Below, piece by piece: positions 1-64,000 of a stretch of 64,000 bases of DNA. The number at the start of each line of letters is the position of its first letter. Positions within the stretch are counted from its first letter, which is position 1. Source of the DNA: Chiloscyllium plagiosum. Its lineage: Eukaryota. The DNA lies in NCBI RefSeq assembly GCF_004010195.1, contig NC_057719.1, forward strand, positions 43,029,248-43,093,247, in the 5' to 3' direction. A model generated the notes under the pieces. That model saw only the letters and a list, made by a program, of their open reading frames with translations. It ran no database searches and was not told the origin of the DNA. A program made the translations under genes and the position numbers.

Positions 1-362
1 TCCTCATCTCCCCTTCCCCCACCTCACCCCAGTTCCAAACTTCCAGCTCAGCACTGTCCCCATGACTTGTCCTACATGCCTATCTTCCTTTCCACCTATC
101 CACTCCACCCTCCTCTCTGACCTATCACCTCCATCCCCACCCCCATTCACCTATTGTACTCTATGCTACTTTCTCCCCACCCCCACCCTCCTCTCATTTA
201 TCTCTCCACCCTGCAGGCACTCTGCCTCTATTCCTGATGAAGGGCTTTTGTCCAAAATGTCGATTTTCCTGCTCCTCGGAAGCTGCCTGACTTGCTGTGC
301 TTTTCCAGTACCACTCTAATATTGAATCTGGTTTCCAGCATGTGCAGTCCTTGTTTTTACCT
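1..362 (+). mobile_element. Penelope-like element 3' end/pLTR (family A), truncated by window start
   Basis: Matches the 3' end of the PLE ORF at 27261-27330 (minus) and the pLTR at 28081-28308; decayed hammerhead ctgatga-agggc-tttt-gtcc-aaaatgtc at 234-261. Confidence 0.8.
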
Positions 363-500
363 ATTCTGAAGAAGGGTCACTGGACTGGAAATGTTAACTC
401 TGTTTAGTCTCCACAGATCCTACCAGACCTGCTAAGTTTCTCCAGCAATTTCTGTTCTTGTGTTTTCAGAACTCCAGCATCCACAGTTCTTTATTACAGT
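363..500 (+). mobile_element. Short PLE-tail element (family B) with hammerhead-like motif
   Basis: ctgaaga-agggtc-actg-gactg-gaaatgttaactctg, then ccagacctgctaagtttctccagcaatt; related to copies at 3195, 6205, 27097, 51885. Confidence 0.7.
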
Positions 501-599
501 TTACGCTTTTTATTAGTTTGCACCATTGCAAACATTCAATGTGAATGTCAGGAATACATAGATGTAAATATGTATTGCAGCACAACAAAGGTCCTGAAT

Positions 600-1250
600 G
601 ATTGCACCGGGAACCTGCAAAGTGGAATCTGCCCTGTAACATGATTGCCTTTGGTCACCTGCAGCATTTGGCTTCAGTAAAGAACCTGAATGCTGCTGCT
701 GGCTTAAGAACCACAGTCTAATCTGGTACCTTCCTAATCACAACCAAGAGGTTGTAGATGGTTTACAGTGTCAGTCTGTGATCCACATAGTATCATCATC
801 TCTGTATCTACAGAAGAGCCAAAATCCTGTCATGATACGTTTATTCTGTTTCAATGATCCTTCCTTAACACTTTCAGGCAGACAGCTGTCACAGGTTTGC
901 CTGCTAGGTCAGTGAATCAGACATGAGCTGGGTTAATTCCAAGTGGCTGCATTCGTAAACTCCAAAATTACTTTTTCTTGGCTTTTTACACAAGTGATCA
1001 TATAACTTTTCAATAACTTTGTTGGTGAAACTCTAATGGCGGTGAATGTCTCAAATTCAAGTCTGCTGTATTCACATTCTTGTGTTGAGAGTCACTGAAA
1101 GGGGCGTGAGCACCTTATTTTATGAGAACTGACTCAGACTGTCTTATAGCTGGTTGCACAATACTGTAATCTGGCAATTTAACTATAATACCTCTTTGTT
1201 ATCTGTTGACATCCTCTGCCTTCAATCTTTCTGAAGGAGTCTGAGCACCA
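600..1250 (-). mobile_element. Possible highly decayed Gypsy integrase region
   Basis: Minus-strand translation has weak integrase C-terminal-like patches (ILEFTNA.., INPAHV); lies downstream of the gag/pol remnants at 2150-3180 in the same orientation. Confidence 0.3.
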
Positions 1251-2149
1251 CTTGGTGACATGATGGTATAGACGCGATGAGCCAAAGGGCCTCTTCTACA
1301 TTGCATGATTCTATGATTCTATGAGGTCAGGTTCAAGTGACTGAATGACTTAGTTTCATAGTGTGGTATACAAAGAGAACAATTGTAATACTTTAACTCA
1401 TTTAATTCAATTAATTCAACTTATCTTTACATAATGTTACAGAATAAAGAACAAACCATATCATTTCATCAATTCATTTACTTAGTGAGACAAGATGATC
1501 AGTTATTCTGATTGCCAGAGAGAAACTGAAACAGGGTAGGCTCTAACTGTAATCTGGATGATGTGGAATCCCAGGAAATGGAAACAATACTCCTGCAAGT
1601 GGAACCTTCTGAAAAATCCCCATAAGAGTTGGAAACTTCAGTTAGACTTAATAGTAACCGAGGAAACATTTGAGTATTAATAACCTACTCTGAGTCCTGG
1701 GCAATTATTAAACTGAGCTCCTGACTCCAGCAACTACAGCTCCCCCAAACCCCTTACCACCCACTGAGGCCTAACAACAAACCTATGACCAGGTTTTTAA
1801 TTGCCCCTTGACCCAACCCAACTCCCACTCCATGCTAGACCCAACACATCATCCACTACTACCAGGAGGAACCCACCCTGCACTGGCCTGAACACTTTGG
1901 AGTCAAATGTCTTATACAACTGTCAAACCTGATGCTCCTCACCTCTAGTGGGACTCAGACTAACCCAGGTCAAGTGGCCTATCCTGACGTTTCCTGTGAC
2001 AGCCCCTGAACAAACTCCCCTACCCTGATCAGATTGATACCTCACTGAACCCAAGACTCCAAATTCATCTTGAGCCTAACATGTATGCCTATTATTTCAG
2101 ATTTGCAGCATCTACATTGCCTTAATTTTATATGTACATCTACATCCCT

Positions 2150-3180
2150 TATTTGCATTTCACATCTAGCAGGTATCCCTAAAAACAACACAGATTTCTT
2201 ACACATACTTTGCAGCAGATCAAAACAGTCTAAGGGAGCTGCTTTAAAGGGCCTGTGGTCAGACTCCCTTCTCATTTCGTTTTGCCAAACAGCTATCTCA
2301 AGCAAAAACAATAGTCAGGTATTCTTTCTCAATCTGAGTGAAGAGTTGTTCAGTTTCACTAAACACTGTTGGTTGTCCTTGCTCTGCATAAGAGTTGTTC
2401 CAAGACCTGTCTTTCATCTACTTGAAGGTGATATTCCTCAGGATAACTGAGACGAGTAACTATATCTTTATAATCTTTTAGGATCTGTTTGGCAGTAAAT
2501 GGTTTAGTGGCTTATCAAACACTGCAAGTTACTAGTCCAAGCTCTAGACTTGCTTCAACTGAGATGGATGGATTATGCTTAATGTCTACTATATGTAAAT
2601 CTAATGTCGAAGACAGTCCTATCTCTGATGAGATCATCTTTCAGCTTTGCAAACTCACAGATTCAGCCAGTTATATCACATATCCATCAACGGTCTCCAT
2701 CTCTCTATAAGCTCTCATGTTAAACATATGCTATTCATATGTAATATTAATTTGGAATTCAAATCATGTGTTCAAGACTTTCAAAATTTCTGCAGTCTGT
2801 TTTTCCCCTCCTCAATGAGATGTCCAATACAATATTTGTGGCACTCTTTCATGAACATTGATATCTGGAACCTATATGATCAGGTTTTTAAATTAATTCT
2901 GCTGCTATTTTGTAGTTATGCCATTGAGAGTGGAAAAATTCAATTGTATCTCATAATCTTCTTTCAGTTCCACAACAGCTGGGAATGGAAACATGCAGCC
3001 AATTTGACTCACCCAATAATTCAAAGTTGCGGATTGTTTTCTTTTTATTTCTTCATTACTGTTTCTTTTAGTTCTGTAAATTCTGAAAATCTGATAATTT
3101 TCAGCTGCAGCATTCCTACCATGTTTCAACTGATGTGTGTAATGGGCTGCCACAAACTGCATAGACAGGCATTCACAAAA
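2150..3180 (-). mobile_element. Decayed, internally deleted Gypsy (Ty3) gag-pol remnant
   Basis: Translation through stops gives NITYE*HMFNMRAYREMETVDGYV (gag), ASLELGLV..KQILKDYKDIV..YPEEYHLQVDE (protease-RT junction) and ESDHRPF (RNase H TDHKPL-like). Confidence 0.6.
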
Positions 3181-3194
3181 GAGGTAGAGATCAC

Positions 3195-3296
3195 AGGTTC
3201 TGAGGAAGGGTCACCAGACCTGAAACATTAACTCTGGATTTCTCTCCACAGTTGCTGCCAAACCTGCTGAGCTTTTCCAGCAACTTCAGTTTTTGT
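3195..3296 (+). mobile_element. Short PLE-tail element (family B) with hammerhead-like motif
   Basis: caggtt-ctgagga-agggtc-acca-gacct-gaaac-att-aactctg. Confidence 0.7.
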
Positions 3297-4516
3297 TAGC
3301 GATCACAGCACAGCTACAGTCAGCCAGTACTCTCAGCAGAATTACATTTTTCCAACAGTGTCTAACTCCTCAGTATCTAATAGAATAGTGTTACTTACAT
3401 GAGTCTGCTGCAGTATTATGAATACGTAGTCCACATTTCTGCCAGTGTCCACTCTCTGTGTTGCTGACTGATAGCGTCCTTCCGGTATTTGCTTTCTTGA
3501 CCTTTTCAGTGCTAGATATTGCAATACAGCAAGGTACTGTTGACATAAACATGGTGTTCAACTGCAGTGCATATGGTAGGTTGTGTGTAATGCAACCTCC
3601 AGTCTCTGGTGATGGAGGCCTGGATATTGAGTCAAGATTCATGAGTACATATCAAGCAAATTATTCTGATCTGAATGATATGTAATGACCAATCAAGGAA
3701 CAACATGTACCTCAGTTTGTAATATGGACTCAACATTTGATCTTGGTAATAATTCAAAAACGTACAAACATCACTATTAAAATAAAACAAATATTTGTAC
3801 AAATGTTTTGATCCTAGATTTTAAATTGTGATATAATTACCATAGTTTGTTTTCAATAAGTCAAAATCAATGAGCTCCAATGCAATATATGCTCATTCTC
3901 TCCTCTTCTGCATTTACAGCTTCACAATTTAGATTGGTTGCTATAGCTACTAGGAGGGGAAGCTAAGAATAAAAGTCTTATGACTGCAAGAGCTTATGCA
4001 ATAAACTAGAAAATATTGCCATGTTTTTATGAGTATATCAGGACAGACCATCTTAAGTGGGTAACTCAAATGATTTATCATCATCTGCCTTTCTGCATGA
4101 TGCTATTTGTTATACGATCACTGATAAAATTAACTTCTGCAATTTCTCATGATCACATATGATATTTTTGCAAGATTGGATTATGACTATTTAATTTAGT
4201 TCTCAGTTAAATATTTGTTCTAGTTGCACAGTATTTTCATGTGATTGGATCACTGAAGTACATTTCTTCTTCACCCTCACCCCCCAGGCAGTGAAATGAA
4301 AAGTAAGGAGTCCACTTGCCAATTGTGCACTCTGATCAGGCGCTGTCCCATTCTAGCAACACAGAGTAAAACCTATTTCATTTTGAACCATTTGAATTAT
4401 TGTAATTTATTCTAAAAGTTAAACAAATTAATAATAAAAATTGTGTAACAGTTGAGGGGAAATGATTGATTAGTGGTATTGTCTCTGGACAAGTAATCCA
4501 GAGACTCAGATAATAT

Positions 4517-5560
4517 TAACAATTTTTGAAAAGATTTGTAGCTCAGGTTGATGATAAATATGTAAGTTAGCTCACTGAGCTGGAAGGTTTGTTTTCAGAC
4601 ATTTCTTCACCATGACTAGGTAACATCATCAGTGAGAGTCTCCGGTGAAGCACTGGTGGTATGTCCCACTTCTAAGGGATGGTAGATAGAATCTAAATCG
4701 ACGTATTTATTGATGGAGCTCTGGTTAGAATGCCATGCCTCTAAGAATTCTCGTGTATGTCTTTGTATGCCTGTCCTAGGGTGTGTGTTGTCCTAGTCAA
4801 AGTGGTGTCCTTTTTTGTCTGAATGTATAGAAATTAGTGATACTGGGTCATGTCTTTTGGCGGCCAGTTGGTGATCATGTATCCTGGTGGCAAGTTTTCT
4901 GCTAGTTTGTCCAATGTAATTTTTTTTACAATTCTTGTATGATATCTTGTAAATGACGTTAGTTTTGCTGGTAGTATCTAATGGATCCTTTAGGTTCATT
5001 GGTCACTGTTTAAGTGTGTTGGTAGGTTTGTGGGCTACCATAATGCCAAGGGGTCTGAGTAGTCTGAAAGTCATTCCTGATATGTCTTTGATGTACGGTA
5101 ATGTGGCTATAGGTTTTGGTTGCATTGTGTCTGCTTGTTTGAGTTTTTTTTCTAAGGAATTGGCAGATTGTGTTTATTGGGTACCCATTTTTCTTGAAAA
5201 CATTGAATAGATATTTTTCTTCTGCTTTTTGTAGTTCTTGGGTATTGCAGTGTGATGTAGCTCATTGAAATAATGTCTTGATGCAGCTCTATTTGTTGGT
5301 GTTGAGATGATTGTTTCTGAAGTTAAGTTTTTGATCTGTGTTTATTGTTTTTCTGTAGGCGCTGGTTTGAACCTTTCTGTTAACTGTATGTTCAACTGTT
5401 GCGTCTAGAAATCGGAGTTTGTTCTCGTTCTCCTCCTCTTTTGTGAATTTTATGCCTTTCAGGATATTGTTGATGGTGTTGTATGTTTCTTCTAACTTGT
5501 TCCATTTTGTGATGACAAAGGTGTCATCTACGTAGCAGACCAAAGATTTGGGTTGGATCA
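4517..5560 (-). mobile_element. 5'-truncated Penelope-like element (family C): RT C-terminus, GIY-YIG endonuclease, 3' hammerhead
   Basis: ORF 5289-5621 (YVDDTFVI..IKFTKEEENENKLRFLD) and ORF 4793-4999 (NVIYKISYKNCKKNYIGQTSRKLATRIHDH); 7-bp TSD ataatat at 4510-4516 and 5561-5567. Confidence 0.9.
4596..4634 (-). ncRNA. Type I hammerhead ribozyme-like motif (family C)
   Basis: Minus strand reads ca-CUGAUGA-u-GUUACC-uagucau-GGUGAA-GAAAU-GUC-ug; closing pair of stem II is mutated. Confidence 0.65.
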
Positions 5561-6204
5561 ATAATATCCTGAGGACCTGGGCTCGAAACACACCACAGCA
5601 GATGGTGAAATTTGAATTCAATAAAAGTCTAGAATTAAAGGTCTAATGATGAGCAACTATCAAAAAATACCATTTGAATCACTAATATCCTTTTGAGAAG
5701 GAACCTCGCACCTTTACCTGGTCTTGCCTACATGTGATCCAAGAACCACAGCAGTGTGATTGACTCTCAACTGCCCTCTGAAATTGCCCAGTATGCCATT
5801 TAATTTATCAACCACTGAAAAGGAAAAAGGAAAGTAACCATATGTCATTGATTAAGATGAAATTGGCAATTGTGGCCCTGTCAGACCTGCAAAGTTCTCC
5901 TGACTGATATCTGGAAGCTAGGTCCAGAATTGGGGAAGCTATCTCACAGACTAGTCAAACAACAGCCTAACAGAGTCAAGGAATCATACTTTGTACACAA
6001 TGTCCCAGATAACTCCATCTCCCTCCCTGAGTATGTCCTGTCCCACCAGCAAGACAGACCAAGCAGAGATGGTGGTACGGAGATATATAGTCACAAGGGA
6101 TGTGCTATAGGTGTCTCACAGCATCAGGTCAAACATAAGCAAGAAAACCTGCTGCTAAGTATCATGTACTGCCTTCCTTCTGCTGACAAATCAATGCTCC
6201 TCTG

Positions 6205-6305
6205 CCAAACAGAAGGTGCTGGAGAAACTCAGCAAGTCTGGCAGCATCTGAGAAGAGAGAAAGAGAATTAACATTTCAAGTCCAATATGATTTCTTCAGA
6301 ACTGA
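6205..6305 (-). mobile_element. Short PLE-tail element (family B)
   Basis: Minus strand: cagttctgaagaaatcatattggacttgaaatgttaattctc..ccagacttgctgagtttctccagcacc. Confidence 0.6.
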
Positions 6306-6489
6306 GAGTTTACTTCCTTGCCTTTCTCATCTTTCAGTTTGCAATTATACTTCTATCCTCTGCCACACATTGGCACTCATCATCTTCACCACCAGTTTAC
6401 AAGTTTACACTGATGCTCAGCACTTGACCCCCCCCCCACCCCGCTCCACACCCCTAATCATAATGGTCATTCTCCTAAGTTGCCTCCTT

Positions 6490-6990
6490 GACATAGAACA
6501 AAATTAGGCAATTCAGCCCATCGTGCCTGGGTCAGCCCTCATAAAGAACAATCCGCTTCATCCCACTCCCAGATCTTTCCCCATAGCTCCGTCAGTGCTC
6601 ACGTTATGAGTACTTAACAATTCCCTTCAATGGCTGCTACTATATCTACTTCCATCACTCCCTTCAGGCTGTGCATTATAGTCTGTAAGTCTGCTTAATT
6701 TTCCCTCAAATGATGCCAATTATAATTTTAACAATTACTTTAAACTTATGTATTTTGGTTATATACCTTTTGCCACTGAAAATAGTTTCTCTTTATTTAT
6801 TCCTCACAGCATTTCATGATTTTGAACTCATATATTAAAATTCCCTTTAAGGTTTCTGCTGTAAAGAGAACAGTTCCAGCTCTTTAATCTCTAAATATAA
6901 CTAAAGTCCCACAACCGCCATGCCATTCTAATAAATGTTCTCAGCACCCTTTCCTAGGTCATGCTGTCTCTCCTCAAACTTGCTATCTTT
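6490..6990 (-). mobile_element. Decayed CR1 LINE 3' fragment
   Basis: CR1 3'-tail antisense pattern (ggcaattcagcccat..., aaagagaacagttccagc, cattctaataaatgttctcagcaccct). Confidence 0.6.
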
Positions 6991-8308
6991 TGTTATTGCA
7001 TGCATTGCTTCTTTGTGCTATGATACAATGATCATATTTCTTCATTAATTAAAACTTATTGCTTTATTCTTTTGTGCCCCCCACCACTGTCCAACATTTC
7101 GTTGATAAGTATTCTATCATCAGTGCATTTGATCAAAGGGCATTTTGTTTAAGAAACAGCAATTAGCCTGATCTATTATTTATGAAAGAAACAGCAGACT
7201 CCTGCAGCAGCAACAGAAACCACTAAGAGGCACATTGTCCCAACCCTATACTGGAATAGAATTACCTCTCTTTTTGAATCCTGGTAGTGTAGTCTCACTG
7301 TTATTTATTTCCTATTAGATATTTAATAATTATAATTGCATGTTATAACATACATTGAATTTTAAAAATCGACATGGCATCAAAAATATTGCTAACAATA
7401 TCTAACTTTTAAGTTTATAGGTTCCACATTCTCCATGTTTAATACTGACTCTTGGCAGCACATCAAGTATATGGCAACAGAGGTTGTGAGTGACACCCTT
7501 GTTAGTGAAAAACTTGTATTTTTCCTACTGTGCATAAGAACCTTCATTTCAACAAATTCATGCTCAGACAATGTGGCACCATCTACCTGAGGCATCAAGT
7601 ACTTGGATGCCTCCACGTGTTCGGTCATCTTTTCAAATAAAGTGAAGATTTGAACAGGGACACAGCTGGAGTTACACAAAGCATTACCTTCAATTTAAGT
7701 TGCCATTGGAAAAATCAAACAATCCTATAGGAATAATCACAGACAGTGTGCTTTCTTTCATTTTTTTTATTGCGAAGTGCATCTGCTGGAATGCAGCAGC
7801 ACCAAGTACTGATCCAAAACGTACAGTTCATCAGGTAATTGTTCCCAAAGGACTGTGTTTCCCGTCATGTTTATTTCATCCAACTGTGTTTATTGAAGGG
7901 GAATAAAATGCAAGACAGGCTAGTCGACTCAATAAATGGAGTACAAGCCAAGCAATGTTCAATGATTCATGTAATGTAATCATGCCAGGCTGTGCCAATA
8001 AAGTCAGTTGGATGGCTTCACTCCTGTCGGCTTAGGTGGCATCATTAAAATCAAATAAGAAATCTGAGACTGTTTAGGAGGAAGGGAAGTGCTGATAATA
8101 GTTAGCCCTTGCAGAAGGACAGGAGACTATCAACAACAAAATATAAATAACAAAATTATAAATTCCTTCAGTTCTAGATGTCATTTCAATAACAGTGACA
8201 ATCACAGTGGTTCTTTGCAACATGATGTATTTGGCACATTTCTGAAAAAAATAGGTTGAGTTGGAGTGTATGTGTAAATTCTTTTCCTTTCAACTCTATC
8301 AACACAGT

Positions 8309-10145
8309 GGGTAGAATCTCCCCAGCTCCTGAACGATGTGGGAAATGATGCGTCAGTTAGAAAATTATGCTGAGATGGGAAAAATTTGATTCACAATGTT
8401 AAAAATCAAAGATCAGATTCTGCAACTAAATTTTGAACAACAAGATTAAAATCTCATTAGTGAGGGGCAAGAGGCCTATTTGCATGCATTTCCATGCTAT
8501 TATTACCTAATCCTGCCTCATTGATATGTAGCTTCCTATTCTCCCACTGTCCAGCTAGGAACTAGACAGTGGTAATCCCTTTCACGAGAGTCAGTGCAAG
8601 TCTGGCGACTCAAGCTTAGCGCTTGCTTCCATGCATTATCATCTGGGTCACCAGTCACCAATGTCTCAGAGTACACTCCATGATCAGTGACCACCTGCTC
8701 CTTTCATCCCTGCAGGTTGGCATCAGATACATACTAGCCTAAACACAACATCATGACCTATCACCAACCCACTGCACTACAGTTCTGCTCTTCAATGTTG
8801 CACTTTAGAGCACACCAGCACATATCAATGTTGCTGTATGAACACATTGTGTGCAGGGACGAGAACCCAACTTATGGACTCAACCAGGATGAATCTCAGA
8901 GCTCCTCATTTATTCTCTTACTGCTGATTCACTTTGTGTTTACTACCTCTGCCTAGCCTAGCCTTGCCAGCCAGCGCTTTAAGGTTCACAATATGTCTGT
9001 CTTGCCGGAACAGGCCTGTTAGACACAAAGCCAGGCAGCTTGTCAAGTTTGTCAGCAGTGATCAATCAACCTCAAACTTACACTATGTGCCAGTAGCCTA
9101 CACATTATATGTAATTCAGTCAAACGGCCATATCTCAAGTCTAAGGGAAGGAGTGTTCAGTCACAACAAGGGAGACAGCCTTTCGTCAGGAAAGCATAGC
9201 ACAGTAAGTCAAGACTATTGTCCATGATCAGTCCAAATTTGGATATTGTCAGTTGGCTGCTTGGTCAGGTCAAGAGATCTGAATGACTACAGTCCCAGGA
9301 GTGGGCCACCATCAGTCCAGTACATTCAGTGCATCCAGTCCAGGGATTCATGGGAGGTCAGAAGTCAGATGCAGACCTGCACAGAGATGAGTCAGGGGTC
9401 CAGTCACTCATCAGTCACAGATGTCTGCCTAAGTCAGTCAGAGGATGTTGGCCATGGTCAGTCCTGGTGTCACTGCACTGAAAGTCAAGGGGCTTAGATA
9501 ACAGGAGTCACTGCTGTGGTAGGGAAGTTGGGGAAGTCAATTCTGGGGATTAGAGGCAACATGCTGGATACAGAAGGGACATTACATGTGAAGGGAGGAA
9601 ACTCAACCCTTATCGGGGCAGGCAATAGTGCATTGGAAGACATGGGTTACTGTGGGAAGGGGATCATTGATGGTCATAACCACCCTTGCCTCAATAGAGG
9701 TTGGTGCAGCATGTTGGAATGACTAAGGACCAGAGCCAACATGGAGGTAACATTGGGAGCTGAAGTCATGATGTGGGCATATGTGGAAGCTCAGTGCTGA
9801 TAAGACTGATAGGGAAAGCAAGGATGAAAGGAACATAAAGATGCATGGAGGTTGGATAGGGAGAAGTTCCATTGATTACCAGTGTGTATGACTCACTGTG
9901 ACCTACATTGCCCTCCAAATATCACTGAATGATAAATGCACAATGGAAATGGAAAATGGTTATGACCGTACTTGGAGTGGGAGGAGTGTTTGTTTTTCTG
10001 TCTGACCACATGTACTTGGGAGCAATGCGAGGCCCTTCAAGCAGCAATTGCATTAATCACGCACTTACACATTACAGGCATCTGTAATCATAGTACTCCA
10101 TGTGTGAAAGTCATGCAACTATCCAACTGTGTGGGATAATCCTGG
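8309..10145. mobile_element. Probable decayed PIF/Harbinger-related element
   Basis: Starts gggtagaatctcc (Harbinger-like terminus); composition and weak Myb-like patches (about 9560-9760, minus) resemble the element at 34717-37670. Confidence 0.35.
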
Positions 10146-11981
10146 TCAAAAGCAATCTTGATTACATCATTGTTCATTACAGATTGAAGGTAGTTATCTC
10201 TGTGAAGTAGAGGTAATCACAGGGGACTTTAAAATTGACAGCTGTGGGCCACAATTCACAAAGACAATCCAAGATCTCATTGGCTGTACAGGCTGATTTC
10301 CTCTTGCCTTGAATAGAAAGCATTCACTAATATGCCTTTCTCGGGTGATGAGGAAGAAACATAGAGGAATCTCTATGGAGGAATGCGAATCACTAATCAT
10401 AGAGCAGAGTCATTTAAATGTAATAAGTAAAATTATAGAAAATGAAGTAAGCAATACAAATTACCAGCTCTACGTTTTTTTTTAGTGGTTGGGCCTTCCT
10501 TTTTTTCCTTTCTATTTTAGGACTTCTGGTCAGGTCTGTGATTCTAATTTTAATATCTGGAGAACTGGGACAGATATGTCAACTTGTGCAGCACAAAGAA
10601 TCAATGCTCACCCACCTGGCATTTCTTCCAATACTTGATCACCTCACATTGCTGTTGGTACAATGCAGTACACATAAGTCAGTATGATTCACAGTCAGTA
10701 TAGGAGATGAACCTTGAGTTATTATTACACTTTACAGGGCGTGTAACCATTTTAACATAAAACATGATTCGACAATGATTTAAATGTTTCCATTTTAACT
10801 ATAAAGCCAAAACTGCACACTTACATTCAGGAAATTGCTAAGAATAATTTTGAGAAAAACGATAGGAATTCCACTTCAGGTTCTGAACACAGGATGAAAC
10901 AAGTCTTTTGGCAAAACCTTCATGGTCAGGTGACTTTAAAACCTGAAAGCATAGGAATGTTCCCTTTCTTTCTCAGTAAGGTCTGACCTTGGCTATTCAT
11001 TGACCTTCTTCTCATTCCAACTTGTCTATTATGAGATAACTCATAATCATCTGCCATGACTGAGGCATATTTTACACGGATTGTCACCTTTCAGGTGAGA
11101 CTTTAATCCCAAAGTAACATCATATAGGGGTCTGTGTGACTGGCTGGGTCAACACCTAGTGTGGGCAGATTGTCAGTTTGATGGTTGAGAGTGTGGGATC
11201 CACGTTTATGAGACAGTGGGATATTGAAGGAGCAAATACATAACGCAGTTGTTTTCACACCTCAAATATACTTAATTTTCAAGCATTTCATGGCCTATCT
11301 GTGACGTATGCAGAAAGAAGATGCTCAGAGGTCAGAAACTGGTTATAGATTAATTGCACCATGCCAATGGTGCTTGCAATTTGAGACTTGGCATCTCAAT
11401 GATGTTGAAGTTAGCAGTAATGACTTTAAAAGAAGCCAATGCTCACTAAAGATTAACCAATATTCATACAGCTTCCAAGCATACAGTGGGAGAAGCACAC
11501 CATTGCTTGATCATGTGTCACATGTCATTGTCTGTGAATGCAGTGAGAAGTTGATTGGTTGATGGTGCTCTGGAACATGAAGGGTTTAGACAAAATGTGC
11601 TAGTTACACAGCTGGCATGGTTCATTCACATGGCGCTCACATAGGGTGCAGCATGTCTCGATGTATGATCAAGTGTGCCTCAGCTCTCAAAAACAATAAT
11701 CACCACTGACTCTTTTGAGATCTAAGAACCTCTTTCACTCCTTATGCTCCCCATGTAGGTCATTTCCATTGAGAACTCTGGGCCCAGCCACTGTTGGGAT
11801 GTTGATTGCTGCGGCTGCCTGTCCAGGAAGGCAAAAGCAAATCCAGAAGGTCCAGGTGCCATGGTAAGCATGAGAGCAGCAGTAGGCTGGTGCAGAGCAT
11901 GAGGAGTATCTGGCCTAGGGAGAGGTCATAGCTGCAGGGCCCTGAGAATGCGTGGGGCCTACAGGAGGCTAAGTGCTTTTC

Positions 11982-12114
11982 AGGAGAAAGTGAGGTCTGC
12001 AGATGCTGGAGATCAGAGCTGGAAATGTGTTGCTGGAAAAGCGCAGCAGGTCAGGCAGCATCCAGGGAACAGGAGAATCGACGTTTCGGGCATAAGCCCT
12101 TCTTCAGGAATGAA
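11982..12114 (-). mobile_element. Short PLE-tail element (family A), young copy
   Basis: ggagaaagtgaggtctgcagatgctggagatc..ggaaaagcgcagcaggtcaggcagcatcc..gacgtttcgggcataagcccttcttcaggaatg; CpGs retained. Confidence 0.85.
12076..12112 (-). ncRNA. Minimal type I hammerhead ribozyme, intact core (family A)
   Basis: Minus strand: cauuc-CUGAAGA-a-GGGC-uuau-GCCC-GAAAC-GUC-gauu; all core nucleotides present. Confidence 0.75.
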
Positions 12115-12136
12115 GGCTCTGAATGAACCAAGGGTG

Positions 12137-13700
12137 AATGATTTAATTATTGTCATTTGTATTTTATCATGAATAATACAGTAAATGCAGTGAAAAGTTT
12201 CAACAGTCACCACAATCTGGTGCCATTTTGAATAGTTTAAGAATAAAAAGGATAAAAGATAGAACTGATAGAGAGTCCTGAGTCGGCTCATTAATGACAC
12301 TTGTGCTGTCACTCCTCCCTACCACCTCGCAGCCGCCTTCACCAGACCCACCAATGTAGGAGTCACCACTCTTTAGGCGCCATCGCTTCACCATTGGGCC
12401 CACCTCACCGAGATTGATGCCAGGTCCTGTGCAGAACTCACCCCACAACTGGTCCACAGCACCACTGCCACCTCAATGATGCCAGGAGTCCCAGCCCTGG
12501 GCATACCATGCTGCCGCTGCCTCACCAATGCCAGGAGTTCCTGCTCTGGGCCTACCACAACCAGGAGTCTCAGGCTCTGCCGGAAGATGAGGCCACTGCG
12601 CTACTACATCAAGAGCCCCGCTATCTTGAGATGTCACCTTGTTGGCACTCCATTCTTGAAATATCTGCCGTTTCCGAGCGCTGGAGGAGCTTAGCTGCTG
12701 CTGCCACCGCCAGCCCCAAATGCCAGGAGGACATAGGATATAGAACAGTACACACTGTACAGGTCCTTCAGCCCGCGATGTTATGCTGACCTTTTATCCT
12801 ACTCTAAGATCAAACTAACCTACATACCCTACATTTTACTATCTTCCATGTGCCTATCCAAGAGTCGCTTAAATATCCCTAATGTATCTGACTCTACTTC
12901 CACTGCCGGCAGTGCATTCCATGCAACCACCACTCTTTGTGTAAAGAACCTATCCCTGACATCTCCCCTAAACCTTCCTCCAATCATCTTAAAATTATGC
13001 CTCCTCATGATTGCCATTTCTGTCTCTGACCACCCACTCTATCTGTGCCTCTCATCATCTTGTACACCTTTATCAAGTCATCTCTCATCCTTCTGCACTC
13101 CAATGAGAAAAGCCCTAGCTTCCTCAACCTTACTTCATATGACATGCCCTCCGGTCCAGGCAGCATCCTGGTAATTCTCCTTTGCACCCTCTCTAAAGTT
13201 TCCACATCCTTCCTGAATTGAGACAACCAGAACTGAACACAATATCCCAAGTGTGGTCAAACCAGGGTTCTATGGAGCTGCAGCAAAACCTCACGGCTCT
13301 TAAACTCAATCCCTCTGCTAATGAAAGCCAACATACCATATGCCTTCTTAACAACTCTATCAGTTTGGGTGGCAACTTTCAGGGATCTAGGACATGGACC
13401 ATAAGATCCCTCTGTTCCTCCAGACTACTAAAGAATCCTGTCTTTAACCCTGTAATCTGCCACCACCTTAGTTGCCATAAGGAGCTGTGTCTACTGTCGA
13501 CTCTGATCAGTGGGGAGAGCCGCCATTCCAAGCACGGCCTGCTCTAGCAGCCACACTGATTTCGCTGACTAACCCACCGCAAAAGGCTCCCAAGGAAAGA
13601 AAACAAAATAAAAACTGAAAGATAAAGAGCAGAACTAAAAAGAAAGAAAGAAAGAAAGAAAGAGCCCGCATGCAGCCAAGCTACTCCACCGCCATCTTGA
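12137..13700 (-). mobile_element. Non-autonomous Rex1/Babar-like retroelement with nested CR1
   Basis: 3' tail (ttattgtca..cagtgaaaag) resembles the Rex tail at 61455-61500; 5' end caagatggcggtggagtag on the minus strand; (aaag)n at about 13640-13662. Confidence 0.5.
12731..13456 (-). mobile_element. CR1 LINE 3' fragment
   Basis: YCVQFWLSQFRKDVETLERVQRRITRMLPG..LGLFSLECRRMRDDLIKVYK and RFRGDVRDRFFTQRVVVAWNALP. Confidence 0.92.
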
Positions 13701-13877
13701 ATCTGTATGTCCCAGGAGACTCTGACAGGGCTTTACCAGAATCTGAGAGGGACCTGAGGGCTGCAAGAGTAAGAGGCCATCATCTCCCGGTGCAGGTGAA
13801 GCTCACAGCTGCTTTGAACTTCTGTGCAACTGGCTCCTTCCCTCTGCCCTCAGCTTTGTCAGAGGGAGGTCAAGCCT

Positions 13878-15270
13878 AACAAATTTGATAGAATATTTTG
13901 AGGAGGAGTAAATGAGGGTGATGTGTAAATGAGGGTGATGCACTTGATGTAGTTGATATGGATTTCATTTAACAAGGTGCCATGTGGCACATTGATAAAG
14001 AAGATAAAAGCACATGGGATCCAGGATAACTGGGTAAGTTGGATCCAAAATTAGCTTAGTGGTAAGAGTCAGAGCAATGGTACAAAGCTGGTTATATGAC
14101 TGGTAGCCACTGGTCAGGGGGATCAGAGCTCGGTTCCTTATTGTTTGATATTCATAAATGACATAGATGAGAAATGTGGGAGAAGTTGATAAGTAAGTTT
14201 GCAGATGACATGAGGATTAGTTGAATGATCAACAGTAAGGAAGAAGGTCCTACGTGGATATGGACTGTCTGGGCAGATGGGCAGATCAGCGGCAGATGGC
14301 ATTTAACCCAGAAAAATTAGGTGATGAACTTTGGAAGAAGTAACAAGCCAAGGGAGCAGTTAATGAATGGCAATACACTAGGAAGCTCAGAGGAACAGAA
14401 GGATATTGGAATGCTTATCCACAGATCCCTGAAGAGAGGAGGACAGGTTAATAGGGTAGAAAGCAATGAGACACGTGCCTTTTTCATTCATGACATAGAT
14501 TATAAGAGTAGGGAAGTTATGTTGGAGACTTTAGTTGAGTCACATTTAGAGTAAGTCGGTTCTCCTGTAACGCAAATTGGCTATAACACAATCGAATAAT
14601 TCAGACCATTATTTGTAGAATGCAAACTTTCCTTACCTGTATTGGTTATAATGTGATTCCGGCCCAATTATTTTAAATGGTGCTGCTATTACGCGATTTT
14701 CTTATAACGCAGGGTCACATGTGAATGGAACGATCATGTTATATCAGTTCTGACTATACTGTTGGAGTGCAGTTCAGGTCTCCACATTATAGGAAAGATG
14801 TGATTGCACTGGAGGGGGTGCAGAGGAGATTTGCAGGTTGTTGCCTGGGATGGAGCAGTTTAGCTCTGAAGAGAAGCTGATAGGCTTGGTTGTTTTGTCT
14901 AGGTAGCAAAGGCTGAAAGAGACCTCATTGAGATGTATAAGAATTTCAGGGACATGAACATGATGATAGGAATTGGCTACTCCTCTTAGTTGAAGGGTCT
15001 ATAACAAGGATGCATAATTTTACGACGAAGGACAGAAGGTTTAGAAGGGATTTGAGGAAACCTTTTTTCACCCAGAAGTCAGCGGGGGTCTGGAATGTCT
15101 TGCCGAGGAGGGTTGTTGAAGCAGGAAAACTTACAACATTTAAAAAGTATTGGATGAGTACTTGAAATCTCATAACATTTAAGCTATGGTCCAAGTGCTG
15201 GAAAGTGGGATAAATGTAGATAGGTTTATGCAGATTCAACAGGCTGAATGGGCTCTTCTTCACTGTATGT
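13878..15270 (+). mobile_element. CR1 LINE 3' fragment (RT domain, decayed), interrupted by a MITE
   Basis: DVVDMDF..KVP, SKFADD, MNFGRSNK..EQKDIGMLIHRSLK, FFTQKSAGVWNVLP motifs. Confidence 0.88.
14554..14756. mobile_element. Tc1/mariner (Tigger/pogo-like) MITE
   Basis: Imperfect TIRs agtcggttctcctgtaacg / atgttatatcagttctgact; TA at 14552-14553 and 14757-14758 duplicates the CR1 gagTActg site. Confidence 0.75.
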
Positions 15271-15603
15271 GGAAACGAGAGGACCATATACCAATGCTGC
15301 ATAATTCATCATCAGGAAGAGGTTTCATTTGGCTAATGTTTCAGTAAGTCTGTGATCATTGTTACAACTTCCTGGAGATGTGTGTCCACTACTCTGGCAG
15401 CTGCCACAACACCTACATCCTTGTGCATTCTCCTGTACCTGGTGTGTTTGGGGGTCCAGATGCCTTACAAGGCTGTATACTGAAGGATAAGGGCAACCCA
15501 CTGTAACCATAGCTCATGACATCTTTACATACCTCCCCTGATATATGCTGACAATGTGACTCCTCTACTTGGATTGGACTAATCAGGAGGCCCAGTAATT
15601 CTT

Positions 15604-15680
15604 AAGTTAAAAATCACACAACACCAGGTTATAATCCAACAGGTTTAATTGGAAGCACTAGCATTCAGAGCACTGCAAAG
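15604..15680 (-). mobile_element. PLE-tail element (family D) fragment
   Basis: aaaaatcacacaacaccaggttataatccaacaggtttaattggaagcactagc, shared with 21085, 41560, 50995. Confidence 0.65.
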
Positions 15681-15714
15681 TTCTGTAAAGCGCTGCAAAG
15701 TTCTTACCTACTTC

Positions 15715-16687
15715 TGTTATGAAGTTGAAGGCATAGGTACTGTATCTTTAAGAGAGAGTGAATGCTGTTTTGCACTGACACCTTGCAAGCACCTATCATA
15801 AGACTAGCTAGTAGTCTCAGATTGTATTGGAAAATTGAAAATATGTAACATTTGGCTGTGAAATAGATACCTGAGTTGGTTGCTGTTTTGACAACAATTC
15901 GAATTTAACCAGTTTAAATTATGCCCCAGGATACTAAAACCCAATCGAGTTTGAATTTATTGTTTTTGCCGACATTGAACCAATGAGACGATCTGATGTT
16001 CGTGGTATAACAAAATAGGCATTTTGAAAGTCAGACAGAGCAACTGTCATTGACAGAGAGTAACTGCCATCAAGAAAGACTACCATTCAAAAACACTCTT
16101 GATCAAAAGTATCCTTTTTATATGAAGCACCTTTGTAGTAAAAGGCAGAAGACAACCTAGGCAGATCTTCAGCCAAAAGGAGGAGGACACCGGAGATGAC
16201 AATCACTGTGTGGGGGTTTTGAAATTAAGTTGATGTAACTTTAATACGGGTTTTTATTGGAAAAGTATATTGTTATAGAGTTGGAGGCAGATAACAAGCA
16301 GTTAAGAGAAAGGGAGGCTTAGAATTGTGAATAGTTGTTGTTTAATGTTCACTTTTAGAGTTAAGATTAGATTAGATTACTTACAGGAAACAGGCCCTTC
16401 GGCCCAACAAGTCCACACCGACCCGCCGAAGCGCAACCCACCCATACCCCTACATTTACCCCTTTAACCTAACACTACGGGCAATTTAGCATGGCCAATT
16501 CACCTGACCTGCACATCTTTGGACTGTGGGAGGAAACACAGAATAAGGAATATATTGATATTATGTTTCTTTAAATAGTGGAATTTGTGAGTTCTCTGTC
16601 ACTCACACCTTTAAGATTATGAGGTGAGGCGAGCTTTTCTGGGTGTTTGGTTTAATTAACAGAAAGGTTCACTGCCATGTCGTAACA
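15715..16687 (+). mobile_element. Solo LTR (probably Gypsy) with nested HE1 SINE
   Basis: Ends TGTTATGA...TCGTAACA; 4-bp TSD cttc at 15711-15714 and 16688-16691; orientation tentative. Confidence 0.8.
16364..16537 (-). mobile_element. HE1-type V-SINE, 5'-truncated
   Basis: gggcaatttagcatggccaattcacctgacctgcacatctttggactgtgggaggaaac plus CR1-derived tail with (gatta)n. Confidence 0.85.
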
Positions 16688-18394
16688 CTTCCTTTACACC
16701 CTAACATGGAAATCATCTGGTCCTGTGGACTTTTTAAAATGAAATTCCTAGGTTCAAAAGATCATTTCAAGTAAACAAAATGGTTGACGAGACTCAAGTT
16801 GAATATAAGTGTTACAACAAAGGTCAATGACTCGCTTCCAAATTATTCAGATTGCTACAGAAGAACTGAGACTATAACAAAAAATAATGAATGCACATTG
16901 TTATTTAGCATATCTGAAGCACACACCAGATTTCTCAAGCGTGGTGGATACAAGTTCTTAATAATTAGACATAAACTTCTCTTTAATTCCTGTTTCCATC
17001 TTTCTGAATTTACAATTGGTGAAGTGGAGTAAACCCTGTCTCAGTTATCTTGTTTATCTCAGTCATAAGTCTAAATTTATGAAGCGCAGTTTCAGGAGCA
17101 TGGGTCAGTCATTTTTGACTGTGATACCTCTTCATTCAGACCAGCATATTTTGACATTTTCTACCACAAAGGATTGTTGATGCTCAGTTATTGACAACAT
17201 TGAAGAGTGAACTCAATAAATGATTGGATACTATGGGAATGAACGGATAATGGGATTGGATTAGAGAGCAGAGCTGAGGCCAAAGATTAACTATTACCTT
17301 ATCAATGGTCAAAAAGTCTCAGGGACACAGATCTACTATTTACATTTCTTATGTTATGCAAACAGTTTCTGGTAATACAGTAACATTTGAACCACACATT
17401 ACCAGTCAATGACTGTCCCCAACAAGGATGAATTAACCACCACTCTTCACTCCCCCACAACTCTCCAGTCCTCTGCTTCACCTTTTCTGTTTTGAGACAC
17501 ACATTAAAACCTATTTCTATAGCCTCCAGTTCGCCAATCCCAGTTGTGCCACAAGCCACTTTTGAGATTGCAATTAGTCCATGAAAGCGAGGAACGGAAG
17601 TGAAAGGCAATTAGAAATGTTATTGCCTGAGGCATGGCAACCCTGGCAAAGGGGCTGCTTCTGCAGAACTAGGAAATGAAAACCTGTGGGTTGGACAGTG
17701 GTTTGGGCCTCTCCTGCCACTGGTTAAACATCAGCTGGCAGACTGAGACTCTTAAATGAGCATTAATTGGCCTCAGTTCACTCATTGGCAGGTAGGCCAT
17801 TCAATAGCCTGCCATTGGTAAAATTGCAGTGGTGACAGGGCCAGATCAGTAGATGGTGGGCATAGCAACTATGACATTTTATGCACATCTCCATCTACAA
17901 ACCCACCGCAAGTGGTTATGAACACGAGTTCTTTGTTTCAAACTTAAATGCTTTAATATCTAAAAATTGATTCTCTTAAAGTGAAAGAGTGCTACATACG
18001 AAGGCATAGCATATGGACCCCAGTGAGGAAAGAATAGTGGATGGGAGGAGATTGCAGAAAGGATTGAGCTGTGGAGACTGAAATAATACAAAGAACTTCT
18101 CTATATCCTGTGACTATGCAGAAGGTCTTAATGTTAATATGGTTCTTTAGTGCAAATTTGCTCAGCTCTCATACCATCTTCTCACTTCACTGATTAAGAT
18201 GTTAGTCACCCACCAGGAGCACATAGGGTTGCCAAAGTGACCATCTCCAATAAGAAACAAGCAAATCGCAATTTATTTTTGATCAAATTGCCTTTTTTGG
18301 TTTCTTCATTATACATTTTCCATTTGATAATAATACCTGTACATCCAAAAAATGAAAATCACATGATTTTTTTAAAGTTTCATTTCATGATGCA

Positions 18395-18525
18395 GGGAGG
18401 TGATGGTGCAGTGGGGATGTCACTGGATTAGTGATTCAGAAACCAAAGCTAATGTTCTGGACTCATGGGTTTGAATCACACCATGGTAGATGGTAAAATT
18501 TAAATGCCTAAAATCTCGAAATGGT
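18395..18525 (+). mobile_element. tRNA-derived SINE/LINE head (same family as 4465)
   Basis: ggtgcagtgg..cactggattagtgattcaga..gggtttgaatcacaccatggtagatggtaaaatttaaat. Confidence 0.65.
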
Positions 18526-18584
18526 GTCGGATGCACACTTTTTGTTTTATTTTAAATGGCTGGAAGATACAGTGTGTTAACATT

Positions 18585-18955
18585 GGAAACATAGGAACAT
18601 AAGATCACCAGTATTCTGTGTAGTCTGCCCATCGTTCAATATGATCACAACTGATAAAGCACCATTTTTATTTGCCTTTTACTCACTATCTCCATAAGCA
18701 TGTATACCACTGGTAATCAGAAATCTCCCCATCTGCCTTAAACATACTCAAAGGCTGAGCTTTCACAGTCCTCTCTGTGATAGACAATTCCAAAGGTTCA
18801 CAACCCTTTGAGTAGAGAAATTTCTGGTCATCTCAAACCTAAGTAACTTTTTAAATTGTGCTCTCTGGTTTTAGATTCCCCAATCAGGGGAAACAACTTA
18901 TCTGGATCAACCCTGATTATCCCTTTAAGTATTTTAAGTACATCTCAATGAGACC
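18585..18955 (-). mobile_element. CR1 LINE 3' fragment
   Basis: gaacataggaac tail; aattccaaaggttcacaaccctttgagtagagaaatttc is antisense of the FxQRVVNLWN motif. Confidence 0.75.
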
Positions 18956-20484
18956 ATTGGAGGAGGACACTTGCCCAGTGCAGGTACTGGCTGAGAATAT
19001 AACACCCTGTCTTCATTCCCACACATGCATTATTTAAAACTCAACCCTTATTCTCCTGCTCTCTGAGTTGCCCAACAAAACTCCAGCCCAAAACCCCTGG
19101 ACTTACCTGGATTTGGATCCATGGACCCCTTTCCGGGATTGACCTGAAATCCCAGCAGCTCCCACTACTCTCTCTGGCTAATATTAAACAACAGCACCTA
19201 CAGGCAGCACTTCCTCCCAGTGAAGCATTACAAGCCATCCACATCCCTCTAATTTTCCACCAGAGCTTTTACCTAGAGGTATTCAAAGTGCATGTACCAA
19301 TAATGTCTTTCTGCACTCCTGTCTTGACAGCTAAACTGTAGATTTAGCTGATTCTCACTGTTCTGAGAGTTTGGTGAAGAAACTAACAAATTGAGATGTC
19401 TGCTGGAAATGAAAATTAATTATGTTTCTTGCAATTATGTATTTCCACAAAAATAATTTAAGGCTACCTAAAAAGAAACAACTGCATGAGAATTCACACT
19501 CTCAGCAACAAATGCTACTATGCTTCTAAGGTAGGGTGTATCACTTCATGTCATGATTCCTTAGTAGCCTCTGTGAACACTCAGCCTTTTCATATATAAG
19601 TGGTTTTGAAAGTTTGGCAAGACATGTAAAGTCTGTAAACTCTGTGGAATTGATTTCTACAGATAGTGTGCAATTGTTGTCAATCCCCTATTTCAATCTC
19701 TTCCAGATCCTTATCCTTGTCATAATACAGGAAAGGGAACATTCTTTCTAGCGTGGTTTTGAATTATTGCTTGGACCAGGTCCTGGATTTAGCCAGCCCC
19801 ACTGATCTTCCCTCACATGTAACAGAAAAGACTCACTGCAGATGTTACCACTCCTTTGCTAGCCAGAACAAATTTGTGGTTATCTTTTAAAGGAAAGATT
19901 GTCCAGGAGTGTCACACTACCCTGCTTCCTTTCACTAACTACAGAAAAACAATTTGAAAACATTATTTTTGCAGGAAAAATTTGTAAGGATCAGCATAGG
20001 GGGTTAACAATGGGGCCAGGATAATAAATCTTAATGCACCTCCAGGAGGGATCACTGAATATCAATCAAAAGTGGAAAACCTTCTATAAACGGGGACTGT
20101 TAAAACAGAGTACTTCTTAAACTTATTTTTAAAAGCAAATATTTCAAATCTATAGCATTTCCCTATGCAACATACATTCCCACTGTGGTGCATAGCCTCC
20201 CTTCCTAACAGCAGTTTTATATGCTTGCAGCCAAAGCAATAACATTTCAAATCAAGTGGCTGTTATGGTAACCTTCACTATTTATCATTAGTGTTGAGGA
20301 CACACCTATCAATTGGAGGAAAACCCAGACTTTCTGGTCCTCTGACATTCAACACAACCTATTTTGTCTTGTTTCTAGGCTGCAGTAACAATCACCTATC
20401 TGATTCACAGTTACTCATCAGCAGCCTTGGCTCTCTTTAACAAGACCCACTTTCATAACATACTGAATATTCTTCTCTTTTTCC

Positions 20485-20870
20485 TGTTTAGCAATCCCTT
20501 AGGGTCAAAGATGACTTGCTTTCACTCTTAGGGGATGGATTCTGCAAATATACCAACCCTGTAGCCACAGACTCTCCATGATTGAGGTAGTTAGAGTTTT
20601 TTGGGGTGGGGGTAAGTAGGATATTCTGAATTGTGCACACACTCTTTCTGATGCTTATATGTAACTCCATATGCTCCAAAGAGGATGACACCTGTGCGGA
20701 CTTTTCTTCCCCAGGTTATGTGTTCCAGGGCAAGCAGATCCCATGTATTGGTGGGGATGTTGCTTTTGTTTGGGGAGGCAGTTATTGCTTACCATTATGG
20801 AGCCCAGAGTAGAGCACCTGTCTCAAGAGTCTTGTGTCAGATGTAGCCCACCCATTGCAGCTGGTCATGC
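20485..20870 (-). mobile_element. RTE-clade LINE 3' fragment
   Basis: Minus translation NIPTNTWDLLALE (RTE C-terminal WExLAxDR-like) and tail gcaagtcatctttgacc. Confidence 0.55.
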
Positions 20871-21084
20871 TGAGTAGTGGTGCTGTGGAAAACACAGCAT
20901 ACTGCAACAAGCCAGTAAATCATTCCATGAATGTACTGAATTACATGTCTTAATGTACTCAAAATACATTTTCAAAACATCCATCTATGTCCCATCATGA
21001 ATCTCAATGCACTCCATTATAGCTGCACACATGAGCATTTTCAAATAAAAAAGAAAGGGATTAATGACAATTGATTAGATTTTA

Positions 21085-21640
21085 TTGATGTGGAGGTGCC
21101 GGTATTGGACTGGGGTGGACAAAGTTAAAAATCACACAACACCAGGTTACAGTCCAACAAGTTTATTTGAAAGTACTAGCTTTCAGAGTGCTAGTGGGGC
21201 AGGATCACAAGACACAGAACTTATCACGAAAGATCACGGTGTCATGCAACTTAAATGATATATTGAACCATCCTAGATAGCTGTGAAGTCTTTCATCTTT
21301 TAGAATGGGTTACAGGTTTCGGTTCATTAATATGTAAATCCTAGAACTTCTTTTAAGTCACATTTTTGAGATAACAAGGTTTTATAAAATAAGATGACAT
21401 CTCAGCTCAGACAATGTATTAAAGGTGTGAGGATTGAGTGAGTCTGTATCCCAATCTTGAGTCAGACTGGTTCTATTTCCAAAGTAGGAATTCATAAAAT
21501 GTAGTACAGGAATTGACTGCTTGCATTGACTGCCTGCAGGTTGTGTGCTTTTTGAGCAAAAATAGAACATACCTGCAAATACAATTCTGCAAATGCAAAT
21601 TCACCCCATAGTTATACGCAACTCGCATACACACACACAC
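21085..21640 (-). mobile_element. PLE-tail element (family D), longer copy
   Basis: ttggactggggtggacaaagttaaaaatcacacaacaccagg..ctagctttcagagtgc; hammerhead region partly deleted; ends at (ca)n. Confidence 0.65.
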
Positions 21641-22082
21641 GTGTTTTTTCAACCCCTAAGTGTAGGTCCCCTGAATATTAACAGTCCAGCAATAATACCG
21701 CTAGACCATCACCTCCCCACAACTCAGTGTCTGCTCAAACTATGACCAAAGGGGGGCATGTTCATTGGCTGTTTGACAGCCACTAACATTTGATAAGGCC
21801 TGTGAGCTGATCACGGTGCAGCCTTCATGTTAGGGATAAGTACACATCTGATGAGGTGAGAATGATGTAAGAGACAGGAACATTTATCAATTTTTAAAAA
21901 TTATTTTAAATATACTATTTTTAAATTATTTAGCATTATGAAATTATATATTTACATTGTTCAGCTGTAGTGCAAAATGATCCTCTCATTATTTCTGAAA
22001 GATTAACAAGGAAATCAAATGAAAAATATAGCTGATTTCTCATGAGCCAAGCATGTCGCTACAGAATAAAAGTGCAACAATG

Positions 22083-22720
22083 AAGGAACCGTTCCCACCA
22101 CTGCCAACCTCCAAGGAAGGAACCATTCCCATTCCTGCCAACCACCCAGGAAGGAACCATTCCCACTGTTGCCAACCTCCCATGAAGGAATCGTTCCCAC
22201 CGCTGCCAAACCCCAGGAAGGAATTGTTCCCACCGCTGCCAAACCCACAGGAAGGAACCGTTCCCACTGCTGCCAAACCCCAGGAAGGAACCGTTCCCAC
22301 TGCTGCCAAACCCCCAGGAAGGAACAGTTCCCATTACTGCCAAATCTCTAGGAAGGAACCGTTCCCATTGCTACCGACCATCCAGTAAGGAACCGTTCCC
22401 ATCACCTCCGACTACCCCAGGAAGGAACTGTTCCCACTGCTGCCAAACCCCCAGGAAGGAACTGTTCTCATTGCTGCCAAACCCCCAGGAAGGAACCGTT
22501 CCCACTACTGCCAAACACCGAGGAAGGAACCATTCCCACCGCTGCCAAACCCCCAGGAAGGAACCATTCCCATTGCTGCCGACCATCCAGGGCGGAACCG
22601 TTCCCATTGCTGCCGACCATTCAGGAAGGAACAGTTACCACCGCTGCCAAACCCCAGGAAGGAAATGTTCCCACTGCTGCTGACCATCCAGGAAGGGACC
22701 ATTCCTGCCCCTGCCAACAC
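22083..22720. repeat. Minisatellite, 32-33 bp unit, about 19 copies
   Basis: Consensus approx. ccccaggaaggaaccgttcccactgctgccaaa; unit-length variation shifts the repeat ORFs between frames. Confidence 0.95.
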
Positions 22721-24289
22721 TCTGGCGAGGGGACAGCTCCCACCCATAAAGGCAAAAAAAGAGCAAGTAAAAGTAAAAGAAAAAGAGAAAAAAGAAAGGT
22801 AGCAGACAAGCCCCTGGACACAAATGCTGCTATTCTGCCACAAATTGTGGAAACTCTTGTCATGTAGTGATAGTGTCCCTACCTCAGAGTCAGGAGGTCA
22901 GGTTCAAGTTCTATCTCTGACCAGGCTGATGAGGAAAATACCTAGAAACAAGGTTGCAATCTTACATTTGAGGAAACTTTGCCACAGAGCCACCAAGTTG
23001 ACAGATACTGTAAATACACCATGAAAGTTAACAGCAAAATCAAATGAGAAATACTGACTTTACAATTTATAATGGCAAATATTGGCATTAAAGTAAGATG
23101 AAAAGTATCCGGAAAGTAAGCCTTGCAAATTGTCGTTTCACCAAACACATTTCGAAGTTCAACGTTGTCATATATACTGCATTTCCTCTGTCCATTTAGT
23201 TAAATAATTTCTTCAAAAAATTCAATTGCATGTTATATGCAAATTCACGTTCACTTAAATCATGATATAGTAGATTCACAGACTGGCACATGGATTTCAA
23301 AAATACTTTACAGCTTTTAAAGGGAACATCACTCGCAAGCTGAAAAGACTTTTTTCTAAAAGCACCTTGCACATGTCGACAGTAAACTTGGCCATACCTC
23401 CTAAGTATTAGCATGAATGGTGGAGTCAGAAACAGGGTCAACACTTCAATCCCCCTGTGAATCACATTTCAATTCCTGCATGGTTCCAATGAAGCTTCAA
23501 GCATGATCCATCGCATTTTCCTCAACAATTCTATCCAAACGACAGCAAATGATGGAAAACGCAGCCAGTGAGAGCTGCTTCATATGGACCTCAGTCTCAT
23601 GAAGTGCACACAACTAAAATGCTTATTGTACATTTTCTTTGTAGATGCAGGATGGTCTTCTGTGTACTGCCAACAATTTTGTTTTTTTTAATTCTGACAT
23701 TTGTACAATTACTTTAGCAACCTGCTGTTATTTTTATCATTGCTATCAAGAACACGGTGTGCTTTCTGAACATGCCACCTCCTGGTAAAGAGAAAAATAT
23801 CAGCTCCCAATCCATGTAAAGAAAAAAAAATAAACTTGTGTTCATGGTCAGCTGCAACTTCTAATGACCTCAGAACATCCCAAAGCAAGTTAGAAACAAC
23901 AGCTGACTTCTGAAATGCATACACAATTATGTAAACTAACAACTTACATCGATAGAGCAGTTTCACTGTAGAAAATATGTTTCTAGGTACTTCAGAAACA
24001 AATTCAAAACGTGTTTCTGAGCCTTAGTAGGAACAATTGGAAAGGTGACCAAAAGCTATGCTATAGAGGCTTTTGAAAGGAGCTTAAATGAGAGAGAGAG
24101 ATCTGGAGAAGCAAAAGTTTAAGAAAAGAACTCCTGAGTATGAAACTTAGTCAGCTGATGATCTATCAGTCAAAGGATGGGAAGTGGGTGGGAGTGCCTT
24201 ACAGGCCTGGGTCAAAGCAAAAGAGTTCAGGTGGATGGAAGAAAGTTTAGCACTTGTGAAGATTAAAGGAAAAGAAAACTAGAGACAAC

Positions 24290-24565
24290 TTTTACATAAA
24301 TCAACCCACAACCAGCAGGAGTGATCATTTGTTTCATTTTGACTGACCAAAATTTGTTGACTGGGGCATTGGTAATCTTCACTGATTAGCATCATTGGAT
24401 CTTTGATGTCTACTTGAAAAGGGATTTGGTTTAATGTCACAGCCGAAATATTGTATCTGAAATATTAATCAGGCCCTAGGCCTGCATCGAAGTATTATCC
24501 GAAGATGTGTGCTGCAGCCCTGCAATTGGCCTAGAATTCACAATCCTCTGAATGAAATGAGTGAC
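24290..24565 (-). mobile_element. Decayed Deu-domain SINE (SacSINE1/AmnSINE-like)
   Basis: cattggatctttgatgtctacttga..ttggtttaatgtcacagccgaaa is antisense of the Deu core. Confidence 0.55.
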
Positions 24566-25019
24566 ACCAAATAAGCACAGCAGAAGGATCCTGAAGCAGC
24601 AGGGCCAAATGTTGCAAATACAATTGCCTCATTGTCCCCCATACTAACCCAAACCGCCATATCAATAGCAAGGTTCTATTTCAATTTCTTGAGAAGCTGA
24701 CTCCACATATCAGCACAGTGCCAGCCTCACGCAAACACGTCAAAAGCCGAAGTTCCCTGAGGCTGAACCTTACTTTTTTTTTGGCTAAGTCCAACTTGTA
24801 CTGAGTTTCTTAGAGAGATTGTCATCATGAGGTCTAGTGTCTTCACTCACTGTATCTTACCAGTCTCACCTCATTAATTACATTCCATACCCCTACAGGC
24901 ATGAATCAAATCCGATTACCTCATCTTACTACACACTATTCTTGGAACAACTTGCCAGCAGCCATCAGAACTGACTGGCATCCCTCCCACCTGTACCATC
25001 ATAGAAAGCCTGTTGTGCA

Positions 25020-25280
25020 TCCAGACCCTTGGGTGACCATCTATTTGCACATTCTCCCCATATCTGCATGGGTTTCTTCTGGGTGCTCCAGTTTCCTCCC
25101 ATAGTCCAAAGACATGCAGGTTAGGTGGATTGGCCATGCTGAATTGTCCATAGCAGGTTAGGAGGACTAGCCATGGGAAATGCAGGGTTACAGCGGGGGT
25201 CTGGGTGGGATGCTCTTTGGAGGGCTGCTCTGGACTTGACGGGCCAAATGGCCTGCTTCCACATTTGTAGTGATTCTATG
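25020..25280 (+). mobile_element. HE1-type V-SINE
   Basis: tttgcacattctcccc..gggtgctccagtttcctcccatagtccaaagacatgcaggttagg..ggcctgcttccac..gattctatg. Confidence 0.9.
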
Positions 25281-27096
25281 GCAAGAAAGGGAGCCTCATT
25301 AAATGTGAAAGCATGTAAATTGTGCTGTTGTTTATGCACATCCTTTGAGATTTAAGATAAGTTTTAAAGTAACCTGACACATTGCTGTTCACATTCAGTA
25401 CATTGTCCTTCCCTTTTGCTCTGTAATTTCAACATCCAAGATGGCAGAGCCGACAGAATAATGAAGACAATAGAGTTGTCATTGTGTGATTTTCAACTGC
25501 TCGTATTTTAGGTTGCGTTTTCTGACACCCAGAAGCATGTGAAGTAGCAGAGAAATCCGTGAAATAAATTGAAATAGTGTGAATAAAAACTGATCAAACC
25601 CTGCAAAATAGCAAAAATAAAAACATATAGGTGAAGAGAAAAAAAAAGCTTCAAAGGTTTTTAATTTTTTAATGAAACGTAAATAAAAATTTATTAAATA
25701 AAAATTAAATGAGTTTGCCAGTTTTTAAAAATCAGAGGAGAGCATAAACAGTCAGAATTTATCATTGGGTGCTTGCTGTAAGCAGACACTTATTGCTATA
25801 CAAGAAAATGGATGTGAAAAGGTTTAATCTATGACCTAAGATGAAGCTTCGCCCACTCAAAATGTAACACTGCCACTGGGTGGAGCAGTGAGATTGGTCT
25901 GGTTCAAGACAGAGATGTCTTTGAATTGTTTGGATAGTCAAACCCCAACGTTTGTTTGTTTCCTTGATATACTATTATACAGAACCAAACTGCATTGTGA
26001 CTATGTATGTACGCAAAGACTTTTTTTATGAATAAAGTATAGGTTTGAAAAACAAGAAAGAGTTTTGGAAGGGCTGATGAGACAGACACAGTTGGAATCT
26101 GGTACAATCTCCTGTTAGAGTTACAAATGTCCTTACTATCTCTAGTGAGTAATAGTTAATGTGGTCTCAGAATTATTATAAACTGTATATAGTTACTGTT
26201 ATGTTGTAAACCTTACCTCATCACCTCAAACAATAACCTCTTTCACTGAGACTTTTTTTGTGGTCCATCCTCCATCAGACTATTAAACTGCCTCTTAAAC
26301 AAGCACAAGATGGAGGATTGGTGGCAGTTCTCTAACCCAAACACAGGCCACAGTGGTTGGTACCCAAACATCACATGATAACTTCTTTAAAGATCAATTA
26401 TCATCTGCCCAAAGTGGGGAATATAAGAAATAGGAGCCATCTGACATGTCAAGCCTGCTCTGCAAGATCATGGCTGACCTTTACATGGACTCAGCTCCAT
26501 TTACCTGCCTGCTCACGATAACCCTTAACTGCTTTACTGTTCAAAAATCTATCTTTGCCTTGAATATGGAGGAAGAATAGGTATTAATCCTTCTCTCTCA
26601 TTTTATTCCTAATATGTACTGGAAATAAATTTGTGATTTTTCCACAATTTTGTATGACTCCATCAGATGCAAGGTTCGTGCAAATAAATGTCCAGAACAC
26701 ACTAATCAAATACCTTTAGCAGCACAACATGTAGATCAGCAGTAATCTGTTCTCAAAATGGCTGATCTGTACTGATTCTGGCAGGTATTGCCAAGGTTAA
26801 AGAATGAACTTTATTTTTGAACTTCTAAATTACAAAAGAAATATATTAGTGCTGCTGTACTTGTTGCAGATCATTATTATTATAATACACTTGGTGATGG
26901 ATGCCATTCTCAGGACTTAATAGTTGCCATTATACTGATTAGGGGTAGAGACAGGAAATAACCAGAAAGCCTCACTCAGCCAACATCCAATAACTGTTTC
27001 ACTTAAACAGTGTGGGAATTCTCTGTTCCTCACAAGCATCAAACATTAAATGAGTATTAAAATGGTCTCACAAGCAAATCAGCACTCTCCTCCTAT

Positions 27097-27228
27097 AGAA
27101 GCAAAATACTGCAGAAGCTGGAAATCGGAAACAAACACTGAGAATATTGGAGAAACTCTTTTCGGCGGCATCAATGGAGAGAGAAACAAAGTTAACTTTT
27201 TGAGTTCGGTATGAACTTTTCTTCAGAT
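27097..27228 (-). mobile_element. Short PLE-tail element (family B)
   Basis: Minus strand: tctgaagaaaagttcataccgaactcaaaaagttaactttg..ttccagcttctgcagtattttgc. Confidence 0.6.
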
Positions 27229-28308
27229 AGGTGGGAAAGAAGATGGACAGATGGGACGGGTCATGAGGGCAGTGCTGAGCTAGGAGTTTGGAGCTGGGAT
27301 GAGGTGGGGGGAGGGAAAATGAAGAAACTGGTGAAGTCCACATTGATGCCATGGGGTTGGAGGGTCCCGAGACGGAAGATGAGGCGTTCTTCCTCCAGGT
27401 GTCGGGTGGTAAGGGAGTGGCGATGGAGGAGGCCCAGGACCTGCCTGTCTTCAGCAGAGTGGGAGGGGAAGTTAAAGTGTTCGCCCACAGAGCAGTGGGC
27501 TTCACTGGTGTGGGTGTCCCAGAGATGTTCTCTGAAGCACTCTGTGAGTAGGTGTCCTGTCTCCCCAATGTGTGGAGACCGCATTGGGAGCAATGGATAC
27601 AGTAAATGACATGTGAGGAAGTGCAGGTGAAACTTTGATGGATGTGGAAGGCCTTTGGGGCCTTGGATGGAGTGGGGGGAGGGTGGGGGAGAAGGAGGTG
27701 GTGTGGGTGCAGGTTTTGTAATTCCTGCAGTTGCTGGGGAAGGTGCCAGGAGGGAAGGGTGGGTTCGTGGAGGGGCGGGAAATGGATGAGATGCTCTGGA
27801 GGGCATCATCGACCATGTGGGAGGGGAAATTGTGGTTGTTAAAGAAGGAGGCCATTTGGTATGTTCTATGGTGGAATTAGTCCTCCTGGGAGCAGATGCG
27901 GCAGAGGCATAAGAACTGGGAATAAGGGATAGTGTTTTTCCAGGAGGCAGGGTGGGAGGAGGTGTGGTCCAGGTAGCTGTGGGAGTCAGTGGGTTTGTAG
28001 AAAATGTCAGTGTTGAGTCGGTCACCATTGATGGAGATGGAGAGGTTGAGGTAGAGGAGGGAGGTGTCTGAGATGGTCCTTTACCCCCACCTCTGTCCAC
28101 CTATTGCACTCTCAGCTACCTTTCCCACAGCCCCACCCCCTCCCATTTATCTCTCCACCCCCGAGGCTCACAGCCTCATTTCTGATGAAGGGCTTTTGCC
28201 CAAAACGTCAATTTTCCTGCCCCTCAGAAGCTGCCTGACCTGCTGTGCTTTTCCAGCACCACACTCTTGACTCTAACCTCCAGCATCTGCAGTCCTCACT
28301 TTCGCCTA
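27229..28308 (-). mobile_element. Penelope-like element (family A): RT C-terminus and GIY-YIG domain on minus strand, with an inverted pLTR (28081-28308, plus strand)
   Basis: HIGETGHLLTECFREHL..SVGEHFN..EEERLIFRLGTLQPHGINVDF (ORF 27261-28100); another frame gives LNTDIFYKPTDSHSYLD..HPASWKNTIPYSQF; frameshifted. Confidence 0.9.
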
Positions 28309-28839
28309 CTTAAAAATAAAGAGTCAGTTCTAATCACAAGATCATGATAAAATCAGAACCATAAGGCTGATTCTGCAGCCATGACCTCGAGAACATTTTG
28401 GCTACAGTTGACTGAATTGAGCAAGCTTACAAGGTACAGAATTCAGTGATTAAAAATTTGTTTGGATGATTTGAAGATGTCAATGCGTGGTGCTCACTTG
28501 ATAGCTTAACTTAATTGCTGCACCAACCTGCAATAATTTTCAACTGAACAGTTTTTAATAAACATTCAAATTGAGAACATATGGAATGTGAAATAAAGAC
28601 CTGGGGAGCAATGTTATGAAATTGGGTGCGAGTGTTCACTTCCTCGGAGTTCTCCACATTGATGTTTCCACCCCATGAGATTTTTTTTAAAACTTGCTGA
28701 TCAACATCTATGCCCCGTTTCAGATGAATCCGATGTTGAATACCACTTGGAAAACAGTCAAGGGAAAGAAGAACATAGACTGTACACTTGACAGATGGTT
28801 TTAACATGCATCATCAGTACAGGGTCAATAGTACCACTG

Positions 28840-29073
28840 GGCGAAAGTGAGGACTGCAGATGCTGGAGATCAGAGTCAAGATTAGAGTGGTGCTGTAAAA
28901 GCACAGCAAGTCCGGCAGCATCCGAGGAGCAGGAAACTTGATGTTTCGGGCAAGAGCCCTTCATCAGGAATGAGGCCATTCTTGATAAAGGGCTCTTGCC
29001 CGAAACATCGATTTTCCTGCTCCTCCGATGCTGCCTGACCTGCTGTGCTTTTTCAGCACCACTTTAATCTTGA
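28840..29073. mobile_element. Palindromic (head-to-head) family A pLTR element
   Basis: Inverted arms about 28875-28972 and 28977-29074; 14-bp direct repeat caatagtaccactg at 28826-28839 and 29074-29087. Confidence 0.9.
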
Positions 29074-29494
29074 CAATAGTACCACTGCCCTGAACTGGCC
29101 AAACCATGAAGGATATATCTGCCAGATAAGACCTGTGACAGATTATGTGGGAACTAAAATGAGTGAGTAGTTTACTTGAACTGTTTCACACAAAGCTTTC
29201 TGACCATTATAAATTAATAGATGTGACCATGGTGCAGTTCTGGTGAAGACAAAAATATCTTAATGACACTATAATTTCTCAGGATTTTACATTTCAAAAT
29301 AGGTCCTACAGAAAGTTCTAAAGCAAACATTTGTAAAATTGAAGTCTCAGCACTAGGTGGCAATGCATTGTCACAAATGTATGTCTATCAGCTGAACAGT
29401 TAGAAATTCTGTAATAACGTGGAATAAAACACTTCTTTAAACTGACAACCTTTTCAGTTATATGTGATAACATCACTGGGCATATATATGAAAT

Positions 29495-29947
29495 AGGAGT
29501 GGCAGAAGGAGTTTAATTTAGACAAATGTGCGGTGTTGCATTTTGTTAAGTCAAATCAGAGGAGTGCTCATACACTTAATGGTGGGGTCCTGGGGAGTGT
29601 TATTGAAGAAAGAGACCTTGGGGTGAAGGTTCATAGCTTCTTGGAGATGGAATCACAGGTAGATAGGGCAGTGAAGAAGACGCTTGGTACACTTGCCTTT
29701 ACTGGTCAGTGCATTGAGTATAGGAGTTGGGATGTCATGTTTCAGCTGTACAGGACGTTGTTTAGGTCACTTTTGGAATACTGCATTAAATTCTGGTTTC
29801 CCTTGCCATAGAAAAGATGCTGTTAAACTTGAAAGGTCATAGAAAAGATTTACAAGGATATTGCCAGGATTGGAGGGTTTGAGGTGGAGGGAAGAGCTAA
29901 ATAGACTGGGGCTATTTTCCCCAAAGCATCAGAGGCTGAGAGGTGGC
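29495..29947 (+). mobile_element. CR1 LINE fragment
   Basis: ORF 29533-29811: LHFVKSN..EERDLGVKVH..LYRTLFRSLLEYC. Confidence 0.9.
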
Positions 29948-31214
29948 CAAACTTGTTATGATATAGTGGTACAACTATCATCTAATTTTATGACGTGGAA
30001 CTTTTAATGGACTAAAATAGTTTTATAAAATGGAAAAACACTGACTTGAAGTGGCCACAGTTGACATCTGACCAGATTGAGCTAAATTCATGAAACTATT
30101 AATAAAAACACCCAGTCCAAACAGAAATTATCGTATCATCACAATGCCTGAAACCAATCTCTCAAATCCATATCTCCTATTTTATGTATATCTTTATGAA
30201 AGTTTCACACATGTGGATATGAGTCACCTTCAAATTATCCACTTTGCAAAAAACAATGAGGCCAGACAGAGAACACACGAGGATCTATATTTCAGATGAC
30301 AACTTTTGAACAGAGGGAGAAAGAGAAGAAAATGGATTTGTAACAACAGAACTGGCTTGCTTTCCCTTGCTCTCTTTTTCTTTAATTCTCTCAGTCTCTA
30401 GAAAAACAGTCCCAGTGATAAAGTAAGTTGGAGAAATATCCATACTCTGAAAACTCAAAGGTGATCTACAAATTAATAAAAGTAATAAACAAAGTAATAA
30501 AATCACTTCCTTTCACTCAAAAAAGAGTTATATGTGTCTCCTTAATTTTGACTAATACTTCAATAAAAATGAATTGTGATGGAACTGCACACTGTAAGGA
30601 ATTAAAAATCTTTGTTGTAGCTAATGAATGGATAAAAGTTAGCTGACTCACATTGACTCATTTGGTCAATCTGCACTAACTTGTACATGATTGAGGGATT
30701 AGACTGGCCATTGGGGGGCTAGGCTTCGGGCCCTGTTTCCAACCCACTGCTCCTTCTCCTAGTGACCTCTAACCCCAAAGACCAACCCTCTCTCTCCACC
30801 AAACAAGGCCCTTTCTTGGTCCTCATAATAATGTTGGTTGTTATTCCATAGCCTTCTCAGTGCTGCTAAGTGTGAGTGCTTCCAGCCTCTGACTGACAGC
30901 TCTCAAATGAGTGGGACTTGCACCCCTGGGTACGTGATTTCAGTTAAAGGCCCACTGTGGCCCTCTGAACTGCCCGGTTGGAGGAAGATATGGCGATTCT
31001 TCCTCTGAAGAGTCAACTCAATCATCTCACCAAAATGTCCTCAAAGGACTAAGACAACTAACAACAATGGAAGCTTCTGCCCACTAACTGTTTCTCTCTT
31101 CACGGGTACTGCCAACTGCTGATAACCGCCAACATTTTCTGTTTGTATTCCAGATTTGCAAGATAATCAGCATTCTGCTTTTTTGATTCAGTAATGAATT
31201 CCAGTGCTACAGTA

Positions 31215-32090
31215 TTGACAACTACAGACCTGGCGACTAAATGGTCAGAGAAATTCAAGTTGCAGATGATCAAGAGGCCAGGGTGAGAAGTGCGCAGAGA
31301 TTTTGGCGGATTGTAGCCTTCAGAAGAGATCACAAAGACAGGAGGATACATAAGGATTTGAAATTAAGGATTTTCAAGGTTTTTAAGCTTAAAGAAATAA
31401 ATATTAAAAATGATTAAAGAGTGAAAGTTCATCAGGAGCCACTGTGGATTATGAGCAGTGAAATGATAGATAAATAAGACATGGTGCAATATGAGCAGTA
31501 GAGTTCTAGATGACTTCAAGTTTATAGAGAATGGAACATGAGACACCAGCTTGGAGAGCATAGGAGTAGTCAAGTGTAAAAGCATCAAAGGCAGACAAAG
31601 AATTTCCATAGTTGAGAGTGTGTTGCCGGAAAAGTATACCAGGTCAGGCAGCATCCAAGGAGCAGGAAAATCGGCGTTTCGGGCCGGAGCCCTTCAACAG
31701 GAGTGAGGCTGAGAGCTCTCCACCCCCGAGGCTCCCAACCTCATTCCTGATGAAGAGCTCCGGTCTGAAACATGATTTTCCTGCTCCTCGGATGCTGCCT
31801 GACCTGCTGTGCTTTTCCAGCAACACACTCTCAACTCTGAACTCCAGCATCTGCAGACCTCACAGCCTCCTAAAGAAATTCCACAGCAGATGAGCTGAAG
31901 CAACAGCAAATGTGTGATTGGACGTCTAACTCAATATCAAATCTGACACTAAGGGTTAAGATGATTGGGCACGTTCTCAGGCAGTTAACAGGAAAAGGGC
32001 TGAGTTCATGACTAGGCAACAGAGTCTGTGATGGGCAGTGAAGACATTGGAAGAAACTCCTTCTCTTGGATGTTGAACAGGCATTGTAAC
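31215..32090 (-). mobile_element. Decayed L2-like LINE fragments, interrupted by a palindromic PLE element
   Basis: ggagtagtcaagtgtaaaagcatcaaaggcag is antisense of an AFxxSRLDY-like motif; ORF 31364-31654. Confidence 0.5.
31612..31871. mobile_element. Palindromic family A pLTR element
   Basis: Inverted arms about 31611-31708 and 31739-31835; imperfect 15-bp TSD aaagaatttccatag / aaagaaattccacag (31597-31611, 31872-31886). Confidence 0.85.
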
Positions 32091-33019
32091 ATATAGAAGC
32101 ATCAAGAGAGCGGATGATAAGACCTGGACTCATAGGCTGGGCCGAGGCTCCAAGCCCAGAGCTAGGCCCAGGTGGCTGAAGGAGTGGAGGCATTGGTGAA
32201 AGGGACGGATGGCGGGTCGATTGCAGCATCAGAAAAAGTGTTACATGGGGAACAAGAGACTTCTTTCACCTAGCCAATGAGGTAGCTTCCAGTGGTCCAG
32301 TATGGCAGTCTTGGCTCAGCATGGTAGTCTTCATCAGCAGAAACCTGTGGACCAGTATTCTAGTGGCCTCTCATGGTCTCATCCCGGAATGGCGGTCTAG
32401 TACCAGCTACATCTACAGGGTATTCCATCATTTCTTAATTAACTTCTGTCACTAACATAGGTTTTTTAAAAACTTTTAAAACTTTCCATTGTATTTTTCA
32501 CTTAGAAGTACGCATGACAATAAATTTTGATTCTATTCTATTCAATTCTGGGTATTGTCAGTACAAAACCAATGCATTTTCTGCTGGTCGCTGAGGAGCA
32601 GCAATAAATGAAAATCACCTGAGAACTCCAGAGGTCATGGCGCAAGAACAGGAAGAGAAACCATTGCAGCTGATTCCCTGACTTTGACCAGACAGATTGG
32701 AATGGAATCAGTTGAATTACAGGTTGCAGCTGGATGACAGAGGAGGATGGCTTTGTACCAATTCTAAATATAAAATGTGAAATGAATGTTAAGGTCTAAA
32801 CCAAAGTACAGCATTTCCAAAGAGTTTCACTCTAACCCTTGTGACAGATAATTTCAGACCCAAACTCCATTTATCCAATCACTGTTGGAACAAAGTTTAA
32901 TGGCTTCACAGTGGCACTGCCATATAAATAAACCCCTGACCTTGCTTTGTGAAATGTGTACCAACAAAACATATTGTTATCAATTACATGGCTGTCTGAT
33001 TTTGTTTCTCATTACATTA

Positions 33020-33505
33020 CTGTGCCCAATTCTAGGAACTGCACTTAGGAAGAGTGTATAGGAGATTTGCAAGAATTATTGCAGGGTTGAAGAATTATAC
33101 ATGCATGGATAAACTGGAGAAACTGGATTTCTCTTTAGAATAAAGGTGACTAAGACAAGATTTTTATAGCGTTTTAATACTATGAATGGCTTAATAGACT
33201 AAATAAAAACTGTTTCCACTAGTTAATAACAAATGGGCAGAGTTAAGATTACACATGAAGAAGTAGATTTGACAGGGGAAGGACCTCTAATACAATGAAG
33301 GGCTTCGGACTCAGGCTCCATCACCTGATGGTCACAAGTTCAATTGCAGCGTTCAAAAGGAATCAGATACATACTTACTGGAATAAGAATTGGAATAATA
33401 AATGCCAAGTGCTGTTGCATGGAGCTATCTGGGTTGTAGTTCGAAACATCTAATGCCACCAAATGAGTAGAATGGTCTTCTTCTCCACTGTATTTTTATG
33501 ATCAT
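33020..33505 (+). mobile_element. Decayed CR1 3' fragment
   Basis: ggagatttgcaagaattattgcagggttgaaga..ctggagaaactggatttctctttag; tail gaatggtcttcttctccactgta. Confidence 0.6.
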
Positions 33506-34716
33506 CAGGTCAGAATTCATGGCCAGTGGAGTGACAATCACAATAGAGTAACACCATTGCATCTCGTCATATTCTCAGTAAGCCATGCAAATTAAGAGGA
33601 TGTAATTAAATACTTAAATAAATCAAAACAGGTCAGAGAGAAATCATTTATCAGAGAAGTTATTCATCTCATAAAACCTAATGTGAAATAATCTCCAAAA
33701 GCTAGATGGAAACATGATGAAGGAATCAAACCAGGAGTTAGGTTCATGGATAAGCATTTTGTGTTGTGTCAATCTTATTGCATCTTCGTTCACCAATTAT
33801 TCATCGAGTGAGCTCCTTTTGTATTTCTGAAAATAATGACAAACTCTCTATTGTATGTTTAAAGGTTATGTGGCGGACAATCCTAAACTCAGATCAATTG
33901 GGAAATGCTGCAGTGAGAGATTTCCTGTTTGTTCTCAACATTGGTGTGGTGCTTACAGATAAACTAATCAGATCTAATGAAAAATAGAAACAGGAACTTG
34001 AGAAATAAATTTCAATCCTGCCAACTATCAATTTGAAGAACCCTGGTGGTAAGAAAACTTCAGCAAACTTCTTGAAAGGACAGAAACCATAAACTGCATA
34101 TTATGCTTAAATTCACTGCAAACCTATTAAAATAATTTATTTGTGAATCACTCAGAAGCACGCTGTAAGGTTTCCTGAGCCTGCAGCAATTTTCCAGTTA
34201 AAAGTGGAGTAAATGTAACAGACATGTATGTACATATTTTCTCACATCAACATACTTAATTAATATCACAATCAATTGTCTGTTCGCATCTATAAACTGG
34301 ATTGCATTTCAAATTATATATATTGTAGACTTTTCTTAAGAAATAAATGTCATAGAAATAAACCCAGAAGCACAATGCAATAGGGTTACAATTGCTTTGC
34401 TTTGATAGTCCTCAGTTATTTCTTTTTGTTCTGCATTAGGGCTTTGCATTGAAAAAGACAATATATATACGAATGCAATTTCCTTTAATATAACATCTCT
34501 AAAGTAGATATACATTCCAAGGCACTTCACAGGAATGGTATCAAATTTATTTGGACACATAAGGAAATGCTAAGACATGTCTTAAAGCTCGATCAATGAG
34601 GTAAGTTTTGAGTTGCGTTGTAAAAGGAGGAAAGTGAGGTGGAGGGTTCGGGAAGTTTAGCAATAGAGCTCCAGCAATAGCAATAGTGCTGGAGGCCTAG
34701 CCAGTTGAAGACATTT

Positions 34717-37670
34717 GGCTGAATTTTACCAGAAATGGCTAAGTCGCAATTTTGTCAAGTATCTTGAAGGGGTTCTTTTTGTGAAGCCTAGCGAGATTTC
34801 CCATGCTAATTTATGAAACCCATCTCAATAACTATGTACCACGCCCCATGGCTCCTGACTCATCCTATATTCCCTCTCACTACAACTGGAAATGCTGGAA
34901 ATAACCACCAACGACAGGACCACAATTAAAATGCAGTTGTCCACCAGGTCAAGTACTGTCAGTCCGGAGCTGCCTGTATAGTTCATGTCAGTTTGCCAGG
35001 ACCTGGCAGACAAAGTAAAGTTGGTACCCTGCTTTACCAACAGCAACCTGGAGATTCTGGTGGGGTAAGTAGAACCAGACAAGGGCCTCTTTTCCCTCAG
35101 GACCTGAAGAGGCCACAACACCAGATCCTGACACCTTGGTCCAATGTTGCCACTCAGTTCAATGTTCCTTCCACAGTCCAGAGGAATGGCCGGAAGTGTA
35201 GGAGAAAAGTCAATGATCTTCACTGCTCTCTCTCAGTCAGTCTATCTCTTCTGCACACATCTCACACCAAGGCACATTGTCGATCTTTCTCACTATTGCT
35301 TGCAACAGCTTTCTCACTCGCTCCTACACTTTACAATTCCCCCAGACTGCGTGCTCTCTGTGCTGCCTACTCACTCAGTTGGGACAGCCCACCATCTTTT
35401 GCCTACCTGCAACAGCACACTGACACTGCACCCACTGACAGCTGCTGTGCTAACTACTTCCATATCACTCAATCCTTTGCTTTGTCACACCCGGAGAGAA
35501 AACAACCCTCAATAGGGGAGAGAGAGCCAAGATGAATGGAGGATGCCCAACATTCAGCTCCTCACCCTCCATGGAGAGAAGCTGCTGGCCTGTCCTGTGA
35601 CATCTAGGATCCTTTTTTTAATAGAATTGCTAGAGTGTGGAAACAGGCCCTTCGGCCCAACAAGTTCACACCAACCCTCCGAAGATTACCCACCCAAACC
35701 CATTTCCCTACCTAATCACTCAACATTTACCCCAGACTAATGCACCTAACCTACACATCCTTGAATACTATGGGCAACTTAGCATGGCCAATTCACCTAA
35801 CCTGCACATCTTTTGGATTGTGGGAGGAAACCAGAGCACCCAGAGGAAACCCATGCAGACATGGAGGGAGTGTGCAGACTCCACACAGACAGTCACCCAA
35901 GGCCAGAATTGAACCTGGGTCGCCAGTACTGTGAGGCATCAGTGCTAACTACAGTGCTACTACATGCCGCCCCCTGTGACCATTTCTGTGGTAATGCCTC
36001 AATGGCTCATAAATCAATTACAAATCATTGCCACTGCTATGCTGCTCTCCCATTTCTGCTCCTGTGAATGTACTCTTAACATGTCCAAATCTTTGCCCCA
36101 TTTCTATGATACATTCTCTCTTGAATCTCATCCAGATATCCATGGTCAAGAGGGCAGCCTCATTAGGCAGCCCCTCCAACATCTCGGAGGAAGAACAGCA
36201 TGCATGCCTTAGAGGAAATACCAGAAAATCTGTCTCATGCAATCTCTACCAGCTCAGATACTGACACCATGGTGGCTTCTTTGCTAGATTAGGGTTAGGA
36301 ACATACAATATGCTCCGTCCAGCCAGCTGCAGAGCCAGGAGTTGGGCTGAGGCATAATGGGAGGGAGAAGAAGAAGAAGATCTTCTGAAGATACATAGGT
36401 GTCATGAATGATACTTCGTTGTAAATATGTTCTCACATTTGGAACTTAATATTCACTTTTCATCATCAGCTGTGTGTATAATCATTCTTCTAGCTGTAAT
36501 TACAAAAATGACGATACAGAGGCTAGCTGTCCTTAGCACCACACGATGTCTTAGGATCCAAGGTGTAAAGTGAGCAGCTTCTGCACCATGTGATGGCTAT
36601 GCAATTTTAGAAGGTGTTTGCTACTCTGACAATTAAAGAGGATCTTTCCAGCCTGCAGTACAGTGCTTGTGAATCCCCTCTGCATCCAAGCATGCTACCT
36701 TCAATTCCAACAATTGGGTTCCCCAGCTTCCCTTCTGCAGCAGTGGTCTCTGATCACACCCTCCTTTGACTTCTAGTGGTTCCAAACAGCCAAAGCTCCT
36801 GGACTAATACTGAAAATTGCCATTGACTTATTGCACTGGGAGACAATGACTAAAAGGTGTGTCTCTGAATTGACTGAGCACTTTAACCCTTAGAGTTTGA
36901 GATGTGGCCATTTGATGGATACACATACAATGTGTTTCCCTCATTTGCTGCTAGTACAGGATGTAGGTGTGAAATTGATGTAGCGCAGTGATGTACAGCA
37001 ACATGTTTACCTTCCTGACTGGTCACTGTTGACAATCTCAACAAGTTGCCTGGATATGCGCCTGAACTAAAAGGCAAGTGAAGAAAGGAAACTGTGAATC
37101 ATCAAGCTCTGACTGAGGGAGCAAAGTGTAAATGGCAAATAGGCAAGGTAAGATAAGGCAAGGGAGACAGGATATTGGCAGAGATGGTGTGAGAATTGAA
37201 GTAGGTGATACTAGTGAGCACTAACAAGTATCCCAAAGACACATCCTGATCCATGTTTGATGGGGATGCGGATGGTCCCTGCCCTAAGAGGTTGGTGACT
37301 TCTATCCAAGATGGAAAACTGGAGGAGCAAGTGGGGAGCTGGAGTCACCAGGTAGCTGCTTGGACTTTTACTTTGGGAACTGTCGCTATCTACTTTCTAG
37401 CTGGTGACTGGAAGGAGGGAAACTACACATCATGAAGGTGAGGTCAACTAATAATGTGATGTTAATGCATGTAAACGGATGTAAATAGGCTTCTGCTACT
37501 TAATAGCAAGAGTCACATCTCACTGTTCAACATTTGGTTGGAGAGTGGGACTTTTTGTTCTTGACATCGGGAATCTCATTACTGCCAATCTCACATGATT
37601 TTTTTCAATTTTTTCTATAATGCCCATGACATTCAGGGGATTGACAGATCTGCCGCCAACACCATCACCC
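34717..37670. mobile_element. PIF/Harbinger element with Myb/SANT gene (+) and decayed transposase (-), inserted into an L2 fragment
   Basis: ORF 34993-35535 has WSNVATQFNVPSTVQRNGRKCRRKVNDL; minus strand about 36590-36710 resembles LKxRFRCLDxSGG..L.Y.PER; L2-like sequence flanks both sides. Confidence 0.7.
35620..35967 (-). mobile_element. HE1-type V-SINE, near full length
   Basis: Antisense tRNA head (gaattgaacctggg..gtgctaactacagtgc), V domain and CR1-type tail. Confidence 0.9.
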
Positions 37671-38589
37671 ACCCCAATCACCAAGAATGGTGCAATTGAA
37701 ATTGAAGATGTTCAAGAGACCAGGATTGCATGTGTGGAGAGGTATTGGTGGGGGTTGGTAAAGCAGTTGTAAAACAGATCCATATTTACTACTGAAAGCT
37801 TGTGCGGATTTCTCATCTTTAACATTTTGCAACCCAGCTTGCTCTTCTAGTAAAGTCTTCTCTAACTTACATTTCATAAATCAGTACACATTACATTTTT
37901 ATGTTAAAATATCCTTCTGCTTCATTATCTATTGTCTAATACACAATCGAGCTAATATCATTGTACTCATTTATGAAAAACCATTGTTGAGGTATTGAGA
38001 AATAACAACAGAAATGAGGTGCTTAATTTGCTCTTTAAATTAATGAAATAGGTCAATATCCTCTTGGGAAATGTTACAAAATGCCATTGTTTTCATAGTT
38101 TTCAAGAGCATAATGAGCTATCGTTGCATCACTGAGAACTTGAAGTGACAGCCAAGCAATCCCATTGTTAAAGCAAAGACTTTATGAGTAGGTGCAAGAT
38201 TGATTTCAAAGAATTTACCTGGTTTTCACCTGTAATTTTCAAATTCACAAACAATTGACAAATATAATTCCCAGTGCAGGTTCTCCTGCATTGACAATAA
38301 AAAGGAAACAATCTTGGTACACATACTTAAAATTGACATGAAATGAAGGGAAATCCACAGCTAAAAACTCATGATAATTCATCATTAGTATGTTATGGGT
38401 CATATTGAGGTTCAACATTGATATTGTATTGTATACTGTCAAAATGAATTTCATTAATACTAACACTTATAATTACAAATATATTTTTGTGTAAGTGTTT
38501 TAAAGTCAAAAAAAAAATTAGGGAAGTCTTACTGTAACCATTAACATTAGTACTGTGTATAGTTTTGATCACCTTACTCATCAGACAGA

Positions 38590-39055
38590 CAGAATTGGAA
38601 GCAATTCAGAAAGGTTCCCTTGAATTGGAGTTTAGTCTTATGTGGAGAGATTGAGCATTGGAATTTAGAAGAATAAGTGGCAATTCAAGAAACATATAAG
38701 ACTCCAAAGGGTCTTGACAATGTCGATGTTGAGACAATGTTTCCCCTCATGGGGGAAAACCTGGGACTAGTGCGCAGAGTTTTAAGATAAGGAGTTTCAC
38801 ATTTAAGATAGAGTTGAAATTTCTTCTCTCAGAGGATCATCAGGGTTTGGAATTCTCTTCCCTGGCAAACAGGGAAGGCTTGATCATTGAATCACTTGAA
38901 GGATGCGTTAGGAAGATTTTTGATTAACAAGGGAATCAAATTTTAGAGGGAACAGGCAGAAAAGTGAAGATTAGATCACAATCGGATCACCATAACCTTA
39001 TTGAATGAATGAGCAGGCCAAGGGGCCAAATAGCATATGTGCTCTTAATTTGAAT
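38590..39055 (+). mobile_element. CR1 LINE 3' fragment
   Basis: LEFRRISGN..TYK..GLD..FFSQRIIRVWNSLP motif series. Confidence 0.8.
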
Positions 39056-40036
39056 GTTCCAAATTTCTAATTTCCAAAACGTGGTTACTAGTTTAACATT
39101 TAATGTATTAAAAGCAAACCTGCATAGGAATTTTAAAAAATGTGAGAACAACCAAACTATTTTCACCAAGTATTTCAATACAACCAAACTGGAAGTATCT
39201 CCAGTAGACAGCAGTTACTTATTAATTTAAACTACAATCTTAACTACCTGAAGCTAACAAGTTCAAAGGACAATTTTATACTTGACTCAGTTGATAAGCA
39301 ATGCAAAATGACATTGAACTTTGAAGACACGCAATGGGAGCCTACAATCTGCTACATTGTTTTGAAATTTATGTGAATTCAATTATTGTTTCCAGTATAT
39401 TATCCCAAAGTGAACAGCAAGAATTCCTAAGTACAAGATAACATACCAGCAATGCAAAGCAACAAATTAATGAGCAAATAATTTCTGAAGAAGTTACTTC
39501 AGTGTCTAAGGTTACAAACAACGCCACAAACTGACGCAAATACATTAATGATCTTCAATATTTTGCTAGATAAAATGTTGCACACAATAGGAAAGGAGGT
39601 ACACGTTAAATCAACTTGCCTAAATTAAAAAGGCAAATTTAACACAAGACTAAACAAAAACATAGCTACAATGGATTTTTTAATGTATTTGAACATCTTT
39701 TTATGAAATTCAGGATGCATGTTTGCACAGCCAGCATCTGTTGCCTGTACCTAAATGCCATTGAGAAAATGACGAGCTGCAGTTTTGAACTACTGCGGCC
39801 CATCTGATATAGACACATCCCACAGCCCTGTTAGGAATTGAATGGTGACCTGCTTATGTGCACCTCAGGCAAGACAAAAATGAGACATGTTTAGTTTGGA
39901 TGCATGATATCATTGCTACCACTGGGATCTTTCGATTAGGTTAGGCACAGGTCAATTAAACATCATCTTATTCAATCCAATATGCTGGAGGTAACTGATA
40001 TCCTGAGAATGGGATTCTTGACTGACAGTAAAAGTG

Positions 40037-40090
40037 CCATGGTGGCTTCATGGTTAGCACTGCTGCTTCAAAATATCAGGGATCTGGGCC
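40037..40090 (+). mobile_element. HE1-type SINE head fragment
   Basis: catggtggcttcatggttagcactgctgcttcaaaatatcagggatctggg. Confidence 0.55.
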
Positions 40091-40249
40091 TGAGGAAGTT
40101 CCAAGCCCATTGCTCACAGACAGTAGACCAACGTTACAGTGGAGGTTAACGGTAATGTTGAAATTGGTAGTTGAATAGCTGGTGTCAAGATTCTTCATTT
40201 TACAGATTCGTTGAGATTCTGCTGTTCTGATTCCTTTAGACTTGCTCAC

Positions 40250-41520
40250 TGACACTCAGTTTTCATTCTGCCAGGCTATCCGGCTCCTGAACTCTTTACA
40301 ACTTTGGTCCAAATATGGACGAAGAGCTGAATTCAAACGCAAATGTGAGAGTGACAGTCCTTGATACCAAGGCAGCATTTGACTGATGGTAGCATCATTT
40401 TTCCCCTGGCAAAACTACACTCAATGGAAAATAAGGGGGAAACTTTGCACTGGTTGAAGTCATATCTAGCAATACAAAATGGTTCTGGCTCTTGGAGCTC
40501 AATCACCTAAGCTCCAACCTATTATTACAGAAATCCTCAGTAGTGTTGCATTCTCAATCTTCTTTTCAATGACCTTCCTTCCATTTGCCATCCAATCATT
40601 TGTTAATGATTGCACACTGTTCAAAACAATTTATATTTCCTCAGATACTGAAGCAATCCACATCAATATGCAACAAGACCTGGGCAATATCCTGGCTTGG
40701 ACTCATTTTCTGACACACAAGTGCCAGGCAATGACCATTTTCACTGAAAAAGAATCCAATCATCATCCCTTGACATTCAATGGTATTAACATTGTGCAGT
40801 CCACCCATTATCAGCATCCCAAGGATTATCATGGACCAGAAACTGAACTAGCCCAGTCATATAATTCGGCGAAAGTGGAAACTGCAGATGCTGGAGATCT
40901 GAGTCAAAATTAGAGTGGTGCTGGAAAAGCACAGCAGGTCAGGCAGCATCCAAGGAGCAGGAAAAGGATGCTGCCTGACCTGCTGTGCGTTTCCAGCATC
41001 ACACTCTTCAACTCCAGAATCTGCAGTCCTCACTTTCTGCTAGTCTTTCACTATCTACAAGGCACAACACTCTTACCTGGATGAGTGCAGCACCAACAGC
41101 ACTCAAGAAGCTCAATACCACATAGGACAAAGCAGTCTGCTAAATTGACACCACATCCACCACTCATACCACCAGTGTGTACCATCAACAAGTCGTACTG
41201 CAATTCTTCACCAAGGCTCCTTAGACAGTAGCTTCCAAACATATGACGTCTACCATCTTGAAGGACAAGGGCAGCAGATACAAGGGAGCACCACCACCTG
41301 CAAACTCTGCTACAAGCTCTACACTACTCTGCCTTGGAAATCTATCCCAATATATCCCTGTTCTTTCTCCGTCGCCGAATCAAAATCCTGGATATTTTAA
41401 TAGCACTGCTGGTGTCCATATATCCCAATGGCAGCTCACCCCTACCATTTCCAGGTTAATTAAAGATGGATAATAAATGTTGGCCCAGCCACCAAAGTCT
41501 ACATATAATGAACAAATTTT
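40250..41520 (+). mobile_element. CR1/L2-group LINE 3' fragment (same family as 4465)
   Basis: LDTKAAFD, FVNDCTLF..QQDLGNILAW..KCQAMT in ORF 40479-40913; tail aataaatgttggcccagcca. Confidence 0.75.
40868..41040. mobile_element. Palindromic family A pLTR element lacking the central hammerheads
   Basis: Inverted arms about 40871-40951 and 40966-41037. Confidence 0.8.
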
Positions 41521-41559
41521 TAAAAACTGGCCAGCACTGTGCAGAGAATATCCTCCATA

Positions 41560-41680
41560 TTCACTGCCAGTATTGGACTAGGGTGGACAAAGTCAGAAGT
41601 CACACAACACCAAGTTATAGTCCAACAGATTTATCTAAAATTACAAGCTTTCGGAGCGCAGCTCCTTCATCGGGTGAAGC
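41560..41680 (-). mobile_element. PLE-tail element (family D) with hammerhead-like motif
   Basis: Minus strand: cac-CCGAUGA-a-GGAGC-ugc-GCUCC-GAAAG-CUU-gu at 41643-41676. Confidence 0.7.
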
Positions 41681-43229
41681 TCTACACTGTCAGCAATGGT
41701 ACAGTCAGAAGAGTCTGATATAAACTACCTCTTGTCGTGAAACTACACGGATGTGTTTCAGGAATGTGGCTTCCAGGACACTGAACGCTGAGATAATTGC
41801 ACTTATTGATAAGCATTCACTCCGTGTTACTTGCAATACAGAAATATGCGGCTTGAACCCTTTTGTATAATGAAGACCTGATAACTGTTTTGTAATCTGG
41901 TATGGAAATGTGTCATCCTACTTCTCCTTCAGAGACCTTCTTAGCTATGCTAATATTTTCACTCAATAGTCAGCCCTTTCTTCCAGCTAATATGTTTAAT
42001 CGACAATGAACTCACTGTGCAAACTGAGCAGCTTGTTCACTCTGTGGCTTTATGATGCTCCAGTATTATTACATGAAGACAGACAGCTAAATCATATTAG
42101 CCATATTTGCAACACAGTAGAATGAAAATACATAATGACACTCAAAGTTGCCCCATTGGTCCTTTACCGATCTTGTTTGAATACCAGACTTTATGAATAA
42201 CTGACACCAGCCGCCAAGTTCATAGCTTAGACAAAATAAAGGGTGCAACTCCATCAACACTCAAGAAGCTTGACATAATCCATGACAAAGCAGCCCACTT
42301 GATTAGTAACACATCCACTCCCTCAACCACTGATGCTCAGTAGCAGCATCTACAAATGCACCTTAGTCGCAATGGTAATGCATATTACATATTGCATATG
42401 ATGTGTAAAATCATCATGTGTAAAATCATTTTCCCTTGATGCTTTTACATCACCCTTAGTTGTCATCAGCTGCATAACCTGTGCACGTAAGACATAGGCT
42501 GTTTGCCTTAACAGTTTTGAAGTGTAAATACACAAATGTATCTAAACTAGGTTTAATGAAGTCACAAGAAGTGCAGAGAGAATCATACTTTTGTAGTTAT
42601 TTACATAACTATATAGTCTGGATTTTTAACTTTCACCTTTTTAACAATCAAATAGATACTTGTGGAAAAATAAATCAAAATGTAAATCCATTACAACACA
42701 CTGGTGGGAAGCATCACACATTCACCTATATTCGTCTTTTCCTTCCGAGATGTTGACTAACCTGTTGTGTAGGTCCTACATTTAAGGTTCCGGCCTGACT
42801 GTTTTTGCAGGTTGGTAATATGAAGACACACAAGAGTCGAATTGCCCAATAGATCAGCTAGTGCTCACAAAGCTACGCCCTCTTCAGATGAGCAACAACC
42901 TCAGGGTGGGGCAGCCGCTGAACTTGTGTGCACTTTGATGCAACAAGTATCATTATGCAAAGTTGGAAATATGTAGCATTTCAGGCCGTACCCGTTAAAC
43001 GTTAAACACACACTGTGCAGATTCGCGTTTTGACCTTGCACTTGTGATTCAATACGCACCCTCTTCAAAATCAGCAAAGCAAAACTCTGCGACAGCTGGA
43101 AATCAGAAACAGAAAATGGTGGAAACACTCGGAAAGTGTGTCAGCAACTGGGGTCAGCGAGCTGAAGGGATAACTGACACTCTCTCTCTGACATTGCTTG
43201 CAGCTCAATGCTCAGGGAACAAGCAGCTT

Positions 43230-44509
43230 CAATGCCGCAATTCGCCGACAGGGGGAGGTGGGGACACCGCCGCTGATCCTGACGGGCGAAACAGAACCTG
43301 AAGTGTACGGCAAGAGGGAGGAGCTCCTACAGTCTGAGCCTGGTTACCGGCAATGTTAGCGTCAGTCTGACCTTGGTTACTGGGGCTCTGAGCTACAGTT
43401 GGACCCTGGTTACTGGGGCTCTGAGCTACAGTCGGAGCCTGGTTAATGGGGCTCTGAGCTACAGTTGGAGACTGGTTACCTGGATTCTGAGCTACAGTCT
43501 GACGCTGGTTACTGGGGCTCTGAGCTACAACGTGACCCTGGTTACTGGGGCTCTGAGCTACAGTCTGAGCCTGATTACTGGGGCTCTGAGCTACAGTCGG
43601 AGCCCGGTTACCTGGATTCTGAGCTACAGTCTGACCCTGGTTACTGTGGTTGTGAGCTACAACGTGACCCTGGTTACTGGGGCTCTGAACTACAGTCTGA
43701 GCCTGATTACCTGGGCTCAGAGTTACAGTCTGACCCTGGTTACTAGTGCTCTGAGCTACAGTCTGAGCCAGATTACCTGGTTTGGAGCTACAGTCTGACC
43801 CTGGTTACTGGGGCAGTCAGCGTCAGTCTGACCCTGGTTACTGGGGCTCTGGGCTACAGCCTGACCCTGGTTACTGGGGCTCTGAGCTACAGTCTGACCC
43901 TGGTTACTGGGGCAGTCAGCGTCAGTTTGAGCCTGGTTACTGGGGCTCTAGGCTACAGTCTGAGCCTGGTTACTGGGGCTCTGGGTTACAGTCTGACCCT
44001 CGTTACTGGGGCAGTCAGCGTCAGTCTGAGCCTGGTTACTGGGGCTCTGGGCTACAGTCTGAGCCTGGTTACTGGGGCTCTGGGTTACAGTCTGACCCTC
44101 GTTACTGGGGCTCTGAGCTACAGTCTGACCCTGGTTACTGAGGCAGTCAGCGTCAGTCTGAGCCTGGTTACCGGGGCTGTCAGGAACGGTAGCCGCCAGG
44201 TCACAGGTACCAAGCAGCTGGATCGCAGCTTTCGGATTCCATTCTGCTGGTCTCTGGGGTTTGTAGCTCTTTCCACCCCCGCCGTTGAATGCCTTTTCGA
44301 GCTGACTGATCCACCGACTCCGCCCGTTCTCGGACGGCAGTTCCTGGGCTGGACTCTGATGAAATCGGGGACTGTGGTTGGATTGGACCTCTCTCTTGAG
44401 GTGTGTATTAACACTCTTGCTGGAGTTAAAAGAGCAGTTTGGAGAAGTGTTATAACTGGACGTGACATCGGCAAAGTCTCTCACTGATTTATATTAGGCA
44501 AACCCCCAG
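43230..44509 (+). promoter_or_regulatory. CpG-enriched putative promoter / non-coding first exon
   Basis: CpG-rich segments on both sides of the minisatellite (43230-43310, 44180-44350) in an otherwise CpG-poor window; donor cag|gtaaat at 44509/44510; CpG enrichment tails off to about 45500. Confidence 0.5.
43325..44180. repeat. Minisatellite, 33-bp unit, about 25 copies
   Basis: Consensus ctgagctacagtctgaccctggttactggggct; translates as (SELQSDPGYWG)n or (LVTGALSYSLT)n. Confidence 0.95.
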
Positions 44510-46107
44510 GTAAATATTTCTGAAGCGTGATTTCGTTTTATGTTTAAAACAACCATTTCCGCTTCAAGTGAGTGAGAATTTGCAGATCTGTTTTATTTGA
44601 GAGATTACTGGCTGAATCGTGTGCGAAATGGTGCTCGTTATAAATGTAACTTTAACATAAATAGGAATAAACTGAAAGCTTACAGCGTTTTTAAAGAAGA
44701 GAGGTTTGTCTTTGGGGAATTGCTAATCGAGGCTGTTGTTAGTCTGTCATCATTTCCATTCCTGTCGGTTATGAATATGTTTTTCTTTATTCTTTTTGTA
44801 AAATAATCCGACGACAGCCCATTGTGCAATTGCATTGATAATCGTTATCACTTCCGGGTGTGAAGTAATTTTAATATTGTGTGCGTTTTGTCTGATAAAT
44901 AAATACATGTTTCATTTTGATTTGCACCGCTCTTAATAACAAGCCCAGTCTCAAGGTCTGAGTTTTAAGTTAGAGTCAATGAATTAAATATGTCACCATT
45001 ACAGCAATGTTACTCGTAAATATACGATATTAAACTGTATGTAAACATAGTGCTAGAAACTAAAATAAACTGCATTATCAACTGAAAGGTTTTTCATGGT
45101 TTAAAACGAGGCGGATTTGAAGTGTGGAAATAGTGTTATTCAAATTATAAATCGAGAGACTAATGAAAAATCCAGCGAAGAAAAACTTTGCAAACTTACC
45201 CAGCTACTATATATCTGTCTTTTTTGTTACATTTGAAGTGCACAAGTTGGGGGCTGTTTGGTTCATGTTAAGGAACCAGAAAATGGTGAACGTTGTTTTA
45301 TGTATCTGACATGTACATGCAGATAAATGTGGAACCAGATCATCAATAATGGCACAAGTTGGAAGTCAGTTGACTTTTATCAGAGGGGAGATTGTGGCGT
45401 TGAGATTTAAAAATCTGGGATTTCTGTGAATCTTAGCTAAACTGAAAATGAGGAATTTGAGAATTATCTGAGAGCGTTTGACCCAATTTACCCGCCGAGG
45501 GGTCTATAAAGAACTTTTTGTTCTTGTTTCTCATTACTGTATTCCGTCAGCTCTACATTCCAAAAATAAGAATTTTCATTAATACAATAGAAAACCGTGT
45601 TAATCAATGTTTGTGACCAGATTTAGCTGCTAGAACCAACTTCAACCAGAAAGCATAATTTCTAAAGTTACATGACAAATGATTCTTAGTGTCTTATATC
45701 TGGATAGAATACAATTGACAATAATAAGACGATTCATTCTTTACTGTGTAATTAAACACTTATGCATTATTCCCATGTCAATGCATTAAATTTCAATGCA
45801 TTGTCAGTTGGAAACTTTCTTAAATATGCTTAATTTCTAAATTGGAAATAGGGTTTATGCTTAAAGCTAAAATATATTATTTGGAAATACTTCCAAAGTA
45901 AAAATTTTATTCTTTTAATGTAAAACAATCCTAACTTGAGGAAGGATGCAACAAAATATGTTTCAGAGAGAAAAAAAGTCAATGAAAACAAAAAGTTGGG
46001 TTTACTAAAGAGAACATGAAATAACATTTACTTTAAAGAAAAATTCTAAGGTGAACGTTTTAGACATGTCTAACTGAAGTTTCTGTACATTTGATACTTT
46101 ACCATTG

Positions 46108-46441
46108 TACAGTGGCTCAGTGGTTAGCAGTGCTGCCTCAAAGTACCAGGGACCTGGGTTCGATTCCAGCCTTGAGTGACTGTCCATGTGATGTTTGAAC
46201 ATTCTTCTCATATCTGCGTGGGTTTCCTCTGACAGTCCAAAGATGTGCAGGTTAGGTGGATCGGCCATGCTAAATTGCCTTGTAGCATCCAGGGATATAC
46301 AGGTTAGTTGAGTTAACCATGGTTTTAAAAAAAACATGCAGGGTTACAGGGATAGAATGGGTCAGGATGGATGCTCTTTGAAGATTGGTGCAGACCTGAT
46401 GGGCCAAATGGCCTCTTTCTGAACTGTAGGAATTCTATGAT
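46108..46441 (+). mobile_element. HE1-type V-SINE
   Basis: cagtggctcagtggttagcagtgctgcctc..gggttcgattcc (A/B boxes), V domain, tail ggaattctatga. Confidence 0.9.
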
Positions 46442-47629
46442 TTACAGAACATTTACTAAATGAAGTTAAAAACCAGAGATATGTTTCTTTTATGGGAGTG
46501 ATAGTTATGTTAGTTTGTATAATTTTCTGATTTCTGCAGTTTGGAAATTTGTTTCTTTAATCTTGTCAGTTAAGTTATTTGTTTTATTTGTGAATTTGTC
46601 CTGTGATATGCATTAGGTATTTTTAGCATCACTGCTTTTTAAAAAAAATTAGATTGGCTCAAACCTGGAATGAAGTGAAACATGCTAGTTGACGTTTCAG
46701 TACTTTACACAGTGAGTAATAATCTATAGACTGGGAGGTGGCATTTAATCATTTTATGTTAGAGTTTATCAAATTTTGGGATGAGCCAGATGAGCTACGG
46801 TACCTACCAACCATTTATTTTTTCACAGGCTATGGTCATTATTTAATTGTATGGAAATATCACTTCATTTTCACTTTTTTAGGAAACTTTCTATTAATGT
46901 TCACATTCACGTGGCTAAGCACAGCCTTGCCTCGTAATGTTTATAGTACGTTTTAGTCATGAATAGATCATTGTCCTCTTGTCCTATAACCAATTGCACA
47001 CAGATAATATGAATCCTCATTAATTACAATGTACATACCAATTGAAAATACCAATCCTCATAAATTATAGTGCAGCTGCCAATTGCAAATCTGTTCATTC
47101 ATTGCTTTAGAATTTGGTAATCAATGTATTCTTTATTGAATTCATGAATCGTCTGGTTGTTCAGGTGGCAATGGACGGTGTGCCACTTGAAACCTTCCGT
47201 CTGTAACATAGTTTGAATCAGATTAACACATTTGTCTGTGACAAATTTTAGTAAAGCAAAATTGCATGTTTGCCAGCTAAAAAAGATTCTGCTGTCAACT
47301 CTATTTCTCTAAAAGCTGGTTACTGTAAAGATTAATTCACCAGTCAAAATTGTTCCTGTCATGCATCAAGGTTCCCAGAACTCAAGGCAATATGAGGCCA
47401 ATGTTGAAGTGGTTGTTTTGGTCAACCCAAGATACTAAGGAGGCATAGATAAGCTACTATTCAAGTAGCCAGTTTAAAAATTTGTACATGAATTTTGGGG
47501 TTTCCTGTCATGTCTAATAGACTAGACAAAATGTAGCTTTAATTTTCACCCACCTGCAAATGGTTTTTTGATATTTACATCTATTTCTTCCAAAATCAAA
47601 AATAATTAAGTTGTTTTTCAAATAACATA

Positions 47630-47905
47630 TCAGTTTAACCCAGTGGTAGTACACTTTCTTCCAATCTAATGATCATGAATTTGAGCCTTGTTTCATATGC
47701 AGCGCAAAGGGAGTGCTGCATTTTCAGAGGTTCTGACTTTCAGATGAGAAGTTCAATTAGGATCTTGTTTTACTATACCACTGGATGTAAGAAATTTCAT
47801 AACATTATTGTTAAAGTATAGAGTCATCCAGTATCTGAATTAACATTCCTTCTTCAGCCAGTGCCACCAAAAGTAAATTATCTATTAATTTATTCAGCTG
47901 CTTTC
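47630..47905 (+). mobile_element. Decayed Deu-domain SINE
   Basis: agggagtgctgcattttcagaggttctgactttcagatgaga..ctggatgtaagaaatttcataacattatt..ttccttcttcagccagtgccaccaaaa. Confidence 0.6.
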
Positions 47906-48868
47906 CTATTATCAATGTAAGGAAGAAGAAAGTGGAAACTAACTCCTTCGTTCTAACATAGCAGGTCAGAACACATTTTGACCTGAAATACTTTGTGTTA
48001 AATCATTGACTTTTGCACTAGTAGTGGATTTATTACAAGTAATCTCTGTACCCGAAGACCAAGTTTGTATTCTTATTTTGTTGCGCAGTGCTCGCTACTG
48101 AAAATGTGTTCAGCCACTGAAAATGACTTTTGGTTTTACCACATTTTGATTCATCATCAGTAATGTAAACCGTGTAGGAGGCGAAGTCCTGTTAGCAAAA
48201 TACAAATTCTTCATACAAATCCAATTTCTTTCAACCTTTACGTTTCTTAAAGCATTGATGTTTGAAATTGGTATTTTGTTACCCTTTCCTCCTTGTCCTC
48301 GAAAGATGAGGAGAGATGCCTTCTTGAACGGCTATAAGACGTGTCAAATAAGCCAGAATTTATGTTGGTCTGGGTATAATAGCTTTTTGTATGTTTGCAT
48401 AATACCATGCCTAATCTAAAAAATATGCAAAGAATGCTTAACGTTTTTTTCATTTTTTCATAGATTTCATTTCTTTTTTCAGGCTGAAGGAGATAATGGG
48501 CACAAGTGTTGAAGGTCATCTGAAAGCAACACTAGTCTTGCTGGGAAAACAGCTTCATCTATAAAACCATAAACTGCAAAAAGATAGCAAGTATATGTTT
48601 ACACTTTCATAAGCATAGTGTGCAAATTAATAGATCTTTGTATGCAAACTGCAACAGAGTACAGTAAACAAAAACTGGCTGGTGTGTTTCTTTTTCAAAG
48701 CCATTTCATCAGTAATGTTTTAAACTGAGACACACATACAAGCTTGAAACAGAAGTCATTAACGGAAGTAAATTTTCATTATTAATACCCATTGGAGCTA
48801 CAGGTATTCTGAATTTCTTTTGTATGAGAACTACTTACTAGTACAGTCATTAACTATGTGCTGTCAAC

Positions 48869-49855
48869 ATGATAACTGTTGTTATAGATTGTCAAGAAAT
48901 ATCAGCAGCTGTACATTTGCAACAGGATGAAGAAAGCGACAATACAAACAACTTTCTCCAGAACATGGCAGAATGCTTCATGGAACTAAATGGCAATATG
49001 GAAATCTCTGTTCCTTTTGATGATTGTGGATTAGGTGTCAGTAATTCTTCTCTGAGCCAAAATTGTATAGAGGAACAGGATCTTTGCAAAGTTCTTGAAA
49101 ACCAAAGAGACACCACAACTGTACTGAGCACTGAAAAGGCTATCAGTTCAGAAGCGTTAGATCCCAATGCTTCAACTAATGACAGCACAACAGGCTGTAT
49201 GGAGGATCCTGTTGGCAACATGAAACATATCTTAAATGGAGCTGATTTAATGGGGATGAGAAAGGATACATTGCTTAATGCCTCAACAAGTAAAACATTG
49301 TGCTCATCTAAAGGTGAAGAAAACAGTGAATTATGGAGTGACTTTGCAGGTTACTGTAAAACATCTGTTGTACAGCAGCAGTTATTTGGTACTTTTCATG
49401 AATTGTCTTTGAGGGAAAAAGATGATTCTGCTGAGAAGAGTTTTCAGCATTCCAAAATTCCTAATGGTTACTTCACAAATCATCATTTTCCAATCCATCA
49501 TCACAATCCTACAAATAACAAATGTGATAATGAATTGCAAACCTCTGTCTCCACTATTAATGCTTGTGCTCCAATGTGCACGATGTTAAAATTAAATTCT
49601 TCTGTGAATACTGAGGAAGATTTACTTGGATGCAGCAATCCAGAACCACCTGCAGTTTTTGTTGATAACAATTTTGCAGATTCTGCAGTAAATAGGACAT
49701 TTGGAAGTGATGGACAATTAGTCAATGACACAATTCAGATTATTAACTACAAGGAAACTGAATTTTCAGGCCTTGGCTCAGCTGGAGCATTGTGCCCTGT
49801 GAATCCTCCATTTTCAGAAAACCAGGCGATCCTATCTGCAAGTTCAGCTCTGAAG
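48869..49855 (+). CDS. CLBA1: Large acidic first coding exon of an aftiphilin-family gene (probable CLBA1/C14orf79)
   Basis: 339-aa non-repeat ORF with aacATG start; acidic, low-complexity, with WSDF (49334-49345) and FGTF (49385-49396) adaptor-ear-type motifs; phase-0 donor aag|gttagt matches the next exon. Start codon and upstream exon boundary uncertain. Confidence 0.7.
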
Positions 49856-50994
49856 GTTAGTAGCCCAAGCTCTTTAGTAAGTAATTAAGTGGAGAAATGT
49901 CTCAATTTTAACTGTTCACTTAATTTACTGACTCATATTGTCTGACTCAAAATCTTTCAACCAGTGCTGATATCACTCGCACTTGCTGTTTTTAGTAAAG
50001 TTCAAAGAAAAATCTTTGAAAATGAATGAGTCAGTAAGGTTTTTCACACAATTTTAAAAGTGGTTTTGCAAGAGATGCTGATGGTGACATTCCTGCCTGA
50101 AACTTGCTGAACAAAACAATATAATGGAGTGAGTTGCAAGGCTGTAATCTCTAGTTTATCTGGAAAAAGCAAGTTGATTTACAAATTTGTATCTCTTTTA
50201 AATGATGATTTTCACAGTTGAGATCTTGTTTTGCTGATGATTTGGTTGTAATGTTGCCAAAAGATATGCAGTACTATGGGAGAATAAGTAGATTATTTCG
50301 TTATCTATATGGCTTTTTTGAGATAACAACTGAGTTTAGCACTTTGAGCCCAGCAGCTAACCATGACATAACTTGCACATTGAAAGAAGTATTGAAATGA
50401 GTAGTAGAAAATTGCATCAGAAATGATGAATAGCTCAACAGGTCAGGCTGCATCTTTTGAGGATGCAAATTGACAATTAGTACTGAATCCTTTTGCAAAA
50501 ACATGAAAATAGCTAAAGGGAAAGTAAGAAAACATGGAAAAGTAACAGAGTCGATTTGCATGAATGGGAGTATGGTAAAAGTTGAAATCTGGAGTATACC
50601 AAAAATGTAAATCACCAGTGTAATGTTGAGAAGTTGGAGAGGATTCCTGTGTGGAGGCCAACCGTGATCTCTCCTCCTCTTCTTTCTCCCATGTGGAGTT
50701 CCTACTGTTTCTAATTTATATAAACCAGGACAAGATCTGAACTCAAGTTTTGAACAAGCTGTTTTTAAGGAGGTTTAAGGATAGAGGATTGACCAAGAAA
50801 GCTTTGTCATCTTTTGAACTATTACAACGCTGTGGTTAAGGATTTTTGCAACAGACTGGCAATATTTGAGATTTATTTGGGATTAAAAGCAGTTTGGGGT
50901 CAAGTTTAGCACCAACGTTGCAACCAGTCTGATTTAACCTGTGACATTGTCAGGGACAGGGATATATAAGGCTATAGGAGTCCAAGTCAGGTGA

Positions 50995-51080
50995 TTTCTC
51001 CTGACAAAGGAGCATCGCTCCAAACGTTTGCAATTTCTAATAAACCTGTTGGGTTATAACCTGGTGTCATGTAACTTCTG
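50995..51080 (+). mobile_element. PLE-tail element (family D), decayed
   Basis: ctgacaaaggagcatcgctccaaacg..aataaacctgttgggttataacctggtgtc. Confidence 0.6.
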
Positions 51081-51534
51081 ACCATATGCCAAAATATGCT
51101 CAAGTCTGCTTCATGGACTTGAAGAAACCAAGCTGTACCATCTGGTTCATCTAAAGAGATTGGTTTATTCTCAATCACACACCAGCTTTGGAAATTGCAG
51201 CACCTGACACCATTTTTCTGCAACTCAACCTCTTTCCCAAGTATGAAAGCAATAGAAGGGCCAACATTTTCCTAATTTAACCGAATGCCCCAAACTTGGA
51301 TTAGTCATCACATTGTAATTTTTCTCAGTGAAGATTTATTTGGGCCCACAATGCTCCATGAGATTTGCCATGGCATAAGCCATGTGGCAAGAGAATTGAG
51401 TTGTGATATCCTCTCTGATTATACTTAGACATTGTTAGCCAACTTTACTGTTTTAGATGTAGTGTAGAATCTTCTCTAGTTGGATAGTTATTAATTGAAA
51501 CAAAAGCAAAGTATTGTTGATGCTGTAGATTTTT

Positions 51535-51880
51535 AAAAATTCATTCACAGAGTGTGGATGTCACTGGCTAGGCCAGCATTTGTTGTCCATTACTACATAC
51601 TTAGAGGGAAGTTAAGAATCACCCATGTTGCTGCGGGTCTGCAGCCATAATTAGGCTAGGCTGGGAAAATTGGTTATCATCTCTGAAGGACATTAATGAG
51701 CCAGATGGGTTTTTCCTGACAGTCAACACTGGTTTTGTGGTTGTCATTAGATTCTTAATTCCAGATACGTTTTTGTTTAAATTCCATTTCTATTCCATTA
51801 TCTGCCATTTCAAACCTGGATCCCCAGAACATGACCTGTGTCTCTGGATTAATGGTCCAGTGTTTAATACTACTCGGTCA
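51535..51880 (-). mobile_element. tRNA-headed SINE (short derivative of the 4465-family LINE)
   Basis: Contains the antisense head (tctgccatt..cctggatccccagaaca..tctctggattaatggtccagtg) and the LINE tail (cactggctaggccagcatttgttg). Confidence 0.75.
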
Positions 51881-51884
51881 TCAG

Positions 51885-52090
51885 AATTAAAAACCAGAAA
51901 ATGCTGGAAAAACTCAGCAGGTACGGCAGAATCTGCAGAGAGTGAGAGAGAGAGAGAGAGACGCAGAGTTAATATTTTGTTTCCAATATGATGACACTGG
52001 CAGTTCTTAAAAAGAGTTAAACTGGACTCAACTTTAACTCTGTCCACAGATATTGCCAGGTCTGAGTTTCCTCAGTATTTAGTTTTTATT
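51885..52090. mobile_element. Decayed palindromic family B PLE-tail element
   Basis: gaaaatgctggaaaaactcagcagg..cagagttaa on the left mirrors ttaactctg..ctgagtttcctcagtattt on the right; (ga)n expansion in the left arm. Confidence 0.55.
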
Positions 52091-52685
52091 GTAGCTATAA
52101 ATTTGTTCAAATCTCACTTATTCCAGCGATGGAATTAAAGATGTCACTGAAAATCAAGTTACATAAATAATGTTGACCTTCTGCACTGGGCAAACTATCA
52201 TTCTTCCAGAGACATTTCCTGATAATTATACAGAAGGAAATGCTTCTGATGTGGTTAACAGCAGTGCCTATACAAATAAAAAAAACTGCTAAAAGTCTTC
52301 TAATCTTCATAAATTGTTGGGTCAGAGTAACTTCTCCCTTGTAAATCTGTCAGCAGTCATGTTGAGGAAGTGTGTTCATTGCTAAAGTTCAGTTGGAATT
52401 GGCTACTGATGGTGGAAGATATTTTTGGTTGCATTGCCAAGTTCTTGGGTTAAAGATTGGAAGGTAATAAAGATAAGATGTAATTTGGCCTGAAAGCTGA
52501 AAGTATTATACCACTACAAAAGTAAATACCAGTTTGTAAGAGAATATGGAAAAGTTAGCAATGAAAAAAAACATGAGATAATTGTTTAAAAACACTGTAC
52601 CTCTCATTGTTTCCATTAAAAGCACAGGACTGTGTGTGTGTGTGTGTCTTATGAGTGTGCACGCATGAGAGCAGAGCCACAATTT

Positions 52686-53035
52686 AGGCAGCTCAGTGGT
52701 TAGCACTGCTGCCTCTCAGCACCAGGTTCCAGGGTTCGATCAGAGCCTCCCGTGACTGTCGTCTGTGTTCAGTTTGCACGTTCTTCCCATATTTGCATGG
52801 GATTCCTTCAGGTGCTCCGGTTTCCTCCCCCAGTCCAAAGACGCCCAGTTCATGTGGATTGGCCATTCGAAATTGCCCATAGTGTCCAGGGATATGCAGG
52901 CTAGGTATGTTAGCTATGAAGAATGTAAGTTTATAGCGATAGGGTAGAGGGGTGAGTTTGATTGGGATGCTGTTCGGGAAGGTCGATGTGGACTTGATGG
53001 GCTAAATAGCTCACTTTCACACTAGGGATTTTATG
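52686..53035 (+). mobile_element. HE1-type V-SINE
   Basis: gctcagtggttagcactgctgcctc..gggttcgat..ggtgctccggtttcctcccccagtccaaag. Confidence 0.9.
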
Positions 53036-53879
53036 CATTCTCCTAATTGTTTTTAGAAACAATTTGCAGCAAATGGCTGTGTCCAACTGATCAATGATTT
53101 ATATAAGGTGAAAGCCTTCATTTCGTTTAAGTGTCACATTTCTGGACTTTAGTTCAAGATGTTTTGGGCCACACCTGTAGGCAGATCTTGTATTCCCTGT
53201 AATTGGGAATATGCCCATACATGCCTCATGTCTAGATCATTGTTCCTTGAATATTCAAATCATAATACTGAATTCTTGTCATACCAACTATTGGATTCTC
53301 CTCTTCACACCACCTAGGCTGAATATACACTTGTTACTAAGACTGAACTCCAGCTGTGACAGAAGAGAATTTTCTGCACTTAAAGTAGTACCAATTATTT
53401 ACCAGTCCCAGAAATAATCTCTATGACATAAACAATCTACTTGCATTGTAGAACAGATTGCCACTTAGAGTATTGGATTGGTTAACACCAGTTGACAAAG
53501 TAATTTTCTTTCAAAAGCTCTTGTTGAGAAAGAAAACCCTGCCTGGGTGACACATATTCTGTGCATTTCATTGCGAGATGCTGATGCCTCTTGCTGTCTC
53601 TCTTTCTGTTTTTTTTTAATTATTCAGGGATGTTGGCTTCACTGGCTGGGCTAGTAGTTTTTTCACATCCCTAATTATCCTCGAGGAGATGGTGATGAGT
53701 TGCCTTCTTTAACTTCTGCAGTCCATTTACTGTATTCATACTTCCTGTGTTGCTGAGTGAGAGTTTCAGGATTTTGACGGAATGGGATCTCGTTCCAAGC
53801 TGAGACAGTGAGTAGCTTGGAGTGCAATGTGCCTTGTAGGTTACAGAAGATTAGCATTAAACATCAAGGCAAAGATAGT

Positions 53880-54086
53880 CCTTGGACAGTTTGCGCTGCA
53901 GAGGGTGATGCCAACAGCATGAATTCAGTTGCACACCAGTTGAGGTTACTATGAGGGGCTCTCCTTCTCAGCCTCTCCCCTCACCTAAGGCATGGTCACC
54001 CGCAAGTTAAACCACCACCGGCTGGGTCTGTTGAATGAGAATGCATCTATTCTAATCTGTTGTTACTATGGCAATTTTACCTTTTA
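53880..54086 (+). mobile_element. Old SINE-like repeat, family unassigned
   Basis: gatgccaacagcatgaattcag..ctcagcctctcccctcacctaagg..gttaaaccaccacc..ctatggcaattttacct. Confidence 0.45.
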
Positions 54087-54849
54087 ATAAGGTAAACTGA
54101 TATTCATTATTAGCATTAACCATCAAAGCGCTGCTTCTGCCATGATCATGAGTGGGGAGAGAGAACATATTCTTTTCAATTTGAAACACGTATAGTGTTC
54201 TCTCTTTCCAAGATTGTCAGGAAAGTACCTTATTTGTAAATAAGTTGTAAATATTATAATAGGATTTTCAATCCTGCTGGCTGCAATTATTTTACACCGA
54301 TTCTTGCTATCAGTTTCATTCAATTTGCATAGCAATTTGATATGCCACTTTGAAATGAAAAGGTTACCGCTGACAGCAATCATACCCCTGCAATGAAACA
54401 TTTACAGATCTGTACTTCACGGGAAATTCTGAGAAAATTGTGAGTAGAAACTTACATTCTTCATAAATTTAAATATTTATTCTCTCTTTACTTGCACTGT
54501 CATGGGAGGAATAGCGTTTGGTTTCTGATGGTAAATTTGTCTTCTGCAACCTACATGCTCGAGCAAGAGACCGAAGAGAGAGAGAGAGAGAGCCAACAGC
54601 AACTCGCAACGAAACAAACACATGCACTAACAAACAGCCCAGACTTGGAGAGGGAGGGGGAAGGGCAATTTAATATTAACATGCAGATGCTGTTCAACCT
54701 TCCACCTGCCTGGTTGTGAGAGAGCAACGAATCCCAGTGAGACTGTAGTATTTTGAACTGAATATGAAACACAAGGTGTAACTGGCACAAGTTTGAAACT
54801 GCCATTCAACGTCCCAGCATTGGTTCAACGGTTCCAAGAATCTTGAGAA

Positions 54850-55700
54850 AAATTACAGCACAAAGAAGCTATTCAGACTGTCATGTCTGCGCCGGCTGAG
54901 TAAACTAGCCATCCATTCTAAACGAACTTTGTTGCACCCAACCTTGCAGGTTTTAGCAGTTCAGGTGCAAATGAGGTGAGAATTTCTATCTCAAACATCA
55001 AACTGGGCAGTGAATTTCAGACACTCAACCATCCCTGGGTGAAAGCAACTTTTTTCATGATACCTCTAAACTGTCCATTAATTGCCTTAAATCTGTTCCC
55101 CCTAGTGACTGACCTCTCCACTAGCGAAAATAAGTCTTCTTTGTCCACTCAATCCAAACCTGTCACTATTTTGAGCACTTCACTTAAGTGTCCTTCAGCT
55201 TACACTTGTCCTGGAGAAAACAACCACAACAATCAAATCTTTCCTCATATCTTTAATTTTCAATCCTGGCAAAATGTTTATAAGTCCCTTCTGTACTGTC
55301 TCATGCAGTTATATCATCCTTGTAAGGTGGTGATAAGGACTGTGCATAACATTGTACCTGTGACCTAAGCAGTGTCTTGTATAGTTACAACATTTAGCCA
55401 GGCTTTTGTATTTAATACCTTGCCTAACGAAGTGAAGTATTCCATATGCCACCTTTGCTACCTTTTATCTATCTGTTCTGCTACCTACAGGGATCTCTGG
55501 TCATCCACTCAAATGTCTCAATTTCCTTTATCCCCTTAATACCCTTCCACTTATTCTCTGCTCCCTTGCTTGGTTTGCCGTTCCCAAATATATAACTTCT
55601 CACTTCCCATGATTAAATTCAATTTGTCATTTCCTGCCCACTCAATCCAACTATTAATGATATTTTGGGTTCAGCAGCCATCCTCTTCACCATCAATGAC
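54850..55700 (-). mobile_element. Decayed CR1 fragment
   Basis: ggcagtgaatttcagacactcaaccatccctgggtgaaa (antisense of the FTQRVVxxWNSLP motif) and other CR1 motifs. Confidence 0.7.
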
Positions 55701-55863
55701 ACAGCATGCTATACGGTTTCCATATCCCAGGTGGGGAGTCTGAGTCTGTACCCAGCTAAAAACAAAATAGTTAGGGCAACTGATGTTTCTGAATTTCTGA
55801 GTTAGAGTCCTCCGGTTACTCTGTATGTATGGAGGCAACCTTTCTTTGAGATTATTTAGAGTA

Positions 55864-57065
55864 ATGAGTCCTAGAGATATACATCAGGGAAACAGATCTT
55901 CAGTCCAACTCATCCATGCTGACCAGATATCCTGAATAAATCTAGTCCTGTTTGCCAGCATTTGACCCATATCCCTCTAAATCCTTCCAATTCACATACC
56001 CATCCAGATGCCTTTTAAATGTTGCAGTTGTACCAGTCTCCACCATTTCCTCTGGCAGCTCATTCCATACTCTTTTTGCCTCTTTTAAATCTTTCCCCTC
56101 TCACCTTAAACCTATGCCTTGTAGTTTTGGACTGTCCCACCTCAAGGAAAAGTCCTTTATCTTTTTATCCTATCCATGTCCCTCATGATTTTATAAACCT
56201 CTGTACAGTCACCCCTCAGACTCCAAAGCATCAGGGAAAATAGCCACAGCCTATTCAGCTTCTCCCTATAGCTCAAATTCTCCAACTTGGTGACATCCTT
56301 GTAAACCTTTTCTGAATGCTTTCAAGTTGTACAAGTCCTTCTTATAGCAGGGAGACCAGAATTACATGCAGTATTCCAAAAGTGGACTACCCAATGTTCT
56401 GTACAGCCACAACATGACCTCCCAACTCCTATACCCAGTGCACTGACCAATAAAGGAAAGCATACCAAACACCGCCTTCACTATCCTATCTACCTGCGAC
56501 TCCACTTTCAAGGAGATATTAACTTGCACTCTAAGGTGTCTTTGTTCCGCAACACTCCCCAGGACCTTGCCACTAAATGTATAAGTCCTGCCTCCATATA
56601 TGTTTCCAAACTGCAGCACCTCAATTATCTAAATTAAGCTCCATTTACCACCTCTCAACTCATTGGCCCATCTGATCAAGATCCCATTATACTCTGAGGT
56701 AACCTTCTTTGCTGTCCACTACACCTCTAATGTTGCTGTCATCTGCAAACTTACTAGCCATACCTCCTATGTTCATATCCAAATCATTTATACAAATGAT
56801 GACCAGTAGTGAACCCAGCACTGATCCTTGTGGCACACCTGTGGTCACAGGCCTCCAGACTGAAAAGCAACACTCCATCACCACCCTCTGTCTTCTACCC
56901 TTAAGCCAGTTTTGTGTCCAAATGGCTAGTGTTCTCTCTATTCCATGTGATCTAATCTTGTTAATCAGTCTACCATGACGAACCTTGTCAAACGCCTTAC
57001 TGAAGTCCATATAGATCTGCCTTCATCAGTTCCACTTAATACTACTTCAAAACACTCAGTCAAGT
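55864..57065 (-). mobile_element. CR1 LINE 3' fragment including RT
   Basis: MDFSKAFDKVRHGRLI..GVPQGSVLG..SKFADDS (ORF 56687-57010) and LYRTLGSPLLEYC. Confidence 0.93.
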
Positions 57066-57689
57066 TCATGATATTATTTCATGAAGTAATCTACTGCAAA
57101 TTTTTGCCCTACCTTTGATTTTTCATAGCCTGTTTGTAAAGTTTTGACAGCAGTTTTGCCTGCCCCTCTGTTACACAAAAGCTTTTCTCCTAAAAGATAC
57201 CTGTAAACATGTAGAAAGCTAACTGATATGAATACATTTCTCAGTATTGGGGATACGTAGCCATCCATCAATATTGAAAGCTTTTAGTAATACGTTTGCT
57301 GTTGAATGTGAAAGATGTAATTCATCAATGCCAAAGACTTCCTATTCGTGTTGTGTGATTGATTCACCAAATAAGGCACTTGGTGAGGGGTTGGTGGGAG
57401 GGATAGATAATGAAGCTTGGATGTAAAGTTGTGAAATAGAAATTGAGAATCATTTAAAGTGTATACGCAAAGGTGAGGGTAGTGAATAGAGCAAATAAGA
57501 CTTGCAATGGAGGAGATGGAGAAATCCTGAGAGACATGAACAAAGTTAAAGTTAATGAGAAGTATGTACAGATGTGAAACAAGATAAATCTACAATAAAA
57601 TATGAATGCAAAAAGCAACACATGCCAAAACTGGAGGTTGTAGTGGTAAAAATGAATGGCAATGGATTGCAAATGTCATAACTCTATAT

Positions 57690-58570
57690 TCTAGAAAGTG
57701 GAAATGAATTTCATATTCGACATAATTTTTAAATTCATTTTCTGGATCAGGTGCTACGAGTAAAGCAAGCACTTCATTATCCCCTGAAAACATGTTGAGA
57801 AGAGCTAATAATGAACGATTATGGACAATGTCACAAAGGTAGTTGAACAGAACTGTTAGGTTGAGAGTTTCAGGATTTTGACCCAATGGTCCTGAGAGTC
57901 TGACCAGGTGTCTGCTATTGTGGGTATTGTACTTAACAATCAGCGTAGGTCGGCGAAGGATGGAGTGGATGATTAAGCACATGATGTGGTGTCAGGCTGT
58001 GGATAGTGTAGAGCATCTCATGCTGCAGTACCCAACCAGAAAAGTGAAGAGTGTCCCATAATACTTTTAATGTATAGAGGATGGTCCTTGCTGAGTACCT
58101 ATGTGCCATAAATGTCATTTAACACTCACCACACCTCGCCTGAACATTATCCAAGTCTTTCTGCACATAGGGATGCCTCATTACTGAATGAACTGAGAAT
58201 GGAATTGAGTATTTGAGTACAATCATGAGTAAACATTCCCACTACAGGCCTTCGGATGGAGGAGGATAATTTGATGAGACAGTTAAAGAGAATTTAGTGT
58301 GAACAAATACTGCAGCAATATCCATGGGTTGAGTTGATTAACTTTCAAGAATCAGAATTATACTATAGTTGGGGCTACAATCTATCTAATGTTACTTTGT
58401 TGTCAAGGACAGTCATTTCCCCAATACCACTGAAAAATCAAGTCTTATGTCTATGTTCGGATCAAAGCTGTCGTTCCACGGGATCCTTACAAACCCAAAG
58501 TGGTATTGCCAAATGCTACTTGCTAATATTATTGATGACTTATCCCATCATCTTACTGATGATTAAGAGA
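57690..58570 (-). mobile_element. Decayed CR1/L2-group LINE (4465/40250 family)
   Basis: Antisense similarity to 40250-41500 (ttatccaagtctttctgcacata, ccaaatgctactt, atcttactgatgattaagag). Confidence 0.5.
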
Positions 58571-58754
58571 ATCAAATCCTACAGCACAAAAATTAGGCCA
58601 TTTGGCTCCTCTTGTTTTATGGTGGCTTTTTGTAAGAGCTGTCCACTTAAAAGTATCAGATATTAGATAATGACTTTCTATTATTGGCAATAATGGTAAG
58701 TGACTTTTATGCCTGGTTTAATAATGATCTAATTGATCTAACAACTCAGCCATA

Positions 58755-59074
58755 GAGCCCGGGTGTCCTTGGAGAAGGAGCACGCGGTGTCCACCAACAC
58801 CCTGGAGTTGTTCAGGGAGAGGTGGGTGCCGCAGGGAGTGGAGTGCATTATTTCCCCCTCCAACTCTATTTTGATTTAGTCCCTGCCCTCCCCTTCACTG
58901 TTTGATCACACAGCATTGCCCTTTGATGTGAAGGGCACTGCTTGTCACTGGCCACTGGGGTATTTTCCTATCTTCCTGGTGATGGAAATTTGAATAAAGA
59001 TTCATACACCTTGTGTCTCTCACTGTGTCTCATACCTGCACAAAAACAAATTTTAAAAAATAAAAAAAAACGAC
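58755..59074 (+). mobile_element. Tx1/L1-clade LINE 3' end, young, 5'-truncated
   Basis: ARVSLEKEHAVSTNTLELFRERWVPQGVECIISPSNSILI*; aataaa; A-rich tail; 13-bp TSD caactcagccata at 58742-58754 and 59075-59087. Confidence 0.85.
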
Positions 59075-59109
59075 CAACTCAGCCATACAGCTGTGAGGAA
59101 AGTTCTAAT

Positions 59110-59520
59110 TGATCACAGGCCATTTCGCTTATTGAACCTGTCCATTGGTCAAGAAGATGATTATTCTTCTCAGTTCCACCTTACACATTATAATCATTTA
59201 CCTCATTATTTAAAAATCTGTTGGTCTCTGACTTGACTACCACTGAGCATCCACAGGTCCTGGCAATGGACAGTGTGAAATTTTGGAATTCAGAGAAATA
59301 AAAATCTAAACCTTTTTTTCCTAAATAGCTGACTGCTTAGCCTAAGGCTATGGGCCCTAGGTTTAGAATTCCTGATTGGGGAAGCCTTTTAACATCTGTC
59401 CTGGGAAGCACTTTTACAAAAATGTTTCAATAAGATGTGTCATTCTTCTCAGCTCAATAGGAGTATGGATACCTGGTTTACTCAGTCTCTCCTCTTAGGA
59501 CAGTCGCATCTTTCACCAAT
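59110..59520 (-). mobile_element. Decayed CR1 3' fragment
   Basis: caggccatttcgcttattgaacctg tail; ctgagcatccacag; ttactcagtctctcctcttagg. Confidence 0.55.
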
Positions 59521-60463
59521 CTGTCCATTTGCGGCTCTTTGCCACTAATCTCCCTTCAACTGGAGATCTACACTTCCAGTATTTATCATTGCCGAGTCCT
59601 TTCAATGGAAAGATTGCCAGAAATCATGACACGTGACTGAACCAACTTGTTGAATTTTAATTTGACGATGCTCCTGTAAAGTGATATGGGACATTTTTAC
59701 TAAAAAAAAGGCACTAAATAAATGCAGTATTTTCTTTGTATGTGGCACAATGAGCACAGAAAAACATTTCAAAGTACTTCAGTGGCTGAGCCAAAAATGA
59801 AATTTTAGTTCCGTAACCTTGGGTGAAAGAAATGGGTTTTAAGGAGGACATTTCGGAGGAATAGGAGGCAAAAAAGGTAAAGGAGAATTATTAGAGGCAG
59901 TGGAAGAGTTGGGAATCATCGTAGCTCAGCAAGGGCCAGGATGTGTCCAATGAGGCGTGCTGAAGGACAGACCATTTGCATCATAGTTTCAGATAAGCTG
60001 AGGTTTAAGGGAAATGGCACATTTCGGTGAGAATTGAAATATTTGAGTTTAGAGACAGCAGACACGTGAATGGTAATGTCAGTTAATGGACTTGGAGATA
60101 TGAATGAATGCAGAAAATAATATGGAATGGAATCTGAAGTTCGGCATGAATTTGTTTTTAACCAAAGTAATTTATACAATCTGGTTCAGCTTGATGGTGG
60201 GTAAGAGAGAAACCCTCCAAATGCTCATTTGGAAGATACTGTAGCTTATTGAAGATGGAATGTCAGATAAGCTGATTTAATTACATAGAGGAAGTTGAAA
60301 AGGTCAGGGAAGTTGACAGGAAGGGAGAGCTAAGCTTCATCAGCGTACATCTAGAGGTTGATGGAAAGCAATTAAAATGAGCTTTTCTAATCCATAATTA
60401 TCTTGAAATCTTGTAAAGTGAAACTTCAAAGAATATTTCATCTGCACTGTCTTAATTCTTTAG

Positions 60464-60615
60464 GCTGATACAAGGAGTCTCTTGGAAAACATTCTTCAGA
60501 ATTCCTTCCCGTCTGAACCCATTAAATGTTCCTTTGAAGACATCCCAACACTTGAGAAGGTTCTCAAGATAAATGGAGAAGAAAATGATGCTTATAAAGC
60601 AAACACATTAACCAG
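60464..60615 (+). CDS. CLBA1: Internal coding exon of the aftiphilin-family gene
   Basis: Acceptor cttaattctttag| and donor ccag|gtaatg; encodes ADTRSLLENILQNSFPSEPIKCSFEDIPTLEKVLKINGEENDAYKANTLT, resembling (from memory) the ENIxxxxF..EDVxTxxxxL segment that precedes the clathrin-binding box of CLBA1/aftiphilin. Confidence 0.75.
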
Positions 60616-61084
60616 GTAATGGATAATATTACAGCAAATGTGTTATATTAAAGCAACTGTGAAGCAAAATTTTGTAGCTTCAGCATCTCCGAAATAGATA
60701 GTACACTTTTATATAAACTTGGCTTAATTTTAGCAGGTACACTAACCACTGAAAATCTTGTTTTATCAACTACGTAGTTTAGGTGATAACTCTGGCACAA
60801 ACTGATATCTCATCAAGTGACCGTAAAAAGTAAGCGACAGGAATTACTATCCAAAGATGGTAAAGCCTGGTGTGAACAAGTCTCACAGAAACAAAATTCA
60901 TAACTGAATGGGAAGCTCAATGGGTAAATGTCTCCTTCTGTGCTGTGCTGTACTGTTCTGTTGCTCTTTCTGGGTCACAAAAAATATTCTAATTTGGATT
61001 TTTTTCTGTAACTGAAGCCAACTTCTTGGCTACTTCGAAAGTTTTCTGGATAGGAAAAATTGTACTACAGGAGTCTGCTATATT

Positions 61085-61360
61085 TGCCAATCAATCTGTT
61101 CAGAGATGTTGTTAGGCACATCTCTAGAGCAGAAATGACTTGAGTCTGGAACTCCTGCTTCAGAGATAGGGACATTACCACTGCACCACAGAAGCCTTTT
61201 AGTACAGAAGTGCTGACATATATTTACGATCTGGGGTCACTTGCCTAACTGAGATATTTTCCACTCATTATTATGCACCCCTCTGGAGCAGGTCAGATTT
61301 GCACACAAGCTTCCTAGTTCAGAGGTAGGGACACTGCTGCTGCATACCAAGAGCTTTTAA
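61085..61360 (-). mobile_element. Two tandem tRNA-derived SINE heads
   Basis: ctctagagcag..cagagatagggacattaccactgcaccacagaagc repeated about 160 bp later; same family as 22855-22925 (+). Confidence 0.6.
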
Positions 61361-61454
61361 TAGCTTTAATCACTTTCCGTAATCATTTTGAATCAACCAG
61401 TTCAGATATGGAATAAGGCATTGTCAGTGCAGTTGAGATTCTAACCGAGCTTTT

Positions 61455-62740
61455 TAATTGATTGATTTATTGTCATGTGTACCGAAGTACAGTGAAAAGC
61501 TATGTTTACGAGCAGTACAGGCAGATCATAGTAAGTAAGGATGTACAGCTCAAAAAGACTTAGACAGTGGTGTACAGGTTACATTGCATGGGGTGTGGGC
61601 TCGGCAAGCTCAGCATTATTTGAGGCTAGACAGTCCATTCATCAGCCGAATAACAGCCGAGAATAAGCTGTTCTTGGACCTGCTGGTGCATGTGTTCAGG
61701 CTTCTGTCTCTTCTGCTTGCTGGAAGTAGTTGTACGAGAGCATTGCTGAGATGCGAAAGGTCTTTGATGTTGGCAGCCTTTCTGCAGCACTGAGCCCTAT
61801 AAATGGAGTCCACGGATGGAAAATTGGCTTCCATGATTGCTATACAGTTACGCACCCAGACAATATGCTCTCCATGCTGCATCTGTAGGAGTTGGTGAGG
61901 ATCCTTATGGACATGCCAAATTTCCTGAGCTACCCGAGGAAGAAGAGGCCTCCTTGTGCCTTTTTGACTGTTGCATCTACATGGAAATTCCAGGACAGGT
62001 TGTCAGTTATCATCATTCCAAGGAACTTAATGTTCTCCACCCTCTCAACCTCCGTTCCATTGATGTAGATGGGGTGTGTTCGCCTCCTTTCTTTCTGAAG
62101 TCAATGATCAGTTCTTCAGTGTTGTTGACATTGAGAGAGAGGTTGTTCTCATTGCATTACATCACCAAGCCCTCTATCTCCCTTCTGTATTTTGACTCGT
62201 CATTGTTAGATATTAGTCCCACCATGGTGGTATTGTTAGCAAACTTGTAGATGGCATTCATCTGGAATTTGGCAACACATCATGGGTGTACAGAGAGTAC
62301 AGTTGGGGGAGAGGGTGGGCTGAGGATGCACCTTTTGAGGATCTCCAGTATTGAGTATTATTGTGGAGGAGGTGCTGTTGTCTATCTTCATTGATTGCAG
62401 TATGTGGGTCAGGCAGCTGAGGATCCAGTTGCAGAGGATGGAGCCAAAACCAAGGTCACAGAGTTTTGAGCTCAGTTTGGAGAGGATAATGGTGTTGAAG
62501 GCAGAGCTGTAGTCAATGAGCAGGAGCCTGACGTAGGTGTCCTTGTTGTCCAGATGTTCCAGGAATGAGTGCGGGGCTAGGTATTTGGCACATTGTGGAC
62601 CTGTTACATCGGTAGGCAAATTTTAGGGGATTGAAGCAGGCTAGAGTTGATGTGGGCCCTAACCAGCTTCTCTAAGCACTTCGTGATTATTGAGGCCAGA
62701 GCTGCTGGGTGATAGCCATTAAGGCACATTGCAGATGCTT
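61455..62740 (-). mobile_element. Rex1/Babar LINE 3' fragment
   Basis: [77 protein letters not shown]; (attg)n tail. Confidence 0.9.
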
Positions 62741-63419
62741 TCTTAACTCCAGGAGTGATCAGACAGGGAGACTACCACGGTACCACCTTTTTAATACAGG
62801 AGTCCTAACATATATTCGTAATCCGAGCTAACATTTATCCAATTGATGAGAGTGATGTTTATGCAGAGCTGCTTGTGTGGTTTGTTAAACTGGATCTATT
62901 TAACGATAGCCTACTCTTAGCAAAGGAGCATTTATTTCAAACAGAGATACTATAGAGATATCATCCTTGTCAAATAATACTCTTGAGTTTACAGATCTGG
63001 AAGTCTGCAAACTTTCATGATTTGGTCCATAAAGCCTATTGGTAAGTAATAATTGTTTATGTGAGGAGGCTGCAAGGATTACTGAGACATGTGGGTGTTG
63101 CAAAGTGTAATACCAAGCTAATATTTGGATCACACTCATCCATTCTATTTCAAAATAAAATTGATCTCCTCCTCTGCATTATGTCTTTATGGGTTTTTTT
63201 TTAAAGTAACTAAAATAGAAGTGTTTGATTTTAAAAATGAATTGGCTAACATCACTAATTCCCTCCCACAATGACCTAGAAAAGGAAACTGATTTTGAGC
63301 AGAACAGACACGTGCATGTGTGCTTTTGCACTCCGTAGATTACTTTTAAGCAGGAAGGGAATGTTGTTCAGGAAAGATACAGAAGTAAAACTTGAGATTT
63401 TCCATTGAGACTATTTTAT

Positions 63420-64000
63420 GTAAGTGGGGGAGGAGGACAAAGATACGTGAAAAATTATTTAGCGATTGGTGAAATGAAATTTAAGGGAAGGGGCAATGAA
63501 TTCTGAGATAAAAGCAACTTGACCATTAGTCAGTGAGATGTCTTAGCTTTAGGGCAACGAAGGGAAAGTAAAAGCCTTGGGTTTTGCTACTCTGTTTAAA
63601 TCAGGCAAAGTCTAACAGTTCAGGTACTCTCTCCACTGTACAGTTATTAGGTAATACGTATGTTGTGACAAGTATTATCTCCTCAAAGTCATTTTTAATT
63701 ATCATTTTGAAGGTTGTTGAGTTTCTTTTCCCAACATACATTTCACAAGCATCGTTACAAAGAGACTGTTGAATAGCACCACCAACTTCCAGACACATCC
63801 TGATAGAACAATGGAGTTGATGGAGGCCAGGAGAAATACCAAGCTGAAGTAAGGGGTAGAATCAGGAACTGGAGAGAAAGTAAGAGAAGTGAAGGTTAGA
63901 AATAATGATACAATGAGATGAAAGTACATGTAAGAGCTGTGAGTACAGGGACAAGGCTAAACACAAGTTTAGTGGAAACATCGAGAAGTCCATGGAGGAA
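63420..64000 (-). mobile_element. Decayed L2-like LINE fragment
   Basis: Purine-rich + strand and motifs like the other L2 remnants (57350-57560, 59700-60400). Confidence 0.4.

What the first reader, a model, noticed from the sequence alone, without database searches (positions are those of the whole stretch)
234..51030. At least four sequence-distinct repeat families in 64 kb share the same hammerhead architecture
Seen: family A CUGAUGA-A-GGGC/GCCC-GAAAC-GUC (234, 12076, 28182, 28938, 28981, 31672, 31747); family B CUGA(A/G)GA-A-GGGUC/GACC-GAAAC-(G/A)UU (366, 3200, 6270, 27190); family C CUGAUGA-U-GUUACC/GGUGA-GAAA-U-GUC (4596); family D C(U/C)GAUGA-A-GGAGC/GCUCC-GAAAG-CU(U/A) (41643, 51001). 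Stem II sequences differ completely but stay complementary, and stem III remains palindromic (ACGU versus AGCU). That covariation supports a real, selected RNA structure. Inference: self-cleavage is a common part of PLE replication in this lineage, and ribozyme-like loci are very dense (more than 10 in this window).
Basis: partly seen in the sequence, partly recalled or inferred. Interest (0 to 1): 0.7.

Follow-up and report, generated by a model that had tools for sequence, protein, structure and literature searches.

The report
Shark Penelope stubs carrying decayed hammerheads
The motifs are real but ordinary: they are the end repeats of several Penelope-like jumping genes in a shark genome, each carrying the already described minimal hammerhead RNA, and 13 of the 14 copies are damaged leftovers that were likely copied from RNA the ribozyme had not cut.

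Summary
All 14 listed sites hold a minimal type I hammerhead motif, far above chance (9 sites with at most 2 defects; 0.16 in shuffles). Only 1 of 14 is defect-free; the rest decay mostly at CpG, and their cores are no better kept than flanking DNA. The motifs sit in pseudo-LTRs of Penelope-like elements (PLEs): Neptune-type (A, B, B', and D by homology) and Poseidon-type (C), with 34-36-nt tails, head-to-head pairs and target duplications. A and B are sisters, so there are three unrelated lineages, not four. Between-family covariation and family-A variation in public runs (at N7, loop II and CpG only) support selection on the source elements. The step 'self-cleavage is a common part of replication' is not supported: these copies span the cut site, common 5' boundaries lie just upstream of the ribozyme, and RNA reads show no ends at the cut. 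Architecture, multi-family variability, covariation and palindromic helix III were all described by Cervera and de la Pena (2014). I found no paper on shark PLE hammerheads. The scan noted the same thing many times before, in this genome and others. Verdict: new members of a known kind.

The parts
1..361 (+). Family A copy: 3' region of a Neptune-type PLE plus pLTR; hammerhead 234-261 (G12A, 15.2 C>U, 11.3 C>U)
   Evidence: 1-100 is 81% alike to the end of the ORF remnant at 27325-27226
364..475 (+). Family B solo pLTR directly after the A copy; hammerhead 366-395 (10.1-11.1 mismatch, 15.2 C>U)
3197..3296 (+). Family B solo pLTR; hammerhead 3200-3229 (16.2 G>A, 11.1 C>U); 12-bp target duplication with 1 mismatch (3185-3196 / 3297-3308)
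4520..5560 (-). Family C: Poseidon-type RT-thumb/GIY-YIG remnant (about 5560-4700, broken by stops and frameshifts) and pLTR; hammerhead 4632-4598 (10.1-11.1 mismatch, helix III AUGU)
6205..6303 (-). B' solo pLTR; decayed hammerhead 6299-6270
11979..12113 (-). Family A solo pLTR; the only defect-free hammerhead, 12107-12080; predicted cut between 12080 and 12079
15604..15671 (-).
21097..21191 (-).
27097..28077 (-). B' element: Neptune-type RT-thumb, degenerate Zn-finger linker and GIY-YIG remnant (28077-27348), pLTR; decayed hammerhead 27226-27194
28085..28306 (+). Family A 3' region and pLTR, head to head with the B' ORF remnant; hammerhead 28182-28209 (G12A, 1.1 G>A)
28840..29073 (.). Head-to-head family A pair (C3 at 28967- and 28982+), one insertion: perfect 14-bp target duplication (28826-28839 / 29074-29087); minus arm about 36 nt longer (tail)
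31607..31874 (.). Head-to-head family A pair (C3 at 31700- and 31747+), both broken; 12-bp target duplication with 1 mismatch; plus arm about 34 nt longer (tail)
40868..41042 (.).
41565..41679 (-). Family D solo pLTR; hammerhead 41673-41645, intact except U4C; helix III AGCU
50996..51082 (+). Family D solo pLTR; broken hammerhead from 51001 (G8A, G12 lost)
51890..51992 (-). B'-like fragment without the first core half

Best explanation
These are 100-135-nt stubs and a few longer 3' fragments of at least three lineages of Penelope-like retroelements, whose minimal hammerhead is likely kept by selection in the active source elements only, while the inserted copies are decaying and were likely reverse-transcribed from uncut RNA. 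Shown: PLE context, tails, head-to-head pairs, target duplications, compensatory stems, decay. Inferred: the element protein nicks DNA and starts reverse transcription at one of two internal sites about 92 and 127 nt downstream of C3 (hence arms with and without a tail); many cDNAs stop at a fixed point 3-6 nt upstream of C3, probably the 5' end of the element RNA, which leaves a stub holding the whole ribozyme. The ribozyme has no loop III, so it would fold only as a double hammerhead, two copies pairing through the palindrome ACGU or AGCU and swapping stem I strands; it would cut slowly, probably with help from the element protein, to process tandem precursor RNA or to regulate the element mRNA, not as a required step of each insertion.
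For: PLE proteins with RT, CxxxCxxC linker and GIY-YIG align upstream of B' and C; D-like hammerheads in 3 of 12 metagenome loci, two of which (L002, L004) lie downstream of Neptune-type remnants. Tails and target duplications (0 of 150 random pairs reach the 14-bp score, 2 of 150 reach the score of the two 12-bp cases). In three DNA runs family A varies at >=5% at N7 (20-36%), two loop II places and CpG sites, and at 0 of 17 non-CpG core and stem II places versus 3 of 6 free places (Fisher p 0.011). Window copies decay neutrally. The majority of contig ends laid at the B copy reads as an intact stem II, GAAAC, GUU and stem I (table 7). 5' loose ends peak at 12110-12113 and 364/3197. No RNA start or end pile-up among 3157 and 2295 reads. 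The double hammerhead scores -13.3 kcal/mol against -30.7 for the cofold minimum. PMC4209133 (low activity, dimers only) and PMC11167929 (protein-assisted, dispensable, internal RT starts, tail).
Against: No cleavage assay and no whole genome. One search showed 40 of 55 variant rows, seeding favours the reference letters, and depth falls toward C3. Loose ends at 12112-12113, 364 and 3197 also mark where this window's copies stop being homologous. The RNA library is poly(A), fragmented and read to 2%, so it is nearly blind to 5'-OH ends. One pair (40868-41042) has an arm starting near the cut, and 7 of 12 listed joint rows break within 12076-12080 (kind of joint not given; two of these places are also variant sites). 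Earlier scan notes report U6 joined at the cut sites, which I did not test; if true, cleavage does occur in the germ line.
Confidence: 0.7

Rival explanations
1. Cut-and-religate cycle: tandem transcripts are cut by double hammerheads, circularised, and the circles are the templates, so cleavage is a routine step even though copies span the site (the first reader's inference; model proposed in PMC4209133 and, for retrozymes, PMC7229834).
For: Core and stems are kept across lineages; re-ligation restores the site; one arm starts near the cut; untested earlier notes on U6 fusions.
Against: No tandem array of these units in the window; fixed boundaries just upstream of the core are not expected from a circle; the anole element inserts without cleavage in vitro and no RNA-seq reads end at its cut (PMC11167929); Naiad PLEs spread without canonical hammerheads (PMC8557442, passages).
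Confidence: 0.15
2. The fold is kept for a non-cleaving role (RNA dimerisation, packaging, protein binding, promoter or translation control) and catalysis is vestigial.
For: Stem I of A is only 2 bp before a U-U mismatch and no loop I-loop II contact is evident; the catalytic dimer is not favoured by energy; PMC4209133 says functions other than cleavage cannot be ruled out.
Against: It is the catalytic core letters that stay fixed while N7 and loop II vary; C3G/G8C rescue shows real hammerhead catalysis in an anole PLE (PMC11167929).
Confidence: 0.1
3. The dispersed copies are a host-used ribozyme network acting on transcripts of this locus.
For: At least one family B insertion (3197-3296) is shared with a related species (table 8, records 10 and 11); many copies are transcribed on both strands.
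Against: 13 of 14 copies are damaged and the core decays as fast as the flank.
Confidence: 0.03
4. Chance matches to a short consensus.
For: At 4 defects the descriptor is at background (20 observed, 13.2 shuffled).
Against: 9 versus 0.16 at <=2 defects; all sites sit at the same place in repeat families.
Confidence: 0.01

Closest known systems
Minimal type I hammerheads (min-HHR) in pLTRs of metazoan PLEs, Cervera and de la Pena 2014, PMC4209133 (read: parts 1 and 2 of 4, i.e. introduction, results, discussion, start of methods; one of its supplementary files searched, one could not be)
   Same: No loop III, palindromic 15.2-16.2, extra base between 9 and 10.1, G10.1-C11.1, several consensus families per genome with compensatory changes, mostly single dispersed copies, pairs on opposite strands 100-700 bp apart, fish Xena/Poseidon/Neptune elements, U3-A8 core variant.
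   Different: Sharks are not named in the parts I read. Stem II here is 4-6 bp and stem I 2-4 bp (there 7-8 and 4-5 for Schistosoma). Density here is 14 in 64 kb against 4,000-9,000 per genome reported for coelacanth and Xenopus.
Poseidon_Ac of the green anole, Frangieh et al. 2024, PMC11167929 (read: parts 1 and 2 of 4, the whole main text and start of methods)
   Same: Hammerhead in the pLTR, two internal RT starts that define an optional tail; family C is Poseidon-type.
   Different: There the ribozyme was tested (protein-assisted, dispensable for insertion); here nothing is tested and most families are Neptune-type.
Canonical EN+ PLE insertions with inverted pLTR, tail and target duplication (PMC3846280 and PMC8557442, passages)
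   Same: Head-to-head pairs, tail on one arm, target duplication, solo pLTRs; Neptune Zn-finger linker.
   Different: Here the pairs are pLTR-only (175-270 nt), and one head-to-head junction joins two subfamilies (B' and A).
Metazoan non-LTR retrozymes (PMC7229834, passages; Li et al. 2026, 10.64898/2026.07.22.740005, part 1, section 14 and passages)
   Same: Non-coding, hammerhead-bearing, PLE-derived; reported in one chondrichthyan genome; 16 hammerhead families in one coral genome.
   Different: Retrozymes are tandem arrays, mostly with canonical type I ribozymes; no tandem array of these units is in this window.

Membership tests
PLE minimal hammerhead (min-HHR) | Core CUGANGA...GAAA...NUH in type I order | tested here: met
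   Complete in 12107-; majority letters of family A in three DNA runs; family B majority. Broken in many window copies.
PLE minimal hammerhead (min-HHR) | No loop III; palindromic 15.1-16.1 (ACGU or AGCU) | tested here: met
   A and B ACGU, D AGCU (CG 8, GC 3 of 14 rows); the single C copy reads AUGU, so C is inconclusive.
PLE minimal hammerhead (min-HHR) | Unpaired base between 9 and 10.1; G10.1-C11.1 | tested here: met
   GC in 12 of 14 rows (8 rows were picked by a pattern that fixes it).
PLE minimal hammerhead (min-HHR) | Lies in the pLTR of a PLE | tested here: met
   ORF remnants directly upstream for B' and C; A by shared 3' region; D by homology to L002 and L004. B proper only by similarity to A and to L003.
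PLE minimal hammerhead (min-HHR) | Self-cleavage as a dimer or with protein | not testable with these tools
   Only energies and RNA ends (none seen, weak test).
Canonical type I hammerhead | 6-bp helix I with loop I-loop II tertiary contact | tested here: not met
   Stem I 2-4 bp; no Rfam hammerhead match at E<=1.
Neptune clade (A, B, B', D) | Zn-finger-like linker between RT and GIY-YIG | tested here: met
   Degenerate in the B' remnant, intact in its relatives and in L003/L004.
Neptune clade (A, B, B', D) | Placement in an RT phylogeny with named references | not tested
   No named reference set was at hand.
Penelope/Poseidon clade (C) | RT and C-terminal GIY-YIG without the Zn-finger linker | tested here: met
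   Translation of 5560-4700 minus; RT homolog from Stegostoma. No tree built.
Non-LTR retrozyme | Tandem array of two or more units, each with a hammerhead | tested here: not met
   No such array in the window.
Non-LTR retrozyme | Abundant circular RNA | not testable with these tools
   Only a poly(A) library was on hand.

The most novel reading that the evidence does not exclude
The stubs are a fossil record of the capped 5' end of PLE RNA, and each family's stem I plus helix III palindrome works as a lock and key for family-specific double hammerheads. With hundreds of thousands of copies passively transcribed, the still intact minority in host pre-mRNAs could be cut in trans by element RNA and protein, a genome-wide, family-coded cleavage system in sharks.
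Probability: 0.1. Interest if true: 0.7.

Novelty: new member of a known kind. Interest (0 to 1): 0.25.

Why it matters
The role of the PLE hammerhead is still open. Shark families are abundant enough that copy boundaries can be counted as a record of which RNA was copied, and their compensated stems give natural sequences for dimer and protein-assisted cleavage assays. The architecture itself adds nothing beyond the 2014 description.

Tried and rejected
No whole genome is held, so there is no census. Rfam: 4 weak miRNA hits, three on fold-back pairs, no hammerhead. Viral contigs: 0 loci by protein and 0 by pattern. No RNA holder listed in the run search; run X22 laid 0 reads, no test. The first MAFFT alignment misplaced family C, so C, B', 28982, 31700, 31747, 234 and 51001 were left out of the pair count (one search holds 6 window and 8 of 12 metagenome rows; L004 duplicates L001; L006, L007, L009 were dropped as poorly paired or redundant). 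In that count the number of pairs with two-sided change is not above shuffles (6 versus 5.1, 171 of 500). No further intact family in the window (next hits E>=0.18; 59452- with 3 defects is at background). Joints at 267, 408 and 3237 were rejected as cut-site marks because they fall at mismatches or an indel of the window copies. A U3-A8 subfamily was not seen: no row at C3 or G8 among 40 of 55 shown. No target duplication around the B'+A composite, the 40868-41042 pair or 12107. Host gene not identified: the 344-aa frame at 48854-49888 has no Pfam, homolog or Atlas hit. Literature: 0 papers for hammerhead ribozyme + chondrichthyan and Penelope + elasmobranch + ribozyme; none on shark PLE hammerheads in the 25 listed of 188. 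The library lacks most subscription papers, Repbase and Dfam, and supplements of the 2026 preprint and file 1 of PMC4209133 were not seen; they may name a shark.
Full report
Source. The window is shark-like DNA: the two retroelement remnants have their best named homologs in Chiloscyllium punctatum (65% identity) and Stegostoma tigrinum (68%). The species was not determined and no whole genome is held.

Observation. All 14 coordinates hold a hammerhead-derived motif on the + or - strand. A descriptor for the minimal type I hammerhead (core, unpaired base, four stem II pairs with G10.1-C11.1, complementary 15.2-16.2, two stem I pairs) gives 1, 3, 9 and 11 hits at 0, <=1, <=2 and <=3 defects, against 0, 0, 0.16 and 1.0 in 25 dinucleotide shuffles; at 4 defects it is at background, 20 against 13.2. 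I wrote the descriptor knowing these motifs. Only 12107- is defect-free. 41673- has U4C and 28182+ has lost G12. 6299-, 31747+ and 51001+ are outside the descriptor. A covariance model finds 12 of the 14 at E<=0.013 (6 are training rows), misses C and shows no further intact family. Rfam gives no hammerhead match.

Families. A and B share the downstream box (91% over 32 nt, E 5e-10); B and B' (6299, 27226) share 74% over 35 nt; C and D share nothing with these or each other (best E>=0.07). The region upstream of A at 234 is 81% alike over 100 nt to the end of the ORF remnant that precedes B'. So there are three unrelated pLTR lineages: A/B/B', C and D. B' follows an RT-thumb/GIY-YIG remnant (28077-27348, tblastn E 1e-35 and 5e-26) whose relatives are RT + CxxxCxxC linker + GIY-YIG proteins, the Neptune mark according to PMC8557442 (passages). 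C follows an RT/GIY-YIG remnant without that linker, hence Poseidon-type. D has no ORF in the window, but 3 of 12 loci from a pattern scan of metagenomes match it (79% over 78 nt; 89% over 37 nt twice) and two of these lie downstream of Neptune-type remnants. No tree was built.

Insertion anatomy. Two head-to-head A pairs each have one arm ending about 92 nt and one about 127 nt downstream of C3, a 34-36-nt tail. The pair at 28840-29073 has a perfect 14-bp target duplication (0 of 150 random pairs reach its score); the pair at 31607-31874 and the solo B at 3197-3296 have 12 bp with one mismatch (2 of 150 reach that score). This is the arrangement described for PLEs (PMC3846280 and PMC8557442, passages), and the tail matches the two internal reverse-transcription starts found for the anole element (PMC11167929). 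No tandem array of these units exists here, so they are not retrozymes.

Is the structure selected? On 14 rows (6 window, 8 metagenome) 89% of cells pair against 72.6 +/- 2.5 shuffled, and 26 cells show a change on both sides against 9.9 (0 of 500 each); the number of such pairs, 6, is not above shuffles (171 of 500). The metagenome rows were chosen by a pattern that fixes much of stems II and III, so only stem I (71% paired, two-sided changes in all 3 pairs) is free of that bias, and relatedness is not corrected. Better evidence comes from laying public runs on the intact A copy: in three DNA runs of three organisms, other letters reach 5% at N7 (20-36%), at two loop II places (up to 21%), at the three CpG sites (2-18%) and at several places downstream, but at none of 17 non-CpG core and stem II places, against 3 of 6 free places (Fisher p 0.011). 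Only 40 of 55 rows were shown and seeding favours the reference. The majority of contig ends at the B copy reads as an intact ribozyme. The window copies themselves are not protected: in six A copies (31747 left out for its indel) non-CpG core places differ at 4 of 60, downstream places at 20 of 288, CpG places at 7 of 36. Selection therefore acted on source elements, by inference, and not on these loci. Summed contig depth is 2-3 million over A and about 0.3 million over B and C, against about 10 over unique DNA; the tool warns that this is no copy number, but it points to very large families.

Does cleavage belong to replication? A copy that holds the core joined to the sequence downstream of the cut needs an uncut or re-ligated template. 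The best-supported 5' loose ends for A lie at 12110-12113, 3-6 nt upstream of C3, in all three DNA runs; those at 12111 (385, 403 and 442 contigs) have AT-rich flanks with agreement 0.31 and look like true insertion boundaries, whereas 12112-12113 reflect where this copy stops matching the family. B shows the same at 364 and 3197, with the same caveat. Of 11 listed joint rows at 12111, 8 begin with a letter that is G on the element strand (12 of 44 rows shown), which partly agrees with earlier notes on a cap-derived G; the Drosophila element has an internal promoter with a fixed start (PMC2377424, passages). In a poly(A) single-cell run no starts or ends pile up among 3157 and 2295 laid reads, and depth shows no step at the cut; that library is a weak test. 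Against my reading: one arm at 40965 starts 2-3 nt after the cut, 7 of 12 joint rows have a break at 12076-12080 (kind not given, variant sites nearby), and earlier notes report U6 joined at cut sites in this genome (not tested). In folding, stem II forms in all three folds of the intact A copy, the core does not, and the double hammerhead scores -13.3 kcal/mol against -30.7 for the best cofold (D: -11.7 against -24.1). This fits the published low activity of dimers (PMC4209133) and protein-assisted, dispensable cleavage (PMC11167929). In a double hammerhead the 5' strand of stem I of one copy pairs with the 3' strand of the other (established knowledge, recalled); as these strands differ among A (UC/GA), B (GUU/AAC), C (UCA/UGA) and D (AC/GU), cross-family dimers should fail. 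That is inference.

Comparison and novelty. Each structural point of the finding is stated in PMC4209133: several consensus families per genome full of covariations, the base between 9 and 10.1, G10.1-C11.1 and palindromic 15.2-16.2. A coral has 16 hammerhead families (PMC7229834, passages); one chondrichthyan genome has retrozymes (Li et al. 2026, passages and section 14). I found no paper on shark PLE hammerheads (one supplement of PMC4209133 searched without a shark hit); papers that appear only in these listings were not read. PMC6155905 was seen as passages. The scan has noted the same thing before: 259 findings in at least 25 genomes hold the search words, and 909 of 1852 notes in this genome fit 'hammerhead'. 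Verdict: real, correctly recognised, new members of a known kind; interest 0.25.

Noticed in passing
window 28982-28988 (+): This arm has C3>U and G8>A together, which keeps the 3-8 pair (the U3-A8 variant of PMC4209133), while its partner arm keeps C3-G8. No such subfamily was visible, so probably two chance changes.
   Followed up: partly
window 28075-28085: Head-to-head junction between a B' element with ORF remnant (-) and a family A 3' fragment (+): an inverted pair from two subfamilies, without a target duplication. Could be one event with two RNA templates or two insertions.
   Followed up: partly
window 361-366: A family B pLTR starts directly after the end of a family A copy on the same strand, 132 nt between the two cores.
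   Followed up: no
window 4528-5000: Family C reads in the poly(A) run are 3-5 times more frequent in one direction (67 vs 13, 14 vs 4, 33 vs 7), the element's sense if the library is stranded as usual; A and B show no such bias. May be element transcripts or A-rich internal priming.
   Followed up: partly
L002:881-953, L001:964-1000, L004:1328-1364: Metagenome contigs carry PLE ends 79-89% alike to family D, including the box downstream of the ribozyme in L002; host unknown.
   Followed up: partly
window 48854-49888 (+): Open frame of 344 codons, exon-like, with no Pfam, homolog or Atlas hit.
   Followed up: partly
window 22082-22705 and 43327-44178: Tandem arrays of 34-bp (18 copies) and 33-bp (26 copies) units; the second keeps long open frames.
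   Followed up: no
window 16386-16542, 25044-25296, 35606-35961, 46111-46439, 52690-53002: Five copies of another dispersed repeat of up to about 350 nt, 68-90% alike, SINE-like in size; not identified.
   Followed up: no
window 29499-29945, 56210-57022, 62236-62622: LINE-type RT remnants (Pfam RVT_1 at 56687-57022 and 62236-62622); 29499-29945 is 76% alike to 56210-56651.
   Followed up: no

What the first reader, a model, noticed from the sequence alone, without database searches (positions are those of the whole stretch)
12076..12112. Intact minimal hammerhead ribozyme in a young, ORF-less Penelope-tail element
Seen: the minus strand reads cauuc-CUGAAGA-a-GGGC-uuau-GCCC-GAAAC-GUC-gauu, giving every conserved core nucleotide, a perfect stem II, an extra A between A9 and G10.1, and a loop-less palindromic stem III (ACGU). 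Predicted cleavage is 3' of the C at 12080. The carrier is about 130 bp with no ORF. Established: PLE pLTRs carry minimal type I hammerheads, and such short-stem-III forms cleave mainly as dimers. Inference: this is a non-autonomous, ribozyme-bearing retroelement family that is abundant in this shark genome and would normally be annotated only as an anonymous repeat.
Basis: partly seen in the sequence, partly recalled or inferred. Interest (0 to 1): 0.75.

Follow-up and report, generated by a model that had tools for sequence, protein, structure and literature searches.

The report
Fresh shark Penelope stub with hammerhead
This is a real copy of the tiny self-cutting "hammerhead" RNA motif already known from Penelope-like jumping genes, carried on a 130-base end-piece of such an element that some samples of this species have at this site while another sample and two related organisms lack it, so it is a fresh example of a known kind of thing, and it would likely cut poorly on its own.

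Summary
The motif is real. Every core base, the extra A, a 4-bp stem II and the ACGU palindrome lie at 12107-12080 (minus), with C17 at 12080. It is the window's only strict match; shuffles give a mean of 0.02. "Intact" is overstated, because stem I is three pairs plus a U·U mismatch. "Young" is now shown: the 130-bp insert is absent from one conspecific sample and two related organisms, whose contigs carry 44 other letters there, while two conspecific samples show the insertion junction. "Non-autonomous family" is not supported. Longer copies run into the 3' UTR of a broken RT + GIY-YIG Penelope ORF in this window, with the known head-to-head and "tail" layout. Most likely this is a short cDNA stub of an active Neptune-type Penelope-like element (0.8). 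Many family copies stop at 12111, four bases before the core, often after an extra G, which may mark a capped RNA start. This copy starts two bases further out. Cleavage was not tested. Minimal hammerheads in fish PLEs are published (PMC4209133), and this scan found the same thing earlier on other DNA (446 notes).

The parts
11984..12113 (-). 130-bp insert: terminal stub (pLTR end plus tail) of a Penelope-like element; replaces 44 other letters seen in the empty allele; no target-site duplication
   Evidence: Single contigs of X2, X9 and X10 align up to 11983 and from 12114 with 44 letters between (table 8); longest word shared by the two flanks is 5 nt
12108..12111 (-). 5' strand of stem I (AUUC). 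12111 is a frequent 5' boundary of family copies and the A of an initiator-like TCATTCC (Inr consensus recalled)
12100..12107 (-). Core C3-A9 (CUGAAGA) plus the extra A between 9 and 10.1
12088..12099 (-). Stem II GGGC/GCCC with tetraloop UUAU; forms in the predicted folds
12080..12087 (-). G12-A13-A14-A15.1, loop-less ACGU palindrome, U16.1, C17; predicted cut between 12080 and 12079
   Evidence: cut position follows the hammerhead numbering of PMC4209133
12076..12079 (-). 3' strand of stem I (GAUU): three Watson-Crick pairs and one U·U
11982..12017 (-). Optional tail of about 36 nt; one arm of the head-to-head pairs at 28840-29074 and 31610-31874 lacks it. 11982-11983 match both the family end and the target
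27226..28080 (-). Broken, 5'-truncated PLE ORF (RT thumb, linker, GIY-YIG) and start of its 3' UTR, from an older subfamily; contains a stop and frameshifts
   Evidence: tblastn of P0002: E 3e-41 and 5e-33; P0002 has RVT_1 and GIY-YIG hits below gathering
28085..28307 (+). Inverted arm of the same insertion: 3' UTR, decayed hammerhead and tail
1..351 (+). Longer family copy that links the ORF's 3' UTR to the hammerhead and tail
   Evidence: 1-100 matches 27325-27226 at 81%, 135-351 matches 28085-28296 at 82%, 224-351 matches the focal stub at 78%
28840..29074 (.). Head-to-head pair of stubs with a 14-bp target-site duplication; the tail is on one arm only
31610..31874 (.). Head-to-head pair of family copies; the tail is on one arm only
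40868..41041 (.). Head-to-head pair, both arms truncated downstream of the hammerhead

Best explanation
The 130-bp insert is the hammerhead-bearing end-piece of a Penelope-like retroelement family; it is present at this site in some samples and absent in others, and it was likely written into the genome very recently by the reverse transcriptase and GIY-YIG endonuclease of an active Neptune-type element. Steps: (1) Inferred from PAc biochemistry: the element's protein nicks the target and starts reverse transcription inside its own RNA at one of two sites about 36 nt apart, here at the outer site (11982). (2) Inferred: copying stopped after about 130 nt, at or just beyond what is likely the RNA's capped 5' end at 12111 (about 0.55 for this sub-step), which gave an ORF-less stub. 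Templates that read through a tandem give the longer copies with 3' UTR and ORF. (3) Inferred: repair lost 44 bp of target instead of duplicating it. (4) The hammerhead is inherited from the element. It would need a second copy (ACGU palindrome) and probably the element's protein to cut 3' of C12080. This lone copy is predicted to be nearly inactive and to decay like its neighbours.
For: Family link: 8 related arms at 5 other window loci, 78-83% identical. Window 1-351 joins the 3' UTR of the ORF at 28080-27306 to the hammerhead. The ORF's named relatives have RT + GIY-YIG, and the best 5 representatives, 752-946 aa, have RVT_1 plus C-terminal GIY-YIG hits. A CX2-5CxxC linker is present in P0002 and in 97 of the 105 held proteins with a YIG-type motif, out of 153 held. 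Close relatives of the focal copy continue past 12113 (262-366 records per run). The X21 loose-end consensus aligns to the UTR upstream of the hammerhead at window 186-226, and 0 of 5000 random stretches score as well. Layout: 4 of the 5 other loci are head-to-head, two with a one-sided tail, one with a 14-bp TSD, as described in PMC8557442 and PMC3846280. Youth: empty allele in X2 (same organism code), X9 and X10; junction pieces with 0 differences in X1 and X6; the focal copy is the only 1 of 7 hammerhead-bearing window arms with core, stem II and ACGUC all intact. Cap hint: copies with unrelated flanks stop at 12111 (261-341 records in 5 runs), and the next letter is C on the + strand (G on the element strand, where the family has C) in 5 of 5 loose-end consensuses and 14 of 15 shown joint rows. 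Weak activity: PMC4209133 (monomer inactive, dimer low), PMC11167929 (protein-assisted, not needed for insertion in vitro).
Against: No full-length element of the focal subfamily was seen. Its link to an ORF rests on a 30-nt consensus (agreement 0.63) that matched 1 of 3 window UTRs significantly; the other two were reached by 6.5% and 78% of random stretches. The X1 and X6 junction pieces have only 25-26 letters on the element side, below the tool's 31-letter rule, and X1 may be the assembly's own sample. The 44 letters of the empty allele were not displayed, so target deletion is inferred. The focal copy starts at 12113 with two family-like letters and no extra G, which does not fit a pure cap stop. 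The extra-G rows are not independent (shared loci across samples; 133 rows hidden), and the consensus often reads CAG, so a subfamily with a templated G is possible. Head-to-tail 130-bp tandems exist (21, 15 and 16 contigs). Pfam found nothing on the broken window ORF pieces themselves.
Confidence: 0.8

Rival explanations
1. One reading: a dedicated non-autonomous 130-nt element (SINE- or retrozyme-like) that is transcribed from its own stubs or tandems, is processed by dimeric hammerheads, and is mobilised in trans by PLE protein.
For: Sharp family boundaries at 11982 and 12111; head-to-tail 130-bp joints in 3 of 3 DNA runs; family reads in RNA run X21 (3258 laid); retrozymes derived from PLE pLTRs are reported, including in one chondrichthyan genome (bioRxiv 10.64898/2026.07.22.740005).
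Against: This locus is a monomer. About as many records continue past 12113 into UTR-like sequence as stop at 12111. Tandem joints involve tens of contigs among 70,000 or more laid. No read start or end pile-up appeared in X21, and none of its reads lay on the unique left flank. The same boundaries follow from copying the front end of an autonomous element's RNA.
Confidence: 0.12
2. The 130 bp arrived by recombination or repair-templated replacement of a 44-bp stretch from an existing copy, not by a new retrotransposition.
For: No TSD; 44 letters replaced; 2-nt microhomology at the 3' end.
Against: The 3' end lies exactly at the family's commonest end, 11982 (1217-1452 records per DNA run), as expected for priming there. 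Unbroken contigs across the 44 letters suggest they are not high-copy sequence. PLE insertions without TSD are described (PMC3846280 passages).
Confidence: 0.06
3. A host-useful ribozyme kept intact at this locus by selection.
For: It is the only intact copy in the window.
Against: The insert is missing from a conspecific sample and from two relatives, so youth explains the intact state. Among the 7 window arms the core decays as fast as the downstream sequence (6 of 77 against 24 of 343 cells).
Confidence: 0.02

Closest known systems
Minimal hammerheads (min-HHR) in pLTRs of metazoan PLEs (Cervera and De la Pena 2014, PMC4209133; parts 1-2 of 4 and supplement passages read)
   Same: Core, extra base between 9 and 10.1, G10.1-C11.1, palindromic 15.2-16.2 with no loop, short helix I. 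Thousands of solo copies attributed to truncated PLEs, and opposite-strand pairs. Reported in fish Xena, Poseidon and Neptune elements, coelacanth and Xenopus.
   Different: Stem II is 4 bp (7-8 bp in S. mansoni) and helix I has a U·U. No shark was named in the parts read or in the searched supplement file (one file was not searchable).
EN+ PLE insertions, Neptune/Nematis-type linker (PMC8557442, PMC3846280; passages)
   Same: RT plus C-terminal GIY-YIG, CX2-5CxxC linker, heavy 5' truncation, inverted adjacent copy, one-sided 30-40 bp tail, Inr-like motif in the pLTR.
   Different: Very short stubs with a sharp 5' boundary beside the hammerhead and a possible extra G were not seen described in the passages read.
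PAc (Poseidon of Anolis; Frangieh et al. 2024, PMC11167929; parts 1-2 of 4 read)
   Same: Hammerhead about 100-130 nt upstream of two reverse-transcription start sites that define the tail.
   Different: Different clade. In PAc the ORF starts inside stem II; this stub has only short frames. PAc activity was measured, this one was not.
Metazoan non-LTR retrozymes (PMC7229834 passages; bioRxiv 10.64898/2026.07.22.740005 parts 1 and 3 of 5 and passages)
   Same: ORF-less, type I hammerhead, related to PLE pLTRs.
   Different: Retrozymes are tandem repeats, mostly with canonical hammerheads and circular RNAs. This locus is one dispersed monomer with a minimal motif.

Membership tests
min-HHR of metazoan PLEs | Core CUGANGA ... 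GAAA, U16.1, H17 | tested here: met
min-HHR of metazoan PLEs | Extra nucleotide between 9 and 10.1; G10.1-C11.1; stem II | tested here: met
min-HHR of metazoan PLEs | Palindromic 15.2-16.2, no loop 3 | tested here: met
   ACGU; predicted intermolecular duplex -3.1 kcal/mol
min-HHR of metazoan PLEs | Short helix I (4-5 bp in S. mansoni, 2 bp in D. virilis) | tested here: inconclusive
   3 pairs plus U·U, +0.1 kcal/mol, not formed in monomer folds
min-HHR of metazoan PLEs | Covariation and excess core conservation within the family | tested here: inconclusive
   7 window arms: no excess (6 of 77 against 24 of 343) and no double-sided change in stem II; only the loop varies. The family-wide variant table came back empty
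min-HHR of metazoan PLEs | Self-cleavage as dimer or with protein | not testable with these tools
   needs an assay
EN+ Penelope-like element | Family linked to an RT + C-terminal GIY-YIG ORF | tested here: met
   Older subfamily. Focal subfamily only indirectly
EN+ Penelope-like element | 5' truncation, inverted adjacent copy, one-sided 30-40 bp tail | tested here: met
Neptune clade | CX2-5CxxC linker between RT and EN (shared with Nematis) | tested here: met
   P0002 and 97 of 105 relatives; decayed in the window copy
Neptune clade | Phylogenetic placement with named Neptune references | not tested
   No labelled reference set was held; the Neptune label rests on the linker and on recall
Non-LTR retrozyme | At least two tandem units, each with a hammerhead | tested here: not met
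   Single unit at this locus; rare tandems elsewhere
Non-LTR retrozyme | Unit-length circular RNA | not testable with these tools
   Only poly(A) single-cell reads were available
Rfam hammerhead families | Covariance-model score | tested here: not met

The most novel reading that the evidence does not exclude
This shark PLE family is jumping now, and its RNA starts at 12111, so the capped 5' end is itself the 5' strand of hammerhead stem I. The ribozyme would then be a self-decapping switch that removes a 32-nt capped leader once two RNAs and the element's protein meet. The many 130-bp stubs with an extra G would be DNA records of uncut capped RNA. Joints where an upstream copy ends at C17 (12111 to 12080, seen in X1, X3 and X6) would be records of cut RNA. 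That would make the open question of what PLE hammerheads do directly testable.
Probability: 0.25. Interest if true: 0.6.

Novelty: new member of a known kind. Interest (0 to 1): 0.22.

Why it matters
As an object it matters little: minimal hammerheads on truncated PLE ends are published, and sharks are known to be rich in Penelope-like elements (bioRxiv 10.1101/443036, passages). Two points have some value. First, this insertion appears to segregate within the species, which points to a currently or very recently active vertebrate PLE and gives an undecayed hammerhead to assay. Second, the sharp 5' boundary beside the ribozyme may locate the RNA start and bear on the unresolved role of PLE hammerheads. 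The second idea came from earlier scan notes and was only partly tested here.

Tried and rejected
No whole genome is held, so no copy count or family-wide alignment was possible. Rfam: 0 hits and one chance miRNA hit. Family patterns found 0 matches in viral contigs and in two metagenome scans. Pfam on 22 window ORFs gave one weak LINE-type RVT_1 hit, and on 4 pieces of the broken PLE ORF nothing. The first homolog search used a mostly off-frame translation and returned an off-frame protein; it was redone in frame. Run search: no RNA holder listed. RNA run X22 laid 0 reads, which is no test. X21 (about 2 in 100 of the run read) gave no start or end pile-up; poly(A) single-cell reads are a poor test for cut ends. 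The second lay returned no variant table, so family-level covariation stayed untested. X3 showed no junction piece among its 8 listed pieces and is left undecided. A distal stem I from the upstream UTR was sought by constrained folding of 5 copies and not found. The loose ends at 12026-12027 were first read as the second family end; their consensus is family sequence, so the short end lies near 12015-12018. Starts at the cleavage site (12079) were not among the six top loose-end rows of any run and could not be counted. Lunse et al. 2017 (PMC5785218) is not held; only its title was seen, in a reference list. Six paper searches listed no paper on a shark PLE hammerhead. Repbase/Dfam, subscription journals and the bioRxiv supplements, which may list a chondrichthyan consensus, were not seen.

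Full report
Observation. Numbering places C3-A9 at 12107-12101, an extra A at 12100, stem II at 12099-12088, G12-A15.1 at 12087-12084, the loop-less ACGU at 12084-12081 and C17 at 12080. A loose pattern gives 7 matches in the window against 1.19 expected. A strict descriptor (core, paired stem II, zero-loop stem III, UH) gives this one motif, against a mean of 0.02 in 200 shuffles. Rfam does not recognise it. The weak point is stem I: C-G, U-A, U·U, A-U, predicted at +0.1 kcal/mol. Stem II forms in the monomer folds, but the hammerhead does not. The ACGU palindrome gives a -3.1 kcal/mol duplex between two molecules, and the imposed dimer (-18.9) lies above the free two-strand minimum (-24.1).

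The carrier belongs to a Penelope-like element. BLAST finds 8 related arms at 5 other window loci, 78-83% identical. Two of them extend upstream. Window 1-351 begins in sequence 81% identical to 27325-27226, which follows a broken ORF at 28080-27306. That ORF matches P0002, a Chiloscyllium punctatum protein by its source label (67% identity in the endonuclease part; tblastn E 3e-41 and 5e-33). P0002 has RVT_1 and GIY-YIG hits below gathering. Its best 5 relatives are 752-946 aa with RVT_1 and C-terminal GIY-YIG hits. A CX2-5CxxC linker occurs in 97 of the 105 held proteins with a YIG-type motif, out of 153 held. That linker marks Neptune and Nematis PLEs (PMC8557442, passages); the choice of Neptune is from recall, without a tree. 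Four of the 5 other loci are head-to-head. At 28840-29074 and 31610-31874 one arm lacks the last ~36 nt, and the first pair has a 14-bp TSD. This is the published inverted-copy and tail layout. For the focal subfamily the link to an ORF is indirect: 262-366 records per run continue past 12113, and the X21 consensus matches the UTR upstream of the hammerhead at window 186-226 better than all 5000 random stretches, but not significantly for the other two UTRs tried.

The insertion is young. In X2 (organism A, 1 difference in 408 aligned flank bases), X9 (organism B) and X10 (organism C), one unbroken contig aligns to 11983 and again from 12114, with 44 other letters between. In X1 and X6 (organism A), pieces with 0 differences cross the 12113/12114 junction. 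These pieces have only 25-26 letters on the element side, below the tool's 31-letter rule, and X1 may be the assembly's own sample. The X6 piece stops 30 bases past the junction, as a branch with the empty allele would cause (inference). X3 is undecided. The insert therefore appears to segregate in organism A and to postdate its split from B and C. It has no TSD. The 44 letters were not displayed; loss of target DNA is inferred. Youth explains why this is the only 1 of 7 hammerhead-bearing arms with an intact motif. In those 7 arms the core departs from the majority in 6 of 77 cells and the downstream sequence in 24 of 343, so there is no excess conservation.

Family ends. The commonest end on the tail side is 11982 (1217-1452 records per DNA run), exactly where this copy ends. 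On the other side, 261-341 records in 5 runs stop at 12111 and go on into unrelated DNA. The next + strand letter is C in 5 of 5 consensuses and in 14 of the 15 shown joint rows from 12111 (133 rows hidden, rows not independent). About a quarter would be expected by chance (my estimate). On the element strand this is a G where the family has C, and 12111 is the A of TCATTCC, which fits the initiator consensus as I recall it. PLE pLTRs hold Inr-type internal promoters (PMC2377424 and PMC3846280, passages). Earlier scan notes read such stubs as copies of the capped front end of the element's RNA. I took that reading from them, and my data fit it in part. Against it, the consensus often reads CAG, which could be a subfamily, and this copy starts at 12113 without the G. 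Head-to-tail 130-bp tandems occur in 21, 15 and 16 contigs. Short tandem duplications of the hammerhead join 12111 to 12080, 12077, 12076 or 12070, so the C17 joint is one of several.

Expression. RNA run X21 gave 3258 reads over the stretch, nearly all on the repeat family, 129 of them at 99% or more identity, none on the unique left flank, and no start or end pile-up. The family is present in poly(A) reads; transcription of this locus and cleavage are not shown.

Mechanism. In the anole element PAc, reverse transcription starts at two internal sites that define the tail. Its hammerhead cuts only with the element's protein present and is not needed for insertion in vitro (PMC11167929, parts 1-2 of 4). 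A single S. mansoni min-HHR did not cleave, and dimers cleaved weakly (PMC4209133, parts 1-2 of 4). Only 1 of 9 Xenopus dimers cleaved (bioRxiv 10.64898/2026.07.22.740005). The most likely history is priming at 11982, about 130 nt of cDNA that ended at or near the RNA start, and repair with loss of 44 bp (0.8). The ribozyme is a passenger that would act, if at all, in the parent element's RNA. A self-propagating non-autonomous family (0.12), replacement by recombination (0.06) and host use (0.02) are the rivals.

Novelty. PMC4209133 already reports such motifs in fish PLEs and thousands of solo copies per genome. Six searches listed no paper on the shark family; repeat libraries and some supplements were not seen. 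The scan holds 446 notes on the same theme, none near this site and none on this sequence by shared words. Verdict: a new member of a known kind, interest 0.22. The additions here are the segregating empty allele and partial support for a cap-marked 5' boundary.

Noticed in passing
window 362-480 (+), 3198-3296 (+), 6208-6301 (-), 51895-51941 (-), about 27130-27226 (-): A second stub family with its own minimal hammerhead (5-bp stem II, extra A, better-paired stem I in the copy at 3200). The four copies that retain the motif start within a few bases of it, and two of them directly abut family-1 PLE sequence.
   Followed up: partly
window about 4600-5590: A second, decayed PLE on the minus strand (GIY-YIG-like match at 4975-4805, E 5e-5; looks Poseidon-like from recall). 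It has a hammerhead-like motif near 4600-4635 (-) and another at 5569-5589 (+), i.e. inverted ends.
   Followed up: no
window 28840-29074: Clean head-to-head stub pair with a 14-bp target-site duplication and a one-sided tail.
   Followed up: partly
joint 12111 to 12080 in runs X1, X3, X6: Somewhere in the genome a hammerhead copy ends exactly at C17 and is followed, after two letters, by a new copy starting at 12111. This could be a cut-RNA footprint or microhomology.
   Followed up: no
window 40868-41041: One arm of this head-to-head pair starts about 2 bases downstream of the predicted cut site.
   Followed up: no
window 22082-22742 and 43327-44204: Two degenerate tandem arrays with periods of about 34 and 33 bp, inferred from self-BLAST offsets.
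   Followed up: no
window 62236-62622 (-) and 48854-49888 (+): A weak RVT_1 hit, probably a LINE fragment, and a 344-codon stop-to-stop frame with no Pfam hit.
   Followed up: no
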